From the IMG/VR virus record IMGVR_UViG_2850943043_000004, positions 62,001 to 126,000 of that record: a stretch of 64,000 nucleotides of DNA; one strand, given 5' to 3'. Below are positions 1 to 64,000 of this stretch, piece after piece. The position numbers were made by a program, and so were the translations under genes. Position 1 is the stretch's first letter; each line of letters begins with the position of its first letter. The notes beneath the pieces were generated by a model. The model searched no databases and was not told the origin of the DNA. It saw only the letters and a list, made by a program, of their open reading frames with translations. This stretch comes from an uncultured virus (IMG/VR IMGVR_UViG_2850943043_000004). Its lineage: Duplodnaviria; Heunggongvirae; Uroviricota; Caudoviricetes.

Positions 1-189
1 AGAAGCAACTGTCAGAATTGATAAAGACCTTTTAGAGTACAGAGAAGAGATAAGCAAAGTAAAACAAGGTGATTCAGTATTAATCATGCAGCAACATAAG
101 GATAATTAAATATGCGTTATAAATAAGGGAGCGGTAAGGCAATTATCGTTCCTTATTTTCAATACAAAATTAAAATATAAGGAGAATAT

Positions 190-1406
190 ATGGAAAGAGT
201 TAAAGTGATCGATTCTATTATGGGTAGCGGTAAAACATCTGCAGCAATTGACATGATAAATAATTCAGGGACAGACGAAAATTTTATTTTCATTACACCG
301 TACTTGGATGAAGTGGATCGCATTAAGAAGAGCATAAGCAGTAAACAAATTTATGAACCTAAAGTAAAGAAGAAAGGTGACAAAACACAATATAAGTTTG
401 AGTCATTTCATGAACTTTTATCTCAGAACAAAAATATTGTTGCTACACATAATCTATTCAAAAATGCTAATGACGAAACAAAGGAGCTGATCCTTTCAGG
501 CAACTATACATTGATATTAGATGAAGTTATGGAAGTAGTTGAACAGTTACGCGTTAAGAAGCATGATCTTACTACACTATTTGAATCAAAGTTAATATAT
601 GTTGAAGACGGATTTGTCAAATGGAACGAAGAAAAAAAGGACTATGAAACTCGCTATGATGATATCCGTGATATGGCTTTAAACAATAATCTGATGTACT
701 TTAAAGATAATATATTGATTTGGAATTTTCCTGCAGATATATTCAAGTTGTTTAAAGAAGTTTACATACTTACTTACATGTTTGATGCTCAAATACAAAG
801 ATATTATTATGATATAAATAATATCAAGTATCAAAAATACGTTTCTGAATTTATAGATGGGCAGTACAGGTTTACAAAGCATAATACTGAATATGAGAGT
901 ATTCTAAAGGCTCAATTAAGAAATAAAATAAAAATATATGAAGGTAACTTGAATACAGTTGGCCAATTGGATTATTCATTATCATCTAATTGGTATAAAA
1001 ATAAATCACCATATACGATCAAGAAGGTAAAGAACAATGTATTCAATTACTTTAACAACATTGTTAAGTCATCAAGTGATGAAGCTATGTGGACGACTTA
1101 TTCAGAACACAAAAACAAAGTAAAGGGGAATGGGTATACAAAAGGGTTTGTGTCATGTAATGCAAGAGCTACCAATGATTTTAAGCACAAAAAACACTTG
1201 GTGTATACAATAAACAGATACGTTAACACTGTTCTATATAATTATTTTAAAGAGAAATATCAAATAACAATTGATCAAGATGCATTTGCATTATCCGAAT
1301 TAGTACAATGGATTTGGAGATCTGCAATAAGAGATGGTGAAGAAATAACATTATACATACCTTCATTAAGGATGAGGGGTTACTCGTTGATTGGTTAAAT
1401 GGGTAG
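190..1406 (+). CDS. yonV: YonV-like P-loop protein (SF2 helicase-like)
   Basis: GSGKT Walker A, ILDEV Walker B, QWIWRSAIR motif; probable 1-nt loss in the G run near 1377 (restored end LLVDWLNG*). Confidence 0.7.
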
Positions 1407-1617
1407 TTAAAGAGAATAAACCTCTTAAACTCTAAAAAAAGCTCAGTAATACCAAGGTTTTTCCCGTCTAAGTCTTTAAGAGAGACAAAAATAAATTAAA
1501 TGATAAAATAAGAGAATGGGGGTGCTGCTAATTGTTCAAAACGGTTCGTTCCTCACCTGAACAATTTTTGCTCACACCACCCCCAAACCCCCTCATGAGC
1601 CAATATTTTAGAGTGTA

Positions 1618-1645
1618 TGATAAAAATAAAAAATATGTATAATAA
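1618..1645 (+). promoter_or_regulatory. SPbeta repeated element (SPBRE, MrpR operator) near a promoter
   Basis: AAAAATATGTATAAT core shared with 7 other upstream regions. Confidence 0.7.
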
Positions 1646-1745
1646 ATTGTTGATAATTATGGATAATCAGGTTATAATAAAATTAACAAATACAAAAAAT
1701 ATAAACATTATAAAATGCATATTTTAAACAGAAAGGAATTTAAAA

Positions 1746-1937
1746 ATGAGGAAACGTTTAATTGGTCAATACTTACGTGCTGTGCAAAATCGAAAACATA
1801 AAAAAGGTAATATGAATGAATTTGAAATAGCAGGCCAGTATTTATGTCGCATTAAGGAATTTCAATGGGATTCTTCTATGGATGAAAATAAGGATTTTTG
1901 GATGAAAGTTAAGAAATTAGTTGATGAAAATAGATGA
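1746..1937 (+). CDS. hypothetical protein
   Basis: ORF with AAAGGA RBS. Confidence 0.6.
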   Translation: MRKRLIGQYLRAVQNRKHKKGNMNEFEIAGQYLCRIKEFQWDSSMDENKDFWMKVKKLVDENR

Positions 1938-1980
1938 AGATAGTTTGTAAGTTATATGCTCCCAATTAAGTGTTTGTGAG

Positions 1981-2169
1981 GTGTTTTCTTTGTTTCATTC
2001 ATGGAAGAGTGTTTTGATTAGTATCGTTGTTATATTTGTGCTTGGTCTGGTGCTTTCAGCTATTGCTACATTTGTTCCAGGTGGTGGTCTTATTGCACCA
2101 TGGTTATATTTCATTAGTGGTGTAGTTTATATGATGTTTTTAATAAGAAGAAAATTTAAATCTCAATAA
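1981..2169 (+). CDS. small two-TM membrane protein
   Basis: 62 aa, hydrophobic, basic C-terminus. Confidence 0.55.
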   Translation: MFSLFHSWKSVLISIVVIFVLGLVLSAIATFVPGGGLIAPWLYFISGVVYMMFLIRRKFKSQ

Positions 2170-2247
2170 AACATGGATTTTAAAGTGATTTTAAGGAGGC
2201 ATCTAGACAATGTTGAAGAAGCTTTTAACATGAAAGGTGTTATAAAC

Positions 2248-2631
2248 ATGCAAATTTTAAGGATCTTTATTGTTCATGTCTTGTCTGCATTATCAGCTGC
2301 TGTTGTTTATGTTTTGGGCATTGATTATGATGGTTATATTCCGTACTTCTTAATAAGTGTTATTCTCTTTATCTTCTATTTAATCTTTGCTGCACCTGTT
2401 CAATATTTCTTGAATCGCAATCCAAAAAGGTTTAGCCTGAATTATTTGCTTACATACATATTCTTTTCCTTTTTAGTGTGGTTAATCTTTGCTATAACTA
2501 CTGACCCAAAAACCACAATAGACTTTCTAATGGGATATGAAATTTACTTATTTAGCATTTCCTTTGCTGTAATCTTTTGGATCTGGGATTCAGTTTTTCT
2601 GCAAAACAAGGCAAAGAAAGCAGTTAAGTAA
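2248..2631 (+). CDS. UPF0715 (YopD-like) membrane protein
   Basis: Four hydrophobic segments, AAPVQYFL motif; start MQILR after AAAGGTG RBS. Confidence 0.6.
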   Translation: MQILRIFIVHVLSALSAAVVYVLGIDYDGYIPYFLISVILFIFYLIFAAPVQYFLNRNPKRFSLNYLLTYIFFSFLVWLIFAITTDPKTTIDFLMGYEIYLFSISFAVIFWIWDSVFLQNKAKKAVK

Positions 2632-2719
2632 GAACGTCATAAAATTTCTTCCTTATTAAGAAAAAGACTATCCTTTAATTACCAATTTATATTACAATTG
2701 GAATAAAAGGGGAGAGGGA

Positions 2720-3151
2720 ATGAAAAAATTAATCGCTCTGACTATGATTTGCCTTGGCTTTATGTCGAGTTTTAGTATTCCAAATGCCGAGGCAAAGCTT
2801 ACATTAGAGTACAAAAATGTTAACTTTCACATGAGTGAGGATTCAGAAAGTTTTTCTATGGCAGATTATTTTGATCGTGATTATGACCGTACTTGGCTAT
2901 TTTACAAATTCACAATTCGCAATGCTGAAGGTTGTACTCTAAATATGAAAATCAGCAGAATTACTCTTGCTGGCTGGGTATTCCCACGTAGTGAGAAAGA
3001 ATTTACCGGAAATTATTTAGACTATACAGACCGAGTAGAAGGAGATGCTAATCGTAATCACGTGTTAGAGATTACAAAGAATCCAGGTTGTGGAGATGTT
3101 TGGATAAACGGTATTTATGGATTTGAACATGAAGAGCCTGATGAGTATTAA
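2720..3151 (+). CDS. secreted hypothetical protein
   Basis: Signal peptide MKKLIALTMICLGF..AEA; followed by hairpin GGCCAAGG/CCTTGGCC. Confidence 0.75.
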   Translation: MKKLIALTMICLGFMSSFSIPNAEAKLTLEYKNVNFHMSEDSESFSMADYFDRDYDRTWLFYKFTIRNAEGCTLNMKISRITLAGWVFPRSEKEFTGNYLDYTDRVEGDANRNHVLEITKNPGCGDVWINGIYGFEHEEPDEY

Positions 3152-3241
3152 ATTCAGCGAGGCCAAGGAGAAAAAAGCCTTGGCCATTATTATTTATTTA
3201 ATGATCATTTTAAGTGATCAGAAATAACCAAAGGTGAGAAC

Positions 3242-3462
3242 ATGATTAAATAAATTTAAAGCCCATAATAGACGAAAGAAAGATCAGTATACGGAAGCTA
3301 TCCAGAGATATTGATCATGAGTATCCGACCGTCAGAAAGCTTTATAATGACGAAATGGAGCGGTATCCAAGAGAGCTACTGGATAAAGTCTGTACATACC
3401 TAAACATCGAGCTGCAGGAATTGCTGATATTCGAAAAAAGCCATAACCATATCGATGGATAA
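3242..3462 (+). CDS. yopB: Xre-family HTH regulator (YopB-like), frameshifted at the 5' A run
   Basis: Restored: [36 protein letters not shown]..; TGATCA-N7-TGATCA palindrome upstream (3202-3220). Confidence 0.7.
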
Positions 3463-3534
3463 AGATGAAAATGGTATACTAAAGTTGCAGAGATAGGAAA
3501 CATTTACATATTACTTAAGAGGATGGTTTAAAAT

Positions 3535-3768
3535 ATGCCAAAAAATTATAGTGAAAGAGGCTTTGCCATATATGAAGAGTTCAGTGACACTCAACAAACA
3601 ATTGTTAAAGTTCAAAAAAGCTCTTTAGCTGAAGAGAATTGCGTTTTCATTCTTGGGAATAACGATATAAGTAGTCATCCAGATAAGTATTTTCCTCCTC
3701 ATTTAAATGTAGAGCAAGCTAAGCGTGTTATTAAAGCGTTGCAAGAGTTTGTTAGGGATAATGAATAA
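3535..3768 (+). CDS. hypothetical phage protein
   Basis: ORF with RBS. Confidence 0.6.
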   Translation: MPKNYSERGFAIYEEFSDTQQTIVKVQKSSLAEENCVFILGNNDISSHPDKYFPPHLNVEQAKRVIKALQEFVRDNE

Positions 3769-3814
3769 ACTAAGTTTCAATAAAATCGTACTTTTAACTA
3801 GATAGGGGTGCAAC

Positions 3815-4090
3815 ATGCAACTAATCAATGACACAATTATTCTAACTAAAGAAATGAAAGATATTTTAGGTGATGTGGTGGAATATGCATACATTAAAAA
3901 GCCTTCCTGGTCAAGTAAACAAGATTTTGAAGGAGTTTACTCAGAGGTGTTGGGACAAAAGGCAAGAATAGAGCCAGTTGATTCCTACCCGATTTTCGTT
4001 AAATTAACAAACGACAAAACATTTACACTGTGGTCATCTGAGTGGGGCGGAATAAGATCTGAAACGGAAAAAGAATACTTAAATGATTAA
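3815..4090 (+). CDS. hypothetical protein
   Basis: ORF with RBS, bracketed by palindromic junction sites at 3781 and 4102. Confidence 0.6.
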   Translation: MQLINDTIILTKEMKDILGDVVEYAYIKKPSWSSKQDFEGVYSEVLGQKARIEPVDSYPIFVKLTNDKTFTLWSSEWGGIRSETEKEYLND

Positions 4091-4137
4091 AGTAATTAAG
4101 TTAAAATCATTCTTTTATTTTAATTGGAGGGGTACAT

Positions 4138-4771
4138 ATGGGCATACTCAACTTTTTCAAGAACAAAGTTAAAAATGAACAGCATGAGAATAGAAATAAT
4201 AGTATTAACACTGTTGAGGTTAATAACGAAACAGAGGTGGCGCCAAAAAAAGAAAATTTCCCAATCTTGATTCAAGAAACAGTCTCAAGGAAGTATGAAG
4301 AAAAGTCTGCATTTTCGAATATATAGACTTTGAAGTTGCAGGAACATCCCACTATCAAAAAGATATTAAGAAAGCTATCAAGACCGAGGATGAAGATAGC
4401 TTTTCTTTGATGAAAAATATGATGGAATGACAAATAAAGAGATTCTAGAATCAACTTTTGATGAGCCGATATTTATTTATCATAATGCCCTTTTCTCAAA
4501 TTGTGAATTGCGGTTAGAAGAGAACAACAAGTACGATCCGGAAGCTATAGCTGTCTATGTAAATGATTGCAAAGTAGGGCATGTTCCTAAAAAAAATTTT
4601 CAAGAAGGCAAGAAATACATTTACGATCAGTTAAAGAGTGGTATAAGGCACCCCATATCAGCAAGTTTGTATGGAGGAAAATATAAAGTTAACCGTGATG
4701 ATACAAAGATTGAAACAGGTGAAACAGATTATAAAATTGAGTGTCAAATAGTGATTAAAACAGACAAATAG
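4138..4771 (+). CDS. HIRAN-domain protein (split by frameshifts)
   Basis: E.NKYDPEAIAVY....VGHVP HIRAN signature in 4427..4771; N-terminal part in 4138..4326. Confidence 0.7.
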
Positions 4772-4799
4772 ATAAGATTTTTAAGGGGGTGGTAAATAT

Positions 4800-5030
4800 A
4801 TGGCAGCCAAAATGATAACTGTCTGGTACAAATACGATGATAAAGGTAACGAAGTAAAACTGAATCATATTGAAGATGGATGGGTGAACGGAGAATATCC
4901 AAAGCCAATAGATCCGTCATTCACCAATCAAGAAGCATGGAAGAAAAGTTCCTGGGAAAGGAAACATGCTTACTTAGATGAACGATATCAAGTATTGAGC
5001 GTTCCACCAGCTTATTGGGGTGAAAATTGA
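4800..5030 (+). CDS. hypothetical protein
   Basis: ORF with RBS. Confidence 0.6.
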   Translation: MAAKMITVWYKYDDKGNEVKLNHIEDGWVNGEYPKPIDPSFTNQEAWKKSSWERKHAYLDERYQVLSVPPAYWGEN

Positions 5031-5084
5031 CAAAAAGTAAAAGAGATGTAAAAGGGATAACTAGTAAGTGAGGGGTGTTTTAAG

Positions 5085-5597
5085 TTGAGATCATGGAATT
5101 CAGAAGAAAAAGTTAAAGCTACATTTAACAGTGATGAAGAAACAAAAAGGCTTTATCGCTATATGTTAGACTGCGAATGGGATGGAGCGTTGAATAAAGT
5201 TGCCTTTATTATGCTCAATCCGAGCATTGCAGACACTTCTGTATGTGATAAAACTCTAAACCGTTGTGTGAACTTTTCGAAATCATGGGGATATGGAGGA
5301 ATGGTTATTGTGAACCTATTCGCTTATATCTCTCCGCATCCTCAAGATTTAAAAAAGGTAGACGACCCTATTGGAGAAAACAATAATGAGTACTTACTAG
5401 ATGCAGCTAATATGGCTGATAAGATCATTTTAGCTTGGGGTAATACCTTTCACGGTAAAGTGTTTAAAAGTAGAGAAAAAGAGGTGTCAGAGTTGCTGAA
5501 AGGACATTCTTGTTACTGTATCAAGAAAACAAAGGATAATAAGTTTCCAAGACATCCATTGTACTTAAGCAGTGAACTAAAACCTATTCCGTATTGA
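5085..5597 (+). CDS. DUF1643 family protein
   Basis: YRY.L, FIMLNPS.AD, WGYGG..IVNLFA, AWG and PRHPLY motifs. Confidence 0.8.
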   Translation: MRSWNSEEKVKATFNSDEETKRLYRYMLDCEWDGALNKVAFIMLNPSIADTSVCDKTLNRCVNFSKSWGYGGMVIVNLFAYISPHPQDLKKVDDPIGENNNEYLLDAANMADKIILAWGNTFHGKVFKSREKEVSELLKGHSCYCIKKTKDNKFPRHPLYLSSELKPIPY

Positions 5598-5690
5598 TGA
5601 TAATAATGGTTGAAAGAAGGTAGGTGAGCAAATGATTAAAGTTTACACAATAGGCATAGATATCAGCGAAATAGAAAAAGAGCAATTAGT

Positions 5691-5870
5691 TTAAATGCTC
5701 TTTTTCATTCCACATCGCCGACACTCACGCAAGAATATTCCACTCTTCACAGAGCTTTTGAACAGTGTGTAATCGCAATTGTCACAGCGGCCGTACTTTA
5801 CATCAGGATACTCTTTGTAATCATAAACGATTGAAGTATCATACCCGTTTGTTTCGTATTTCTCTTCCAC
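5691..5870 (-). CDS. 59-aa zinc-ribbon protein (YoyH-like)
   Basis: Manual translation MEEKYETNGY..RCDNC..ECRRCGMKKSI; AGGTGA RBS; below the ORF-track cutoff. Confidence 0.7.
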   Translation of the reverse strand: MEEKYETNGYDTSIVYDYKEYPDVKYGRCDNCDYTLFKSSVKSGIFLRECRRCGMKKSI

Positions 5871-5939
5871 AAGATCACCTACATAATTTATTCACATACT
5901 CAAGAATACCAAATTTCGTTCGATATAGGGAGGGAACAA

Positions 5940-6189
5940 ATGATTGGATTAGCTTATTTTTTAATTATCTGGCTTGGAGTTGGATTATTGACCGGCATTA
6001 AGTTTATTTTATTGATCAGGTCTATGATGAGGAGTTTAAAGAACTCATGGATAAAGAAACAGCAGCGGGCATGGAAAGGAATTTGGCCAGCCTGTTTTTC
6101 AAAAATAAGCTTAATGTGATTGCTTTTTTATGTTAATTGGTTTACTGCCATTGGCAATGAGGATTACAAAATTATTTAAAAGAGGTTGA
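5940..6189 (+). CDS. yopE: YopE-like membrane protein (frameshifted)
   Basis: MIGLAYFLIIWLGVGLLTGIK..; 1-nt loss in the T run near 6125. Confidence 0.65.
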
Positions 6190-6192
6190 TTT

Positions 6193-6408
6193 ATGCCTTT
6201 GATTGATTATTTTTATGTACTGCAGTTTGAAAACAAGGAATACTTTAAAGCATTTAAATTAGATGAGAGTGGTTATTTGACATCTAGCGACCTCCATGAA
6301 GCTTCTAAAATGCATAATATGTTAGAAGTCATCGAGGTAGCAAGTGAGCTTAAAACGAAGTGTAATGTGCAATGTGAGGTAAGGGAAATTCAAGTCGTAA
6401 AGCGTTAG
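6193..6408 (+). CDS. yopF: YopF-like protein
   Basis: 71 aa, syntenic. Confidence 0.65.
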   Translation: MPLIDYFYVLQFENKEYFKAFKLDESGYLTSSDLHEASKMHNMLEVIEVASELKTKCNVQCEVREIQVVKR

Positions 6409-6418
6409 GAGTGTTCAG

Positions 6419-6529
6419 GTGTATTGGATAGAGTGGATTGAGAATGGAGAAAAGAAAAACATTGTTGCAGAAGGTTGGATTGAATGGGCTGCTATACTTG
6501 AAGACTTGTATCAAAAGCGGTTAGAGTAA
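6419..6529 (+). CDS. YopG-like small protein (36 aa, possibly truncated)
   Basis: MYWIEWIENGEKKNIVAEGWIEWAAILEDLYQKRLE. Confidence 0.55.
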   Translation: MYWIEWIENGEKKNIVAEGWIEWAAILEDLYQKRLE

Positions 6530-6940
6530 AATAAGTTTTCGATTAGAGAGGGAAATTTATATGGAAAAATAGACAAGAAAAACAAAATGTATTAGATGAT
6601 AAATTGAAAAATTCTTTGATTTCGGAGTACAAAAATGGGATCAGTGTTTCGGTAGGTCTTCATTTTGTAGAAAATGGGGACATTTTGTTGATTTTGGCGA
6701 ATTTGAAAGCAAAGGAATTAAGCATAATAAAATGTTGGCTACTATTAGTAACAGAGAAGACTCTGTGAACTATCATCCTAATCTTTACTCAAAGATAAAG
6801 AGGTTATTAAAAGCATATGGTAAACCTGTGCCTAATGAAAAAGGGAAGCTTGAAAATTAGTTCGCAATTTAAGGAAATTAGTTCTCAAATTTTTTCAAAA
6901 GTGTCCGATATACAATATATAGAAAAGGAGTGTAGGCTAA

Positions 6941-7033
6941 GTGAAATCAGAAAATATTAAGACGGCGCTATCTATTGGAGTGGTTTTGGCTGGCGCTGCC
7001 ATAAAGGTTATTGATATCCTAAAGAAAAACTAA
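6941..7033 (+). CDS. 30-aa hydrophobic peptide
   Basis: AAAGGAG RBS; MKSENIKTALSIGVVLAGAAIKVIDILKKN. Confidence 0.55.
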   Translation: MKSENIKTALSIGVVLAGAAIKVIDILKKN

Positions 7034-7048
7034 ATTGGAGGTATCTAA

Positions 7049-7186
7049 ATGGGTAGACCAGAACTATCAAAAGTTTGCCAAAGATGTAAACAAGACAAAC
7101 CTTTATCTGAGTATTATAATAACAAGACTAAACCGGATTATAGGAATGGAATTTGTAAGAAGTGCCAAAAGGAAGTCAATGCATAA
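7049..7186 (+). CDS. 45-aa CxxC..CxxC zinc-finger protein
   Basis: GGAGG RBS; MGRPELSKVCQRCKQDKPLSEYY..GICKKCQKEVNA; followed by hairpin AGGCCAG/CTGGCCT. Confidence 0.65.
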   Translation: MGRPELSKVCQRCKQDKPLSEYYNNKTKPDYRNGICKKCQKEVNA

Positions 7187-7242
7187 AATTTAGGCCAGTT
7201 TTAGAGCTGGCCTTCTAAATAAAATAGGAATTTTAAAGAGAA

Positions 7243-7300
7243 TACAAATGCAAAAAATATGTATAAAATAATTGACTCGTAATGTGATCTATAGTATTAT
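7243..7300 (+). promoter_or_regulatory. SPBRE plus sigma-A promoter of aimR
   Basis: AAAAATATGTATA, then TTGACT(7272)-17 bp-TATTAT(7295). Confidence 0.75.
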
Positions 7301-7343
7301 TAAGTTAACCAATAAAGACAACAAAAAGAAATGAGGGGAAATA

Positions 7344-8503
7344 ATGGAGTTAATAAGGATAGCTATGAAGAAAGACTTGGAAAATGACAACTCTTTAATG
7401 AATAAATGGGCAACAGTAGCTGGCCTTAAAAACCCCAATCCTCTTTATGACTTCTTAAACCATGATGGGAAAACATTTAATGAATTTCTTCAATAGTCAA
7501 CATTGTTAAGAGTCAGTATCCAGACCGTGAATATGAATTTATGAAAGATTACTGTTTAAACCTAGATGTAAAGACAAAGGCAGCAAGAAGTGCATTGGAG
7601 TATGCTGATGCAAATATGTTTTTTGAAATAGAGGATGCTTTAATAGATTCAATGATTTCTTGCAGCAATATGAAAAGTAAAGAATATGGAAAAGTGTATA
7701 AAATACATAGAGAACTGTCTAACAGTGTTATTACTGAATTTGAGGCAGTGAAAAGACTCGGTAAATTAAATATAAAAACACCTGAAATGAATTCTTTCTC
7801 AAGACTTTTGCTGCTTTATCATTATTTAAGCACTGGTAACTTTTCTCCGATGGCCCAACTTATAAAACAAATTGACCTAAGTGAGATTTCTGAGAACATG
7901 TACATTAGAAATACATATCAAACAAGAGTTCATGTTCTAATGTCTAATATAAAGCTAAATGAAAATTCATTAGAGGAGTGCAGAGAGTACTCTAAAAAGG
8001 CATTGGAAAGTACAAATATCCTGAGATTTCAGGTTTTCAGCTACTTAACTATTGGCAACTCTCTATTATTTTCGAATTATGAATTGGCTCAAGAAAACTT
8101 TTTAAAAGGGCTAAGCGTTTCTGTTCAAAATGAAAATTACAACATGATTTTCCAACAGGCTTTGTGCTTCTTAAATAATGTATGGCGCAAAGAAAATAAG
8201 TGGATTAATTTTGAATCTGAGTCAATTATGGATTTGCAGGAGCAAGCTCATTGTTTTATCAACTTTAATGAAAATTCCAAAGCAAAAGAAGTTTTGGATA
8301 AACTAGATCTTTTAGTTCACAACGATAATGAGCTTGCAATGCATTATTATTTGAAAGGAAGACTCGAACAAAATAAAGCATGTTTCTATTCTTCAATCGA
8401 GTATTTTAAAAAGTCTAATGACAAATTCCTTATTAGGCTGCCACTGTTAGAACTGCAAAAGATGGGTGAAAATCAAAAACTTTTAGAATTACTTTTACTT
8501 TAA
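7344..8503 (+). CDS. aimR: arbitrium receptor AimR (YopK), SPbeta type; apparent frameshift near 7487
   Basis: N-terminus MELIRIAMKKDLENDNSLMNKWATVAGLKNPNPLYDFLNHDGK joins ORF 7541..8503 (TPR region) if one T is restored. Confidence 0.95.
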
Positions 8504-8516
8504 AGGAGGTGAGACA

Positions 8517-8642
8517 ATGAAAAAACTTATTATGGCTTTAGTTATCTTGGGCGCACTAGGCACTTCTTTCATAAGTGCAGACTCTTCAATCCAACAAGCT
8601 TCAGGTGATTATGAGGTTGCTGGAATGCCACGTGGAGCATAA
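8517..8642 (+). CDS. aimP: arbitrium pro-peptide AimP (YopL); mature peptide GMPRGA
   Basis: MKKLIMALVILGALGTSFISADSSIQQASGDYEVAGMPRGA; AAAGGAGGT RBS. Confidence 0.97.
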   Translation: MKKLIMALVILGALGTSFISADSSIQQASGDYEVAGMPRGA

Positions 8643-8705
8643 AATCCATTGACACATAAAGTTATTAGTATTATTATTTATTTAATTAAATTAAACAGAG
8701 AAAAG

Positions 8706-8741
8706 GAAGACGTTTGGCTCTTTTGAGCTAAGCGTCTTTTG
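8706..8741 (+). terminator. hairpin terminator after aimP
   Basis: AAGACGTTTGGCTC-TTTT-GAGCTAAGCGTCTT-TT. Confidence 0.7.
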
Positions 8742-8754
8742 TAGTTTTAAGGCC

Positions 8755-8791
8755 ATCACTTAAATATTAGGTTTTAATAACATCTAGTGAT
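8755..8791. promoter_or_regulatory. AimR operator (aimX region)
   Basis: ATCACT-N25-AGTGAT inverted repeat, the established SPbeta AimR site architecture. Confidence 0.9.
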
Positions 8792-8927
8792 CAACTTCAA
8801 ATACATACACCCTAATTAAATGAAATGCATTACAAATCAGCACATTCGCAAAAAAAATTGCGTAGAATGTGCTATTTGTCGTTAAAAAATCTTTACTTCC
8901 CTTTTGTAATGCATTACAATTGCTATA

Positions 8928-8953
8928 GATGAAAAAGATAAAAATATGTATAT
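8928..8953 (+). promoter_or_regulatory. SPBRE upstream of yopM
   Basis: AAAGATAAAAATATGTATATA. Confidence 0.7.
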
Positions 8954-8967
8954 AGGAGGTTGGTGGT

Positions 8968-9167
8968 ATGTCCGCAATTAGTTACTTAAAAAACAGTATG
9001 ACAATGCATAAAACCATTTACCAAAAGAAAGTTGAAAGCTTAGTTAAAAATGATTTGTTTTTTCATGAAAAAAGCATTGAAAAGTCAAAATAATGAAGAA
9101 TGAAAATGTTCGAAAACAACTAACTAAAGGATACATGAAATTGCTAAGCGAATACAAGGAGGATTAA
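8968..9167 (+). CDS. yopM: YopM (frameshifted in an A run)
   Basis: [33 protein letters not shown]. Confidence 0.75.
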
Positions 9168-9487
9168 TGATGCATGTTGTAGAACTTAGGTCTACAAATC
9201 ATAAAGATATTGATGCCGATTTTGTTTTAAATGCTAAACAAACTTACATAGAGAGTGTACTAAACATTAGGAAAATGATTGTTAATGCAAAAACTGAAGA
9301 TGATCTACATGGTGCAAAAATAGAGATAGCAGCATTATTAAAAGATCTAAATAGAGTATTATTAGGTGGAGATGGATTAAAAAGAAGCATTGAAAATAAT
9401 CCGCATTTTAGATCCCTAATACATTTTGTGAAGAATTTAAAACGACACATTGCAATTGAATTTGAAGAGTTTATTTATCAACCATAA
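9167..9487 (+). CDS. yopN: YopN, lysogeny-promoting protein of the repression operon
   Basis: About 105 aa, syntenic after aimP/yopM. Confidence 0.8.
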
Positions 9488-9535
9488 CATATACGCACTA
9501 CAGTCTATAGTATACATAAAAAATAGGAGGTTGAC

Positions 9536-9748
9536 ATGTCAGAGCGAATAAAACAGCTAATGGTCAAACGTGGCATCACAATAGAGGAATTGTCGAGGGA
9601 GACAATGATTGATATTCAGAAATTAAACAAAATCATTGAAATGCCAGATGAATCAGATGTTACAACCATAAAGCTTATCGCTCTGGTATTGAATGTCTCT
9701 ATTGATGAGTTATTGGATGAGAAAGGAGGAGAAGATAATGCAAAATAA
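9536..9748 (+). CDS. yopO: Xre HTH regulator YopO
   Basis: HTH_3 pattern, 70 aa. Confidence 0.8.
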   Translation: MSERIKQLMVKRGITIEELSRETMIDIQKLNKIIEMPDESDVTTIKLIALVLNVSIDELLDEKGGEDNAK

Positions 9749-10814
9749 AGTTAAACAATTAAAAAATTATGCGGTTTACGATGATATCGAGGGCTTTTTA
9801 ATCAATAAAGATATAAGAAGTAGCTCAGGGAATTCTAACTATATGATGCCTTCATCAACTAGAAGGGTGTCGAACACCAGAAAGAATTATGAAGGGGATA
9901 TTAAGCAGTTCTTTAGTGTGATTAAAGGTAAAGATGTCAAAAGTTTAGTTCCCGATGATTTAGTTGTAAGTAAAAGCGAATTAAGCAACTATGTGAAGTA
10001 TCTTCAGGAAAAGGGATTAGTTAATAATAGTATTAACAGAAAAATGACCTCCCTGAAGATGCTCTATACATATTTGGAGCATGATTATAAGGACTATATT
10101 GACTTGTCGGTGTTTAATACTGTCGAAAGGCTTAAAACAGTAACTAAAAACTGGGATAAAACAACCCAGACAGAAGCCGAAAGAATCGCTCAGGATATGT
10201 ATATAAATGAAAGACAGAAACCTTTAATGAAAAAGCTGTTTGTTAAATTCGCCATCAGAACTTCTTTTCGTGTAAGTGCGATTTTGCGAGTAAGATGGAA
10301 AGACATACAGCTTGATGAAAGTACAGGCCATTATATAGTAACAGTTATTGATAAAGGATCTCAGGTTGTGTCTACAGGCATTAACCAGGTATTTTATGAG
10401 GAATTGTTGCAGCTGAAGGAAGAGGATGACATCGAAACTGAATTGGTTTTTCAGGGGCTTTCGGAACAATCTTTACGACACTCCTTAAAAAGGTCGAAAA
10501 AAAGATTAGGAATACCTCCTGAAAGAGAATTAGTCTTACACTCATTTAAGGGTGTAGGAATTGACTATGTCTATGAGAATTCTGGTCACGATTTACTTGC
10601 AGCAAAAGAACAAGGAAATCATAAAAACACATTAACAACAGAGAGATATATGAGCAGAAAGATTAACATAGCGAACTCTGCTGGTGTAACAATGGATGAA
10701 AAAATCGATTTAAATCCACTATATGAAGCAACCCAAGAGGATTTTATTAGTTTTTTTGAAAACGCTGATCTTGTTACATTAAAAAAGTTTATAAAGCATG
10801 TAAATGAGCGATAA
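9738..10814 (+). CDS. yopP: tyrosine-recombinase-fold protein YopP
   Basis: RTSFRVS, DKG, HSFK, GNH and TERY motifs. Confidence 0.85.
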   Translation: MQNKVKQLKNYAVYDDIEGFLINKDIRSSSGNSNYMMPSSTRRVSNTRKNYEGDIKQFFSVIKGKDVKSLVPDDLVVSKSELSNYVKYLQEKGLVNNSINRKMTSLKMLYTYLEHDYKDYIDLSVFNTVERLKTVTKNWDKTTQTEAERIAQDMYINERQKPLMKKLFVKFAIRTSFRVSAILRVRWKDIQLDESTGHYIVTVIDKGSQVVSTGINQVFYEELLQLKEEDDIETELVFQGLSEQSLRHSLKRSKKRLGIPPERELVLHSFKGVGIDYVYENSGHDLLAAKEQGNHKNTLTTERYMSRKINIANSAGVTMDEKIDLNPLYEATQEDFISFFENADLVTLKKFIKHVNER

Positions 10815-10920
10815 TCATTTTTTCGGTATATTACTCAGTTCAAATGATAATTCTTCTTGATTAACCAGATTGCCTTTGGTAACTTTAAATTTAGCAACAT
10901 GACATGAGGTGAAAGGCTAT

Positions 10921-12303
10921 ATGACAGTGATCTTTGATCAGTCTGCAAATGAGAAACTGCTTTCAGAAATGAAAGATGCTATCTCGAAAAATAAACACAT
11001 AAGATCTTTTATTAACGATATTCAATTAGAGATGGCTAAAAATAAAATTACTCCAGGGACAACACAAAAATTAATTTATGATATAGAAAATCCAGAAGTC
11101 GAAATTTCTAAAGAATATATGTACTTTTTAGCCAAGTCCCTATACTCAGTTCTTGAAAGTGAAAGGTTTAATCCACGAAATTACTTCACAGAAACGGATA
11201 TGAGAGAAATTGAAACGTTATGGGAAGGATCTGTGGAGGAAGATATAAAATTTCCGTATACATTCAAACAAGTTGTAAAGTATTCAGATGATAATTATTT
11301 CTTCCCCATCACTGCTAAAGAGTTGTTTATGCTTTTTGAAAATAAGTTATTGCACTATAATCCTAATGCTCAAAGAACGAACAAAACGAAAAAACTAGAG
11401 GGCTCAGATATTGAGATACCTGTACCGCAGCTCAATAAACAATCGGTTGAAGAAATAAAGGAACTGTTCTTAGATGGGAAATTAATTAAATCGGTTTTTA
11501 CTTTTAATGCCCGTGTTGGAAGCGCAAGTTGTGGCGAAGAATTAAAATATGATGACGACACTATGTCGCTTACAGTGACTGAAGACACCATTTTAGACGT
11601 TTTAGACGGATATCACCGGCTAATAGGCATTACTATGGCTTTAAGACAGCATCCTGAGTTAGATCATTTGTTTGAAGAAACCTTTAAAGTGGACATCTAT
11701 AACTACACTCAAAAAAGGGCGAGAGAGCATTTTGGGCAACAAAACACAATAAATCCAGTGAAGAAATCTAAAGTAGCTGAGATGAGCCAAAATGTTTATT
11801 CTAATAAAATTGTTAAGTTCATTCAGGATAATAGCATAATTGGTGATTATATAAAGACAAATGGAGACTGGATAAATCAAAATCAGAACTTACTTATAAC
11901 TTTTTCTGACTTCAAAAAGGCAATTGAAAGAAGTTATTCTAAAAAAGATTTTTCAACTCAGGCAGATATTTTAAAAACTGCAAGATACCTTACATCTTTC
12001 TTTGATGCTTTAGCTACACAATATGTGGATGAGTTCTTAGGTGATATAGCAAAAGAAAGAAAGAGAAGTTTTGTGAACAACTATTTGTTCTTTAACGGCT
12101 ACGTTGTACTAGCTAAGAAGTTGCAGTTAGATGGAGTAAGTCTAGATGATTTAGAAAGTAAAATTACCGATGTTTTAAGCTCTATAGACTTTAGTAAGAA
12201 AAATAAATTGTGGGATGAATTAGGTGTAGTAGACAAGAATGGAAATGCTAAATCACCACAAAAGATATGGAATTTCTTTAACAATTTAAAAATAGACGAG
12301 TAA
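10921..12303 (+). CDS. yopQ: YopQ, ParB/DndB-like (DGxHR) protein
   Basis: VLDGYHRL motif; syntenic. Confidence 0.85.
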   Translation: MTVIFDQSANEKLLSEMKDAISKNKHIRSFINDIQLEMAKNKITPGTTQKLIYDIENPEVEISKEYMYFLAKSLYSVLESERFNPRNYFTETDMREIETLWEGSVEEDIKFPYTFKQVVKYSDDNYFFPITAKELFMLFENKLLHYNPNAQRTNKTKKLEGSDIEIPVPQLNKQSVEEIKELFLDGKLIKSVFTFNARVGSASCGEELKYDDDTMSLTVTEDTILDVLDGYHRLIGITMALRQHPELDHLFEETFKVDIYNYTQKRAREHFGQQNTINPVKKSKVAEMSQNVYSNKIVKFIQDNSIIGDYIKTNGDWINQNQNLLITFSDFKKAIERSYSKKDFSTQADILKTARYLTSFFDALATQYVDEFLGDIAKERKRSFVNNYLFFNGYVVLAKKLQLDGVSLDDLESKITDVLSSIDFSKKNKLWDELGVVDKNGNAKSPQKIWNFFNNLKIDE

Positions 12304-12326
12304 TTACTTAGGAGTTGTTTGTTGCA

Positions 12327-13303
12327 ATGTTCAATAGTGAGATTAAGGAAAAATATTTAGATACCTTATCTGAGGGTATGGTTATGCAGATGAGGCCTAT
12401 TTTTGCAAAAGCAGAGATTACTGAGACTTTATATAATAAAGACATTTATGATTTCACATCAATGCAAATTTTAGAACTTATACGATCATTCGATCAAACC
12501 ACTATTGGTAGTGTTCGAAGAACCTTAGCATTATTGTCATTGTATATTGATTGGGCAATTTCATATAAGTTAAGTAAAGGATTAACCAATTTGGCAAGAA
12601 CTATTTCTGAAGAAGAGCTTTATGAATGTCTCGGAGACAAAAATTATATATTACTTATAGTGAATTAGAGGAAATGGAAAATCAATTAGTTAACTATCAA
12701 TCAAAGGCTGTATTAAGGCTGTTGTTTGAAGGGGTTTCAGGTTTAGCTCATTCTGAATTGCTAAGTTTAACGAAGAAGCAAGTTGAGGATGCAATGCTTA
12801 ACGGTAACGTTTTAACCCTGTATGATTCAAAGCACGGTGAACGAAAACTAAAAGTAAGTAGTGAATGTCTTGTTATTGCCTTAAATGCAGCTCAGGAAAC
12901 TAAATATAAATTAAAGAATGGGAAGGCAAAAGGCCAAACAAAAGAAGTCTTTTTAGTTGAAAATGATTATGTAGTTAAAACAAAAAGAACGTCTAACAAA
13001 GGAGACGGCCAAGCAAGCAAATTTGTCATAACTAATTTAATTACCGATATATCTGAGTTCTTTAAAATTAACTTTTTAACACCAAACACTATTGTTAGAT
13101 CTGGTCATTTATATAGAGCATATCAGCTTTATAAAGAAAAAGGGGTTATTGATAACTCTGTAAGGTATCAGATTATAGATGACTTTAATTTAAGAGTGAA
13201 ATCCAAATATCGAGCAGTTTATTCAATGCAAGATTATATTAATGAGGAAGAAGTTAATAAATATTACGCAGAAGAACTAGGTCTAAAAGAGACGACCATT
13301 TAA
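12327..13303 (+). CDS. yopR: master repressor MrpR/YopR (integrase-like fold), frameshifted near 12640
   Basis: ORFs 12315..12668 and 12626..13303 join at an A run; syntenic; terminator at about 13309-13345. Confidence 0.85.
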
Positions 13304-13492
13304 ATATGAAATCCATTTGACTATTTTGGTTAAATGGATTTTTCTTTTATCTCAAAAAAATTGTGAAAAAATTCGCATTTCGACAAAAATAGACAAAATA
13401 ATCACTTTAAATACATGTTTAAATGTAGTAAGATGGTCATGTAAACCATATGGTTTACTAAGGAGGAGACCAAGACCAAAGTCTTAGTCGTT

Positions 13493-13716
13493 TCAATGCC
13501 TTTCAACCTTGAATTCATAGAGGTCTTCGACATTACAATCTAAAGCAGCAGCAATTCTTTTGCAGTTCGAATAGACATATCTACTTTAACTAATCGATTA
13601 TAGTCGCTCAGCTGCTGTTTCTTAATCCCAGTTATCTCTGAAAGTTCATTGATTGTAATGTCTTTCTTTCTACATAATTCAGGTATCAAGCATTGCCCGA
13701 TCTCAACTTTAATCAT
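13493..13716 (-). CDS. yopS: Xre HTH regulator YopS (frameshifted)
   Basis: MIKVEIGQCLIPELCRKKDITINELSEITGIKKQQLSDY..IAAALDCNVEDLYEF. Confidence 0.8.
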
Positions 13717-13835
13717 AATCGGACATCCTCCTGCGTTCTGTTATGGAAAGACATAATACATATCATACCATACGAAGCCGATAAATAACCACTAGCATAA
13801 CACCTACTTTCTATGTATAATGATTATACAAAACA

Positions 13836-13847
13836 GAACGCACGTTC
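13836..13847. promoter_or_regulatory. LexA (SOS) box between yopS and yopT
   Basis: GAAC-GCAC-GTTC. Confidence 0.65.
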
Positions 13848-13898
13848 CCTTAACACCTTAAGGGTTTATCACAGAAAATTGAACATAGGAGAATGAGG

Positions 13899-14116
13899 AT
13901 GGCAGGTTATTTAAACAATATTGCACTGAATCTGGAGATTGTACTCAAAACAAAGCAGATAGTCCAGAAGTCTCTGAAACATTGGTAACCAGGATTTGTG
14001 AAAATTTACTTTTATCTAAAGAAGTCTCGTTTTTAAAAGCTGACGGATCAGTTGAAAATTTTAAATTAAGTGATATGGAATATGAAATAACAAATACAGA
14101 AGAATTGCCTGAGTAA
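13899..14116 (+). CDS. yopT: YopT (frameshifted)
   Basis: MAGYLNNIALNLEIVL..EYEITNTEELPE. Confidence 0.75.
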
Positions 14117-14184
14117 AAATAAAAAAAGAAAGACTCCATTAAACATAATGTAATCAGCAGCAAGAGGAGAATGAAGGTATTGTT

Positions 14185-14382
14185 TTGAATATATTTGTTG
14201 ATCAAGATAATTACAAAGAGGTTAGTCTAAGACTTACAAAAAAATTGCTGACTTCAGAACATTATCAATTCCTACTTGGTTTCAAGGGAGAGAAATTAGA
14301 TATTACAATTTCAGTTACACCACAAAGCCTCGTTAAGCTTAGGGATGACATCAATGAATTGATCTTTATGTTCTCAGATTAA
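14185..14382 (+). CDS. yopU: YopU-like protein
   Basis: 65 aa, syntenic; followed by a hairpin. Confidence 0.65.
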   Translation: MNIFVDQDNYKEVSLRLTKKLLTSEHYQFLLGFKGEKLDITISVTPQSLVKLRDDINELIFMFSD

Positions 14383-14417
14383 AATTAGATTCGGTCACAT
14401 AAATTGGCCGAATCTAA

Positions 14418-14473
14418 TTGACAGATATTAAATGATGGTTATAGTTTATTCAAATACAAATAATATGTATATA
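14418..14473 (+). promoter_or_regulatory. sigma-A promoter and SPBRE upstream of yopV
   Basis: TTGACA..TATAGT, then CAAATAATATGTATATA. Confidence 0.7.
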
Positions 14474-14492
14474 GGAGATGGTAAAGGGAGCT

Positions 14493-14687
14493 ATGTTGCT
14501 TGATGAAAAGCTCGATAAATTAATGAAAACGATTCTGCGATTAAAAGCATACAAAGAAGAGGAAAATTTACGAAGAGTCATCGGAGAATTTCATTCAATA
14601 ATTGATTATGCTTACGAGGGGATGTATATAGCTGAAGATATGTTAAGAGAAGAAGAAAGTAAGGGCAAAGAAGTAAGTACATATTGA
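14493..14687 (+). CDS. yopV: YopV-like protein
   Basis: 64 aa, syntenic. Confidence 0.65.
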   Translation: MLLDEKLDKLMKTILRLKAYKEEENLRRVIGEFHSIIDYAYEGMYIAEDMLREEESKGKEVSTY

Positions 14688-14772
14688 ATTGTGTAATTTT
14701 CACTAAGGTAACAAAATTAAAATTAGTGGATAAAATGTAAGTTTTATCGAGATTCAGATAAGGAGGAATAAC

Positions 14773-15054
14773 ATGGGTGCATTAATCGCTAAGCAGCCGA
14801 ATGGACGGTACTGCCGATTTAGTTCAGTGGTAGACTGTCCGACGCACATAAATATGACGCGTGAAGACTATTTAAATAATTTTACTGGGACAACAAAAGG
14901 AAGGGAAGATGCTGAAGACACACTGACGAATTATCTCAAGCCGTTTCACGAAGTTATAAAGTGGTACACGCCGCTGTATATGAGTGAAAAAGAGTTTGTG
15001 GTTGTGTTAAAGGAAATGTGTGATAAAAATCCAAGGGAGCCGCGGATATTATGA
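14773..15054 (+). CDS. hypothetical phage protein
   Basis: ORF with AAGGAGG RBS. Confidence 0.65.
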   Translation: MGALIAKQPNGRYCRFSSVVDCPTHINMTREDYLNNFTGTTKGREDAEDTLTNYLKPFHEVIKWYTPLYMSEKEFVVVLKEMCDKNPREPRIL

Positions 15055-15431
15055 ACACAGCATACAGAGTTTGGGACGGCGAGAAGATGCATTATTGGGA
15101 TGATGGTGAGCTGAGTCTTATTATCTCGGGTGGAGAATGGAGGCTGTGTCGCAATATCGTTGGAGCTCTTTATCCCATCTGTATTGCGTCTAGTGCTCAA
15201 AAAAATACTTCTCTCATGTGGGGAACAGGGTTAAAGGACGAAACTGGAAAAATGATTTATCCCGGCAATGAGATCGAATTCTATGTAGAGGGTTTTTCCA
15301 TCCCTTCTAAAATGGTGAGATTGACCAAAACAATCGAAACATCAGGAGGAATCCACAATGTACCGGGTGACTACGGAGAGAATATCAGAATCATTGGTGA
15401 TGTTTACGAAAAGAAGGAGGGCGCGGAATAA
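15051..15431 (+). CDS. YopX-family protein
   Basis: YRVWD, TGLKDETGKMIY and IIGDVYE motifs. Confidence 0.8.
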   Translation: MNTAYRVWDGEKMHYWDDGELSLIISGGEWRLCRNIVGALYPICIASSAQKNTSLMWGTGLKDETGKMIYPGNEIEFYVEGFSIPSKMVRLTKTIETSGGIHNVPGDYGENIRIIGDVYEKKEGAE

Positions 15432-15640
15432 TGGCATTTCACAAAGAAGTGATTGAGACTATATACAAAACGGTTGTTATTTGCGATAAGTGCGGTAAAG
15501 AGAAGGTTTTAAACATAGGGCATCCGTTATCGTGGGAGGGGCATATGAACGGCGCTTTACACCATGATTACACATTCACGGAGAAGGGGAACGGTTTTGA
15601 AACTCTATGCCCCGCATGTCAGAAGGAGGGCGCGGAGTGA
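15431..15640 (+). CDS. small CxxC..CxxC protein
   Basis: CDKC and CPAC. Confidence 0.6.
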
Positions 15641-16068
15641 GTGAGAATTCTAATCTGCTATCGGAGGATAATGTGAAATCAAATCAAAGAGAAAAGTTCC
15701 TTGCAAAAGGTATCCCATATGATGAGCTTGACACACAAATGATCAATTTAATTGATATTTTAAATTTCAAGATTGGATTAAAAACACGCTACTGTTGTTT
15801 TGGGCATAAACCATACGAAGAAATTCAAGTGATGTTTGAAGAAGAAGTGAACATAAAAGAAGACCAAATTCTAGTATTAGCAGAACTAGCGGGTAGAGAA
15901 TGGAAAGGCCTACAGATAAGCTTTAGCAAATGGGCGAGGTTTTCCCCGTTGATGTTTAATTGGTCATTGGTGTTATCGAAGAGATTCAGAAACCCAGAAG
16001 ATCCAAATAAATACCGTTATCTAAGATCAGTTGAAGAATTCTTTGAGAGTTATGCTGCAAAGAATTGA
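15637..16068 (+). CDS. hypothetical protein (YoqC-like)
   Basis: [12 protein letters not shown] motif. Confidence 0.6.
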
Positions 16069-16089
16069 TAAAAGATGCATTTTAAATAA

Positions 16090-16863
16090 ATGGAGGAATG
16101 TTATTTGAACAATAACTTAACTGTAATCGAACAGAACGAACAACTTTTGGTGGATAGTCGTGAAGTGGCGGAGATGATCGGGAAAGAGCATAAAGAATTT
16201 CTCAGAACAATCCATAATCATATCCAAATTTTAGAAAGCGCAAAGTTGCGCTCTCAGGATTTTTACATTAAAGATCACTATAAAACAGAAGGTAACAATA
16301 AATCCTACATATATTATCTTCTCACTCGTAAAGGTTGCGACATGGTTGCGAACAAAATGAATGGAACAAAAGGCGTTTTGTTTACAGCGCATTATGTCAC
16401 TCGATTTGAAGAGATGGAGAAGGCGTTAAAAGTAAAACCTTCCCTAATTGATACATATCTAGATATGAATGAAGATGAACGTGCCATTGCTTATTTCACT
16501 GAAAGAAAAGCAAAGCGAGAATTGCAGGAGCAATTAACATTGGCTGAACCAAAAGTAGAGAAATATGATCGCTTTCTTAATACAGATGGATTAATGAAAA
16601 TAGGACAAGTGGCAAAAGCGATTGGCATAAAAGGAATGGGTCAAAACAATTTATTTCGCTTTTTGAGAGAAAATAAAGTTCTTATTGATGGAACAAACAA
16701 AAACGCTCCATATCAAAAATATGTAGAAAGAGGATTCTTTCAAGTGAAGACCCAGGAGACATGTGTTGGAATTAAAACAATTACTCTTGTTACTCCTAAA
16801 GGTGCCGATTTTATTGCTGATCTTCTAATGAAACATGGGCACAAAAGAGAAATAGCATCATAG
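16090..16863 (+). CDS. yoqD: Rha-family regulator / antirepressor with KilAC-type C-terminus (YoqD-like)
   Basis: VDSREVAEMIGKEH, LTRKGC and VTPKG motifs. Confidence 0.8.
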   Translation: MEECYLNNNLTVIEQNEQLLVDSREVAEMIGKEHKEFLRTIHNHIQILESAKLRSQDFYIKDHYKTEGNNKSYIYYLLTRKGCDMVANKMNGTKGVLFTAHYVTRFEEMEKALKVKPSLIDTYLDMNEDERAIAYFTERKAKRELQEQLTLAEPKVEKYDRFLNTDGLMKIGQVAKAIGIKGMGQNNLFRFLRENKVLIDGTNKNAPYQKYVERGFFQVKTQETCVGIKTITLVTPKGADFIADLLMKHGHKREIAS

Positions 16864-16919
16864 ATTTGAAAACTTTTAGATAAAAGTAAAATCTTATTGA
16901 GAAAGGGAGGATCTAAAAA

Positions 16920-17084
16920 ATGGAGAATGATGTTTTATATGGAGTATATAATACACGATCACGAAAGTTTTGCTTTGGAATAACAGAACCATCAAAAACA
17001 AAAGCAAGAAAAAAGTTATTCGATCGAATTGGCTCAGATGCATACAAATGGCGTTTTGAAATTAGAAAAATTAAAAGAAAGTAG
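16920..17084 (+). CDS. 54-aa basic protein (YoqE-like)
   Basis: MENDVLYGVYNTRSRKFCFG..WRFEIRKIKRK; strong RBS. Confidence 0.65.
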   Translation: MENDVLYGVYNTRSRKFCFGITEPSKTKARKKLFDRIGSDAYKWRFEIRKIKRK

Positions 17085-17092
17085 TTGAAAAA

Positions 17093-17296
17093 ATGAAATT
17101 TGCACCAATGGATAAAGTTAAATTAAAAACAGCTAGTCATTTCAACAAACTTCGAACTTTAAAAAAAAGAGTTCCTGAATTAGATGATCCTTTACTCGGC
17201 GAATGCTGGGAATTTGAAGAAGACGGTTTGAAACAATTTGATTGGGAGGAGAACTACGAATTTGTCGCTAGACCCAAACATTTTAATTGGGATTAA
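17093..17296 (+). CDS. YoqF-like protein
   Basis: 67 aa, syntenic. Confidence 0.6.
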   Translation: MKFAPMDKVKLKTASHFNKLRTLKKRVPELDDPLLGECWEFEEDGLKQFDWEENYEFVARPKHFNWD

Positions 17297-17347
17297 AAAC
17301 AGAATCTAATTAAAATTGAAGTTTTAAATGAAATACAGGAGGGATCA

Positions 17348-17980
17348 GTGATTGCTGAAAAAACTAATGCCTCAGTAAAGATGTATCTAGAGGATGATAT
17401 AGCAAGGTTATATCAAGATCACTTTCGATTGATAACGGGGCAAAACCTAAATAGTAATTTGATAGAGAATAAATCATCTGTAATAAGTGCAAAAGAGATT
17501 GAGAACTGTATACAGCTGCTACATAAGGATTATCATAACCTAGGGATTAGAATATTTGTGTTTCAAAATAAAATTCAAGCAGTACTTAATTTTTTGAATC
17601 CCCTTGGAGCACCTTTTTGCTTAAAAACCATAAGAAGCATCTTTAGAAAACAACTGGTTGGTTTAAATGGGTTTGGGATTATTCACATTTATCCGTTCAA
17701 TTATCCAAAAGATTTAACTTGCTACAAGCAGACTATAAAGCTCTTTATTCTCGAAACGCAGTACCATGAACTTAGACACGCTTACCAAGATGAGTTTATG
17801 ACTTGGATTAAAGAATCGAATTATGTAGATGGAGGTCAACCTGGCTATTTTGCACAGAAAAGCGAACGAGATGCAAGACACTTTGCGACTAGAATGATGA
17901 ATAAGTTTCATGATGACATTAATGATATTCTAGGAATAAAGATTAAATGGGAATCTTGCTGGGGAAGGTTAGAGATTTGA
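17348..17980 (+). CDS. HExxH zinc-metallopeptidase-like protein
   Basis: YHELRHAYQ plus downstream SERDARHFA. Confidence 0.65.
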   Translation: MIAEKTNASVKMYLEDDIARLYQDHFRLITGQNLNSNLIENKSSVISAKEIENCIQLLHKDYHNLGIRIFVFQNKIQAVLNFLNPLGAPFCLKTIRSIFRKQLVGLNGFGIIHIYPFNYPKDLTCYKQTIKLFILETQYHELRHAYQDEFMTWIKESNYVDGGQPGYFAQKSERDARHFATRMMNKFHDDINDILGIKIKWESCWGRLEI

Positions 17981-17998
17981 AAAAGGAGCTGTTGTATT

Positions 17999-18202
17999 GT
18001 GAAAGATATCCGAGTGATATATGACAGAAACAAAACTTTGGAAGCGGTCGTTGTCCAGTTTGGAGACTATATGTGTGAGCTAACGGACTCACAAGTGGTT
18101 AATGAAGAAAATAAAGAATTCGATGTTCTTAATGGTGAATATCAAGGAATTTGGAAATATGAAAAGGGCAACACTGCGAAGTCGAAATTTATGATGGTGT
18201 AG
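17999..18202 (+). CDS. hypothetical protein
   Basis: ORF with RBS. Confidence 0.5.
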   Translation: MKDIRVIYDRNKTLEAVVVQFGDYMCELTDSQVVNEENKEFDVLNGEYQGIWKYEKGNTAKSKFMMV

Positions 18203-18275
18203 ACAAGTGGGTCTGTCAAGCATTCTTACACTGAATAAAAAGACTGTTTTAACGGAAATGAGAGGTGAACAGTTA

Positions 18276-18518
18276 ATGAAATTAAGGATAATGAAATGTT
18301 CAGACGCAAGCTACTGGTACAGAGATGAGATAGGTATGTATTACGATGTATTAAATAAAGGCGTGATAGCTCACAGTGTGCAACATGATTCAAACACTCC
18401 TTTATCAAAAGCTGCAGTTCTTAAAGAAGATGCCATTATTTTTGAAGATGAGAAGCTTGATAAGATTCAGCAGGTGTTTAGAAAACTAGATGATCAGCTA
18501 AAAAAGATTTGTTTATAG
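18276..18518 (+). CDS. hypothetical protein
   Basis: Likely start MKLRIMKC after GAGGTG. Confidence 0.5.
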   Translation: MKLRIMKCSDASYWYRDEIGMYYDVLNKGVIAHSVQHDSNTPLSKAAVLKEDAIIFEDEKLDKIQQVFRKLDDQLKKICL

Positions 18519-18535
18519 GATGGTGAAAATGCATC

Positions 18536-19209
18536 ATGGCAATTGATTTTGCAAAGTTCAATGATCCAGAATGGAAAAAGCAGTGGGCTGATGAAAGAAA
18601 AAAACGTGAGCGGCTTTTAGAAGAAAAAGAAAAACTGAGAAAGAAGACAGTTTGCTTTACCGGCCACAGACCAAACAAATTGGGTGGTTATGATATGAAA
18701 AATCCCACAATGCTCAAACTCAAAGATAAGCTGCTTGAAGTTATTGAAGAGTTAATCACAAAAGAAGATAAGTCCAGGTTTATAACTGGAGGAGCGTTAG
18801 GAACTGATCAGGCTGCTTGCTGGTGTGTACATATTCTAAAGAAGAAATACCCACATATTAAAAACATAATTGCTACGCCTTTCAAAGAACAAGACAAAGT
18901 TTGGTCTTCAGAACAAAAATGTGGTACAAACGTATGCTTGATGTGGCAGATGAGATTATTAATGTTGAAGAATTAGATAAATATAAAGTTAGTGGAGATA
19001 AACTAGGAGAGTTTTCGCCGGCTAAGATGCAAAAGCGAAATGAATACATGATTGATCACAGTGAAGCAATAGTAGCTGTTTATGATGGAAGTAAAAGTGG
19101 TACAAGAAACTGCTTAAATTACGCCAAGAAAACTTACTTAGGACATCAACTATGGAGACTTCATCCTGATTTTAATTTTGAATTAGATATTACGTATTTT
19201 GTTGGATGA
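18536..19209 (+). CDS. yoqJ: SLOG/YspA (DUF1273) family protein, YoqJ-like (frameshifted)
   Basis: CFTGHRP, ITGGALGTD, RNEYMID and YDGSKSGT motifs. Confidence 0.8.
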
Positions 19210-19228
19210 TAAGGAGAGGTGAACTTTT

Positions 19229-19438
19229 CTGAAACTAATAGAAGAAAGAACATATGAAGAACGATTGTACATATATTATGATGATATTGAAGCCAGAAAG
19301 CATTTCGTAAGTGAATTAGAACCAAAAGGGTGGATGGTGGACAATTGCTGGGTTGGGATTGATCTAAATCAAATAAAACAGTTTTATCGATTCAAGAGGG
19401 AATTAACTGATGATTATGTTTTTACAGATAGACTATAG
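19229..19438 (+). CDS. hypothetical protein (YoqK-like, CTG start)
   Basis: 69-codon open frame after AAGGAGAGGT. Confidence 0.5.
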   Translation: MKLIEERTYEERLYIYYDDIEARKHFVSELEPKGWMVDNCWVGIDLNQIKQFYRFKRELTDDYVFTDRL

Positions 19439-20162
19439 AGCAGGGGCAATTAATATAGCTGAAAAATTAATTGATAGTAAAAAGCATAAAATAATAAACG
19501 GATATTATCACAAGAATTGTATAAGTTGTAAAAGCTGGTTACCGGCAACTGAAGAGAATTTTTACTCTGTGAAGAAAAATAAGGATGGACTTCATTCATA
19601 TTGTAAAGCTTGCGTATTAAAAAGGCTAAAGAAAGCATGTTGAAGAATTATGACAAACAGCTTGAACGAATGAGGGAAAGAAACCTTCTTCCAGGGATGA
19701 AAAAGGCCAAAAAGAAATACAACTCAAGTTTGAAAAAGAAAAAAAACACAACAAATTTGGCAAGAAAAGAACAAGCTAAAATTAAAAAACTACCGTTTAC
19801 AAAGAGATGCTCACAAGAAACATAACATTACAGATGTACAGTGGCAAAAGTGCAAAGACTACTTTAACAGCAAGTGTGCTTATTGCGGGCTGAAAATTGA
19901 AGACCATAAGATATTATTCAAAGGAACCTATATACAAAGTGATTTTCATAAAGAGCATGTAGATCACAAAGGGGCTAATGATATAAGCAACTGCATACCT
20001 GCCTGTAAATCTTGCAATAGCTCAAAGCACGACTTTGCATTTGAAGAGTGGTACAACTCATCAAACAAAAACTTCTCATCCGAAAGATTGTTAAAGATTA
20101 AAGAATGGCTAAATCGTTTTAAAGCAGAACGACAAGATTCAGAATGGAGGACAAAGGGATAA
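19410..20162 (+). CDS. HNH endonuclease YoqL-like (frameshifted)
   Basis: N-terminal CxxC pairs; C-terminal CAYCG..EHVDH..N.IPACKSCNSSK. Confidence 0.7.
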
Positions 20163-20312
20163 GATACATCAGATACATAATTGATACAGCTTGGTTTAAC
20201 TTAGTTTGGTTTAAATGGCATCTTGGAGCGGATATAAGCATATTTGATGGCTGTGGATGGAATACATATAAATATTTAAAGGATAAAAATAAAATAAGTG
20301 GAGGTTACAGAA

Positions 20313-20528
20313 ATGATAAAGAGGAATCTGCTTAGCAACCACGTTGATGAGATTATTGGTGAATATTACGCTGCTAAAGGATATTCAGTCCATAGCATTG
20401 AACGCCAGGAAAATGGACAACTGATTGTTGTTACGGAACGAGTAGCAGAGGAGAAGGAACCGGCAAAGGTTGATATCGCATTTGATTTTGTACATAGAAG
20501 ATCGCACAGGAAGAAGTATTTAGCTTAA
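20313..20528 (+). CDS. YoqN-like protein
   Basis: ORF after GGAGG. Confidence 0.55.
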   Translation: MIKRNLLSNHVDEIIGEYYAAKGYSVHSIERQENGQLIVVTERVAEEKEPAKVDIAFDFVHRRSHRKKYLA

Positions 20529-20543
20529 AAAAAAGGCAAAGAG

Positions 20544-20960
20544 TCAAAGCTCTTTACCTTTAGGTGTTTTCCTTAACCGGTTCGCAATGTACTTCATTAC
20601 GTTTACTGCAATCGACACTAAAGCAATAATCAATACTATTTCAACTAAAAGGATGTATCCAAAATTCACATTAAGCTCTTCAAAGTAATCGCTGGCAAAA
20701 GAGAGGAGTTTATAAATCCCTAGCATAAAAACAATAAAGGAAACTCCTAAAATTACAAGTGACTTTTTAGAATAATCTTTAGCATGTTCAAAATTATAAA
20801 TCATTATTGATAAAAATAACAAACCCGTAGCAATCTTGTGGGATAGCGAATCATCGGCCGAAAATGATTGCACTACTATGCTGATGATTAATCCAGTAAT
20901 ACCGATTGTTTTATTCAAGGAATCACCCACTCGTATGTAAGTTAGGTATGAGTTTACCAA
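20544..20960 (-). CDS. yoqO: YoqO-like membrane protein
   Basis: Multi-TM, opposite strand, syntenic. Confidence 0.6.
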   Translation of the reverse strand: MVNSYLTYIRVGDSLNKTIGITGLIISIVVQSFSADDSLSHKIATGLLFLSIMIYNFEHAKDYSKKSLVILGVSFIVFMLGIYKLLSFASDYFEELNVNFGYILLVEIVLIIALVSIAVNVMKYIANRLRKTPKGKEL

Positions 20961-21037
20961 TTAAAGGGGATTTTCTCAAGGCCATACACATTAAAGTTAA
21001 ATTAAAATCGTGATTTTAAACAGATAGGAGGAAACGG

Positions 21038-21556
21038 ATGAATCAAGATATTCAGTTTTTGAAAGAACTTCAAAATGAATTGAAAACACAGGATCATGAC
21101 TCTCAAGCTGTGCCTCGCTTTTGGGCAGTTGGGGATTTTAAATGGATCCGGACATCGGAGGATGATGCGGAACGTTATTCTGTTTACATCCCTGAAGATG
21201 GCGAATCGTATGAATTGGAAAGTTATCTAAAGGACATTAAGGAGAATAAAGAATTGTCCTCAGAAGCGTTAGAGGCGATGGAAGATATAGAGTGTGAAGT
21301 TTCCGCTTTAGAATGGATACATGAGTATGTAGACAGTGGCGCTAATCTAATTCCAGAAACAGAGGTTCATTACATTTGTCAAAATACAATGTTTCTAACT
21401 AAAGCGGAGGCAAAACAGCACATCAAACAAAATCATTATCACTATACGAAAAAGGTTCACACGTACGCAATGACAGCTTGGAGGGCACCGAAAGTTGAGC
21501 GGCTTCTTAATATACTTGAAACGTTTAATTGGGATTCCATTATAGACAGTCAATAG
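21038..21556 (+). CDS. hypothetical phage protein
   Basis: 172 aa, strong RBS. Confidence 0.7.
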   Translation: MNQDIQFLKELQNELKTQDHDSQAVPRFWAVGDFKWIRTSEDDAERYSVYIPEDGESYELESYLKDIKENKELSSEALEAMEDIECEVSALEWIHEYVDSGANLIPETEVHYICQNTMFLTKAEAKQHIKQNHYHYTKKVHTYAMTAWRAPKVERLLNILETFNWDSIIDSQ

Positions 21557-21577
21557 AATCTACAAGGGAGTGGCAAA

Positions 21578-21868
21578 ATGAATACATACGTAGTCGACAA
21601 CAGTAAATATAAATGCATTTATGCGGGAATTAACAAAGAAGCTGCTTTTAATAATGAATTTGAAAACGGAACCAGAGTAAGGGTTTGGTTTGAAGGCCAC
21701 CACATAAAAACGTTTGAGAAAGAACGAAGAGAAGTCTGTGGAGTAGGAGAATGGATCCTTAAGTATGATGCTGCTACTGAATTGCAAAAGGAAGTAAATC
21801 GTTTGGAAAAGACATATTTCAAAAAGAAAGAATTGTTAGACACTATTAGACAAGCTGATGAAATCTAA
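21578..21868 (+). CDS. hypothetical protein
   Basis: ORF with RBS. Confidence 0.6.
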
Positions 21869-21948
21869 ATAAAAGATAGTTTTTAACTGAACATATAAGG
21901 ATAGATCGTCATCGAAAAAGCACACGTATCGATAACGATCATAAAGTA

Positions 21949-22098
21949 TTAATTTCTATGCCGGGGTTTTTCTTCGAAGTGATCAGGATAATTCTGTTTA
22001 GATTTTGATTTGAATACAAAGTAAAACCCTGCAATTAAGATATAGTCCATTATCTTGTCAAATGACCAATTCACTAAATAATCTAAGATCAATTCCAT
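21949..22098 (-). CDS. 49-aa single-TM protein (YoqT-like)
   Basis: MELILDYLVNWSFDKIMDYILIAGFYFVFKSK..; GGAGGTG RBS; downstream hairpin. Confidence 0.65.
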   Translation of the reverse strand: MELILDYLVNWSFDKIMDYILIAGFYFVFKSKSKQNYPDHFEEKPRHRN

Positions 22099-22261
22099 TT
22101 ATTCCACCTCCGAGACAAAAATGTCCAGTCTCTTTTATATGGCAAGCGTATGACAACCGGCTTGCAGTAATAAAGGTGAAATGAATCTTGGAAATTTAAA
22201 AAGGTTTAAAAAAAACTCATTTTAAATAAAATATTTATTTTAATGAAAGGAGGCAACCAAA

Positions 22262-22675
22262 GTGCCAAATCAAGAGCAAATAAAACGCATGAATGATATT
22301 AATGACTTGATAAAGCTTATCGCAAGTATTGATAGATGTACTTTCTTCTGAAAGTCAATGAATCGCATAGCGTATTTCAGGTTTAAGAAGAAACTGTTTT
22401 TCGTTGATGATTACACGGAAGCTGACGTTTACCCATATGAAATGGGATACGGTAGTCCAAACGGCTTTTCGCATGGAGGCAACATGTGGCAACTGGTCAA
22501 TAGTTTTAGAAAGTTCATCATAACAGGGAAATGCGGCGAGCTTAGGGATTATAAAGAAATATGGGCTTACAGCTATGGAGGATGTATGAAAATCCGTCAG
22601 AAGGCAAAAGAAATAGGGTTTATAGAGAATGTTGATTATCCTTATAGCTTCGATGAATGGATGGAAACTAATTGA
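22262..22675 (+). pseudogene. YoqU-like gene with an in-frame TGA at codon 30
   Basis: GTG start after AAGGAGG is in frame with ORF 22358..22675, interrupted by one stop. Confidence 0.55.
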
Positions 22676-22740
22676 TCCATGTACTAAATTTTCATTAAGC
22701 TTTAAAAGGCTTGGCATTAAGGAGTTATGTACAGGAGAGA

Positions 22741-23565
22741 TTATACTCTCCAGGATTCGAAGGAAGGTATGCGGAGTTTGCCGTGCTTAGTCTTAAATCT
22801 GTGCTTAACCTTACATAAGATAGGTTCGATAAATACATATTCATCAGTTTCAGACATTACTTGTTTCATAGAGTGCAACTTACTTCGTTCCGCGTTCGGC
22901 ATGAATTCCATAAATCCAGCTGCAGTTCCATCAGGATAAGACAGAAGGAATTTTATATCCTTTTTGGTGTAGCCGGTAATAAGAACTTCGGTGTAATCGT
23001 AATTGATCACTTTGAGCCAATTATGTGAACGTTTATTGATCTCATAAGGGGAGTCAGCTTTCTTGAGTACGATTCCCTCTAAGTTCTTTTCTTTGGCCAG
23101 GTTGAAGTAAGCTAGTCCGTTACCTTGAATTCCTTCGATTACAAAGACATTAGGATGATTTAGCTCAAGTGAGTTTAGAGTTATCTTACGCTCAGTGATT
23201 GGCTTAGCTGCTATTGACTGACCGTCTTTATAGATAACATCAAAAACACAGTAAACAATCTTATGAGCTGACTTTTTGGACATGAAACGTTCCATTACAG
23301 CTTCAAAGTCAGGAGCACCACCTGGGGCAGCTACAATAACTTCACCATCGAGTACTGTTCCATCTGGAATATCTAAGTCTAAGAGTTCTGGAAACTTGCT
23401 TGTTACTTCGTTGTTGTGACGAGTGTATAGCTTAATCTGATTGTCAAATTTAGAAAGGATGAGTCTGATTCCATCAAATTTGAGCTCAGTGATATAGTTC
23501 TCGTCGTCAAATGGCTCTTTTATTGAATGCAATAGCATTGGCGATACAAACAAAAATATCACCAC
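22741..23565 (-). CDS. ligB: ATP-dependent DNA ligase LigB (YoqV)
   Basis: ELKFDGIR motif I, LDGE, EGIVLK. Confidence 0.93.
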   Translation of the reverse strand: MVIFLFVSPMLLHSIKEPFDDENYITELKFDGIRLILSKFDNQIKLYTRHNNEVTSKFPELLDLDIPDGTVLDGEVIVAAPGGAPDFEAVMERFMSKKSAHKIVYCVFDVIYKDGQSIAAKPITERKITLNSLELNHPNVFVIEGIQGNGLAYFNLAKEKNLEGIVLKKADSPYEINKRSHNWLKVINYDYTEVLITGYTKKDIKFLLSYPDGTAAGFMEFMPNAERSKLHSMKQVMSETDEYVFIEPILCKVKHRFKTKHGKLRIPSFESWRV

Positions 23566-23623
23566 CTACTTAGAACATATTAGCTAAGCGAAGTTGATTT
23601 ATAAAGCGATATGGTAGTGGTAC

Positions 23624-24298
23624 TTAATGGGATTCAATGAGCTCAGGTGAATTGTTTTTAGGTGAATTCACTAAAGATGAAACCTGGTATGCTTCCATGT
23701 CATCAGCATCATATGGCTGCAGTAAGCTTTGTAGATAATCAGGATCAGTATTTTTAGGGTTAAGCCATTCCTTTTCGTTCTCATCAGTAAGGATAACTGG
23801 CATCCGATCATGAATGTCTTCCATAAGCTTATTGGGCTTTGTTGTGATGATTGTGCAAGTGTACAATGGATTGCCTTCTGGCGTGTTCCACTTTTCATAT
23901 AAGCCGGCAAAAGCAAAGAGATTGGATAATTTAAGCTTAATCCGCATAGGGATCTTAGTCTTCGGATCAAGACGTTTCCATTCATAAAAACTGTCAGCCG
24001 GTATGATACAACGTTTGCTTATTAGCGGTTTTCGAAAACTGGGTTTCTCGGCCAACGTTTCAGCACGAGCATTAATCATTTTATAGCCGATCTTTTCGTC
24101 TTTAGCCCAAGGAGGAATAAGACCCCATCTAAGTTTGCCCAGCCGGTTGTTTGATCCGTCGTTGATGATTGTCAGGATGTTTTGTGAAGGAGCGACATTA
24201 TAGCTTGGGTGATATTCATCTTCGGGTAAGAATTGATCTATATTGAATTGCTCAATGATGTCATCAAACTCAGAAAATAAAGTGAACCTGCCACACAT
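23624..24298 (-). CDS. yoqW: SRAP/HMCES abasic-site protein YoqW
   Basis: MCGRF start, YNVAPSQ, INARAET, HDRMPVIL. Confidence 0.93.
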   Translation of the reverse strand: MCGRFTLFSEFDDIIEQFNIDQFLPEDEYHPSYNVAPSQNILTIINDGSNNRLGKLRWGLIPPWAKDEKIGYKMINARAETLAEKPSFRKPLISKRCIIPADSFYEWKRLDPKTKIPMRIKLKLSNLFAFAGLYEKWNTPEGNPLYTCTIITTKPNKLMEDIHDRMPVILTDENEKEWLNPKNTDPDYLQSLLQPYDADDMEAYQVSSLVNSPKNNSPELIESH

Positions 24299-24365
24299 GT
24301 TCATCATCCTTTAGGGTTTTTGAATATTGTACAGGCTTGGTACATGAAAATCAAAAAGGAGGAAT

Positions 24366-24590
24366 GTGATGCAGCAGCAAACAGTTGAGGTTAAAGAAGT
24401 TGATGTGTTGATCAGGGGAATATGGAGAAAGAAAAAGTTCACCGATATTCAAAAGGGGCAAACCTTTAAGATTGAGGAGAACGGAAGAACAAAGAAATAC
24501 ATAGCGAGAACAGATCCTTATTGGGATGACATGTTTGAGACTTACATTATTGATTTGTTGGATAAAAATAAAATTAGAAGAAATAAGTGA
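24366..24590 (+). CDS. YoqX-like protein
   Basis: ORF, syntenic. Confidence 0.6.
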
Positions 24591-24647
24591 AGAAAACTAT
24601 ATAAAAAAAGATTTAACAAGGATAAAAATAAAATTAAAAGGGGAATT

Positions 24648-25528
24648 TTGATGAAGCTAATTGGTATTAAAACAAGTAACTGTTTTTTGGTGTCTGACAA
24701 TATTGAGGGCAAGAAATATTTTCATAGTCAATTAGATGAATTGCTTTTTGATGGGAAACGAGCAGCTGAAACGTATATGTCAGACTGGTTTAAGCTAGAT
24801 AAGGAGCCAAGTGTTATTGAAAAGCAAATGCCAGCTAAAAAATCAATCATAGGTATGAATTAAAAGAGGGATTCCAGGAAACTGATTTGACACCACAAGT
24901 AATTAATGTTTCTTACATAGATGAAGAAAGTGAATACTACGAAGTAAAAGGTCTATATGATTTGAAATTTGAAGAAATCCCACAAGTAAATGAAAAAATT
25001 GAGTTTGAAATGAATGTAATTGAAGAAATTGACGGAGAACTTAAGCTACAAAGTCATAATTTTAACTTGAATTATAACTTACTGGATAGAATTCAAACAC
25101 ATCCAATGCTTCTTGAAACAAAGCCGTGTTACCTGTCCCAAGAAGAAAGCTATAAGATTATCAGAAAACATATAAAAGCCAATATAAACCCTAAGTTTGC
25201 AAGAATCACAAGTGATTATGATTTCTGTTTAACTGTGGTCAAAGTTTTGGAGCTTTACAAACCTCACGAGTATGTAGTAGATCTTAATGCAATGTACAAA
25301 CGGAGAAAGCCTAAACTTGAGAAAAGATTTCAAACAAAGCGGGAAGTTGAAATTTACAATGTTGCACCTAAAGCCTATCAGAGCTACCCAATTGTAGAAC
25401 CGTTTAGTGGAAAGGACGTTGAAGATTTAAAGAGTAATATTAAGAAATTTTAGATGATCTGATGGCTAAAATCAACGAGCCTTTAGTTGAATGTAAATGC
25501 TGCAAAGGAAGAGGGGTTATTTTAAATG
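24648..25528 (+). CDS. hypothetical protein (split by frameshifts)
   Basis: ORFs 24648..24863 and 24887..25453 plus a C-terminal CKCC segment join at homopolymers. Confidence 0.55.
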
Positions 25529-25798
25529 AAAATTAAATTGGACAAAGAGTACATGGTAAATGAATTGGGGCTGCCGGAGTCTTCACTACTGGAAGAAATC
25601 ACTGACACGTCTAGGTGGAGCATTCACTATAGAATCGTGTTCTCATATCAGGGTCGCTTTTTTGAAACTTTCTATAGCAAAGGTGCAACTGAAAACCAGT
25701 ATGAAAGCCCTTGGGAATTTGAAGATCAAGTGGATTGTTATGAAGTGGAGTTAAAAGAAGTGAAGGTTAGAAAATGGGTAAGAAAAGAAACTGAATAA
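25526..25798 (+). CDS. hypothetical phage protein
   Basis: ORF with RBS; SRWS..Y..GATE.Q pattern. Confidence 0.65.
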   Translation: MKIKLDKEYMVNELGLPESSLLEEITDTSRWSIHYRIVFSYQGRFFETFYSKGATENQYESPWEFEDQVDCYEVELKEVKVRKWVRKETE

Positions 25799-25834
25799 AA
25801 ACGATATTTTAACCAGAATCCAGGAGGTAATGAA

Positions 25835-26229
25835 ATGAACTTATATGAAATTATGCTAGAACACTTTGCACCCAAGGGAAGTGAGCGGGGTATCTGTACA
25901 TACGTGCTTGCTCAATCTGATGAAGAGGTATATGAATGGTTGAAAACTGATCCAAGCCTATCTGACGGCAGGGTAGTCTATACCCCATATCAAGACAACG
26001 AAGAAGACGGTAAAACATATGCAATTTATAATCAGAGCTTTGATATTGTTGGTCATGAAAATATAAAGATCGAATGATTCGATTAAAAGGTGAGTTGAAT
26101 GATGAAGTTGAACTAACCGATCTTTATTACGGAATGACCTTAGTCGGGTGGCGTATGGTGAAATCGGATATTTCAACGGAACAAATTGAATTGTTAAAAG
26201 ATACTGGCATCAGTATGGAGTTTGCATAA
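25835..26229 (+). CDS. YoqY-like protein (frameshifted)
   Basis: ORF 25835..26077 continues in another frame to TAA 26227. Confidence 0.5.
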
Positions 26230-26323
26230 AAGTAATTTTTTATTCGGATAAGGGGTGGTACTAATGTGATTGCTTAAAAGATGAGAAAAGAATAAAATAA
26301 AATTATATAAGGAGAGTTGTTAA

Positions 26324-27146
26324 TTGTTGAAGTTTAAAAACAGAATAGAGGAAAAGAGATTAAGGGGCAGAGAAGGCTAGCTTTGGCGGGCCTGACCTTC
26401 TCTACCGCACACTTCGCAAGGTTACGAAGCTATATAAGTATATCACAGCCAAGAAGTCTTTTCCAATCCTAGTAACCTCACTGTTTGCATTGTTTAATCA
26501 AAGTTCAGTTCTAGCTGCAGATAAGTATAGTAATTTTAAAGAGTTGAAAGCAAATGAGTCACCTTTGAGCTATAACATTCTAACTACCGATGTTGATAGG
26601 CGTGTGCTTATTTTGGCTCCTCATGGTGGAGGTATTGAAGGAGGGACTAGTGAGCTTGCAAGAGAATTAAGTAAGTCTTACTCTACCTATCTATTTGAAG
26701 GTTTAAGAATACCAGGAGCTTCTGAGTTGCATATTACAAGTACGAATTTTGATGAACCTCAAGCTTTAGATTTATTAAGTAAGCATGATTTAACAATCTC
26801 AATTCATGGGTATGCATCAAGTAAGAAACACACTTTAGTTGGTGGGACAGACAGAGAAAAAGCAGCAAAGATTACATCATTACTTACCGATGCAAGTTTT
26901 TCTGCAGAATTGCTGTCTGAAGATTCCCGTTTAGCTGGCACAAATGAGCAGAACATTGCTAATAAAAATAGCACTGGTATGAGTATTCAACTTGAAATAA
27001 GCACTGAACAACGAAGAGAAATGTTTAATACTTTTACACTGGCTGGACGCAATGGAACGCAGAATCAAGTGTTTTATGACTATATTGCTGTTCTAACTAA
27101 ATTCATTAATGAAAATGTGTATTGTATGGCCGGTGTAGCACCATGA
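26324..27146 (+). CDS. yoqZ: poly-gamma-glutamate hydrolase family protein (YoqZ/PghZ)
   Basis: APHGGGIEGGTSE, HITST.FDEP, SIHG and QLEIS motifs. Confidence 0.85.
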
Positions 27147-28902
27147 CATTGTTTAATAATACCTTACGATACTATGTTGACTTTGATCAGTGGGGAATAA
27201 ATGCATTTAATTCGAATCCAATTGAAACAACTAAAGGATTTAATGAAGCTCTTATATATGCATCAGAGAACAACTTTCCTATTGTTGAAATTCCAAAAGG
27301 GAATTTTATTATTGACTCAGTAAATACATTAAATCAATCAAATCCTGAAATTGGTGGGGGAATTAAAATCCCATCAAATATGGAGCTCCTTTTGGATCCA
27401 GAAGCAGTGTTTCAAGTTAACCCCAATAGGTATCAGGGCTATTCTTGTTTTTATATTGGGCTTGCAGAGAACGTAATAATTAGAGGAGGTCGTATTATAG
27501 GTGACCGGTATCAACATGATTATTCTCTAATTGATACCGATAGAAAAACACATGAATGGGGATTTGGAATACATGTTCATGGAAGCAAAAATGTTTTGAT
27601 TGAAAATGTACAAATCTTAGATTGTATTGGAGACAACATTTGGATTGCAGCTCACGGAATGATGAATTACTCAGGGATGGTTTATACGCCTTCCAAAAGT
27701 GTGACCGTAAGAAAATGCGAACTAAAAAGAGGGAGACGGAACAATTTAGCTACTAACGGTTGTGAAGGATTATTGGTTGAAGACTGTGATATAGAGGAAG
27801 CTGGAGGAGATACAATTGGCCCTCAACTAGGTATTGATTTAGAGGGTTACGGGGAAAACGGAAAAAAGTATGATCATCCTTATGAGTTAACGATATCGGA
27901 TTGCAGGTTTAGAAAAAATGGTCGTGGTTCGGTTACTGCTCATACAAGCGGTAAAGTTTCCATCAAAGATAACTACTGTGACAATGTTATTTCATATGGC
28001 TACAGTACAGATGTGAGTATTAAGGGTAACAAGATAATAAATGAAGGGGAGTCTAAAGAGTACGGAATAGACTCTGTAGGTGTTTCGAGCACTGAGACTG
28101 GCAACAGAATTCAAATAACTGATAACAATATTCAAGGGTTTAAAATAGGCATGATGATTAGAGGGAAAGGGGTATCGATTGATAATAATACCGTAAAGAA
28201 CGCTTCAAATTGTGCAATAGCAACACATATGGCCGAAGATGTTTCCATTTCAAACAACAGAATACAGGACAGCGATTGTATTCAGATCCAGGTGAGAAAT
28301 TCATCAGATATTAAAGTAAGCAATAATAAAGGGAAAGGTACAACTTCAGCATATGCAATTAAAGTGATGGATTCGAATGACGTTAAATTCTTAAATAATA
28401 CGTTCTCCAATCTTTACGGAGGTCTATATTGTGAGAGATCTCAAGCAGTCAGAATTAAGCTAAACGATTTCTTATTGAGTGGAAAAGGTTACGGTATATA
28501 TTGGGATAAAGATTCAGAAGTCTTCCTAACAAGGAATGAGATATTTGAACCAAGAAATGTTGCAATTATGGGGCAGCTGATATGTACAATATCAGAATAA
28601 GTGATAACCAGATATATAATTGCAAAGCAATCATTGCGATCCACTTAATAGGCGGTTCTGAGCATATGGTTAGAGGAAATGAAATCATGTTTAACAGAGA
28701 TTCAGATCAAGGCTATGGAATATATTTAAACGGGACAAAAAAGGTTCGATTAATAAGGAATGATGTTCAAGGTATTGGTGCAAGAGTGCTTTCGCATCCA
28801 TTTGCAACGTTTAATGCTTCCAGTACAACTTTAATACATAATACATACGACAGCGGCACACCTAGATTAGCCTTAGATGATACAGTAATCGATTATAAAT
28901 AA
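27143..28902 (+). CDS. yorA: YorA right-handed parallel beta-helix protein (frameshift near 28575)
   Basis: Pectate-lyase-like repeats. Confidence 0.8.
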
Positions 28903-28915
28903 AAAATCTCAATGA

Positions 28916-28927
28916 GAACACTTGTTC
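28916..28927. promoter_or_regulatory. LexA box upstream of yorB
   Basis: GAAC-ACTT-GTTC just upstream of a TATAAT. Confidence 0.8.
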
Positions 28928-28989
28928 CCTTTATGGGTTTTGGTATATAATTTAGTAGTACCAATAATTTCAAAACAGGGGATGAGAGT

Positions 28990-29284
28990 ATGAGTGAGCA
29001 GAAGCTTAGAATCGGAGAAATACGGTATGAGGTTTTCGATGATTATGATCCATTAACAGAGGAGTATTTAGGAAAGAACCTAGCAAATGCTTATTTTATT
29101 GCTGAAATTAAAAAGGAAAATGTAGTTCAAGTAGGGAATAGGAAATTAATTACTCAAGCGATGTTAAAATTGGTTTTGATGCATTCGGGGAAGAAACAAA
29201 AGAGAAATCAAAGAGCATCTTCTGGCTGCCTATAGTCTAATAGCAGAAGGGGCTAAAGACGATGGTCTAGTAGAATATTTATAA
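28990..29284 (+). CDS. yorB: YorB (frameshifted)
   Basis: Syntenic, SOS box upstream. Confidence 0.65.
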
Positions 29285-29346
29285 GGCAATGCTGGGCTAG
29301 TCTCTAAGATTAGCCTAGTTATCATACGAATAAAGGGGTTAACTGA

Positions 29347-29727
29347 ATGTCAAACATCATTTCTAAAGAGCAAGATGAAGCAATTAAATACTTTAGAAAC
29401 AAATTAAATTTATCAGACAAAGACTTATACATACCGTTGATTAATTTTGAACTACTTAGAGACAAGAACGAACAATATGCGAACATTCTTTATGAGCTGT
29501 ATAAAAATGATCCCTATTTGTTTATTAGAGCTTTAAAGGAAGGTTATGTGGTTAATCAGCCAATTGCATTTGATGAGGCCATTGTGCGATTCTTTAATGG
29601 AGAAGAACTGGCTATTGTACATAAAACAACCGGAAAGAGATTTAATGTTAATATAAAAATGAAGAAGCTGCCTGATGGATTTACATTGCAAACAATGGAT
29701 ATGTGGTTATGGAGTGAAATTGTTTAA
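29347..29727 (+). CDS. yorC: YorC
   Basis: 126 aa, syntenic. Confidence 0.7.
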   Translation: MSNIISKEQDEAIKYFRNKLNLSDKDLYIPLINFELLRDKNEQYANILYELYKNDPYLFIRALKEGYVVNQPIAFDEAIVRFFNGEELAIVHKTTGKRFNVNIKMKKLPDGFTLQTMDMWLWSEIV

Positions 29728-29741
29728 ATATTATGAATCCA

Positions 29742-29750
29742 TGATATAAT
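29742..29750 (+). promoter_or_regulatory. extended -10 sigma-A promoter
   Basis: TG-A-TATAAT in front of the micro-ORF array. Confidence 0.65.
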
Positions 29751-29773
29751 TCTCTTTAATCCTAAGGGAGAGT

Positions 29774-29853
29774 ATTAAAAAGGTTTTGGGGGTTAAAAAG
29801 TGATTAATATTATTGGGGGATGAGCTAATATGGAAGTTAGAGTCGGAGGCTGA
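29774..29853 (+). CDS. tandem heptapeptide micro-ORFs (I)KKV(L/F)GG, MINIIGG, MEVRVGG
   Basis: 24-nt ORFs 29800..29823 and 29830..29853, each with a G-rich SD; 29774..29796 needs one homopolymer base restored. Confidence 0.55.
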
Positions 29854-29977
29854 TCAACTCAGGAACTGCCATTGTGTGGCTCCTTGACCCTTGTAACTCA
29901 TAAAATGATAATTTTATTCGAATTAAAAAGAGTGCAAATGAAATGCAAAAATAAAAATATAAAAGTTTATAAACATG

Positions 29978-30005
29978 TAGACAAAGATAAAAATATGTAT
30001 ATAAT
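29978..30005 (+). promoter_or_regulatory. SPBRE/promoter upstream of yorE
   Basis: TAGACAAAGATAAAAATATGTATATAAT. Confidence 0.8.
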
Positions 30006-30037
30006 AAACTCAAGTTGAAGGGAAGGAGGCGAATTAC

Positions 30038-30424
30038 TTGGAGGTACTTGGGATAACAGAGAAAGCATTAAACTATTACAGAGAAAACGTTAAAGACAAC
30101 AAGACCATTACTCCTGATCAGGCACTGTTAAAGATGATAAGGAATGTCTTACTTGTCAAAGAAACTCATCCTGAGCGAGTGAAAAAACGTTTATTTTGCA
30201 CAGAGTACGCTTACGGAAATATGATAATCAAAGTTAACAGAAAAAAGCAGGTATTTGAAATTGTAAATAAATCAGGATGCTTTTCTGACCAAAATGATTG
30301 GAAGTTCCTAAAAAGAAGGCACATAGAACTTAGTAAAGAACTTGGAATCAAAGACTGCAAGTTTAGCAAAATTACATATTCAAAGAAAATCACAATAGAC
30401 AAAATAAAAATAGAGGATGATTAA
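30038..30424 (+). CDS. yorE: YorE
   Basis: Syntenic. Confidence 0.65.
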
Positions 30425-30428
30425 AAAT

Positions 30429-31342
30429 ATGACAGAAAACAAAACGGTATTACGTGAAGCATCAAACGTTGTAACACTTGAAGGAACTCTGGCAGAAGTA
30501 AGACACACTGAGTGGAAAAATGGAAATGGACTAAATATTGAATTAGATATTGAGGTTGCACCTAACGAAGTGCATACAGTTAAAGGCTTTTCAAAATATA
30601 AGAAAGCTGATGGTACAGATAATGCTATTGCCAAAGGGTATCAAACTATCATAAGTGATTATAAGTCCATCGCAGAACATGGAAGAGATCAAGCTGATAA
30701 AGTGAGAATCACCCAAGGTAAGATTGGATTAAATGAATATTACTCTCAAGGAGTATTAAAGGCGTACCCACAGCTAACCACCAACTTTGTAAACAGACTG
30801 GATGCTAATGAAGAATTTAATCCTAAAGCTGAATTTGATGTTGAACTGTTTGTTAAAAATGTAACTGAAGAAAAAGTAAAAGGAGAAGAAACAGGAAGAG
30901 TTAATTTAAATGGTTATATCCCTTTGTATGGCGGGAAAGTCATTCCTTTTACATTTGTAGTGACTAAGGAAGGTTCTCAATATGTTGAAAACAATTATGA
31001 AAAAGGATCTACGGTTAATGTCTTCGGAAAGATTATTAATTATAAAGAACAAAAAGTAACAACCAAAACTGCTGCATTTGGAGAAGACAAAAAGAAATCA
31101 CCTCCATTACAAAAAGAGAGTATCTAGTTACAGGTGGGAACGATCCTTATGATGAAGATAGTAAAAATGCTTTTAATCCAGAAGTAATTAAAAAAGCATT
31201 GACTGAAAGAGAGACTTATCTAGAAGGACTTAAGAACGAAAGCAGCAATGAAAACAATAAAAAGTCTGGCTTTGGTGGAAGTGCTCCTAATAACAAGCCT
31301 TCAAAGCCGGTTGAAATTTCAGATGATGATCTCCCTTTCTAA
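30429..31342 (+). CDS. yorF: YorF single-stranded DNA-binding-like protein (frameshifted)
   Basis: Restored C-terminus ends DDDLPF (SSB acidic tail). Confidence 0.75.
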
Positions 31343-31424
31343 AATAAAATAGATCATTAATCTAATACATAACTGGGGTGAGCTCCGACTCACCCATCAA
31401 ATTCAAAATAAAAGGAGAACTATA

Positions 31425-32396
31425 ATGGCAATTGATATTTTCAACCCACAAGTTTCTGTAGTAGCAAAAGGATTAGAAGGAAAAGTTATCACAATCTACG
31501 GTTCTAACAACTTAGGTAAAACTAAGCAAAGCACTCGGATGAAGAAACCGTTATATCTGCCATTCGAAAAAGGATTAAATGCCATTGCCGGTGTCCAATT
31601 CATGCCTATCAATAGTTGGGCTGATTTTAAAAAGGTAAACAAACAGTTAACTAAAAATGCTGAAAAAGCCAAAGAAATGTATCAGACAATCATTGTTGAT
31701 GAAGTAGACGCTTTTGCTAAATATGCGACTAGATATGTATGCGAGCAATATGATGTTGAACGGATTAAAGATGGTAATGATGGGTTTGGCCTTTGGAAAG
31801 AGTACGAAACTGAAGTATGGGAAGAAATCAATAAATTAATTGGCGTAGGATTTACGGTTATCTTTATTGCTCATGCTGCTGAAGACAAAAAAGGCAAAGT
31901 ATATCCGAAGGGGGATAAACGAGTTTTAGCTCCAGTAATTGATAACAGCGATATTGTTCTCTATCTAAGTTCTAATGGTGTTGATGAAGATAGAAAAGTA
32001 ATCAAATCAAGTGCTTGGTTAGCTGAAACTGAAGAGCATTTTGCTCGTAGCCGATTTGATTACATTGACACGTACCTTCCTGAATTTACTGCAGAAAACT
32101 TAGAAAAAGCAATTATTGAGGCAGTCGAAAGACAGGAGCAAGCAGAAGGAATTGTTGCTGTTACATACGAAGAGCAAAAACAAAACAACGCTTCAGAAGA
32201 ACTTGATTTCAATTCATTAATGGATCAAATTAAAGAAATTGGCATGAAGCTTAATGAAGAAGGCCGTTTAGAAGAAGTTAATGAGATTACAGAGAAACAT
32301 TTAGGTAAGGGTGTAAAAGTTACTGAGTGCAGCCGTAAGCAAGTAGGTGTCATGTCTGTAATACTAGATGATCTAAAAGACCTTCTAGCAGAATAA
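31425..32396 (+). CDS. yorG: YorG AAA_24/Sak4-like ATPase
   Basis: YGSNNLGKT, IIVDE, FIAH. Confidence 0.8.
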   Translation: MAIDIFNPQVSVVAKGLEGKVITIYGSNNLGKTKQSTRMKKPLYLPFEKGLNAIAGVQFMPINSWADFKKVNKQLTKNAEKAKEMYQTIIVDEVDAFAKYATRYVCEQYDVERIKDGNDGFGLWKEYETEVWEEINKLIGVGFTVIFIAHAAEDKKGKVYPKGDKRVLAPVIDNSDIVLYLSSNGVDEDRKVIKSSAWLAETEEHFARSRFDYIDTYLPEFTAENLEKAIIEAVERQEQAEGIVAVTYEEQKQNNASEELDFNSLMDQIKEIGMKLNEEGRLEEVNEITEKHLGKGVKVTECSRKQVGVMSVILDDLKDLLAE

Positions 32397-32438
32397 AAGA
32401 GGAGGGATTATTCTCTCCTCCTTATTAGGAGTGATTAT

Positions 32439-32908
32439 TTGGGGAGACAAGTTAAATGTCCTTATTGCGAGACCAAGTTAGACAAAGACTCAGCAATTCC
32501 TTATAAAAAAAGATATTACCATGAAAAGTGTTTTAATACCTGGAAGCAAGAATCAGATCACAGAAAAGAGTTAATTCAATACATATGCAATTTATATGGT
32601 CTTACATCTCCAACTGGCATGATGTTGAAACAAATTAAAGAGTTTCAAGAGGAATATGGGTATAAGCTTAAAGGCATTGAACTAGCGCTTAGGTACTTTT
32701 ATGAAACTTTGGATAATCAACCTAGAGAAGGTGATGGCATTGGAATCGTTCCATTTGTTTATGATGAAGCAAAGCGGCATTACATTAGACAAAAAGCCAT
32801 CCGAAAATCAGCTGAAGATCCAAAGAATCATAAAAGAGAAGAAATTACGTTAGTCATAAAAAAGGAATGAGAAAGAAAAGAAGACTAGTTGATATCTCAA
32901 CGCTATAG
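32439..32908 (+). CDS. yorH: YorH zinc-binding protein
   Basis: CPYC..HEKC; frameshift near the 3' end. Confidence 0.7.
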
Positions 32909-32922
32909 GAAGGAGAGTCCAT

Positions 32923-34434
32923 TTGCTACAAGACAAACAGGCAATAATTCAAGTTTTAGGGAGCATTTTAAAAGATCCCACAATCTTGTCAGAGAGCAAT
33001 AAATATAAGATAACTTCGGATGATTTTCCTTCAAGGTTTCATTCAATATTATTTTTTGCCATGAGCAACCTATTTCATCAAGGAACTGAAGTATTGAATG
33101 ACGTTGAAATAGATGGATATCTAAAGGATTACGATATTCAATATAAAATTTTCCATGATAATAAGGGTCTTGAATATATAGAAAAATACAAGAGTTGGCA
33201 GTTGTCGAAAACTTTGATTACCACTATAAAAGATTAAAAAGTTTAGTCTGCTTAGAGAAATGGATGGCTTGGGATTCGATATTAAGGAAATATATGATGA
33301 ATCTCTGATTGACCCAAAAGAACAAGAAAAGATGCAAGAACAGTTTGATAAGAAGTCGATTGATGAAATTTTGACAGCTTATGAAATGAAGATTGTAGAC
33401 ATAAAAGAAAAATTCAGAACTTCATCTGAAAGTATGGGAATCCAGGGTGGAGAAGGTATTAATGAATTATTGGATTCATTCGAAGAGTCGCCGGATATTG
33501 GAGTTCCATTAAATAGCGAAATGCTTACTTCAATTTTTCGGGGATCACGGAAGAAAAAGTTCTATCTGCGCTCAAGTATTACAGGTGGCGGTAAAACAAG
33601 AAACATGGTCGCTGACGCTTGTCGCTTAAGTGCAACTGAACTTTATGATCCTAAAAAGAAGGAATGGGTATCAAACCCATGGAGTGAAAGTTCTACAGTT
33701 ATTTCAACAGAAATGATGGCCGAAGAATTGCAAAGTTTAGCACTTGCCTACATTAGTAGTGTAGAAGAGAAAAAAATCCTTAGAAACACAATCAATGAAA
33801 AAGAAAAACAACTTGTTCGTAAGGCTGCTAAGGTTCTTCAAGAGTCTAACATATGGTTCGAACATCTGCCTGATTTTAATATTCAGGAGATTGAAAGAAC
33901 AATTGAAAAGAACGTCATTAAAACAATGTAGAGTACGTTTATTTCGATTATATTCACTCATCAGTAACCATTTTTTCAGAGATGAGCAAAAAAAGCGGTG
34001 TCAACTTGAGGGAAGACCAAATTCTTTTGCTTATGTCGGATAAGTTAAAGGGCTTATGTAACAAATACGATGTCTATATGATGAGCGCAACTCAGTTGAA
34101 TGGTGATTGGAAAGAAGCATGGTTAAAAGGACAAGTAATAGATGCTTCTTATTTGAGAGGAAGTAAGGCTATCGCAGATAAAACAGATGCTGCAATGATT
34201 ATTCTTCCTTTAAGTAAAAAAGAGAAGGATGCAATTGATCCAATTTTAAAAGAAGGATTTTATCCAGAGCCAAATTTTGTTACACATGTATTTAAAAATA
34301 GGGGAAATGAGTATGACAAAGTTAAAGTCTTCTCCCATATCAATATGGGCAACATGCGGATAAAGGACTGTTTCACAACAAATCTTGACAATGAACTAAT
34401 CACAGTTGAGAAATTGAATATAAAAGCAGGATGA
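32923..34434 (+). CDS. yorI: replicative helicase YorI (DnaB-like), split by frameshifts
   Basis: SITGGGKT, STEM, SATQLN and LRGSKAIADK motifs. Confidence 0.85.
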
Positions 34435-34449
34435 GGGGTGTAGCGCCCT

Positions 34450-35582
34450 TTGAAGTATGATAAAGACAGAGTAAAAGAAAGCCTGACCATTGAGGATATA
34501 CATAAGATTTTAAAAGATTTAGGTAGTGAGAACAATCAGTGGGATCAACAAGGAAATCCAATCTACAGAACCGTTTGTCACAATGCTGCTGGTGGAAGTT
34601 ATAAGCTGTATTACTATCATGAAGCAAAACAGTTTCACTGTTATACAGAGTGTGGAGATAATTTTGATGTATTTGAACTTGTTATAAGAGCAAAAAGCCA
34701 AAAAGGAATTAATATTTCTTTTAACCAGGCTATCGAATATGTTGCCAAAATAGCAGGAAGAACATTTGGATTCGGGAATAGAGAGACATACATAAACAAT
34801 GATTTGATTGATGACTGGGAATGGATGGGGAAGTTCAAAAAGAAGAAAAAAATACATATTGAGCTCCCCAGCTTTAATGAAACTGTTCTAGATGTGTTTG
34901 TGCCTTATCCTCACCAATTGTGGCTAGGTGAGGGAATAAGTCATAAGACATTAAAAGAGTTTGAGATTGGGTACTATTTTAGACCACATACAGAAGGGAT
35001 TACCATTCCCCATCGAGATTTAAACAATAGGTTGATTGGTATACGTAGGCGCTCAATGATTAAAGAAGAAGTTGATGCAGGCTATAAATATATGCCTTTA
35101 AAAGTTGGCAATATCTTATATAACCATCAAACAATGATGAATCTATATGGATTACATAAAACAAAAATTCGATAGAAAGGTTCAAGAAAGTATTGATTTT
35201 CGAATCAGAAAATCAGTATTAAAATGCCAAGACTTTTACGGTGAATCAAACTTCACCTGTGCTGTTTGTTCAAGTAATATTTCTAATTTTCACCGGGACA
35301 TTTTATTGTCTCTTGGTGTTGAAGAAGTTTTTATTGCTCTTGATAAATACCGACCACCAAAAGAACATGAAACAGAGGAGAAATATCAACAAAATTGGTT
35401 GAATATCAGAAGAAATTCTAAAGCTCGCAGCAAAATTTACTCCTTATGTTCGTGTGTATGCTTTGTGGGATTATGAAGGCTTACTGGATTATAAGGACAG
35501 CCCAGCTGACAAGGGAAAGGAAACTCTAGAGGAGCTAATGAGAAGGAAAATTGAGATTGGCACAGATGAAGGGGGAATTTAA
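34450..35582 (+). CDS. yorJ: DNA primase-like YorJ (frameshifted)
   Basis: CH..CYTEC zinc domain, IPHRD..IGIRRR, TOPRIM-like IALD. Confidence 0.8.
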
Positions 35583-37310
35583 TGGAGTATAAACTAATTG
35601 GAGACAATGATTATAATTTCGATCCTTTAGCTACTATCTTGAGAAATAGAGGCATAGAAGATCCAAAGTTGTTTGTTAATGTTGATCACAGTTCAGTTAT
35701 TCATTATTCAAAGCTTAATAATATTGATAAAGCTGCAGATTGTCTTATCAAGCATTTAAAGAATAAAATAAATTGTTTGTTCAGGTAGACAGTGATGTTG
35801 ATGGATACACATCCAGCTCAATCATTATAAATTACATAAAGAAGATTTGTCCGAAAGCTAATATACATTACAGAATTCAAGATGGGAAAGAGCATGGGAT
35901 TTTTATTGATACAATTCCTGATGATGTTGACTTAGTCATAATCCCAGATGCAGGTTCAAGTCAATTTGAGGAACATGAGGCTCTTAATAAGAGAGGCACA
36001 GAAATAATTGTTATTGATCACCATGAATGTGAACGAGTGTCTGAACACGCGATCGTAGTAAATAATCAACATTCGCCTAATTATTCGAATAAAACTCTGA
36101 CAGGTGCAGGAATGGCCTATAAATTTTGCCAAGCAGTAGATGAAAAGCTAAATAAAAATGAAGCTGAACAATTCTTAGACCTTGTATCTATTGGTAACAT
36201 TGCAGATTCGGCTGATTCAAGAAACCTTGAAACCAGGTATTTTATGAATGAAGGCTTGAAGAAAATTAAGCATCCATTATTAAAGAAGCTATTTAAGAAG
36301 CAAGAGTTTTCAACCAAGGGTGACAAGAACATACAGAATACACAATTCTTTATTAACCCCTTAATTAACGCTGCCATTAGGGTTGGAAGCAGTGAAGAAA
36401 AAGATCAAATGATGAGAGCATTCTTACTTTCTAAAGAAAAGGTCCCCTACAAAAACGTGGACAAAATGATACTGAGCTTGTGTCAATTCATGATGACACG
36501 GTTAGGGTTCTAGGAAATCTAAAGGCAAAGCAGAAGCGAATTGCTGATGCAGCTGGAGCTGAAATTAAAAATAGAATAGAGGAGAAAAATTTAACAGCGA
36601 ATAAAGTACTCATTGTTTACATTGAAGGGATTCTAGATAAAAGCCTAACTGGACTGGTGGCCAATCAGCTTGCAGAAGAATATAAAAAGCCGGTCTTGTT
36701 AGCTAGGAACGATCCAGAGAAAGGTAAAGAGATCTTGAGTGGCTCTATACGAGGATATGACAAAGGGTTTATTAAGGACTTTAAAAAAGTGCTTTTAGAA
36801 ACTGGATTATTTGAGTTTGTTGAAGGTCATCCAAACGCAGCTGGATTTGCAATTAGACGAGAGAACTTAATCCTGGTAAACGAAGTGCTGAATGAAAAAT
36901 TTAAAGACATAGATATCGAAGAAGATAATCAGTATGTTGATTTTGAGATACCAGCAAAACAATTGAGAAAAGAATTTATACTTCAACTTGATGGTTACAA
37001 AGACTATTGGGGTTACAAAGTAGAAGAACCATTAATAGCAATAACGGATCTTGAAATTGATGTCGAACAAATTGAACATTTAGGAAAAAAAAATAAGACA
37101 ACAGTTAAATTCAAGCATGGTGATATTGAATACATAAGATTTAAAAGTGATGAGAATTACTTTAATCAGCTTACAGAAACAAATGGAACATTAATCATTA
37201 ATGTAATTGGTAAAGCAAAGGCAAATGAATACAAAGGCAAGAAAACACCTCAAATCGAGATTTATGAATTGGAGGTGGTTCGCACAAAACAAAAAGAACT
37301 TGTGTTTTAA
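35582..37310 (+). CDS. yorK: RecJ-like ssDNA exonuclease YorK (frameshifted)
   Basis: DSDVDG, IDHH, GSIR and GHPNAAG motifs. Confidence 0.9.
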
Positions 37311-37322
37311 GGGGGAAGAAAG

Positions 37323-40300
37323 TTGATAGGATGTCACTGCCACACAGATAGGAGTAACATAAGGCTTCTAGATTCAACAAACTCAGTTAAAGAACTGCTC
37401 AAAACTGCAGTAAAGATGGAATATAAGGGATTGGCCATAACAGACCATGAAGTCCTCTCAGCACATTTAGATGCTATTCGAACAGTTAGAGAAATGAAAA
37501 AGAAGGGGATATGCCAGAAGATTTTAAACTGATATTGGGCAATGAAGCGTACCTAGTCGATTCTTTAGAGGAAGTTCGAGATAACTATAAATCGGGAGTG
37601 ACAAAATTTCCGCATTTCTTGATGTTGGCAATTGATCCAAGAGGACATGAGCAGTTAAGAATACTGTCTTCTCAAGCCTGGGAAAACTCATTTTATACAG
37701 GAACAATGGAAAGAGTGCCGACAGTAAAAAAGATGTAGAGGAGCTATTAAGTAAAGATCCAGGCCACATCCTTGCTACCACAGCTTGCTTGGGGTCTGAG
37801 GTAAACATTCACCTGTTAAAGATAAAGGCTTTTGAAGAAACTGGTGATTCTCAGTCAATTAAGCAGCACAAACTAAAGATTCATGAGTTTATAACTTGGT
37901 GTATAGAGGTTTTGGGAAGGATAAGTTTTTTATCGAGCTTCAACCTGCACTGAGTGAAGAACAGATTTACTGTAACAAGAAGCTGATAGATATAGCCAAC
38001 GGGTATGACTTGCAAATGATTGTTACAACAGATGCTCACTATCTAAGACCAGAAGATAGAGCAATTCATCAAGCCTTTTTAAACGCTAAGGATGGAGAAA
38101 GAGAAGTTGATTCCTTTTATGAAGCCTGTTTCGTTCAAAACGTTGATGAAATTCACGAGAGAATGGACTACATTGATAAAGAAGTCATCGATCAGGCCAT
38201 AAAAATACAATGCTCATTGGTGAGATGATTGAAGACTATACTATAGAGCACGAACCAATTATCCCTAAGATGGAGCTTCCTAACTTTAAATTAAGACATT
38301 TATTTAAACCAGCATATGATCAATATGAATATATAAAAAGATGTCTGAATCATCAGATGAACAAGATAGATATCTCCTTAAGTTAATTGAGGACGGATTT
38401 GAAGAGAAATTAAAGACAAGCGAACTAACGAGAGAAGCTTTTCATAAAATATTGAATAGGATTAACGTTGAGCTGGGTGAACTTTGGGAAATCAGCCAAA
38501 AGCTGAACCAGTCTATGCCTTCTTATTACATAACAGTTAGAGAAATCATTAATATTATTTGGGATGATGAGTGTGGAGGAGACAGTTTAGTTGGGGCAGC
38601 CAGGGGAAGTGCTGCAGGTTACTTAGTTAATTATCTTCTCGATAACACTCAAATTAATCCAATGCAATATGATTTACCACATTGGAGACATATACATAAA
38701 TCGAGACCTGACCTTCCAGATATCGATATTGATACTGAAGGATCAAAAAGACAAAAATTCTTAAGGCACTTAGAGAAAGGTTTGGAGAGAAACGTGTTCT
38801 TCAAATTGCTACTTTTGGAACTGAGGGTTCAAAATCAGCGCTTCAGACAGCGTGTAGAGGCTTAGGAATCGATAATGATATATCTCAGTATTTAAGTGGA
38901 ATGATTCCATTTGAAAGAGGATCTAACTGGCCTTTAACACATTGTTTTTATGGTGACAAAGAAACTGGCAGGAAGCCGATTAAAGAGTTTATTAGGGAGG
39001 TTGAACAATACCCTAATCTTAAAGAAACAGCTCTAAAAATTGAAGGGTTAACTAATAAGCGCTCTTCTCATGCAGCCGGAGTAATTATCTTTAACGATGA
39101 ATATACAAAGGCGAATGCAATGATGAAAACTCCTAAAGGAGCTTATATTACACAGTTTAATATGGGTGACAGTGAAGCCATGGGCTCAGTAAAGTTTGAC
39201 CTTCTTACAATTGAAGCTTTAGATAAGATTAGAGTAACATTAGACCAATTAATCGAGAATAAAGAAATTGAATGGCAAGGAAGCTTAAAGGAAACCTACA
39301 ACAAATACATCCATCCAGACGTAATTGAGTACGAAGATGATAAGCTATGGGAAATGGCAGGTAATGGGGAGATCATGGATTTGTTCCAGTTCTCAACTGA
39401 AGTCGGTCATCAATCAGTTGTCAAAGTAAAACCTAAGAACTTACTTGAAGCAGCAGTAACCAATTCTTTAATGAGGCTTATGTCAGACGGTGAAGAACAG
39501 CCTGTAGATACATATGTAAAATACAAAAATGACCTTAATAAATGGTATGAAGAAATGAAGCGGTATGGCCTAAGCGAAAAGGAAATCAAAGTATTGGAGA
39601 GGCACCTTAAGGACATTTATGGTGTTGCTGATACTCAAGAAGTGGTTATGCAGATGGTTATGGACAAAGATATAGCTAACTTTGACATTAAAGAATCTAA
39701 TTATCTTAGGAAATCCATAGCAAAAAAGAAAGAAGATGTACTAAAAGAAGTAGAAGAATTGTTTTTCAAAAAAGGAAAGGAAATTGGCACCTCAGATAAC
39801 CTTTTGAATTATGTCTGGAATGTTCAATTTAAAAGACAGTTTGGCTACAGTTTTAGTTTACTTCATACCTTGGCATATTCAATTATTGCATTACAGGAAT
39901 TGAACTTAAACTATCGATATAATCCTTTATACTGGAATACTGCTTGTTTAACGGTAAACAGCGGAGGAATAGATACCGAGGATACAAAAGACAACAAAAA
40001 GACAGCTGCTACAAACTACGGAAAAGTTGCTTCAGCCATCGGAAACATCAGACAAAGAGGGATTAAAATAGACCTTCCAGATATAAATAAGGCTGATTTT
40101 GGTTTTAGGACTGATATTAACAACAATTCAATTTTATTTGGACTTAAAGGAATGAATGGAATTGGAGACGATGTTATTCATCATATAGTTCTAAATAGAC
40201 CATATAGTGACTTTAATGACTTTATTGAAAGAATGTTTAAGAGCGGCATTATTAAGAAAGGACAAGTAATCCAATTAATAAAAGGAGGCTGCTTTGATTC

Positions 40301-41233
40301 TTTTGGAGACAGGCAAGAAATCATGAAGGCCTTTATTAGCTTAATATCAGAACCAAAAAGTAAGCTTACGTTGTCTAATTTAAAAGTGCTAATTGAAAAC
40401 AACATTGTTCCTTCAGAATTTGCACAAGAAGTGAGATTTTTCGCTTTAAAGATTACATCAGCAAAAAGGTGTACAAAACATTAAAGTCGCCAAAAGATAA
40501 ATTTCTTTTATTGGATGATGTATCAGCTTCATTTTATAACCAGCATTTCAGTGAGGATAGTGTTGTTGACATGTTAAACGGGCAGCTTGTCATTTCTGAA
40601 AAAGCTTTTAAAAAAGAATATGATAACAAGATGTCTAATATAAAGTCCTGGATAACAACAGAAGAACCACTGAAGAAATTGAATGATTGTTTATTAATAA
40701 AAGAGTGGGAAAAATACGCCGATGGGTCATTAGGCAAGTGGGAAATGGATTCATTGAGCTATTATTATAATGACCATGAGCTTTCTGGTGTAAACTTTGC
40801 CAAGTATGATATTGCTGACTTTTATAAACTGCCAGCAGAGCCAGTCAAAGGTAAACCTTATCAATGGAGAGGGAAAACTCTCTATGAATATGAGACTACA
40901 CGGATTATAGGCACTGTTTTAGATAGGGATAAAAACAAACATACAATTACTCTTCTAACACCTACAGGGGTAGTTACAGTTAAACAGTGGTCGGGTAGCT
41001 TTAGTCATTACAATAAACAGATTTCTAGATCCATTGGCGGCGGAAAGAAAGAGGTAGTCGAGAAATCTTGGTATACCAGAGGAACATTGCTCATGTTTAC
41101 TGGTTTCAGAAGAGGTAACAATTTTATTCCGAAAGTCTATAAAGATAGCATATATAATCACACTGTCTGCAGAATAGACAATGTTGATAATGAAGGAAAT
41201 ATGAGTTTGACAACTAAAAGGACAGAAATATAA
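37323..41233 (+). CDS. yorL: DNA polymerase III alpha (DnaE-type) YorL, several frameshifts
   Basis: PHP HCHTD/AITDH, RGSAAG, PDIDID, HAAGVII, KFDLL. Confidence 0.93.
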
Positions 41234-41255
41234 ATCTTAACTGATAATAGGAGAG

Positions 41256-41974
41256 ATGAAAATTTTCAAAAAACTTATAGACAAATATAAAAAATATGTA
41301 TATCATAGAGTTAACGAAATGACACTTTTTGCTACAATTGGTTTGTTAGGAGTAGGGCTCGTTTATAGCGCTAAAAACTTGTATACACATCAAGACAATC
41401 AAGTCTCAATAAAAGAGTCATTTTATCTAAATAAAAAAGAGGTGACCCAAAAACTAATTCATGAAATTGACGTTCCAAGAATCCTTCCTAGGCTAAAGAG
41501 TGAGGAAGAAAAGCAAGCTGAAAGTAGAAAAAAGTATCTTAATGCGACGATTACATATCTAACAGAAGAAAATAAAAAGCAGCAAAACACAAAAACAAAA
41601 AAAGTGCAAAAATTAATAAAAAGAGAAGTGAAGATAACCCAGCTTCAAAAAGTACTAATGTAAAGGCAGTGAAGAGTCATGAAGTGATTGCCACTGCTTA
41701 CACAGCGTTTTGTTCTACAGGGTGCACAGGGAAAACAAAAACCGGCTATGATGTATCAAACACATCCTATTACAATGGAAAAAGAATAATCGCTGTTGAT
41801 CCAGAAATAATTCCTTTGTATTCATTAGTGCAAGTTTCATATGAAGGGAATAGCTTTCAAGCATATGCAATAGATACAGGAGGAGATATTAAAAACAATC
41901 GTATTGATATTCTAATGGACAGTGAGCAAGAAGCAAATGCATTTGGTCGTAAAGATGTAAGAGTAAGCTGGTAA
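41256..41974 (+). CDS. yorM: YorM, N-terminal TM plus 3D domain (frameshifted)
   Basis: ATAYT, IAVDP and AIDTGGDIKNNRIDI motifs. Confidence 0.8.
41278..41305 (+). promoter_or_regulatory. SPBRE/promoter
   Basis: TAGACAAATATAAAAAATATGTATATCAT. Confidence 0.7.
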
Positions 41975-42082
41975 ATCAATCCAAATGACAGAAAGGTATA
42001 AACATTTCAACAATTCGTTCGATGCAATACATAACATGAAATTTATCCCAAGGAAAACTATTACATAGAGAGAGTGAAGAGG

Positions 42083-42241
42083 ATGTTCATTTTAGATAAA
42101 GAGGCCAGGGTCAAATCAACTGGGGAGTGCGGGGTTATTGAAGCCATTTACCCTGAAACAAAGACAGTGGAACTTTGTTATTATGATGGAACTTATGATG
42201 AAAGGAGTTTTGATGATGTTGTTATGGCATCAAGTAGTTAA
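42083..42241 (+). CDS. YorN-like small protein
   Basis: 52-codon ORF MFILDKEARVKSTGECG.. Confidence 0.55.
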   Translation: MFILDKEARVKSTGECGVIEAIYPETKTVELCYYDGTYDERSFDDVVMASSS

Positions 42242-42277
42242 AATTTCAAGACAAAATTAAAAAATAGGGTGAGATAA

Positions 42278-42475
42278 TTGAAGTGTATTCAAATTGAAAT
42301 GTCATTCACAGACGAATATGGACAGGTAACCAAATTAAATAAGACTTATAAACCGTCGATTATTGAAGAACATAAAGGGGAAATCCCTGGATTGTTGTTA
42401 GATGATTTTAAGAGGTTCTTGTCGTCCCTTGGGTTTAATGAAAAACAGGTTTCTAGAATAGTAACAGAAGATTAA
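42278..42475 (+). CDS. YorO-like protein
   Basis: 65 aa, syntenic. Confidence 0.6.
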   Translation: MKCIQIEMSFTDEYGQVTKLNKTYKPSIIEEHKGEIPGLLLDDFKRFLSSLGFNEKQVSRIVTED

Positions 42476-42507
42476 GAGGTTTTTTATTGAGGGGAGGTGG
42501 TATTAAA

Positions 42508-42723
42508 TTGCCTAAATACTGGAGTTATCCTGTTGGGCTAGCTGTAGAAATTAACAATAATGCACGATACGGATGCCCACATCATGTGGGGAGAAAAGGA
42601 AAGATTATCGAGCATTTACATTCAGCTACATATGACTATGCAGTTAGCGATGAAACAGGTGACATTACTTACTTTAAAGAACATGAATTAACGCCACTAA
42701 AGGGAGGATTAACTTATGTTTAG
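42508..42723 (+). CDS. yorP: YorP
   Basis: MPKYWSYPVGLAVEINNNARYGCPHHVGRKG. Confidence 0.85.
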   Translation: MPKYWSYPVGLAVEINNNARYGCPHHVGRKGKIIEHLHSATYDYAVSDETGDITYFKEHELTPLKGGLTYV

Positions 42724-42871
42724 AAAAGGTCAAAAGGTAATTGTTGATTTTACAGATGAGATTGGAGCTGTTGCGAAAGTTGATTACCGATACAACCAGG
42801 TAGAAGTGAAGTATCCTGACGGTACTTATCAGGTTGTTGGATTTCATAAAATAAGAAAGGTGGAGGATTAA
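42716..42871 (+). CDS. YorQ-like 51-aa protein
   Basis: MFRKGQKVIVDF..; overlapping start/stop. Confidence 0.6.
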   Translation: MFRKGQKVIVDFTDEIGAVAKVDYRYNQVEVKYPDGTYQVVGFHKIRKVED

Positions 42872-43368
42872 TGGCATTAATTATCTTGGAGGGGCCTGAT
42901 TGCTGCTTTAAATCAACAGTTGCAGCAAAGCTAAGCAAAGAACTGAAGTATCCAATTATCAAAGGTTCAAGCTTTAAGTTGGCCACAAGCGGGAATGAGA
43001 AATTATTCGAGCACTTCAACAAATTAGCTGACGAAGACAACGTGATTATTGACAGGTTTGTTTATTCTAACTTGGTATATGCAAAGAAATTCAAAGATTA
43101 CTCGATCCTTACAGAGCAACAGCTTAGATTTATTGAGGATAAAATTAAAGCAAAAACGAAGGTTGTATACTTACATGCTGATCCAAGCATTATTAAGGAA
43201 CGGTTAAACGTACGGGGAGATGAGTATATAGAAGGAAAAGACATTGATTCAATTTTAGAGTTGTATAGAGAAGTTATGAGCAATGCGGGATTACATACAT
43301 ATTCATGGGATACTGGACAATGGTCAAGTGACGAAATTGCTAAAGACATAATCTTTTTAGTGGAATAG
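42871..43368 (+). CDS. yorR: nucleotide kinase YorR
   Basis: LEGPDCCFKST P-loop, IIDRF. Confidence 0.85.
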   Translation: MALIILEGPDCCFKSTVAAKLSKELKYPIIKGSSFKLATSGNEKLFEHFNKLADEDNVIIDRFVYSNLVYAKKFKDYSILTEQQLRFIEDKIKAKTKVVYLHADPSIIKERLNVRGDEYIEGKDIDSILELYREVMSNAGLHTYSWDTGQWSSDEIAKDIIFLVE

Positions 43369-43376
43369 GGGAATTT

Positions 43377-43894
43377 ATGAAAAAAGTAATTGCAATTGAC
43401 ATGGATCAGGTCTTAGCTGATTTACTAAGTGATTGGGTAGCTAACATTAACACACACGATGATCCTTTTCTCAAAGAGGAGGACATCCTGTGCTGGGATA
43501 TAAAAAAATATACAAATACCAACAATAATGTTTATAGACATTTAGATTACAATTTGTTCAGAAATCTTGATGTTATAGAAGGCAGCCAAAGAGTAGTAAA
43601 AGAGCTGATGAAGAAATATGAAGTATATGTTGTGACTACTGCAACAAACCATCCAGAGTCCCTTAAAGCAAAGCTTGAATGGCTTACTGAGCATTTTTCA
43701 TTTATCCCACATAGCAATGTAGTGCTTTGTGGCAATAAAAGCATAATTAAAGCAGACATCATGATAGATGACGCAATACATAACTTAGAATCATTTGAAG
43801 GAATGAAGATTCTATTTGATGCTCCCATAACAGGAATGACAACAGATTTATTCGTGTTATGAACTGGGAAGAGATTGAACGAAAATTACTTTAA
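43377..43894 (+). CDS. yorS: 5'(3')-deoxyribonucleotidase YorS (HAD)
   Basis: DMDQVLAD, MIDD; frameshift near 43825. Confidence 0.88.
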
Positions 43895-43917
43895 AATATC
43901 TCATTTATAGAGTTTGA

Positions 43918-44175
43918 TTAAATCTTATGAATAACAAGCACGTACCCATTTTCTAAAAGCTCATTTAAGTTTTCACTCACTTTACTTGGATACGGATGTA
44001 CTTTAAGTAAATCAGAATACTCAATGTAAGAGTTGGAGTCACAAAAGTCTGCAATAAATAACAAAAGGCTTAAAGCGCTTGTACTTAAATTTGTTTTGAG
44101 CCTATCAACATCATGACAATAAGTCGCTTCATCATTGTATTCTTTATTAAAAATGGAAGATGGTTTAAGTTTCAT
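43918..44175 (-). CDS. hypothetical, possibly winged-helix
   Basis: AAGGTAGG RBS; C-terminus LNELLENGYV; flanked by junction sites. Confidence 0.55.
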   Translation of the reverse strand: MKLKPSSIFNKEYNDEATYCHDVDRLKTNLSTSALSLLLFIADFCDSNSYIEYSDLLKVHPYPSKVSENLNELLENGYVLVIHKI

Positions 44176-44280
44176 CGTCTCACCCTACCTTAATTTAATG
44201 ATAACTGAATATTGAGAAAATGAACAAGAAAATATGAAAATTTAGATAAAAGATCAATTTTATCGAAATGAGGTTGTGAA

Positions 44281-44559
44281 ATGGAAGTTAAATGGTTAGT
44301 TATTTTTAATGATTGTAAAACCGGCAGTTCTTTGAGTGAGCTTACATATAGTAAGGATGGGGAAGGAAACCACCTAAGATTAGAGTCAATGGTGCCTCGT
44401 ACAGGTGACTATATTGTAGGAGGAGATCTGTCATCAGATATAAATGATAAGAGGTGCTTTATTGTGAAAAATGTCTTCTGGAATCTAGATAGGAGAGATA
44501 TAGAGGTTTATCTTTATGAGGTTGACAGGACTGTTTTCCCTTTATATAAATCGCTATAA
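44281..44559 (+). CDS. hypothetical protein
   Basis: ORF flanked by junction sites at 44247 and 44557. Confidence 0.6.
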   Translation: MEVKWLVIFNDCKTGSSLSELTYSKDGEGNHLRLESMVPRTGDYIVGGDLSSDINDKRCFIVKNVFWNLDRRDIEVYLYEVDRTVFPLYKSL

Positions 44560-44602
44560 AATTTGTCTTTTACTCAAATATAAAATAAGAGGAGTGTATT
44601 GA

Positions 44603-44821
44603 TTGGAAAGTTACCCTGAGTCCTTAAAAAGAGAGACAGAGGAGATTAAAGAGCGTGTTAGGAATGGAAATATCAAAGAAGACAGGATTAAAGAAATTGC
44701 AGAAACGACAGTTGAGTTTTTGAAATCAGAGGAGAAAAGACATAAATACTTTTCTGAAGTTGCTGCAGCTATGGCTGATAACTTAAGTGAGTTTTTCAAA
44801 TCTTATTTAAAAGGAGAGTGA
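44603..44821 (+). CDS. YorV-like protein
   Basis: 72 aa, syntenic. Confidence 0.6.
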   Translation: MESYPESLKRETEEIKERVRNGNIKEDRIKEIAETTVEFLKSEEKRHKYFSEVAAAMADNLSEFFKSYLKGE

Positions 44822-44823
44822 AT

Positions 44824-45188
44824 ATGCTAACTGATCAAGAAAAAATTGACTTGGTAAACGCTCTTGATTTTGTAGTTATTGAACCACATACACAAAGCAT
44901 TTACGTACATAACGATGAAAAGACCAATGGAGTATTAGCTAGGGTTTTGCACACTATTTCAGTAGATGAGTATATTGAGAGCTTTAAAAAGGGAGTCTAA
45001 TTGATATCTTTCCAGCAGCAATGCAAGAAGCCGGTGCGGAAGGATTTAAAGATGGCCAGTTTGTGATTATGCCAAAGAAATTTTATGTTGATCAATGTTA
45101 TGCGATGAGTAAGGAAATCGAGCGGTTAACTAACCTAATCACTCTACACAATATTAAACCAAATACATATCAAGGCTTGATTCATTAA
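44824..45188 (+). CDS. YorW-like protein (frameshifted)
   Basis: Continues past 45000 in another frame. Confidence 0.55.
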
Positions 45189-45227
45189 ATTGTTTCAAGA
45201 AAAAATGAAAGGATAAAGGGATGTTTA

Positions 45228-45455
45228 TTGAAAAAGTATTATGTAAGGTGTAAAGATAGCAAAGGTGAAAATGCGTCTCTAGTTATTGAGGCGCTATCAC
45301 CTGAACATGCAAAAGAACAAGCATACGAAGTACATGAGGTAAGGGATATTTATAATGTAAGTCTGGGAGAAGGAAAGTCAAGGAATTATCTTGAGCGAAA
45401 ATATTCTCCATACATAAAAAATGACAATGGAAAAGCCATAACCATATTTTCATAA
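45228..45455 (+). CDS. YorX-like protein
   Basis: 75 aa. Confidence 0.6.
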   Translation: MKKYYVRCKDSKGENASLVIEALSPEHAKEQAYEVHEVRDIYNVSLGEGKSRNYLERKYSPYIKNDNGKAITIFS

Positions 45456-45467
45456 GGAGAGGGTATC

Positions 45468-45650
45468 ATTAAGGATATTGTTAGAGATCTTGTAATTGAT
45501 GATATAGATGCTGTTGAAGGGATATTAGATAAGCTTTATGTTTATTTGGAGAACACACTTAGGCCTGAAGAAAAGCGTGTTTGGGAGCGGTGTGATAAAG
45601 ATATAATGTCTGTTTTTGCAAAGCTGAAAAATATTAAAGAAATTATTTAA
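45468..45650 (+). CDS. YorY-like 60-aa protein with ATT start
   Basis: AAGGAGAGG RBS, then ATT AAG GAT.. open for 60 codons. Confidence 0.6.
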
Positions 45651-45657
45651 AAACCGA

Positions 45658-45686
45658 TAGACAAAAACAAATAATATGTATATAAT
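45658..45686 (+). promoter_or_regulatory. SPBRE/promoter
   Basis: TAGACAAAAACAAATAATATGTATATAAT. Confidence 0.8.
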
Positions 45687-45711
45687 AAATTTACATTAAA
45701 GGCGAAGGAGA

Positions 45712-45960
45712 GTGTTAATGAATCATATATGTGACATCTGTAAAGAGTACATAAGCGGAAAAACAATTTGTCTTAGAATCAGCGATGAAAAAACTTATGA
45801 AGACTTCAATTGTTGTGAAGGCTGTGCAAAGGGTTATTCCGAGAGAGTGAAAAATGAATGCAGTAATTTAAGTGTTAAGAAGACATTAGAACATTTAGGA
45901 CTAAATAACAAATACAAAATAGAGGATAAAATATTCCTTTTATCGAGAATGGAGAGATGA
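45712..45960 (+). CDS. YorZ-like Cys-rich protein
   Basis: CDIC..CCEGC; true stop probably the TAA at 45927. Confidence 0.6.
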   Translation: MLMNHICDICKEYISGKTICLRISDEKTYEDFNCCEGCAKGYSERVKNECSNLSVKKTLEHLGLNNKYKIEDKIFLLSRMER

Positions 45961-45963
45961 TGA

Positions 45964-46227
45964 GTGAATCAAGAAAAATGGGTAATCGTAGTTAGACGTG
46001 ATGGAGATAAAAACAATGGAAAAGTATATAACAATTTTGTTACTGGAGAAAATTTGATTTTCACAAACCTGGAAGAAGCAGAAAAGTTCGCATTGAAAAT
46101 TGAAACCGAAGGTAGAGGGTTATGGACATTGGTTGAACCATATGAAAAGCATGTGTTAACTGAAAAAGCTTTTGATGACAGTTTTGTCGCTACTATGAAA
46201 GCTAATCGTGAATCAACCCATGTGTAA
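45964..46227 (+). CDS. hypothetical protein
   Basis: ORF with RBS. Confidence 0.55.
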   Translation: MNQEKWVIVVRRDGDKNNGKVYNNFVTGENLIFTNLEEAEKFALKIETEGRGLWTLVEPYEKHVLTEKAFDDSFVATMKANRESTHV

Positions 46228-46251
46228 GCGATAAGGAGAGGAGACAATTTA

Positions 46252-46800
46252 ATGACAAAGACCTGGTTCATCAGCGATCCTCACTTTGGCCATAAGAATA
46301 TCATCAAATATGAAGGTAATAAACGACTATTTAAAGACACTGAACATATGGACAATGTGATTATTGAGAACTTCAATAAAACAGTTAGCGAAGGTGATAC
46401 AGTCTTTTGGCTTGGAGACATGTTCTTCTGTAATTCAAAAAGAATTGAGTACATAGTGAGTCGGCTAAAGAAAACTAGAAACATTCTTATTAGAGGAAAT
46501 CATGACAAAGGAATTTCAGATACAAAGTTTAGAAGACTTGGTTTTGATCCACATAGGATGTATCTCTATGAGGATTACATACTTACTCATGAACCAATTT
46601 CTCAGGTGAATATGAACAGATTAATTGAGGAATTTCAACTTTGCTGTAATGTACATGGGCATACACACAGTGAGGAAACTGGTCTCGAAAAGCTAAGTCA
46701 TGTTTGTGTAAGTGTTGAAAATACCGACTTTAAGCCAGTAACGATGGATTGGATTAACTCGAAAAGGTGGGAAGGTGTAAGAAATCCTCATTGGAAATAG
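46252..46800 (+). CDS. calcineurin-like metallophosphoesterase
   Basis: SDPHFGH, LGD, GNHD, HEP and HGHTH motifs. Confidence 0.85.
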   Translation: MTKTWFISDPHFGHKNIIKYEGNKRLFKDTEHMDNVIIENFNKTVSEGDTVFWLGDMFFCNSKRIEYIVSRLKKTRNILIRGNHDKGISDTKFRRLGFDPHRMYLYEDYILTHEPISQVNMNRLIEEFQLCCNVHGHTHSEETGLEKLSHVCVSVENTDFKPVTMDWINSKRWEGVRNPHWK

Positions 46801-46860
46801 AAATTAATTTCCCGGGCAAGCGCAGTATGCGACAAATCAAAACAAATAACGAGGAGTGAC

Positions 46861-47040
46861 ATGGTGCAATTTGCAATTAATATTCTTGAACTCATCGGTC
46901 TTTTGTTGATTGGACTTGTATCATTAGATACATATGGATCGAAAAGGAGAATAAAACCTCAAATCGCTTTTGGAATATTAGTTATAGCTGGAATGTCATT
47001 CTTAACCGGTTTGGGTTTATTGATTATAAGTAATATCTAA
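46861..47040 (+). CDS. 59-aa two-TM membrane protein
   Basis: MVQFAINILELIGLLLIGLVS..; GAGGAG RBS. Confidence 0.65.
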   Translation: MVQFAINILELIGLLLIGLVSLDTYGSKRRIKPQIAFGILVIAGMSFLTGLGLLIISNI

Positions 47041-47082
47041 ATAAAATTCAATTTTTAAAGAGACTTAAAAGGAGGTGAATAA

Positions 47083-47505
47083 GTGGGACGACATAAAGCA
47101 ACATTTGAAGGGAAGGTAATTAAAAAAAGTTGGACATTAGGCCTGTGTGATGCCCTTGTCCCAATTGAGCAGCAATGTGAATACCAGCCATTTTTTGAAG
47201 GGAACATCGACTTAGACCCAATTGAAGTCGGAGGGAAAGTGTATATCCCAGGGTTTAACGAATACGTAGTCGTAACAGACAGGCAACGCAACACAAAAAA
47301 TGAATGGGCATATCAGACTGACAAGATCATTAAAACAATTGAGGATAAAGAGAGCCTTGAAAAAGCAATTCAAAAACAAGAAAAAATAGAGAAATGGAAT
47401 CAGCAAGTTAAAGAAGACTATGAACGCTTTAAAGAGCAAGAAAAGAAACGTAAAACTTCCTGGTGGAAGAGGTTTTGGAAATTCTGTGTAGCAGGTGAGA
47501 TATAA
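47083..47505 (+). CDS. YosD-like protein
   Basis: ORF with AAAGGAGGT RBS. Confidence 0.6.
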   Translation: MGRHKATFEGKVIKKSWTLGLCDALVPIEQQCEYQPFFEGNIDLDPIEVGGKVYIPGFNEYVVVTDRQRNTKNEWAYQTDKIIKTIEDKESLEKAIQKQEKIEKWNQQVKEDYERFKEQEKKRKTSWWKRFWKFCVAGEI

Positions 47506-47545
47506 ATGAAAGTTTTATTTTATCAGAATAAAAGGAGGAGATAAC

Positions 47546-48492
47546 TTGATCTTAGGTAGTAAAGAGAATCCTAGACACATTTTAGGGTTATCTGGTGGGA
47601 AAGATTCAGCTGCTTTAGCTATACATATTAAAATAACTAGACCAGATATTTTTAATAAGATTGAATTTTATTTCACGGATACTGGAACAGAACTCGATGA
47701 GCTGTACATTTATTTAGATAAACTTGAAAATATTTGGAGAAACCAATTTATAGAATAAAAGCAAATATTGACGAGAACAAAAGAATACAGTTTAAAGCTG
47801 AAAATGGAAACGATGAATCAATCCCTTTTGATGATATTCTTTTTAATAAATACAATGGATTTTTACCAGCACCGAATGCAAGATGGTGTACTAGGGATCT
47901 CAAAATAATTCCAATGGAAAAATGGATAAATGGGGATCATTGTATTTCCTATATTGGAATAAGAGCAGATGAACCTAGTCGTGAAGGTTATACAAGTAGA
48001 AGCAAAAAGTCAATATATCACCAGTATATCCGTTTAGGGAAGATGGTTTATTAATTAATGATATTTATAAAATACTTGAGGAAACGGTAGGTATCCCTCC
48101 CTACTATAGATGGAGAACAAGATCAGGTTGTTACTTCTGTTTTTACCAGCGAAGGGTTGAGTATGCTGTAATGTATTATCTATATCCAAATTTATTTAAG
48201 GAAAGTAAGAAATATGAAACTAAACATAGTGATGGAAGAATATTCACTTGGGTCAAGGATAAGCCCTTGGATTACATTAAAGATAATGCAAAAGAAATTA
48301 TCATTAGATACATAAAAAACAATATAAAAAGCATCAAGTGCGTATAAAGAGAGCTTTATATTAAGCCTGGATGAAATGATTAAACTGATTGAAAATGAAA
48401 AAATTGATGAATTCATAAATACTTGGGATTTAAAAAGGCTACACGATGTAGACGGTGAAAATAAAGATGGTTGCAACGTGTGTGTGATATAG
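47546..48492 (+). CDS. PAPS-reductase/DndC-like PP-loop protein (frameshifted)
   Basis: LSGGKDS, FTDTG, RWCT, GIRADE, RSGCYFC and C-terminal CNVC across joined frames. Confidence 0.8.
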
Positions 48493-48502
48493 GAGGCAGA
48501 AA

Positions 48503-48867
48503 ATGAAGTATATTTATCAGGAGGTATGAAGAGCGGGTGGCAGGAACAGACTCCTGAAATTGAAGGAGTAGATTATTTTGATCCAAGAATTCATTCCCCG
48601 CAAAATAATACATCCATGGAATTTGTATATAAAGATATCGAAGCTGTAAAATCTTCAGACGTAGTATTCTGCTATATGGAAAAAGACAACCCGACTGGAT
48701 ACGGGGCAGCGTGGGAATGTGCCATAGCAGCAGAGAATAACATACCAATAATTACAGTTTGGGAAAAGCCCTATACAGACCCATTTTTTGCATGTAACTC
48801 TCTTTACTTGTACAACAACTTTGAAAAAGGTTTAGAAAGGCTAGAAAAATTCTTAGAAAAAAGGTGA
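48503..48867 (+). CDS. nucleoside 2-deoxyribosyltransferase-like protein
   Basis: Restored start MKVYLSGGM; FDP, DIEAVKSSDVV and G.GAAWE motifs. Confidence 0.75.
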
Positions 48868-49298
48868 AATAGTTGGATTGGAAATTAATTGACAAAGATG
48901 GTAACTTTCTAAAATGGGTTAATTGTCAATATGATGCAAGTGATATCGCAACAATGATGTATGAGGCCCAGATAGTTACCTTAGATTTTAATAAACAAGA
49001 AGCAAAAATTCTTAAATAGTTTAAATAAAAGGATGATTTTAAGGAGTTGATTAGACATTAGTATAAGTCAAAGGCAGTCTCAACGTATTCGAGAAGCTCT
49101 GATAAATTCAAACACAACTGCTGAGGAAATTGGAATGGATAAGGCATTATCAGAAGTTCTCAATCTACTCAAGAGAAGAATTTTGGAGCTGGAAACTTTG
49201 TATTATCCAGAGTGGGAATATGAAAATGCAAAAGTGAAGCTTGAAGAGCTTAGAGAAATGGTGAATAGAATTAATGCACTTCGAGGAACCGGGAAGGA

Positions 49299-49609
49299 TG
49301 AACAAAGTGAATTTGAAAATGCAGGAAGCGGTTTTACATCTAAACAAATATGACAGCAGTTCAAAAAGTGCTCAAGATGCACAGAAGTTGTTGAATGCTT
49401 TGAAGGATACATACGATGTAGTCGGTTGTCGGTTTAGACATTATAAAGGCGGTCTTTATAAGGTTATTGGAGAGGTCATTCACACTGAAACAGAAGAAAA
49501 GCTGGTTACATATGAAGACCAAGACGGATTACTTTGGGCAAGACCTAAAGACATGTTCTTTGGAAAAGTGGTTGTTGATGGTAAAGAGACTAAGAGATTC
49601 ACAAAATAG
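49299..49609 (+). CDS. DUF1653 family protein (YosG-like)
   Basis: FRHYKGGLY.VIG..HTETEE.LV.Y..LWARP..MF. Confidence 0.75.
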
Positions 49610-49776
49610 ATTAAAAGGACGATGAATATGAATAAAAAATACGGACTTTATTGCATGGGAACACTTGTTAACACTTATGATGACGCTATTGAGGCTCATA
49701 ATGATGCTGTATATGCTCAAGAAGAAAGTGGAGTGCCGCATGAAGTAAGAGAAATCAGAAAAGGAGAGTAGGTAGG

Positions 49777-50139
49777 ATGGAATACACTAAGTATGGAAAT
49801 CTTGTAGAAGGCTATATAACATTCAATCTTTATTTTGAGACATTTGAATACAAAGAAGATAGCTTATTAGAACAAGTGAAATTCACCACAGTTAAAGAGT
49901 TATTCAACATGATGCAGCCAGACTATGTTGAAGAACTAAAGCAAGAAAACGGTGCAGATCAGGTTGAGGTTCATGATATCACGTTTAGCGCTAAAGAAGA
50001 TGACACTGAGGCTTTCATCACAATGTATGACAACTCAGGAAACTATCGAATCTCAACAAATCTTGATGTAAGTGGCTTGGATAGCGAGTACAAGCAAACA
50101 TTAAAAAGCATTAAAGGTATTATAGACAAGAAACTTTGA
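49777..50139 (+). CDS. hypothetical protein
   Basis: 120-aa acidic ORF. Confidence 0.6.
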   Translation: MEYTKYGNLVEGYITFNLYFETFEYKEDSLLEQVKFTTVKELFNMMQPDYVEELKQENGADQVEVHDITFSAKEDDTEAFITMYDNSGNYRISTNLDVSGLDSEYKQTLKSIKGIIDKKL

Positions 50140-50566
50140 GAGTAAAGTAAAGGATGATGAAAATGAATATTAGAGAGTTTATTGCTGAGCAGAGAAAGAC
50201 GAAAAGTTCTTGGGTTTGAGATCAAAATTAAGAGAACTAATTGAACACAGAAGACTTGAACTTGTTGAGATGCTTGGATATAAAATCGATAGTTTGAATC
50301 AAGAGCAACTTATAGAATTCAAAGAAAAATTCAGTGAATTAACTGCATTTAAAGAAAAGGTAGGTAATGATCCTTTCAGCATTAGTCTGGATGAACTTGG
50401 CGAACTTCTATGTTTCCAAAAAAATAAGGAAGGTAGATACAAAACTCTGGAGTATGTTTGAGTAAAACGATTGATCCATACATTGATAAACCAAAACAGG
50501 CTACAGCTATTTCTAGATAAATTCACAGTTTTATTCAAAATAAAAACAAAAATAAGGAGATGTAAA

Positions 50567-50920
50567 ATGGGAGCAGCTACACGAATTGATCCAACTCAAC
50601 CATATGTAAAAAAGAAGAACATTATTAACTTTACAGTAGCCACTGAGAACACTCATATTCATTTAGCTGATGGGCAATCTTTTCCTGTATTAAAAGGAGA
50701 GATTATTGCAACTGACCAACAGGGAAATCAATTTGTTGAATTAGAAAAGAATCTAGATGATTACGTTCCAGTTAAGAAGAGTTCCTTATATGAAAGTATG
50801 GCACAGGGCTACATGGAAATGGGCGACATTAATCGTGAAATATCAGAAGCATTTAATCATGCTGAAAATGAAGCTGAAACAGCGACTACAAAATTAATTA
50901 CTGGGGCATATAACGATTAG
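50567..50920 (+). CDS. yosL: YosL, MazE-antitoxin mimic
   Basis: C-terminus ESMAQGYMEMGDINREISEAFNHAENEAETAT resembles the B. subtilis MazE C-terminus; 117 aa, just before nrdI. Confidence 0.85.
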   Translation: MGAATRIDPTQPYVKKKNIINFTVATENTHIHLADGQSFPVLKGEIIATDQQGNQFVELEKNLDDYVPVKKSSLYESMAQGYMEMGDINREISEAFNHAENEAETATTKLITGAYND

Positions 50921-51313
50921 TGATCATTACATATGAGAGTAAAACTGGCAATGTAAGAAGGTTTGTAAAAGCGCTGCAACAAGAGTTTGACGTTGAGGCA
51001 ATTGAAATAACTGATGATACGATCATCAATCAAGAATTCATACATATTACATATACGATAGGCTTTGGGGAAGTACCTGAAAGGACTTTGAGTTTTATCA
51101 ATAAGAATAAAAATAAAATTAGAGGAGTTGCTGTTAGTGGTAACAAGGTTTGGGGTGATAACTATGGTTTAGCTGGAGACAAGCTTTCAGCTAAGTTCCA
51201 CACCATTGTTATTAAAGTTTGAACTTAGTGGAACGAAACAAGATCTACAGAAAATCATTCAGGAGGTACAACTTATTGACAAACACAATACCAAATTGGA
51301 TCAAGCTCAATAA
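50920..51313 (+). CDS. nrdI: NrdI flavodoxin (frameshifted)
   Basis: YESKTGNVRRF, TYTIGFG and SGNKVWG motifs. Confidence 0.9.
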
Positions 51314-53653
51314 TGAAATCATGATCCAGAAAGATGGGAAGTATCAATTTGAAAAGGATAAGGAGGCCGTACATAGTTACTTTGTTGATTACATAAATCA
51401 AAACACAGTCTTTTCCATGATCTGAAAGAGAAGCTGGACTATCTGATTAAAATGATTATTACGAGGAAGAATTCTTAAGCAAATATACATTCGAACAGAT
51501 TAAATCAATCTATAAGATTGCTTACAGTTACAAATTCAGATTCCCTTCTTTTATGAGTGCCTTTAAGTTCTACAATGACTACGCATTGAAGACAAACGAT
51601 AAAACAAAGATCCTGGAAAGGTATGAGGATCGTGTCTCAATTGTGGCTTTATATTGCGCTGATGGCGATTACGAGAAGGCTGTTGAGGAAGTACATACTA
51701 TGATGAAACAAGAGTATCAGCCAGCAACACCTACTTTCCTTAATGCTGGACGTAAGCGAAGAGGTGAAATGGTGAGCTGCTTCTTACTTGAAGTAGGCGA
51801 CAGTTTGAATGATATTTCACGTGCTATTGATATTTCCATGCAGCTTTCTAAGCTAGGTGGAGGAGTAGCATTAAATCTAAACAAACTAAGAGCCAAAGGT
51901 GAAGCGATTAAAGACGTAGAGAATGCGACTAAAGGTGTCGTAGGTGTTATGAAACTATTGGATACTGCTTTTAGATATGCAGATCAGATGGGACAAAGGC
52001 AAGGGTCAGGAGCGGCTTATCTAAGTGTATTCCATCCAGACATTACAGACTTCCTGGATACAAAAAAAATCTCAGCAGATGAAGATGTCCGAGTTAAAAC
52101 ACTATCCATTGGTGTAGTTGTTCCTGATAAGTTTATTGAACTTGCAAGGGAAGACAAGGATTATTACATGTTCTATCCGCATTCAGTATACAAGGAATAT
52201 GGACAATATCTTGATGAGTTAGACATTAATGAAATGTATGATGAGCTTGTTGAAAATCCAAGAGTTAGAAAATCAAAGGGAAATGCTCGAAAGCTGTTAG
52301 AGCAATTGGCCATTCTAAGAAGCGAATCTGGTTATCCATATATCATGTTTGCTGACAATGTAAATAAAGTGCATCCAAATGAACATATTTCAAAAGTGAA
52401 GTTTTCTAATTTGTGTTAACTGTAGCACCTTCGGTCAGCAATGATCGTAGCAAACCCGTCTAAACGGTGAAACTCTATTCAATAGACAATACCGTGCTAA
52501 GCCGCACCTTGCGGAAATGCCGAACGACTATCGAAACCACGCATACGCGTAAGGGAGTAGAGTACATCGCAAGCATATGGCGATGGAAACGGCGGGCGGC
52601 CTTATAGGTCGATGATATAGTCTATTCTTACGAGTGATCGTAAGCAGTTCATAAGAGAACGGACGAGAGTGTTGCGCCTTTCGTTGAATATTAAAGTCAG
52701 AGGTACTCCAAGCATCACAAGTGTCAGTTTATACAGATTATGATCAGGAAGATGAAATTGGATTAGATATCTCATGTAATCTTGGCTCCATGAACATTGT
52801 AAATGTAATGAGTAATCAATCAATTGCTTCAACAGTCAGAATAGCAATTGACTCACTGACAACCGTCACAAGAAAAACAAACATTGTAAATGCTCCAGCA
52901 GTTGCGAGAGCAAATACACTAATGAGATCAATTGGTCTAGGTCAGATGAACCTCCATGGATTTCTAGCTCAAAATAATATTGCTTATGAAAGTGAAGAAG
53001 CTAAGGATTTTGCAAATACATACTTTATGATGGTTAACTTCTACTCCCTGCAGCGTTCTATGGAAATTGCACGAGAAACAGGGGAGACATACTACAAGTT
53101 TGATGGTTCAACTTATAAATCAGGTGAGTATTTCGAAAAGTACGTAGCAAATGATTATAGCCCTCAGTTTGAAAAGGTTAAAAAGCTATTTGGAGATCAA
53201 CATATTCCTAACATTGAAGATTGGACGAAACTTAAAGAAGATGTAATGAAATATGGCATATACCATTCGTATAGGCAGGCTATTGCACCTACGGGAAGCA
53301 TCTCATATGTTCAATCATCTACAGCAGGTGTAATGCCAATAATGGAGAGAATTGAGGAACGTACATACGGAAACAGTAAGACATATTATCCGATGCCAGG
53401 TTTATCGGCTCAGAACTGGTTCTTTTATAAAGAAGCCTACGATATGGACATGTTCAAGGTAGTTGATCTTATTGCTACGATTCAGCAGCATGTTGACCAG
53501 GGAATTTCATTTACCTTGTTCTTGAAAGATACGATGACAACGAGAGACCTAAACAGAATAGACCTCTACGCTCATCATAAAGGAATTAAGACCTTGTATT
53601 ATGCTCGCACAAAGGATACAGGCCAAGAAGGTTGCTTGTCATGTGTAGTTTAG
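51276..53653 (+). CDS. nrdE: class Ib ribonucleotide reductase alpha, interrupted by a group I intron
   Basis: PATPTFLNAG, SCFL, FSNLC|SEVLQ, APTGSIS, TLYY; C-terminal CLSC. Confidence 0.95.
52417..52696 (+). ncRNA. group I self-splicing intron in nrdE (280 nt, no ORF)
   Basis: Exon ends ..TGT (U), intron ends G; GCAC guide pairs with GUGU; P7-like GACTA / GATATAGTC; splicing restores SNLC-SEVLQ in frame. Confidence 0.92.
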
Positions 53654-53796
53654 GAGAAAACGGAAGGAGCATCACAATCTTCAATTAAGAGTTAACAATT
53701 GGTGTGTGAAGGATATAAACGAGCTAAACATTAGGAAGTATAAGTGGAATATAAGCAAGCCAGCAATTTTACCGACTTGCTTTGGGGATCACTGGG

Positions 53797-54214
53797 CTAC
53801 AACTTTACAGCTTTAAAGAAACCATCAACGCTTTCCCCAGTTCCACTATCGTAGTTGAATATATATTCTCCTTGTTGTTTAACAGTATATTCTTTGATGA
53901 AGGTTTTTCCTGGTTTTAACTCCTGATCTGATTGAAGGACATTTCCATTTGGATAATAAATTGAAAACTCGAAAGTTTTATTTCCATCATTTGCAACAAA
54001 AACTCGGATTTTGCTTTTAGTGCCGCCTTCATAAGTAAAAGTAACATCTCCTTTTCTTCAGAAAAAGGGCCACACTTTAAAAACGTGCCTTCACATGCCC
54101 AACTAGATTTTGTGGGGATGATTGATCTTTAATTGTTTTTGCAGATACGTCCGTAACTCCCATAAAAGGAATTAGTCCTAGAGCAAGAGCACCAGCAATA
54201 AATTTCTTTTTCAT
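53797..54214 (-). CDS. secreted protein of about 139 aa between nrdE and nrdF (two homopolymer frameshifts)
   Basis: AAGGGAGG RBS; signal peptide MKKKFIAGALALGLIPFMGVTDVSA; own hairpin terminator at about 53753-53782. Confidence 0.7.
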
Positions 54215-54330
54215 TTTTTATTCCTCCCTTAATAGTGAATATGTTGCATTATAAAACTTACAACATCTATAAAATATTTCCTTCTTTTTACAAGTGTTGA
54301 GGGAGGAAAAATATTTAGGAGGTCACATTT

Positions 54331-55332
54331 TTGTCACAACTAAACAATAACAAGCTGTATACCGCAGCAAACTGGTCAAAGCATGAAGACGATTTTACCC
54401 AAATGTTCTATAACCAAAACGTGAAACAGTTCTGGCTTCCGGAAGAGATTGCTTTAAACGGCGATCTCCTCACATGGAAGTACCTCGGAAAAAATGAGCA
54501 GGACACTTATATGAAAGTCTTAGCTGGGTTGACGTTGTTAGATACAGAACAAGGCAACACTGGCATGCCTATCATTGCTGAACATATAGATGGGCATCAA
54601 AGAAAGGCAGTTCTAAATTTCATGGCTATGATGGAAAATGCTGTTCATGCAAAGTCTTACAGCAACATTTTTCTTACATTAGCTCCAACCGAGCAGATAA
54701 ATGAAGTCTTTGAATGGGTGAAAAACAATAGGTTTCTTCAAAAGAAGGCTAGAACAATTGTTTCAGTCTATAAATCAATCAAGAAAAACGATGAAATTTC
54801 TTTATTCAAAGCAATGGTTGCATCTGTTTTTCTGGAGAGTTTCCTTTTCTACTCAGGGTTTTATTATCCACTTTACTTTTACGGACAAGGAAAACTTATG
54901 CAGAGCGGGGAAATTGTAAATTTAATTATCCGTGACGAGGCGATACACGGCGTTTACATCGGTTTATTAGCACAGGAGATATATAAGAAACAAACTCCTC
55001 TGAAGCAAAAAGAACTGTATGCATGGGCTTTAAGTTTACTGCAGGAGCTTTATGAAAATGAACTGGAGTATACAGAAGATGTTTATGATCAGGTTGGATT
55101 AGCTCCAGATGTAAAGAAATTCATCAGATATAACGCAAATAAAGCTTTAAACAATCTGGGCTTTGATCATTGGTTTGAAGAAGAGGATGTTAATCCAATT
55201 GTTATCAATGGTTTGAGCACTAAGACTAAATCCCATGACTTCTTTTCAACTAAAGGAAACGGGTACAAAAAAGCCACGGTTGAACCATTAAAGGATTCAG
55301 ATTTTATTTTTAACGAGAGAGGATGTATTTGA
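54331..55332 (+). CDS. nrdF: class Ib ribonucleotide reductase beta (no intron)
   Basis: [21 protein letters not shown] and RDEAIHG motifs. Confidence 0.95.
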
Positions 55333-55574
55333 TGAGAGTAATTAAATTAGAGCAGCCTAATTGTAATCCATGTAAAATGGTGTCCAATTACTTAGAGCAA
55401 GCAAATATTCAATTTGAGACAGTTGACGTTACACAGGAACCAGAAGTGGCAGCTAGATTTGGTGTTATGGGAGTTCCGGTAACCGTTTTGCTGAGTGATC
55501 AAGGAGAGGAAGTAAACCGAAGTATTGGTTTTAAGCCTGATGAACTTGATGAGTTACTAAAGGAATTACGATAA
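55332..55574 (+). CDS. yosR: thioredoxin/NrdH-like YosR
   Basis: CNPC, GVP. Confidence 0.85.
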   Translation: MRVIKLEQPNCNPCKMVSNYLEQANIQFETVDVTQEPEVAARFGVMGVPVTVLLSDQGEEVNRSIGFKPDELDELLKELR

Positions 55575-55616
55575 AAGGGTAATTTTAAACAAACTTAAAT
55601 TTAAAGGAGCAAATAA

Positions 55617-55979
55617 ATGTATTTCATTGAAAATCAGGAAGGGTTAATCGGAAAAGAAGTTGCTTATGTTTGGGCAAATCAATTTTGTGAGCAAACAACG
55701 ATTATAACTAAAGATGGAGGCGTGTTTATGGTTTGTCAACAATCTGACTGGGATGATGGCTATGAGACCAGAATATTATACCCGCATGAAGCTAAGAAGA
55801 TATTACATCCCTTGAAAAAAGACTTGCATGTCAAAGGAGTGATTGATGAAACAGAGTGGGAAGAGTACGAGAATGAGCTAAAAAAGAAACAAGATGCTGA
55901 AAGAGAAAAGTATCTCAAAGAGAAAGAAGAACGCGATCGTAAGCTATATGAAGAGTTGAGGGCAAAGTTCGAACAATAA
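55617..55979 (+). CDS. hypothetical protein
   Basis: ORF after junction site 55572. Confidence 0.6.
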   Translation: MYFIENQEGLIGKEVAYVWANQFCEQTTIITKDGGVFMVCQQSDWDDGYETRILYPHEAKKILHPLKKDLHVKGVIDETEWEEYENELKKKQDAEREKYLKEKEERDRKLYEELRAKFEQ

Positions 55980-56049
55980 TGAACAGTTTGCTTAACTGAA
56001 GAATGCAATACAAGAACTTACATACCAAAACAAAAGGGGCTATTAAATA

Positions 56050-56478
56050 ATGCAAATTAAAATCAAATACTTAGATGAAACACAAACAAGAATCAGCAAA
56101 ATTGAGAAGGGAGACTGGATCGATCTTCGTGCAGCTGAAGATGTAGCGATCAAAAAAGATGAATTTAAACTTATCCCATTAGGTGTGGCCATGGAATTGC
56201 CTGAAGGCTATGAAGCACATGTCGTTCCTCGTTCGAGTACGTATAAGAACTTTGGTGTGATTCAAACAAACTCAATGGGTGTTATCGATGAGTCTTATAA
56301 GGGAGACAATGATTTTTGGTTCTTTCCTGCTTATGCATTGCGTGATACTGAAATTAAGAAAGATGATCGTATCTGTCAGTTTAGAATCATGAAGAAAATG
56401 CCGGCGGTTGAATTGGTTGAAGTAGACTATCTAGGCAACGATGACCGAGGTGGGTACGGTTCAACTGGAACGAAGTAA
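56050..56478 (+). CDS. yosS: dUTPase YosS
   Basis: [19 protein letters not shown] and RGGYGSTG motifs. Confidence 0.93.
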
Positions 56479-56565
56479 TTTACCATGTAGACAGTCTCTT
56501 TTTGGACTGAAACTTTTATAAAGCATTAACGTAGTACTTTATAAAGGGAATAAGGAGGTTTCTTC

Positions 56566-56748
56566 ATGGGGTTGAATTTCTTTAATGCAGAGTTAAAGTG
56601 CTCAAACTGCGGTAAAGTACTTAATTCAGGTGATGAAATAGTGGTACATATTACCCTGCCAAGTCAAAAGAAAATGCCTGTTGGTATCTTAGACAAAGTA
56701 TTAAGTAAACACTCTGATAAGGTTTATTGTAAGAAGTGTAGTGAGTAA
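56566..56748 (+). CDS. small zinc-ribbon protein
   Basis: CSNC..CKKC; AAGGAGG RBS; followed by a hairpin. Confidence 0.65.
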   Translation: MGLNFFNAELKCSNCGKVLNSGDEIVVHITLPSQKKMPVGILDKVLSKHSDKVYCKKCSE

Positions 56749-57071
56749 GTTTTCAATGTTATGAGGATGCTCCTAGAGGTTTCCTCATAACAAATATCAA
56801 TTTAAATTAGAAAATAAAGATTACTTTTATCTAAAATCAATAAGGAGGAAAGAGATCATCAACAACAAAGAAAGAGCTTTACAAGCAAAATATGACGACA
56901 TGCTTTATAGGAATGGCCTTTGCTTTGGGTTTCTTCAATTGCAAGGACTTGAAGATGAATTTATTGACCATATGAGACAAGTTGCTGAGTACGAGAAAGA
57001 CCTGAGATACAAAAAGGCAGCGACTAACTTCCTTAAGATACATGACCAAAATAAACTGGGTGGGTGATTAA

Positions 57072-57365
57072 TTGTTAAAGGATAAAAATAAAATATTAAA
57101 GAGTATTGAAAAGATCAACAAACTTGAAGAAGGGTTGTCACTATTTGAAGAAGGTGACGAAGAATATTTAAGTGTATTAGTGAAAATTCAGGGGCTATAT
57201 GATGAAATCTCAGATACTGCTTTAGAGTGTTTTAAAGAGATGACTGCAAAAATCAGGAAAACTGGTCAGAAACGGATTGTAAAAGGGATTGATCAGTTAC
57301 CACATGCAATTAAAGAAAGTATTGCTGATCAAGTGAATGGTTTAAAAGGGGAGCTATTTGAATAA
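57072..57365 (+). CDS. YosV-like protein
   Basis: 97-aa ORF. Confidence 0.55.
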   Translation: MLKDKNKILKSIEKINKLEEGLSLFEEGDEEYLSVLVKIQGLYDEISDTALECFKEMTAKIRKTGQKRIVKGIDQLPHAIKESIADQVNGLKGELFE

Positions 57366-57435
57366 AAGCAAATATGAATGGTGTTGAATTTGAGGGTGAG
57401 TAATAGCTAATCAAACACAAATATAAAATTAGGAG

Positions 57436-57852
57436 ATGTTTATTATAACATATGTAACTTTATTTCTAGCAGCTTATCTAATTGCATTAAACATTAATGA
57501 GGTCAGATTGATTGTTCGAGGAGAAGGTAATGCGTATAGAAAAGTAAAGAATGTGGTCGATAATTCATCATTAGAAAGTATGAAACGAAATAAGAACTTG
57601 ATTTACCTGTTTACTTTGCTCAAGGGGATATCTTTCATTGTCCCTTTGGCTTATATCGGATTAATTATGCATGATAACATCCTAATGCTTGCATGGACAG
57701 CAGTTTCACTTATATATGTTGTCCTTAGTATGTTTAAAGTTTTAGATGTATTAGACGGTGAAAAAACTAAGCAAAATACATATATTTACTGGCTGTTTGT
57801 TTGTGGGAATTTTCTTTTTGTTGTATTTTATTTGGCAGGTGTATTCTTATAA
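57436..57852 (+). CDS. membrane protein
   Basis: Four hydrophobic segments. Confidence 0.6.
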
Positions 57853-57908
57853 AATATTTAATTAATGCTTTGTTTTTTCATATATAATTCAAAAAAGGAC
57901 TGAGAAAT

Positions 57909-58748
57909 ATGACTCAATTCGATAAACAATACAATTCAATTATAAAGGATATTATCAATAATGGAATCTCAGACGAAGAGTTTGATGTAAGAACCAAGTG
58001 GGACTCAGATGGAACACCGGCACATACTCTAAGTGTAATGAGTAAGCAAATGAGATTCGACAACTCAGAGGTTCCGATTTTAACGACAAAAAAGGTTGCC
58101 TGGAAAACAGCCATTAAAGAGTTGCTCTGGATTTGGCAGCTGAAATCTAATGATGTTAATGATTTAAACAAGATGGGCGTACATATTTGGGATCAGTGGA
58201 AACAAGAAGACGGCACCATCGGACATGCATATGGATTTCAGCTGGGGAAGAAAAACAGAAGTCTAAATGGAGAAAAAGTGGATCAGGTAGACTATCTTCT
58301 TCATCAATTGAAGAACAACCCGTCTTCACGCAGACACATTACAATGCTGTGGAATCCTGATGATTTAGATGCAATGGCCTTAACACCATGTGTATACGAG
58401 ACACAATGGTACATTAAACAAGGTAAGCTCCACCTCGAGGTAAGAGCACGGAGCAATGATATGGCATTGGGAAATCCATTCAATGTATTCCAGTACAATG
58501 TGTTGCAGCGCATGATTGCTCAAGTCACAGGTTATGAGCTTGGTGAATTTATCTTTAATATTGGGGATTGTCATGTGTACACACGTCATATAGACAATTT
58601 GGAAGTCCAAGTGGAAAGAGAACAATTTGAAGCACCTGAACTATGGATCAATCCTGCAGTGAAAGATTTTTATCATTTTACAATCGATGATTTCAAGTTA
58701 ATCAACTATAAGCATGGAGACAAGCTTTCATTTGAGGTAGCGGTTTAA
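57909..58748 (+). CDS. thyA: thymidylate synthase (ThyA/ThyP3 type)
   Basis: SRRH, MALTPC, RSNDMALGNPFN, HVY; 279 aa. Confidence 0.95.
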   Translation: MTQFDKQYNSIIKDIINNGISDEEFDVRTKWDSDGTPAHTLSVMSKQMRFDNSEVPILTTKKVAWKTAIKELLWIWQLKSNDVNDLNKMGVHIWDQWKQEDGTIGHAYGFQLGKKNRSLNGEKVDQVDYLLHQLKNNPSSRRHITMLWNPDDLDAMALTPCVYETQWYIKQGKLHLEVRARSNDMALGNPFNVFQYNVLQRMIAQVTGYELGEFIFNIGDCHVYTRHIDNLEVQVEREQFEAPELWINPAVKDFYHFTIDDFKLINYKHGDKLSFEVAV

Positions 58749-59269
58749 TGCTATCTCTTATTGCTTGCTGTGATAAAACTCTGGCCATTGGATATAAAAA
58801 CAAATTACTGTATCATTTGCCTGCTGACATGAAACACTTCAAAGAAAAAACTGAGGGGAAAATATGTATTCAAGGAAGATCAACATACGAATCAATAATC
58901 GGTATAACAGGTAAGCCTCTACAGAATAGAAGGAATATTATACTTACTAGGGATCAGAACTTTAAGCCAGATTATTCGTCGTTTGTTTATCATTCAATTG
59001 AGGAGGTCTTAAAGCTCATTCAAGGACAAGTTAACACTGATGAGGAAGTAATGGTGATAGGAGGAAGTATGATTTACAAAGCATTCTTGCCCTACGCTGA
59101 TAAAGTGTATTTGACAATTGTTGATTCAGAGTCAAATGAAGTAGATTCATATTTCCCAATGTTAGATGATCATTGGAAAGTGACTAATAAACAACATAAT
59201 AAAGCCGATGAAAAGAACAAATACAATTATTCCTTTATAACTTTTGAAAATAATTATAGACAAAGGTAA
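58748..59269 (+). CDS. dfrA: dihydrofolate reductase
   Basis: IGYKNKL.YHLPADMKHF, GRSTYES, RRNIILT, IGG. Confidence 0.92.
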   Translation: MLSLIACCDKTLAIGYKNKLLYHLPADMKHFKEKTEGKICIQGRSTYESIIGITGKPLQNRRNIILTRDQNFKPDYSSFVYHSIEEVLKLIQGQVNTDEEVMVIGGSMIYKAFLPYADKVYLTIVDSESNEVDSYFPMLDDHWKVTNKQHNKADEKNKYNYSFITFENNYRQR

Positions 59270-59285
59270 AAAATATGTATAATAT
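59257..59285 (+). promoter_or_regulatory. SPBRE/promoter upstream of yosX
   Basis: TAGACAAAGGTAAAAAATATGTATAATAT. Confidence 0.75.
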
Positions 59286-59392
59286 GATAATAAGGAGGTT
59301 ATGTGACAACAGTTTTTTATTTAAAAACAAAAACAAAAAATATGCATTTTGATAAAGCTAATATTTTATTCAAACTTTAAGGAGGTGATTAA

Positions 59393-59745
59393 TTGGAAGT
59401 AGGAGACAAAATACATAACACCAACGAACAGATAACAGCCTTAGAGAAAAAGAAATACCAAATTGAAACAACTTTACTTGAAAAACAAAGGGATCTGTTA
59501 AAACTCGAAACTCAGCAAAATAAAGAGAAGCTTGAATTGTTATTCGAGCTAAGTGAAGTCTTAACCCAATTGGAAGGTGAAGAATGGGTAAGCTGCACGA
59601 TTGCTTTACGAATTATTAGAAGAAATAAAAGAAAGTACTTAGACCTTTTGAGCTGGTTAACGAAAAAGCATACATAAATAAGGATAAATTTAAAGTTCTT
59701 CATGATGAATTCTTTCAATTGAAGCTACAATTAAATGAGATATGA
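59393..59745 (+). CDS. YosX-like coiled-coil protein (frameshifted)
   Basis: ORF 59393..59677 continues in another frame. Confidence 0.55.
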
Positions 59746-59872
59746 GGAGTTGTCAGTTGACGGTAGCGAAATTGGAGGTGACAAATATATGTGTACATGT
59801 GAAGAGGGTAGTGGCAAATGTCCTTATTGTGACGGAGCACTATCTGTATTTTAAAGAGAAGGATAGTGAGCT

Positions 59873-60178
59873 ATGGAGAAAATCAATGGCAGGTATAGGA
59901 TTAAAACACCTTGTCCAAAGGGAATTTCAGGATGTGCTGTTTGTCATTATTTATGGATAGACGAAGATGCGTACGACCAGATTTTCGATTGTTATTATGA
60001 TTATTATGGCAAAAAACCAGACCCAGCATCTATTGTTCAAATACATAAACACCTGCCGAAAGATATTCATTTGTTAGCAGAAGAGTGGGGATGGCATGAC
60101 ACAGAGGTCAGAGAAAAAATTTATAAATGGTTGAGAGAAGAGATGATCTGGGTGTTCGGGTTTGGGAAAGGAGTATAA
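59873..60178 (+). CDS. hypothetical protein
   Basis: 101-aa ORF with Cys motif. Confidence 0.55.
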   Translation: MEKINGRYRIKTPCPKGISGCAVCHYLWIDEDAYDQIFDCYYDYYGKKPDPASIVQIHKHLPKDIHLLAEEWGWHDTEVREKIYKWLREEMIWVFGFGKGV

Positions 60179-60204
60179 AAATAGAGGGGATTAACCCTCA
60201 TACA

Positions 60205-60417
60205 TTAATGAAATTGGCCATTCATACTTTGTTGAGCTAAACGTACTAAACGTTTTGTGATCTCTCCACCTACTGATCCGTTTGCTCTACTTGTTGTCTC
60301 AGGCCCTAAGTTCACACCGAACTCAGAAGCAATTTCATACTTCATTTGTTCAAGGGCACCAGCAGCTTGAGGCACAAGTAATTCATTGCTGTTGTTTGAT
60401 CTGTTTTGTTGAGCCAT
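60205..60417 (-). CDS. sspC: alpha/beta-type small acid-soluble spore protein
   Basis: [35 protein letters not shown]; sigma-G-like GTATA-17-CACAATA upstream. Confidence 0.93.
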
Positions 60418-60517
60418 ATGATCATCTCCTAAAGTTGTATGTAAACAAGCTTGTTCAATTGTATTGTGTGGAGATGTTTTGTAAATATACACATTAATTT
60501 AAAGTGAGGGGATTTAA

Positions 60518-60541
60518 ATGTCAATTGGTCATGGAGCATGA
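60518..60541 (+). CDS. heptapeptide micro-ORF MSIGHGA
   Basis: GTGAGGGGA RBS, then ATG TCA ATT GGT CAT GGA GCA TGA. Confidence 0.6.
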   Translation: MSIGHGA

Positions 60542-60575
60542 ATTAACACGTACTTAAACAAAGAAGGGGGATAAA

Positions 60576-61406
60576 ATGAAAATCGATTATGTTTCAGATC
60601 TGCATATTAATCACTGGATACCTTGGGACAATGACCAAATTAAATGGGAAAGGCGAACAAGGGAGATTATTAGAAGGCTGATATCGAATGGAAATGGAGA
60701 GGTATTAATCATTGCCGGTGATTTTACTGAGTGGAATCAACAGACACTGTGGGTACTTGATGAAGTAGCAAAGCAGTATGAAAAGGTTTACTTCACATAT
60801 GGTAATCATGATCTTTATTTACTCAGTAAAAATCAGCAACGAAAATATTCCGATTCATTGGGAAGGGTGAATGATTTAATTCAGAAGGCTACAGACATCA
60901 ATAATGTCACTCCATTAATAAAGTCTACGGATACATACAAAGGGAAAGTCTTTGCAGGAGATGTTATGTGGTATCTTCCAAAAGGAAATGAAGGATGGGA
61001 TTTCTTCAAAGGTGTCTCTAATGATTCAAACTATATCAGCCTTAATGGATACAGCAAAGAAGATGGGGTACGAGCAATGTGGAAAGAATCAATGGGCTGG
61101 TATGACACTCTTGAAAACTCTCACATTGATGTATTTGTCTCACATGTTCCACCTGTTCACAATCCTTATTCTCCGTTTGAGCCTAACAGCTGCTATATGG
61201 TTGATGTCCCGTTCATTAACGCAAAACATTGGGTTTGTGGTCATGATCATTTACAAGCTGAGTTTGACAAAGATGGAACGAGCTTTCACATGAACTGCAT
61301 TGGATATCCATATGACTATGATATGTATCCTAGAGTAAATGAGATACCAGGTAAGCAAGTTGATACGTATAAAACGTTTGAGCTGAAGACATTTGAAATC
61401 AAATGA
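60576..61406 (+). CDS. yotB: metallophosphoesterase YotB
   Basis: SDLH, AGD, GNHD and GHDH motifs. Confidence 0.85.
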
Positions 61407-61439
61407 AATTCTAATTTTATACAGAAGGGAAGGGGAGAC

Positions 61440-61631
61440 ATGGAAAATGAAGTTGTGTTTTTTTGTAGAAAATGCAATCATCACTTGTTTGCTAAAAATC
61501 CTATGATAAACACATTAAAGGTTATATCTGAAATGGATTGCCCTAATTGTGGAGAAGAGGGTTATCATAATTGGATTCTTTCGCATATAGGTGATTCAGA
61601 GAAAGAAAAGGAGAACTACAATTGGAAGTAG
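61440..61631 (+). CDS. YotC-like zinc-ribbon protein
   Basis: CRKC..CPNC. Confidence 0.65.
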   Translation: MENEVVFFCRKCNHHLFAKNPMINTLKVISEMDCPNCGEEGYHNWILSHIGDSEKEKENYNWK

Positions 61632-61669
61632 ATAAAATGTTGATTTGATTCAAAAAAGGAGGGGATGAC

Positions 61670-62026
61670 ATGTTCCTTAAATGGGTTGAAAAAAGAGAGA
61701 AGGATAAGATGATGGATGACCTAAGTGCATTCATCGACAATCTAATCAATGAAAGGGATTCCCTTGTAGACAAGGTAAGAAAGCTCAGCAAAGATGAGGA
61801 AATCGCAAAATTGTTAAAAGAAAATGATAATCTTAGAAATAATAGCCTTCATACTTTATCAGAAAAAGAAAGAAATGAAGCAGATGCTTTTAGGGATGAA
61901 CATTTGGGGAAATGCAAAGGTAGCATAGCTTATCTTTTGACAGGAGTGAGTATGGGTACAGCTGTAGAGGTTATTTGCTCCAAATGTAAAACCAAAAAAG
62001 ACATTACAGACATTAGTACGTGGTAA
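61670..62026 (+). CDS. hypothetical protein
   Basis: ORF with RBS. Confidence 0.6.
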   Translation: MFLKWVEKREKDKMMDDLSAFIDNLINERDSLVDKVRKLSKDEEIAKLLKENDNLRNNSLHTLSEKERNEADAFRDEHLGKCKGSIAYLLTGVSMGTAVEVICSKCKTKKDITDISTW

Positions 62027-62061
62027 ACAAAGTAGCGAAGTGATTTAAAGGAGATGAACTC

Positions 62062-62403
62062 TTGACTGTATATGAAAAAATTATGAGCCACCCTGAAAGC
62101 AAAAAGGCAGTGTTAATCAAGTTTGGTTTTGGGCAATTGTCCCCGATTAAAGTGGAAAAATGGTTTAAGTCATACAATCCACCCAAATACTACGAATTTA
62201 GAAAAGCAGCTAACCACAGAAAGGTTACTGACCTACATACTCAAGCAATGACAAAGGATCAAAGGACGCATTTATTAAACTTGGAAGAGGTCTTTAATGA
62301 TGAAAAGTCTAGAAATGCGTTATTAAAATTAGCAGAACAAAACACTAAGAGAAATAAGGATGGACTGACTATTATCGAAAAACATGATCCTTGGAGGGGC
62401 TAA
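62062..62403 (+). CDS. hypothetical protein
   Basis: ORF with RBS. Confidence 0.55.
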   Translation: MTVYEKIMSHPESKKAVLIKFGFGQLSPIKVEKWFKSYNPPKYYEFRKAANHRKVTDLHTQAMTKDQRTHLLNLEEVFNDEKSRNALLKLAEQNTKRNKDGLTIIEKHDPWRG

Positions 62404-62838
62404 ATGCAGGCGAACATTACTAAGGAACTGTCGTGGTGGGGAGTTACTTTGACTGGAAGTATGAAAACCGTAAAATCTTTAAGCGAGCTGATGGAAATAA
62501 ACAAAGAACTGTTCGAGAATCTCTACAAAGTCCAAACAGACACAATTGAAGAGCTTGTAAACAAATTATATGAACAGGTTCCTGAGTATGAGAAGAAATT
62601 CTTGAAGTATATTAATGAACAGCTACCTAATCTGAGGAGGTGCTTACAAGTCGAACTGCCCTATAATACTCAACTAATATCGAGCATTGAATACGAAATA
62701 TACATATCAGGTGCCGAAATTGATTGTGAATACCCTTTTGATGCGAGAGGTTGTATTATTACTTTCTTTCAACGGTTACCAGAAATAATCGATTTGCACA
62801 GGGAGGGATTGAATGAAAAACGCAATGTCCTGGTTTGA
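62404..62838 (+). CDS. hypothetical protein
   Basis: Translationally coupled ORF. Confidence 0.55.
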   Translation: MQANITKELSWWGVTLTGSMKTVKSLSELMEINKELFENLYKVQTDTIEELVNKLYEQVPEYEKKFLKYINEQLPNLRRCLQVELPYNTQLISSIEYEIYISGAEIDCEYPFDARGCIITFFQRLPEIIDLHREGLNEKRNVLV

Positions 62839-63238
62839 TTTAGATTTTGAGTTTAAACCAGACAATAACATTGATGAAGCTCTATTGCGATTATTTGATC
62901 TCATGAAGAAGAGTCTCCACATTTATTTCAATATTGAAAATTCTTCTGATATTCATGAGTTTTTAAAAATCGCTGCAACAAAGAGCAATGTTGATTATTC
63001 CTTCATTGAATGGATTAGGGGAAAGGGCATCCCAAGATTAAAGAAAATTGATTTCGAAAATTTACCAAGCAATGATCAATTTCTTGCAATGATTGAGATC
63101 GATGAATACTGTCTTAAATGTGAGATGGATTTTAAAGAGCCAGAAGAGGTAAGGGGTTGCATCATCACGATCATTAATAGTATTCAGGAATATACTAATA
63201 TTTGCAAACAGTTAATTAAGGGAGGGCGAGTGATCTGA
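62813..63238 (+). CDS. hypothetical protein
   Basis: Translationally coupled ORF. Confidence 0.55.
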
Positions 63239-63401
63239 TTGTTACGGCATGGGTTTTATTAGTTGTATTTGGGCTTGTGTTTTTAGCAAATGTGGATTCC
63301 GAAGAGGATATTAAATTTGCAGTGTATATTGGTGTAATAAAATTTGTTTCAGTTTTCATTGTTGCAATTGCAGCAGGTGTAATATGGGGAGGGTTGTTTC
63401 A

Positions 63402-63644
63402 ATGAGTGATATTGAAAATAAGTATGTGAAACTAAAGCATGTTAAAGAACTATTGGGGTTAATAAAGACCAGAGACAGTTATTATGATTGGTCGGATAAC
63501 TATGAAAAATATGATAACAAAGTAAAAAATACAGTAGAGTGGTTGGAACGGAATGCTAAAACATTGGATAAGCCGATCAAATTTAATCAAAAAGAAGAAT
63601 TTTATGAAGTGACAAATTATGAACCAGTGGAATTAAGTAAATGA
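63402..63644 (+). CDS. hypothetical protein
   Basis: ORF after GGGAGGG. Confidence 0.55.
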
Positions 63645-64000
63645 ATAAGCCGGTAATAACGTTAACATATGGTTTGGGTATTGTTGAAGCGTTTATTATG
63701 GGTTTTACCTTAGCACAGAAGTATTTTGTTCCGGCCATCATAAGTGGGATATTGACTTTAATCATTGGTTATTTCCATGTATGTAAAGGCTCAAAAACTA
63801 AATAAAATCGGTCTTTTATTTAGAGTGAAAATAAAATTAGTGGATAATTTAAGGGATTTATGAATTTAAAAGTCCAACTAATAAGCCAAAGAGACTTAAC
63901 ACTATTGAAATGCAAAGAAAAGCCCATATCAAAGCTGTTAAGGGATTGTTAAGTCCAATCCTTTCTTTCCATCCTATTTTAGTGGATTCAGCAGTTTTAT

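Follow-up and report, generated by a model that had tools for sequence, protein, structure and literature searches.

The window analysed here is a stretch of 64,000 nucleotides, positions 62001–126000 of a whole phage genome of 128,697 bp (G000). It contains 26 exact copies of a core motif, TAAAA-N6-TTTTA, five more than the 21 counted in a preliminary description, and it encodes an Xer-like recombinase, YopP. These features and three decayed copies are given below in window coordinates; the sites carry no strand assignment.

9693–10814, plus strand: yopP, Xer-like tyrosine recombinase and candidate site binder; Pfam Phage_integrase (7.6e-10) and N-terminal SAM-like domain
1711–1726: site, centre TGCATA; exact core, present in 6/6 phages compared
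2167–2182: site, centre CATGGA; exact core
3781–3796: site, centre TCGTAC; exact core
4102–4117: site, centre TCATTC; exact core
7220–7235: site, centre TAGGAA; SPbeta homology begins exactly at this site, which closely precedes the aimR SPBRE promoter
13063–13078: site, centre TTAACT; within the yopR/mrpR coding sequence
14731–14746: site, centre TGTAAG; exact core
16069–16084: site, centre GATGCA; 24-bp island in a relative's contig
17311–17326: site, centre TTGAAG; exact core
18236–18251: site, centre AGACTG; matched as an island in the contig of a relative
21003–21018: site, centre TCGTGA; exact core
21870–21885: site, centre GATAGT; SPbeta vs. BUCT082 shows a swapped cassette of 360 bp, with the SPbeta cognate of this site (92394) at one border
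22227–22242: site, centre TATTTA; SPbeta cognate (92753) marks the opposite border of that cassette; matched as a 20-bp island in the contig of a relative
25796–25811: site, centre ACGATA; matched as an island in the contig of a relative
26227–26242: site, centre GTAATT; exact core
29901–29916: site, centre TGATAA; precedes the yorE promoter, centre inverted (TTATCA) in phi3T and BUCT082
34247–34262: site, centre GAAGGA; within the yorI helicase gene
36782–36797: core match, centre AAGTGC; within an ORF, possibly a chance match
41410–41425: site, centre GAGTCA; within annotated yorM, AAGTCA in SPbeta and phi3T
44247–44262: site, centre GATCAA; marks the left edge of a cassette that has been swapped
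44557–44572: site, centre TTTGTC; right border of the cassette that begins at 44247
45927–45942: site, centre TATTCC; SPbeta homology stops exactly there
47042–47057: site, centre TTCAAT; exact core
49026–49041: site, centre GGATGA; in 4/4 relatives having it, neither flank is related to that of the cognate
55572–55587: site, centre GGGTAA; exact core
63803–63818: site, centre TCGGTC; exact core
43892–43907: decayed copy, centre TATCTC; 1 mismatch, exact in phi3T and SPR, a long SPbeta homology block stops there
61404–61419: decayed copy, centre TTCTAA; 1 mismatch, opens a 245-bp block with 99% identity to SPbeta
61633–61648: decayed copy, centre TGTTGA; 1 mismatch, closes that block

The motif is far more frequent than chance predicts, as claimed earlier. 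Dinucleotide shuffles of the window give a mean of 1.07 cores, close to the one copy originally estimated, with a maximum of 6, and 26 is reached in none of 100 shuffles. A scan of spacer lengths from 0 to 14 across the whole phage genome finds 34 sites with a 6-bp spacer and 0–3 at each other length. One-mismatch cores are not enriched overall (27 vs. 31.5 ± 5 expected), but six of those in the window (16881, 43892, 47507, 59353, 61404 and 61633) have a centre found as an exact site in a relative. As a count of real decayed copies, the preliminary figure of eight near copies is thus about right.

Across the window sites the arms follow the consensus TCTnnA-TAAAA ... TTTTA-WnnAGA. This describes an 11-6-11 layout in which the inner 5 bp are invariant, the outer TCT/AGA is weaker and the centre is free. 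The 11-bp arm symmetry proposed earlier exists only at the level of the consensus; inside individual sites, pairing between the outer arms reaches 2.38 of 6 positions, no better than when arms are shuffled between sites (2.35 ± 0.19). The two examples originally quoted, with cores starting at 44247 and 63803, match the sequence as written, and they pair at 5/6 outer-arm positions, the best among the 26. The first base of the centre is typically T or G and the last A or C, with those two complementary in only 5/26 sites. We propose that the strict dyad is read by a protein and not by base pairing.

Many sites occupy the niche that follows a stop codon and precedes the next ribosome-binding site, in line with the preliminary description. 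The start finder places a start codon 18–30 nt past the core end at 14/26 window sites, and at 9/26 the upstream ORF has its stop codon overlapping or directly adjoining the core (offset −4 to 0). Other sites lie between convergent genes or within genes, and some lie outside operons. The cognates of three window sites fall within annotated SPbeta genes (13063 in yopR, 34247 in yorI and 41410 in yorM), and 36782, also within an ORF, has no exact cognate among the five relatives. The absence of sites from the junctions of yopM–yopR and yorE–yorR was borne out for exact copies: in the window, none lies at a gene junction of yopM–yopR or between yorE and yorS. The yorS/yorT junction holds the decayed copy at 43892.

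The centres were compared among six SPbeta-like phages, G000 and five relatives. Cognate sites of different phages have identical centres, and the centres common to G000 and each relative are fully collinear (23/23, 19/19, 26/26, 26/26 and 27/27). No centre occurs twice within any of the six genomes in either orientation; over-dispersion of centres within a genome is not significant. Centres mismatch at 8/666 positions and flanks at 421/7548, an approximately 5-fold lower divergence in the centres, in genome comparisons that are not independent and in which the centre differences reduce to three substitutions. Among 348 same-centre pairs examined with 120-bp flanks, both flanks are alignable in 119, one in 131 and neither in 98. 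In the contig of a seventh relative, the window matches only as 19–24-bp islands, at four sites. Intervals between adjacent shared centres hold wholly unrelated content in 8/62 cases and partly different content in 36/62; the cassette at 44247–44572, for example, carries a 92-aa ORF in the window phage and the methyltransferase gene mtbP in SPbeta. In these alignments, each copy keeps its own six-base centre while the neighbouring genes are swapped, and the copies resemble fixed joints at which genes are exchanged. The exchange would be a swapping of alleles in place and not a movement of modules.

The claimed coincidence of sites with differences between related phages is also observed. Where both flanks are homologous, divergence switches (p < 0.001) at 10/39 site instances, compared with 8/122 other gaps (Fisher 0.0024) and 36/640 random points (1.1e-4); the ten switches stem from about seven sites and lie at most 27 bp from the core. 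The 98/348 same-centre pairs without alignable flanks point the same way. When breakpoints are mapped, sites are over-represented, but length-matched siteless intergenic gaps also break often (46–50%, against 71–77% of site gaps), leaving a modest excess of about 1.7-fold. The comparison gives 12/17 vs. 31/62 gaps for exact sites only (p = 0.17) and 17/22 vs. 26/57 with decayed copies included (p = 0.013), and only 28/272 distinct breakpoint clusters lie at sites. Historic crossovers gather at the core or just to its right, where breakpoints scatter up to ~24 bp past the core. Crossovers in lab-evolved phi3Ts/SPbeta hybrids lie inside identical tracts of 1.4–18 kb, as expected from plain homologous recombination.

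Among phage proteins, YopP and YomM are the likeliest candidate catalysts. Both families (12 sequences) retain the R, K, Hxx[K/R], H and Y residues, with Lys at the expected second catalytic Arg in SPbeta YopP and YomM. A structure model of YomM (pLDDT 83) matches XerA, Cre, IntI and XerH. YomM is encoded in the late tail operon, and YopP is produced by lysogens (PMC10516654). YopP of the SPbeta and phi3T types share 32% identity, though the arms and centres of their sites are the same. G000 has a TAAAA site ~20 bp past its yomM, and in other species a site lies at or just past the end of the yomM-like match in 6/23 loci. Both recombinases also occur in Lactococcus phage 949, Brevibacillus phage Sundance and a Paenibacillus prophage, where the TAAAA dyad is not enriched.

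The motif extends beyond the SPbeta-like phages: it ranks first among dyads in phages from three further genera, and a Virgibacillus prophage is filled with it. Phage PBC2 has 23 dispersed TAAAA sites in the same stop-to-RBS niche. The arm sequence appears to differ from that of the B. subtilis dif site. The motif is restricted to the prophage, with no enrichment in host chromosomes, so the host Xer proteins RipX and CodV, named earlier as possible enzymes, are unlikely to act on it.

We tentatively favour a reading, plausible if short of probable, in which the sites are double-stranded DNA dyads for a paired phage protein, built like the core of a single-recombinase Xer system and recombining cognate to cognate. 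The paired protein would read two 11-bp arms with a fixed inner TAAAA/TTTTA and leave the 6-bp centre unspecified, so that each genomic position could retain its own centre. We infer that the protein is a recombinase, with the phage's two Xer-like enzymes, YopP and YomM, as the likeliest candidates, and that strand exchange by it needs identical centres. A site would then find its partner at the equivalent position of a related, co-resident phage genome and never among the other sites of its own genome. A single crossover would swap genome arms and a double crossover the genes between two sites, with gene order preserved either way. The genome comparisons support such swapping at cognate sites between phages, and if it takes place the sites would make up a natural system of about 45 addresses spread over the genome. 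Several observations weigh against this reading: the modest breakpoint excess, the scatter of right-hand breakpoints, the dependence among genome comparisons, the hybrid crossovers in long identical tracts, the strong divergence of YopP between phage types whose sites are alike, the phages with both recombinases but no enriched dyad, the different arms of the PBC2 site by the YomM-like gene, the Lys at the second catalytic Arg, and the lack of significant over-dispersion of centres.

An unlikely explanation, though one to be taken seriously, is that a dimeric DNA-binding protein of the phage uses the dyads as operators or roadblocks to silence or punctuate long operons, in the manner of the stoperators of mycobacteriophage L5. 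The placement upstream of starts in this phage and in PBC2 agrees with this, and YopP, expressed in lysogens (PMC10516654), could act as a regulator like its relative MrpR, a repressor of the same phage that already has the recombinase fold. Gene exchange would then merely follow from short stretches of shared homology, as at T4-type PeSL cassettes, a precedent for repeated regulatory cassettes that mediate shuffling (PMC2839356). Same-centre cognates are identical over 16–28 bp, a length sufficient for short-homology exchange that would also be limited to cognate copies, and the frequent breaks in siteless gaps fit as well. However, an operator spacer free of contacts should drift, whereas these centres are less diverged than their flanks and survive replacement of both. 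YopP and YomM also retain catalytic residues, unlike MrpR as described; the ten MrpR ChAP-seq peaks reported all lie at SPBRE promoters, and some TAAAA sites lie within genes or between convergent ones. That the palindrome instead folds in polycistronic mRNA, as a processing, stability or translation signal, is suggested by its position in transcribed intercistronic gaps just upstream of Shine–Dalgarno sequences, and is the least probable reading. The 5-bp A-U hairpin alone averages +0.6 kcal/mol, and the 28-nt minimum free energy is −1.7 against −0.8 for shuffles. The stem is invariant and not covarying, without compensatory changes or outer-arm covariation; the ends of the centre seldom pair, some sites lie outside operons, and conserved loop sequences and crossovers at sites would go unexplained. 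The check for an RNA signal thus reveals no RNA-structure behaviour.

The preliminary description favoured an integron- or pdif-like process in which cassettes are excised as circles and inserted elsewhere by a recombinase tolerant of unlike spacers. The 11-6-11 geometry, the bounding of single genes or small groups with differing interval content, and the several pdif sites that flank adaptive genes of Acinetobacter plasmids (PMC6449649) agree with this process, which we nevertheless consider improbable. Integration of a circle would leave duplicate centres and excision would need them, so the lack of any shared centre between two sites of one genome leaves insertion and excision unsupported. 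The collinear order of centres argues that cassettes do not move to new addresses, and tolerance of heterologous spacers of the Tn916 type is not needed because cognate centres are identical. One public-run contig shows no circle or deletion joint, its joints being differences from a relative, and the lack of enrichment in host chromosomes counts against a host Xer enzyme. There is a similarly slight chance that a phage nuclease, for example an HNH endonuclease, nicks or cuts the dyad and repair proceeds from a co-resident relative. The strict recognition sequence, the clustering of crossovers at or just right of the core and the several HNH endonucleases annotated in SPbeta-like phages would suit breakage of this kind, but it gives no reason why every site should keep an individual centre, none of the nucleases co-varies with the motif in the comparison made, and a recombinase core site fits the anatomy better.

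The phage sites can be compared with several known elements, among which SPBRE, the operator of MrpR/YopR/SroF (PMC10516654; bioRxiv 10.1101/2025.11.27.690993), is likewise a repeated intergenic SPbeta element bound by a protein of the tyrosine-recombinase fold. SPBRE adjoins TAAAA sites at the aimR, yonX and yosX promoters. As described, it comprises about ten asymmetric boxes of 24–26 bp that overlap −35/−10-like hexamers and are bound by a monomer. Its core as derived from the ten ChAP-seq promoters, AATATGTAT in 9/10, is unrelated to TAAAA-N6-TTTTA; identity with this long promoter box, the known repressor operator, is ruled out.

The Xer/dif-type geometry recognized in the preliminary description has a close counterpart in the XerH–difH system of Helicobacter (PMC5241119), where arms of 11 and 10 bp surround a 6-bp centre. 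There the protein reads the inner 5 bp base-specifically, touches the outer bases chiefly through the backbone and makes hardly any contact with the centre; palindromic arm versions are active. The phage sites match this arm and centre anatomy in sequence, but difH is one dimer-resolving site per chromosome, whereas each phage genome has ~34 sites, each with its own centre. In the Tyroviruses, a single 11-6-11 site by the YomM-like gene (gp50, a structural-module recombinase) was proposed as attP (PMC9703825). It likewise has two 11-bp inverted repeats and a 6-bp core, directly past the YomM-like stop codon, but is described as a single site with a role in integration. The PBC2 site adjoining the YomM-like gene has the arms GAAGATTAAGA, not TAAAA, and the dispersed PBC2 sites are absent from the available part of that account.

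The pdif sites of Acinetobacter also occur as many Xer-type 11-6-11 sites flanking accessory genes on a mobile replicon, with modules that vary between relatives, but there host XerC/XerD act and modules change plasmids and positions (PMC6449649). The phage sites are phage-specific, with symmetric arms and a fixed order of centres. T4-type PeSLs, too, are short repeated intergenic elements in variable regions where genes are exchanged, gained and lost, but they are promoter–terminator units acting through homologous recombination (PMC2839356, PMC4122927). The phage sites are 16-bp dyads that lack promoter and terminator features and have a centre specific to each locus. Heterospecific lox and FRT sites share identical arms and differ in their centres; only like-centred sites recombine, and two such sites permit a cassette to be swapped without deletion (recombinase-mediated cassette exchange). 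That exchange is engineered, whereas the phage set would be its natural analogue if, as we infer, matching centres are needed.

The recurring element is an exact dyad, TAAAA-N6-TTTTA, composed of two inverted arms around a 6-bp centre that serves as the address of the site. The window contains 26 such sites against 1.07 expected, and the whole phage record (G000) contains 34 with a 6-bp spacer compared with 0–3 at each of the other spacer lengths between 0 and 14 bp, so the enrichment claimed in the preliminary description is borne out. One-mismatch cores occur at chance level overall (27 found, 31.5 expected), indicating that the core is very strict; the invariance of the inner 5 bp is itself set by the search pattern. 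Position counts extend the consensus to TCTnnA-TAAAA-N6-TTTTA-WnnAGA, in keeping with the 11-bp arm symmetry proposed earlier, but within single sites the outer arms are no more complementary than arms shuffled between sites (2.38/6 versus 2.35), and they are kept as sequence rather than as pairing partners. The centre opens with T or G and closes with A or C, and these two end bases pair in only 5 of the 26 sites. A hairpin formed by the core alone carries a mean cost of +0.6 kcal/mol. The strict core, unpaired outer arms and unstable hairpin point to a symmetric protein that reads the DNA duplex rather than to folding of RNA or of a single strand. An RNA hairpin, and with it the RNA signal once named as an alternative, is discounted on the grounds of folding energy and the absence of covariation.

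The window spans bases 62001–126000 of the 128,697-bp phage record. It is a mosaic of blocks that are 92–98% identical to the Bacillus phages SPbeta, SPR, phi3T and the Goe phages, and all of its long ORFs lie on the + strand. Reading frames are split in 21 of the 82 G000 genes conserved with SPbeta (at least 85% identity); the DNA polymerase falls into eight pieces and the YonO gene is likewise split. Examples in the window are:

7344–8500, frame-split aimR
12327–13300, frame-split yopR/mrpR (master repressor)
32923–34431, frame-split yorI (helicase)
37323–41230, frame-split yorL

These frameshifts most likely reflect indel errors of assembly rather than decay of the phage. Because the genes of G000 are split, the curated annotation of SPbeta was used for all gene-border tests. 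None of the public sequencing runs contains this phage (best share 0.47); a Ribo-seq run placed 584 reads on the window, too few for RNA ends at sites, and two raw RNA runs placed none.

Sites tend to lie at gene borders. A start finder locates a start codon 18–30 nt past the end of the core at 14 of the 26 window sites, and at nine sites the stop codon of the upstream ORF overlaps or touches the core. The placement between stop codon and ribosome-binding site proposed earlier holds for these, but not for some sites that lie within genes: three window sites have cognates inside the annotated SPbeta genes yopR, yorI and yorM, and the site at 36782 falls in an ORF but lacks a cognate in the five relatives. 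Gene junctions of SPbeta form a tight class (overlap or <25 bp), which never carries a site, and a longer class. Upstream of yonB in the late region of SPbeta (50182–50197), the centre contains the Shine-Dalgarno sequence GGAG, and the start codon follows directly after the right arm.

Several known phage elements were compared with the dyad. The published SPbeta repeat is SPBRE, which the master repressor MrpR (also YopR or SroF) binds at ten promoters (PMC10516654). The word AATATGTAT, derived from the ten upstream regions, is common to nine of the ten MrpR ChAP-seq promoters and lies inside a TAGACA...TATAAT-like box. SPBRE-type boxes (TAGACA-N17-TATAAT-like, with this word) are conserved at the SPbeta MrpR target positions and occur in the window at these approximate coordinates:

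1632–1700, SPBRE-type box
7256–7285, SPBRE-type box
8943–8965, SPBRE-type box
14462–14490, SPBRE-type box
29992–30020, SPBRE-type box
41293–41320, SPBRE-type box
45673–45700, SPBRE-type box
59272–59300, SPBRE-type box

Several of these boxes lie 40–100 bp or less from a TAAAA site, and at the aimR, yonX and yosX promoters box and site are neighbours. The site core differs from the box, which SroF is described as binding as a monomer that reads 24 of 26 bp (2025 preprint, bioRxiv 10.1101/2025.11.27.690993); the known repressor operator is thus a different element. The phage RNA polymerase YonO is reported to initiate late-operon transcription from one position upstream of yonK (PMC5467207). Because this start site is single, and the dyads lie mostly in early genes, they are not YonO promoters. 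A PeSL-type regulatory cassette joins a strong sigma-70-like promoter to a terminator stem-loop; by position counts and folding the dyads have neither feature, with no conserved -35 upstream of the core and an unstable hairpin that has no GC stem.

Five complete relatives carry 30–37 sites each, against 0–2 for a reversed-pattern control, and the six genomes together hold 60 distinct centres, of which 12 are common to all six and 20 to at least five. The centres that each relative has in common with G000 are collinear in all five comparisons (23/23, 19/19, 26/26, 26/26 and 27/27). None of the six genomes contains like-centred duplicate sites, and over-dispersion of centres within a genome is a trend only (null fraction 0.03–0.27). 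With cognates defined by flank homology alone, the centres of pairs with two homologous flanks mismatch at 8 of 666 positions, compared with 421 of 7548 in the flanks; the comparisons share ancestry and the eight differences represent three substitutions, so the direction of the constraint is clear and its size uncertain. Where one flank only is homologous, the centre is identical in 48/54 and 54/61 pairs.

The DNA around the addresses varies. Among 348 same-centre site pairs from 15 genome pairs, the 120-bp flanks align on both sides in 119, on one side in 131 and on neither in 98, and the 62 intervals between adjacent shared centres comprise 18 that are the same, 36 partly different and 8 unrelated. 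Between GATCAA (44247) and TTTGTC (44557) the window has a 92-aa ORF, and SPbeta and phi3T have a 1.35-kb methyltransferase gene. Alignment to the window of a contig of another relative, from a public RNA-library run, yields pieces that end at sites and isolated 19–24-bp islands at 16069, 18236, 22227 and 25796. The centre at 29901–29916 is TGATAA in four phages and the reverse complement, TTATCA, in phi3T (89340) and BUCT082. These two share the left flank of the TGATAA phages and have an opposite-strand gene in the right flank; the flip is not accounted for by any simple recombination scheme that we considered.

Homology between SPbeta and five relatives ends within 12 bp of a core in 49 of 468 cases, against 4.7 expected over all bases. 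Breakpoints favour intergenic DNA generally, and of the 272 distinct breakpoint clusters sites account for only 28. Among 25–120-bp gaps, a breakpoint is present in 12 of 17 with an exact site and 31 of 62 that are site-free (p=0.17). In a second gap test, five one-mismatch copies whose centre is an exact site in a relative were added as sites; with these decayed copies counted, breakpoints occur in 17/22 gaps with a site versus 26/57 without (p=0.013), and for 25–400-bp gaps in 26/32 versus 37/77 (p=0.0014), an excess of ~1.7-fold. A divergence-switch test, which compares 300 bp on each side where both flanks are homologous in one alignment and scores a jump at p<0.001, finds jumps at 10 of 39 site instances, compared with 8 of 122 other gaps (Fisher 0.0024) and 36 of 640 random points (Fisher 1.1e-4). 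The coincidence of breakpoints with sites anticipated in the preliminary description is therefore supported by the jumps, but the gap-matched excess is modest.

At the sites with jumps, the first mismatches lie no more than 27 bp from the core and often at the base directly after it. SPbeta and BUCT082 are identical over one 360-bp stretch bounded by two sites and differ by ~10% to either side of it. Left breakpoints fall exactly at the core edge, where outer-arm identity is 0.50–0.52 versus a baseline of 0.45, and right breakpoints are scattered to about +24. In Hyb1–3, three phi3Ts × SPbeta hybrids obtained by experimental evolution, the major crossovers lie in parent-identical tracts of 1.4, 4.9 and 18.2 kb. 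These crossovers fit ordinary homologous recombination and give no resolution at sites, speaking neither for nor against site use. The parent-identical tracts themselves end on sites.

The motif extends beyond the SPbeta-like phages of Bacillus. When all 5-mer dyads were scanned de novo in distant phages, TAAAA-N6 was the top dyad in Psychrobacillus phage Perkons (17 vs 1.2), B. cereus phage PBC2 (23 vs 2.0) and Staphylococcus phage SPbeta-like (17 vs 2.6); it was not the top dyad in Lactococcus phage 949 (7 vs 2.6) or Brevibacillus phage Sundance (0). The PBC2 sites again come after a stop codon and before the following ribosome-binding site. Loci with a YomM-like gene in 23 species hold 36 sites versus 4.0 per other spacer length, and a Virgibacillus genome has 28 sites clustered in 126 kb around its YomM-like gene. 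Apart from the prophage, host genomes have no excess over the reversed-pattern control (whole-genome counts are 72 sites vs 40 in B. rugosus and 10 vs 53 in Paenibacillus), which makes a host-factor site unlikely. In Perkons, TGAAA-N6-TTTCA is also enriched (10 vs 1.4), including a copy right after its YomM-like gene, suggesting a half-site of T[A/G]AAA in that lineage.

SPbeta integrates by means of a serine recombinase, and it has three tyrosine-recombinase-like genes as well. MrpR is reported to have lost its catalytic residues (PMC10516654). YopP, which begins with a SAM-like domain at its N-terminus, matches the Pfam Phage_integrase family (PF00589) at 7.6e-10; SPbeta YomM has a Pfam match in its N-terminal domain only, and its homologues have PF00589 in precomputed annotation. 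All 12 YomM-like and YopP-like proteins aligned have the first Arg, the two His and the Tyr, and the second Arg position is Lys in eight and Arg in four. The predicted structure of YomM (pLDDT 83) matches XerA, Cre, the integron integrase and XerH. A phmmer search of YopP against PDB sequences gave no hits, and its single-sequence fold (pLDDT 33) was unusable. Alignment and modelling thus suggest that YopP and YomM are tyrosine-recombinase family members with catalytic residues kept, making them candidate enzymes. YomM-like genes lie within the tail-gene operon, and their products are 65–77% identical across Priestia, Fictibacillus, Virgibacillus, Paenibacillus and other Bacillales genera, which is unusual for a phage protein.

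Neither protein could be linked to the dyad by co-occurrence in the phages and loci compared. YopP of the SPbeta type and the phi3T type are only 32% identical, yet the sites are the same, and YopP-like and YomM-like proteins occur together without the motif in phage 949, Sundance and Paenibacillus prophages. An 11-6-11 site beside the YomM-like gene has been described as the putative attP of Tyroviruses (PMC9703825). The arms of the putative attP in PBC2 are GAAGATTAAGA, not TAAAA:

PBC2 10170–10250, downstream of the YomM-like gene, perfect 11-6-11 palindrome GAAGATTAAGA-GTAACA-TCTTAATCTTC

This palindrome is absent from the six most enriched PBC2 dyads and differs from the 23 dispersed TAAAA sites of that phage.

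SPbeta is a model temperate phage with a strongly mosaic genome. The most economical explanation of the dyads is that they are putative recombinase core sites, each pairing only with the like-centred copy in a related genome. It draws together an anatomy like that of XerH-difH, the preference for crossovers at sites, two recombinases that appear to retain the catalytic residues, and centres that are private to each site, conserved and fixed in order. The strongest competing explanation is a regulatory dyad with 16–28 bp of identity that simply attracts short-homology exchange, which would account for both the placement of the sites and the modest gap-matched excess but does not account for each centre being kept. 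Integron- or pdif-like cassettes, the mechanism proposed in the preliminary description, would be excised as circles and inserted at other sites, with varying order; instead the centres are collinear in every comparison, none is duplicated, and one aligned public-run contig contains no circle joints, a weak test. Because no genome has a like-centred pair and the order of addresses never changes, swapping of cassettes is supported, and their insertion and excision are refuted.

As core sites, the dyads would let a phage Xer-like enzyme trade DNA between related phages resident in one cell, but only at sites with matching addresses. Whole genes would be the unit of shuffling, each keeping its ribosome-binding site, open reading frame and stop codon, and the genome would never be scrambled or deleted. 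It is possible, though rather doubtful, that large SPbeta-type siphoviruses of Bacillales have a built-in, genome-wide system of site-specific ‘sexual’ recombination, in which a putative Xer-like enzyme acts on ~30–45 like-armed sites with private 6-bp addresses. We found no description of a dispersed TAAAA-N6-TTTTA motif in the literature searched, whose scope did not extend to the 1999 SPbeta genome paper and supplements. Should the dyads prove to be recombinase sites, each with an address of its own, mosaic evolution in this group of phages would be partly programmed, with crossovers steered to gene borders and order kept, unlike random illegitimate exchange and classic mobile cassettes. 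Engineers of B. subtilis phages would then have naturally occurring orthogonal sites to draw on, and the roles of YopP and YomM become directly testable. If they are operators instead, they represent a second layer of SPbeta gene control.

Among known systems, an integron has its integrase gene beside attI, a common promoter and cassettes that each end in a folded attC; the dyads differ in being dispersed along the entire 128-kb genome, with copies to either side of yopP and yomM, and in having neither a stable single-strand fold nor covariation. The likeness is to Xer-type core sites, which have two inverted ~11-bp arms around a 6–8-bp centre; the dyad consensus TCTnnATAAAA-N6-TTTTAWnnAGA has this layout, and the 11-6-11 Xer/dif geometry recognized earlier is upheld by the consensus and the spacer counts. 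In such sites the inner arm bases are specified and the centre is free, and partners have the centre in common; the dyads likewise have 60 different centres that are nearly invariant between cognates. Xer-type sites are also bound by a cognate recombinase, which cuts at the edges of the centre and swaps strands, a role for which YopP and YomM are candidates. In XerH-difH, arms of 11 and 10 bp flank a 6-bp centre that is hardly contacted, and the inner five bases are specifically read (PMC5241119). The dyads, known here from their sequence, have this same anatomy.

Follow-up and report, generated by a model that had tools for sequence, protein, structure and literature searches.

A conserved, unannotated pair of tandem minigenes between yorC and yorE in SPbeta-like Bacillus phages

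The spacer between the yorC-like and yorE-like genes of an SPbeta-like Bacillus phage contains a compact cassette of two tandem seven-codon reading frames that encode the peptides MINIIGG and MEVRVGG. As judged from the comparison of related loci, these tandem minigenes form a genuine unit that is under selection and lacks annotation. Its make-up renders it probable that the cassette is translated. That the cassette acts as a receptor ligand, as the analogy between its peptides and the arbitrium signals of these phages would have it, appears possible but doubtful. The complete reading, a coupled minigene moron that is translated and the peptides of which serve as arbitrium-type ligands, is the one that we tentatively prefer, and we regard it as plausible, if somewhat short of probable.

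The window analyzed here, i.e. the whole stretch of 64,000 nucleotides, comes from a record that represents the 128.7-kb genome of an SPbeta-like Bacillus phage. The cassette is located in the 310-bp spacer between the yorC-like gene (29347-29727) and the yorE-like gene (30038-30424), both of which are on the plus strand. The features of the locus, in the order of their position, are as follows.

29347..29727, plus strand: yorC-like gene, 126 aa, the last gene upstream of the cassette (reading frame and homology), with a -35-like TTTAAA at 29723-29728 in its 3' end
29742..29750, plus strand: predicted extended -10 element TGATATAAT (promoter scan, 10/12 with TG)
29764..29772, plus strand: Shine-Dalgarno (SD)-like AAGGGAGAG, the putative SD for ORF1 in relatives (sequence and alignment of relatives)
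29780..29803, plus strand: remnant of unit 1, with the first GGNGGNTRA motif at 29788-29796, the GGGGG of which is the SD of ORF2 (alignment)
29800..29823, plus strand: minigene 2 (ORF2), GTG ATT AAT ATT ATT GGG GGA TGA, MINIIGG* (direct reading)
29830..29853, plus strand: minigene 3 (ORF3), ATG GAA GTT AGA GTC GGA GGC TGA, MEVRVGG* (direct reading)
29859..29887, plus strand: 3' hairpin that starts 6 nt past the stop of minigene 3 (fold and alignment)
29900..29917, no strand assigned: palindrome ATAAAATGATAATTTTAT, the right-hand junction of the module (comparison with SPBc2, SPR and the phi3T group)
29978..30005, plus strand: predicted yorE promoter, TAGACA-16-TATAAT, outside the cassette and overlapping a repeated element (promoter scan)
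30038..30424, plus strand: yorE-like gene, the first gene downstream (homology)

Minigenes 2 and 3 share a reading frame, and both read exactly as the initial annotation had described them. Each consists of a start codon, six further sense codons and TGA and is led by an SD, which is the composition of a minigene (an SD, a start codon, not more than about eight codons, and a stop). The SD of minigene 3 is the GGGGG at 29815-29819, within minigene 2, in agreement with the earlier suggestion that the Gly-Gly codons of one unit double as the SD of the next one. The predicted duplexes with the anti-SD amount to -9.6 kcal/mol for ORF2 and -10.5 kcal/mol for ORF3. Among 13146 start contexts, both values rank within the top 2-3%, and they are close to the median of long ORFs; the distance from the SD to the start codon is 7 nt and 10 nt, respectively. 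In the phi3T group, the SD sites read GGAGG. The motif GGNGGNTRA occurs three times within 66 nt (at 29788, 29815 and 29845), as compared to 17 occurrences on both strands of the 128.7-kb genome, and three copies were reached in none of 2000 dinucleotide shuffles. Tandem pairs of SD-led mini-ORFs are not rare per se, with 19 found genome-wide; micro-ORFs of 5-9 codons that begin with ATG or GTG and end in Gly-Gly number three among 1401, and ORF2 and ORF3 are two of the three. The extended -10 element proposed initially was found as well, and its 9-mer at 29742-29750 is unchanged in all 22 distinct cassette sequences, with variation at 6 of the 14 preceding bases.

The distribution of the cassette was followed through 46 yorC loci, the window included, the sources being GenBank phages and IMG/VR as well as species genomes and metagenomes; these loci are partly non-independent (for instance, L077 and L012 represent one and the same place). 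The cassette is present in 29 of the 46. Each of the 29 retains the extended -10 together with intact copies of ORF2 and ORF3, and no cassette with a broken ORF was found by BLAST. Thus, the frames and stops, which the initial annotation expected homologous loci to keep, are kept in all cassette loci. The carriers include 20 SPbeta-like phages from GenBank; phi3T, Goe11-14 and SPbetaL2-L8, which have the cassette, are laboratory phages in which deletion, recoding and reporter work is routine. None of the 20 records annotates the cassette, i.e. gene callers miss minigenes of this class. In a search for more divergent copies, the core patterns matched the same 16 IMG/VR contigs and no others. 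One of 49 Bacillus species genomes contains the cassette, and a metagenome scan gave one further copy.

The conservation of the cassette was analyzed in the alignment of the 22 distinct sequences, where a core of 54 bp (29800-29853) was compared with the flanks (29751-29799 and 29854-29899). In the core, 6 of the 54 columns are variable and none is gapped, against 65 variable and 27 gapped columns among the 105 of the flanks (Fisher p = 2.4e-10); judging by this alignment, the core is under strong purifying selection. MINIIGG is invariant in all 29 loci, the sole change in ORF2 being synonymous (GGG/GGA at 29817). In ORF3, the changes at 29838 (GTT/GTA) and 29850 (GGC/GGT) are synonymous as well, and the single replacement, at 29834 (GAA/GGA, E/G), yields MGVRVGG instead of MEVRVGG in seven loci; the 6-nt spacer between ORF2 and ORF3 is variable at 29825 and 29828. 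Hence five of the six variable core sites are synonymous or located in the spacer (hypergeometric p = 0.013), with the third-position test alone giving p = 0.098. The diversity in the frame of ORF2 and ORF3 is 0.108 at third positions and 0.013 at positions 1 and 2, the respective values for yorC being 0.126 and 0.023, and the other two frames of the core are devoid of a coding pattern and display the opposite trend. This pattern, built on few (six) variable sites from one shallow phage group, suggests that selection acts on the peptides; since the core is nearly invariant, the conservation of the ORFs is in part automatic. The initial annotation envisaged a variable library of peptides, to be recognized in the yorC-yorE alignment. 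That expectation was not borne out: the number of units and both peptides are invariant in the 29 loci, save for the one E to G replacement.

The initial annotation also counted three micro-ORFs, whereas the window contains two intact units. The frame of unit 1 has no ATG, GTG or TTG here, AAG occupying the position of the ATG that is found in 17 of the 22 relatives, and the proposed frame requires one added G. This shortage had been attributed to a homopolymer error at 29785-29792, as in many genes of this record. Homopolymer under-calls do occur in the record (at 28570 in yorA, 29146 and 29208 in yorB, and at 29971, 29989, 30386 and 30401), but the T4G5 run at 29784-29792 is found in 16 of the 22 distinct sequences, the window and 15 others, so that a read error is not the explanation for the base at issue in unit 1. 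As to the forms of ORF1, 11 of the 22 have one that reads MVLGVKK, MVLGVEK or MVMVLGVK(K/R), with a stop that overlaps the GTG of ORF2; six have, by virtue of an extra T, MVFGG*; and five, including the window, have no ATG. Unit 1 is decaying in several lineages.

The site of the cassette, at which the initial annotation placed yorD of SPbeta, accommodates different genes in different phages. In SPBc2, the spacer is indeed filled by yorD (XkdW family), and in SPR, it contains a CotD-like gene on the opposite strand; in the phi3T group, the segment of the window is present and is followed by one extra gene. The homology to SPBc2 is lost at the end of yorC and returns at 29900, at the palindrome ATAAAATGATAATTTTAT, practically where the junction had been placed (29901); the palindrome is shared with SPBc2 and SPR, and the phi3T group has its exact reverse complement. 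This break and return of homology indicate that the segment 29728-29899, about 175 bp long and present in place of SPbeta yorD, represents one of the alternative contents of a hotspot. The segment displays the attributes of a moron, namely, a promoter and a 3' hairpin of its own (the promoter and terminator being predicted), presence or absence between conserved flanks, and alternative cargo in the same slot. As for the neighbors, the product of the yorC-like gene has no Pfam family, and an MrpR peak is reported at the yorE promoter (PMC10516654).

The hairpin at 29859-29887 is kept in 20 of the 22 sequences, with energies from -11.7 to -16.8 kcal/mol, and one of its base pairs is GC in nine sequences, GU in nine and AU in four. 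The imperfection of the hairpin noted initially is real and peculiar to the window, where the hairpin is weakened by an A.C mismatch at a position occupied by G in 21 of the 22 sequences. Because the G.U pairs of the hairpin work solely on the plus strand, the transcript would come from this strand, on which compensatory and wobble changes preserve the pairing; a minus-strand RNA was rejected since, in both helices, A.C mismatches would arise in place of the G.U pairs. A U-tract follows the hairpin in some variants only, and a terminator scan of the window gave no sites. With the hairpin starting 6 nt past the stop of ORF3, a terminating ribosome would, by geometry, open it. A more elaborate RNA structure was considered and rejected: the fold of the whole RNA is no better than that of shuffled sequences (z = -0.52), and alifold backs the 3' hairpin alone. 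The alignment fold supported no competing or antiterminator helix of the kind that characterizes an attenuator, and the Rfam 15 covariance models gave no match at E <= 1 in the region 27000-33000. Three regulatory roles of such an RNA were also tried and rejected: as a RoxS/RsaE sponge, with the duplex with the host RNA equalled or bettered by 75% of shuffles; as a CsrA-type target, with no enrichment of GGA above composition; and as an antisense RNA, with no convincing target in the phage genome (best E = 0.19). In public sequencing data, the RNA runs contain 0.42 of the words of the locus, and four runs were compared with it. An RNA run represents the yorD form of the locus, in which 29725-29900 is skipped and 425 other letters stand instead; another run gave a partial contig of low depth and unstated library type, and a raw-read run gave no reads for the locus.

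These properties of the cassette have to be weighed against several other explanations. The ORF3 stop (29851-29853), 6 nt before the hairpin, brings to mind a translation device that acts in cis: nascent peptides with Gly-Gly ahead of a weak UGA would hold the ribosome at this distance and melt the 5' arm of the hairpin, which would tune how far transcription terminates or reads on towards the early operon of yorE, or else protect the RNA from decay. Bacillus possesses both leader-peptide attenuators and 5' SD stabilizers, all conserved stops of the cassette are TGA, an SD is found near the predicted 5' end, and conservation of amino acids is equally expected of arrest peptides. The cassette is similar to the attenuator leaders of Bacillota (ermC, cat, bmrCD, vmlR) in that a short conserved peptide with a good SD is followed closely by a hairpin, and dissimilar in the lack of alternative pairing and of a dependent ORF, in the inconsistent U-tract, and in the presence of two or three coupled ORFs. 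Given, further, that one helix is conserved and there is no antiterminator, that neither the whole-RNA fold nor the terminator scan speaks for such a device, and that yorE has its own promoter and a different gene follows in phi3T, we consider this explanation unlikely, albeit one to be reckoned with. The triple GGNGGNTRA motif, which extends to the ORF-less unit 1 of the window, could alternatively belong to a non-coding RNA or DNA element, where it might, for instance, mimic an SD and so act as a decoy or sponge, or provide a set of protein-binding sites, with the ORFs being incidental; small RNAs typically have a 3' hairpin, and the central position of GGNGG could equally be free in an RNA motif. 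However, the observed variation at third positions and in the spacer, the absence of an Rfam match and of structure past the hairpin, and the negative outcome of the three tests described above (RoxS, GGA and antisense) make such an element quite unlikely.

A hotspot slot with alternative contents (yorD, the CotD-like gene of SPR, the extra gene of phi3T) is also a place where a longer gene, or an old moron, might have been left to decay and be functionless by now, and the frameshifted or startless unit 1 of many lineages as well as the weakened hairpin of the window could be viewed in this light. A dead remnant is, nevertheless, improbable because conservation is far higher in the core, which is free of indels, than in the flanks; from 50,697 phage records, blastn and tblastn searches with the cassette retrieved only the same SPbeta-like loci, unannotated, and no longer homologous gene; and a 24-aa ORF at 29813-29887 does not persist in relatives, being interrupted by TAA in the L010/L032 group and carrying a frameshift in phi3T. 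The bar minigenes of phage lambda, which are two codons long, occur singly, act via the tRNA of the last and usually scarce codon in a manner dependent on peptidyl-tRNA hydrolase, and have translation itself as their product, offer a further parallel, that of toxic minigenes with peptidyl-tRNA drop-off sequestering tRNA-Gly. Similar to bar and to the synthetic minigenes of PMC2490762, the cassette is phage-borne and consists of SD-led ORFs of few codons, its seven being within the studied range of 3-8, and both ORFs end with two Gly codons and UGA. In contrast to bar, the peptides of the cassette are conserved, and selection on the first five residues would be unneeded for drop-off; its last codons are common in the long frames of the phage (GGA 20.7, GGT 18.2, GGC 10.5 and GGG 8.3 per 1000), which renders tRNA sequestration very improbable. 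Finally, the Gly-Gly C-termini might be seen as decoys for a defense based on ubiquitin-like conjugation, the more so as tail genes are nearby and the anti-defense gene Gad1 is annotated in phi3T-type phages. Most of the relatives' ORF1 variants end without GG, and activating enzymes recognize a folded ubiquitin-like domain, so this role is extremely improbable.

The reading that we prefer portrays the cassette as a self-contained moron in the yorD slot of SPbeta, where a sigma-A promoter of the extended -10 type would produce a plus-strand RNA approximately 130 nt in length, with its 5' end near 29757-29759 and the hairpin at its 3' end. This RNA would carry the two invariant seven-codon minigenes and, in most relatives, a third, variable one upstream, with translational coupling between the units whereby the GGNGG of the Gly-Gly codons of each unit would act as the SD of the next one and the stop would come one base later. 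If the RNA is made and translated, as we infer, the selected products would be leaderless MINIIGG and M(E/G)VRVGG, and the most likely mode of action, by analogy, would be that of cytoplasmic ligands aimed at AimR-family or related receptors of competing elements. Of the initially proposed polycistronic array of receptor-jamming peptides, the conserved promoter and the SD-led, coding-like ORFs can be retained; the three units and the variable library cannot. Should the ligand reading be true, a resident or infecting phage could falsify the lysis-lysogeny census of its rival inside the cell, without secretion. Cross-talk between arbitrium systems has been shown recently (PMC13220667), and to arbitrium as a model for virus-virus communication, export-free peptides of signal size would add intracellular cheating or jamming. 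Should the peptides act in cis instead, the cassette would represent natural seven-codon genes under selection at the amino acid level, chained by codons that specify Gly-Gly and SD at once.

The phage's own AimP is a 41-aa pro-peptide with a signal-like N-terminus and the ending GMPRGA; its gene, at 8517, is about 21 kb away from the cassette and presumably adjoins aimR, in keeping with the known arrangement. The cassette peptides resemble AimP in having six residues after Met, with Gly at position 5 and Gly or Ala at position 6, and in being carried by SPbeta-like phages. Unlike AimP, which is a pro-peptide with a signal sequence, they are encoded by leaderless ORFs of seven codons, each closely preceded by an in-frame stop, and these ORFs lie between yorC and yorE, not beside aimR. 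The difference from the Rap-Phr systems, where an exported precursor follows rap, is of the same kind: the cassette has neither a leader nor an adjacent rap gene. The signals of the own AimP vary between the phages (GMPRGA here, SAIRGA in phi3T and GIVRGA in Goe11), and the cassette peptides do not vary with them. The initial Met is kept when Ile or Glu is at position 2, and its removal is permitted by Ser; because of this rule, the cassette peptides are expected as 7-mers, not 6-mers, and the E to G variant would yield GVRVGG after Met removal. The expected Met retention runs against the ligand reading, as does the constancy of the cassette peptides, as opposed to the variable minigene between sspC and yotB (see below).

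Clade-2 signals end in G-A or G-G after R, V, H, N or I, the GA-ending ones including GFTVGA, RPGVGA, SIGHGA and GFGHGA, and the GG-ending ones, from 23 of 281 systems, being DPGRGG, TIGRGG, AIGNGG, AMGNGG and KPGIGG (Table S2, PMC13220667); the RGA ending accounts for 73% of the clade-2 signals, and Gly, with which GVRVGG would begin, is the commonest first residue (52%). Together with EIKPGG and TIKPGG, given as signals of Wbeta-type phages in PMC8878798, these 23 systems bear out the earlier remark to the extent that arbitrium peptides ending in GG exist. The loose template x3-[R/V/H/N/I]-G-[A/G] accommodates both INIIGG and EVRVGG, which lack the RGA ending and have no identical entry in the catalogues: neither the clade-2 tables (PMC13220667) nor the RRNPPA propeptide file of mBio 2022 (PMC9765709), which contains IKPGG 27 times and streptococcal SHPs ending in ...IIIGG, lists these two peptides, NIIGG, VRVGG or MVFGG. 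The match to aimP or phr C-termini called for by the initial annotation was thus found in neither source. MINIIGG is reminiscent of the SHPs of Rgg (...IIIGG, ...IIIIGGG; file 5, PMC9765709) in being short, hydrophobic and GG-ending; the SHPs differ in being released from precursors some 22-30 residues long, which are exported and encoded beside rgg in Lactobacillales. In the IMG/VR scans for precursors ending in EVRVGG or INIIGG, 0 of 35 and 0 of 55 matches are pro-peptide-like (TAA stops only), and 91 Bacillaceae genomes gave no precursor either, only two chance matches at ribosome-binding regions beyond the cassette; the power of these precursor scans is low, given that the SIGHGA precursor, used as a control, was likewise not found. 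No sequence coding for IKPGG is present in the window. The cassette peptides do not appear in the main text of the relevant literature, and one supplement of PMC10075063, which possibly contains no peptide sequences at all, includes neither these peptides nor IKPGG.

A closer parallel is provided by another minigene of the same phage, which the initial annotation had named as a comparator and which is indeed present: the ORF MSIGHGA* at 60518-60541, in the spacer between sspC and yotB, with an SD of -10.9 kcal/mol and a TGA stop. Apart from its Met, the product is identical to the catalogued signal SIGHGA, the proposed mature AimP in 9 of 281 clade-2 systems (PMC13220667). It shares with the cassette ORFs the strong SD, a start and six codons, the TGA stop, the lack of an export signal, the absence of annotation and conservation in spite of synonymous changes. 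The two differ in that the MSIGHGA minigene has allelic variants and a catalogue match, whereas the cassette peptides are invariant and unmatched, and in that the cassette ORFs are chained in tandem with a promoter and a hairpin of their own. Leaderless genes for arbitrium-type peptides thus seem, from these reading frames, to exist in this phage family, and the MSIGHGA minigene appears to work as a cytoplasmic ligand that carries the exact signal of a rival; literature searches found no publication on leaderless arbitrium peptides, the MSIGHGA minigene included. The evidence on this minigene raises the chances that the cassette peptides are ligands as well. It is conceivable, although rather speculative, that SPbeta-like phages hold a small arsenal of leaderless arbitrium-type peptides, to which the yorC-yorE pair, ancestrally a trio, would contribute further agonists or antagonists of AimR-family or other peptide receptors in competing prophages. 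The micro-ORF for MSIGHGA is also found in four IMG/VR contigs, and in Goe11 and BUCT082, the frame for the same peptide differs by two synonymous changes and ends with another stop codon, amid flanks that are only 73-78% identical. No micro-ORF is found between sspC and yotB in phi3T and SPBc2; SPbetaL5 has MTIGRG* at this place, a peptide close to the catalogued ATIGRG and TIGRGG.

The following side observations were made apart from the cassette itself (L-numbers denote yorC loci fetched from relatives):

Window 29900-29917, also in L014, L074 and L075: palindrome ATAAAATGATAATTTTAT
L004 and L006, 32-919: Gad1-annotated gene (anti-Gabija), upstream of yorB/yorC in phi3T-type loci
Window 60518-60541: SD-led micro-ORF of 7 codons, MSIGHGA and stop, in the sspC-yotB spacer
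Window ~29978-30000: AT-rich repeated element overlapping the yorE promoter

The module junction is marked by ATAAAATGATAATTTTAT across all slot variants, the phi3T group carrying its exact reverse complement (central GATA changed to TATC), and in some loci two copies lie ~500 bp apart, looking as if they flanked exchangeable cargo. In phi3T-type phages, the Gad1-annotated gene occupies the place of the yorA tail-spike region, which makes the surroundings of the cassette a hotspot of accessory and anti-defence genes.

As to the MSIGHGA micro-ORF, SIGHGA is the catalogued signal of 9 of the 281 clade-2 (SPbeta-family) arbitrium systems, whereas the AimP of the window phage itself ends in GMPRGA. 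Goe11, BUCT082 and four IMG/VR contigs preserve the ORF, with synonymous codon changes; at the same position SPbetaL5 has MTIGRG and a stop instead, and comparison at the locus revealed no micro-ORF there in phi3T and SPBc2.

The element at the yorE promoter was found again at ~10 places when up to 3 mismatches were allowed, with look-alikes near window 1628, 7252, 8939, 41289, 45669 and 59268. One copy lies ~1.3 kb before aimP, at the expected beginning of aimR given the usual gene order. The repeat is a candidate SPBRE operator of the MrpR repressor, its placement being what would be expected from PMC10516654.

Compared with close relatives, the window is one base short in homopolymer runs at 28570, 29146, 29208, 29971, 29989, 30386 and 30401. 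Missing bases of this kind, which are probably assembly under-calls, break yorA into two parts (27122-28600 and 28582-28902) and leave yorB at 81 aa instead of 98 aa.

ORF2 (MINIIGG), ORF3 (MEVRVGG) and a 48-aa ORF (29872-30018) share one frame over window 29800-30018, with only two TGA codons between them. The common frame is taken to be a coincidence, because indels 3' of ORF3 break it in the relatives.

Follow-up and report, generated by a model that had tools for sequence, protein, structure and literature searches.

Arbitrium is a model for communication between viruses. Recent work describes phages that overhear and manipulate each other via similar secreted peptides (PMC13220667; bioRxiv 10.1101/2025.10.13.681967). 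Table S2 of the first of these sources (Gallego-del-Sol et al., Cell 2026) lists 26 mature clade-2 arbitrium peptides from 281 systems, which are termed 'proposed' and were not measured. SIGHGA accounts for 9 of these systems, TIGRGG for 5 and ATIGRG for 3, the last of which is written TIGRG in the available rows of Table S1 (PMC13220667). As far as those rows extend, the tables place full signal-peptide precursors beside AimR genes in Bacillus subtilis, B. velezensis, B. amyloliquefaciens and B. atrophaeus. A second class that bears on the present locus is that of the leaderless communication peptides (LCPs) of the RopB/Rgg type, found in streptococci and other Firmicutes, which are RRNPP-type ligands encoded directly by tiny leader-free ORFs, according to the available sections of PMC10518010.

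The DNA examined here (the window) is a stretch of 64,000 nucleotides taken from an SPbeta-like virus record of 128,697 bases, in which it occupies positions 62001-126000. On its plus strand, at 60518-60541, the sequence ATG TCA ATT GGT CAT GGA GCA TGA encodes M-SIGHGA-stop, and SIGHGA is one of the proposed mature clade-2 AimPs. A Shine-Dalgarno-like box, GTGAGGGGA (60504-60512, plus strand), lies 5 nt upstream of the ATG; in relatives the box reads GAGGTGAT or GGGTGAT, and a purine-rich box is present in all 22 records that contain the minigene. The left neighbour is sspC (60205-60417, minus strand), which encodes a small acid-soluble spore protein and is annotated as such in the homologous place of SPBc2. 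The right neighbour in the window is a yotB-like gene for a metallophosphoesterase of 276 aa (60576-61406, plus strand; Pfam PF00149, E 1.3e-17), and the ribosome-binding box and spacing of the minigene are similar to those of this gene (AGAAGGGGGATAAAATG, start 60576, 58 nt downstream). Because an in-frame TAA (60515-60517, plus strand) directly abuts the minigene ATG, no longer N-terminus or signal peptide is possible in the window allele. The sequence-only reading of this DNA had described a Shine-Dalgarno sequence followed by a seven-codon ORF between sspC and yotB, with no signal peptide, and both points hold.

We consider it likely, on comparative grounds, that this ORF is a real and selected minigene, leaderless and receptor-less, which makes the arbitrium signal of a rival phage in the cytoplasm. 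The comparisons described below support the interpretation first given to the locus, that of a cytoplasmic signal mimic directed against a competitor. A seven-codon ORF is by itself unremarkable in this genome: there are 424 ATG ORFs of 6-7 codons in the 128,697-bp phage genome, among which 28 have an upstream GAGG or GGG box and 3 end in G-A or G-G. The minigene is more than a chance ORF because it is conserved in 22 records and because all three of its intact alleles encode Met followed by a listed clade-2 AimP peptide (SIGHGA, TIGRGG or (A)TIGRG; PMC13220667 Tables S1 and S2). A random hexapeptide would coincide with any of the 26 listed entries with a probability of 4e-7, which rises to 1.7e-4 when the 424 ORFs are all taken into account. 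It had also been suggested that SIGHGA might be found at the C-terminus of aimP products encoded next to aimR homologues, and such genes do exist, both in 9 of the 281 clade-2 systems (PMC13220667 Table S2) and in two loci retrieved here (L252 and L262). The string 'SIGHGA' was not found in the main texts of the papers searched and is present in the supplement of PMC13220667; the same searches, whose range did not extend to the earlier AimP compilation by Stokar-Avihail et al., gave no published description of a leaderless arbitrium minigene of this kind.

A blastn search of a phage collection returned 24 SPbeta-group records, and 40 distinct sspC-adjacent loci of SPbeta-like phages were compared, using the conserved sspC leader and the minigene ORF itself as anchors. 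The minigene was detected in 22 of the 40, in the form of MSIGHGA (15 loci), MTIGRG (4), MTIGRGG (2) and a single frameshifted copy (L023, with a one-base deletion, MTIGRGDELKPT). The Goe11 and BUCT082 allele reads ATG TCT ATT GGC CAT GGA GCA TAA, and that of SPbetaL5 reads ATG ACT ATT GGT CGT GGC TAA. The other 18 loci (SPBc2-type, phi3T-type, L021/L026, L016 and L028) are without it, and the minigene is therefore dispensable; in the alignment, a 40-nt stretch containing the entire minigene is missing from SPBc2, SPbetaL1, L4 and L8. The left neighbour sspC is constant among carriers and the right neighbour is variable, being yotB or unrelated ORFs, with the yotB-like gene absent from this position in Goe11, BUCT082 and SPbetaL5-type phages. 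A loose pattern matched at least 119 stretches in a metagenome scan, and among the matches listed the real locus was present only in L087 and L131. The pattern scan of genome contigs gave one SPBc2-type locus, and the minigene pattern occurred in none of 49 species-representative genomes of one genus.

Both phi3T-type and L021/L026-type loci keep the Shine-Dalgarno-like box with other sequence behind it. In the phi3T type (L005 at about 1850-2030, and also L010 and L027), the box is kept and the ATG is replaced by ATT, and an unannotated frame of about 53 codons, with many aromatic and hydrophobic residues, is opened. In L021 and L026, both IMG/VR contigs, the same box (GTGAGGGGATTAC) begins a different gene (MDFSSVKEGDV...) about 95 nt past the sspC leader, and the L021 copy of this gene is shortened to 13 codons by a change that L026 does not share.

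If the ORF were coding, its arrangement of Shine-Dalgarno box, ATG, short ORF and stop was expected to be kept across SPbeta relatives with synonymous-only variation. The arrangement is kept in 22 records, which form about four haplotype groups and hence represent few independent events, and the window-type and Goe11-type alleles differ by two synonymous changes and by TGA/TAA only. Between the window and BUCT082, 80 of 314 upstream positions differ as compared with 3 of 24 positions in the ORF, where the peptide is unchanged, a modest contrast between ORF and flank (p=0.12). Six of the nine substitutions among the 8 nucleotide haplotypes are synonymous by hand count (p=0.017 against 5/18 synonymous sites), a statistic that is likewise modest (p about 0.02) and draws on about four haplotype groups only. 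The three non-synonymous changes all divide SIGHGA from TIGRG(G).

A different pattern is seen where the peptide differs. L034 (TIGRG) and L040 (SIGHGA) differ at 7 of 300 upstream positions versus 6 of 24 positions in the ORF (Fisher p=1e-4), and L034 and BUCT082 differ at 0 of 22 downstream positions versus 7 of 24 in the ORF (p=0.006). Taken with the comparison of the window and Goe11, these contrasts indicate that the ORF assorts as a small cassette of its own. Judged from these alignments, the ORF is conserved among copies that share a peptide, and is swapped for another real peptide within near-identical flanks. The TIGRG allele was derived in situ from TIGRGG by a change of GGA to TGA, which leaves TGA TGA at its end and yields a second real AimP type.

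These data may be set against the possibility that the minigene is what remains of a second, ancestral aimP, a decaying 3' end with no present function and with a fortuitous Shine-Dalgarno box and ATG. An aimP end would leave codons such as those of the peptide, all TIGRG(G) aimP genes and minigenes use CGT for Arg, and the absence of the minigene from 18 of 40 loci is consistent with decay; an origin of the minigene from aimP is plausible. For comparison, real aimP genes were fetched by pattern, comprising genes for TIGRG (L206, L207, L210, L219 and L220), TIGRGG (L209, L212, L216 and L217) and SIGHGA (L252 and L262). All 11 of these records contain an AimR match, and in L212 the ORF preceding aimP encodes an AimR (PF22871, E 4e-66). 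SIGHGA is encoded by AGC ATT GGR CAC GGT GCR in aimP as opposed to TCN ATT GGY CAT GGA GCA in the minigene, a difference of 6-7 of 18 nt that is entirely synonymous and includes a switch of Ser codon family. The minigene series uses ACT and TCT for Thr and Ser, related by a first-position change, whereas aimP uses ACA and AGC. Searches for an SIGHGA-aimP pattern with Ser as TCN gave no match, the real genes using AGC, and neither tblastn with the SIGHGA AimP nor megablast with L212 gave a match in the phage collection.

When the 45-nt flanks of minigenes were compared with those of aimP genes, no homology emerged: of 60 comparisons against shuffles, 2 reached p<0.025. Because the codons differ (Ser AGC versus TCN) and the flanks are not homologous, the minigene is not a piece copied out of aimP, and the same peptides are thus encoded independently in the minigene and in aimP. 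A relic fits poorly with these differences, which extend to the Ser, Thr, His and Gly codons, and with an ATG that falls exactly at the mature-peptide boundary in 22 of 22 records and is followed by a stop that has been kept or regained (TGA/TAA, or TGA TGA). Nor would it account for three alleles that each encode a different real peptide, with no intermediates seen, and no second AimR remains in any carrier. We therefore regard the relic explanation as unlikely and retain the reading of the ORF as a selected minigene.

The arbitrium system of the carrier itself is located elsewhere in the window. The aimR gene (7344-8503, plus strand; Pfam PF22871) is present in two frames, and aimP (8517-8642, plus strand) encodes a signal-peptide precursor of 41 aa ending in GMPRGA, as had been noted from the sequence alone. 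Relative to an intact copy of 386 aa that is 99% identical (L230), this aimR lacks one T in a T-run near 7484 and is thereby split into parts of 50 aa and 320 aa; the loss may be a genuine frameshift or an error in sequencing the homopolymer. In the window, 52 kb separate the minigene from this aimR. Among 19 carrier records, an AimR gene was found in 18, with one AimR-family gene each, at 50-60 kb from the minigene where the distance was measured; a second AimR was found in none of the 19. A search for related loci with AimR reached only close relatives of the GMPRGA type.

The mature AimP of the carrier matches its minigene peptide in none of the 18 carriers with a readable aimP, which bears out the earlier claim that the peptide is mismatched to the phage's own system. 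This count does not include G013, which gave no aimP, G003, a fragment without aimR, or two metagenome contigs. Seven types of AimP are represented: GMPRGA (the window, G005 and G002), GIVRGA (Goe11, in agreement with the available text of PMC13220667), SASRGA (BUCT082, G001 and G011), SAIRGA (SPbetaL5, G015, G008, G004 and G014), SIIRGA (G010 and G016), GFTVGA (G009) and SPSRGA (G007, G006 and G012).

Several irregularities were observed in these systems. The G013 locus (L238) contains an AimR-like ORF of 372 aa, and no recognisable aimP was detected behind it in an ORF scan. The AimR genes of SPbetaL5 (W02 90620-91509) and of the TIGRG-type provirus G066 (30546-31444) were each matched in two pieces, with one internal TAG in the latter, and both may be broken.

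The lack of correspondence between the two peptides also bears on whether the minigene product could be a self-directed ligand, that is, a non-secreted peptide which cross-reacts with the carrier's own AimR or with another RRNPP-type receptor and so biases the timing of its own lysis-lysogeny decision. Clade-2 AimR receptors bind non-cognate peptides at lower affinity, according to the available text of PMC13220667, and SIGHGA is similar to S-x-x-R-G-A peptides such as SIIRGA and SAIRGA, which would be consistent with such a role. However, the same MSIGHGA allele is found in carriers with seven AimP types, and in the window it stands beside a frameshifted aimR. Moreover, position 4, which is H and not R in SIGHGA, is a main contact residue in solved complexes (PMC13220667 Table S4). 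A self-directed function is accordingly improbable, and a receptor outside the carrier is preferred.

A promoter scan of 60100-60700 gave no sigma-70-like site on the plus strand, and expression of the minigene would therefore have to rely on read-through. The gene upstream (59873-60178) is the likely source of this mRNA, since no plus-strand terminator was found between it and the minigene; the terminator-like hairpin of sspC (60184-60199) was scored on the minus strand only. In each of two RNA-seq runs from one study, a single contig spans 60195-61430 with the minigene unchanged, although DNA carry-over is possible in these samples. A third run (X5) gave no contig across 60416-60546, and a fourth (X8) contained a phage with another arrangement. 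The minigene region is predicted to be unstructured (fold z +0.76, and no alifold consensus structure across 15 haplotypes), and would for that reason be open to ribosomes. A structured RNA was ruled out on the same grounds, together with the absence of matches to Rfam 15 at E<=1 in 60000-60800. Neither the alternative RNA structures nor the fixed downstream gene of a leader peptide or attenuator uORF was found, and the downstream genes differ.

Shine-Dalgarno-type 5' stabilisers are known in Bacillus. The idea that translation alone matters, with the Shine-Dalgarno box and mini-ORF loading or parking ribosomes near the 5' part of a yot transcript as an mRNA stabiliser or uORF and the peptide being irrelevant, takes some encouragement from such elements and from the conservation of the box in loci without the minigene (ATT for ATG in the phi3T type, another gene in L021/L026), but it is very unlikely, as it leaves unexplained both why three alleles spell real arbitrium peptides and why the window-type and Goe11-type alleles diverge in a purely synonymous manner, and as the downstream gene varies between carriers (yotB or unrelated ORFs) and neither an attenuator-like structure nor an Rfam match is present.

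A few other features of the region were considered and set aside. Derivation of the ORF from a decayed second copy of the start of yotB (ATGAAAATCGATTATG) was ruled out, given that Goe11, BUCT082 and SPbetaL5 have the minigene beside other genes. The region is not a repeated element of the SPBRE type, as the best second match to 60480-60580 anywhere in the window extends over 13 nt. An antisense ORF of 36 aa (60429-60539) ends after 5 codons in the Goe11 type, and a minus-strand promoter candidate, TTGACA-17-TAAATT (60524-60496), is not conserved, its first hexamer being TAGACA or TAGTCA in other alleles.

The AimR/aimP pairs that match the minigene peptides are located on other proviruses, in IMG/VR provirus records of 26-42 kb. 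About a quarter of the TIGRGG record (G070) and of the SIGHGA record (G075) is shared with the window phage, with nucleotide identities of 65-78%; their CheckV completeness values are 20-33%, and each may be a portion of a divergent SPbeta-related phage. For the TIGRG records (G066 and G073), the part shared with the window phage is below 3% of their length. A description of the targets as an unrelated family of small phages thus holds in part, as it fits the TIGRG records and not the TIGRGG and SIGHGA records. No reciprocal minigenes were found in four target records.

Judged from the number shared in contig names, a carrier provirus and a TIGRG(G) provirus occur together in four source genomes, and each of these proviruses has an AimR of its own. 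The pairs are MTIGRG with ATIGRG, which is an exact correspondence, MTIGRG with TIGRGG (twice) and MSIGHGA with TIGRGG, so that the match is exact in one of four. With so few genomes, and with host species as a confounder, this co-residence means only that carrier and target meet.

The following mechanism is proposed. Translation of the minigene from its own Shine-Dalgarno box would give fMet-Ser-Ile-Gly-His-Gly-Ala, from which deformylase and methionine aminopeptidase would strip the Met to leave SIGHGA. It is established that Ser or Thr at position 2 permits removal of Met by this enzymology. SIGHGA would be made inside the cell, where AimR acts, and secretion, processing and re-import by Opp would be bypassed. 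The peptide would then occupy the AimR of a rival in a carrier lysogen or a co-infected cell, and rival aimX would be turned off. A superinfecting rival might thereby be pushed to lysogeny rather than killing the cell, and a co-resident rival prophage might be held dormant while the carrier is induced. Peptide freed at lysis could also reach neighbouring cells. The pay-off that is proposed has experimental footing: Manley et al. (bioRxiv 10.1101/2025.10.13.681967) found that a Goe11 lysogen, through its secreted signal, causes a tenfold rise in polylysogeny of a superinfecting phage with which it cross-talks, and that the emitter benefits.

In a wider formulation, toward which we lean with some reserve, SPbeta-like phages would practise signal forgery. 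A 24-nt cassette next to sspC, with neither leader nor receptor, would spell the exact peptide of temperate rivals that share the host, and an allele series (SIGHGA, TIGRGG and TIGRG) would be swapped or re-evolved within near-identical flanks. The lytic programme of the rival would be silenced intracellularly, and possibly in neighbours after lysis, with further minigenes possible at 29800-29853.

The last region, part of a gap of 310 nt past a yorC-like gene in the window, contains two tandem micro-ORFs. The first is GTG ATT AAT ATT ATT GGG GGA TGA, encoding (M)INIIGG, and the second is ATG GAA GTT AGA GTC GGA GGC TGA, encoding MEVRVGG. The two ORFs are preserved in all 6 of the SPbeta-group phages aligned, with only 3 variable sites, all of which are third-position and synonymous, and they may encode further leaderless peptides. 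Neither peptide was found in Table S2 of PMC13220667 or in the texts of the papers searched. Just 3' of the pair (29860-29885) is a hairpin-like sequence, GGAGCTGCCA...TGGCTCC, which in SPbetaL5 and phi3T reads AGAGCTGCC...GGCTCT, in appearance a compensatory change.

If the proposal is correct, the minigene would provide the first example of one phage deliberately counterfeiting the signal of another, and a seven-codon ORF that is invisible to annotation could be a specificity-bearing weapon. The three alleles and the isolated carrier phages together provide a ready natural experiment on the diversification of the arbitrium code, and could help to settle whether the active TIGRG-type signal has five or six residues.

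Compared with known systems, the minigene is closest in its product to the clade-2 AimP peptides of the SPbeta group. After removal of Met, the product has exactly the sequence of a proposed mature AimP, and SIGHGA, TIGRGG and TIGRG, which are identical to listed peptides, have the penultimate Gly that characterizes the active 5-6 C-terminal residues of AimP. The genes are otherwise dissimilar. An AimP precursor has 38-54 codons with a signal peptide and a pro-region, whereas the minigene has 7 codons and neither of these; aimP is encoded directly downstream of aimR, whereas the minigene lies beside sspC, 52 kb from the aimR of the window (7344-8642 with its aimP). The minigene also has no cognate receptor in the same phage, and its peptide differs from the phage's own AimP.

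In its architecture the minigene resembles the LCPs, as a short leader-free ORF that would encode the active peptide directly. LCP genes, as presented in the available sections of PMC10518010, work with a receptor of their own, in the signalling of the producer itself; in contrast, no cognate RRNPP receptor was found in the same element, none of the 19 carrier records having a second AimR, and the presumed receptor of the minigene peptide is on another phage. In its proposed effect the minigene is like arbitrium cross-talk, in which the peptide of one phage acts on the AimR of another, early lysogeny follows and the emitter gains, as described in the available portions of PMC13220667 and bioRxiv 10.1101/2025.10.13.681967. 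The cross-talk published in those portions uses the emitter's own, similar, secreted peptide, whereas the minigene would be a dedicated extra gene that supplies the exact peptide of the rival and skips secretion.
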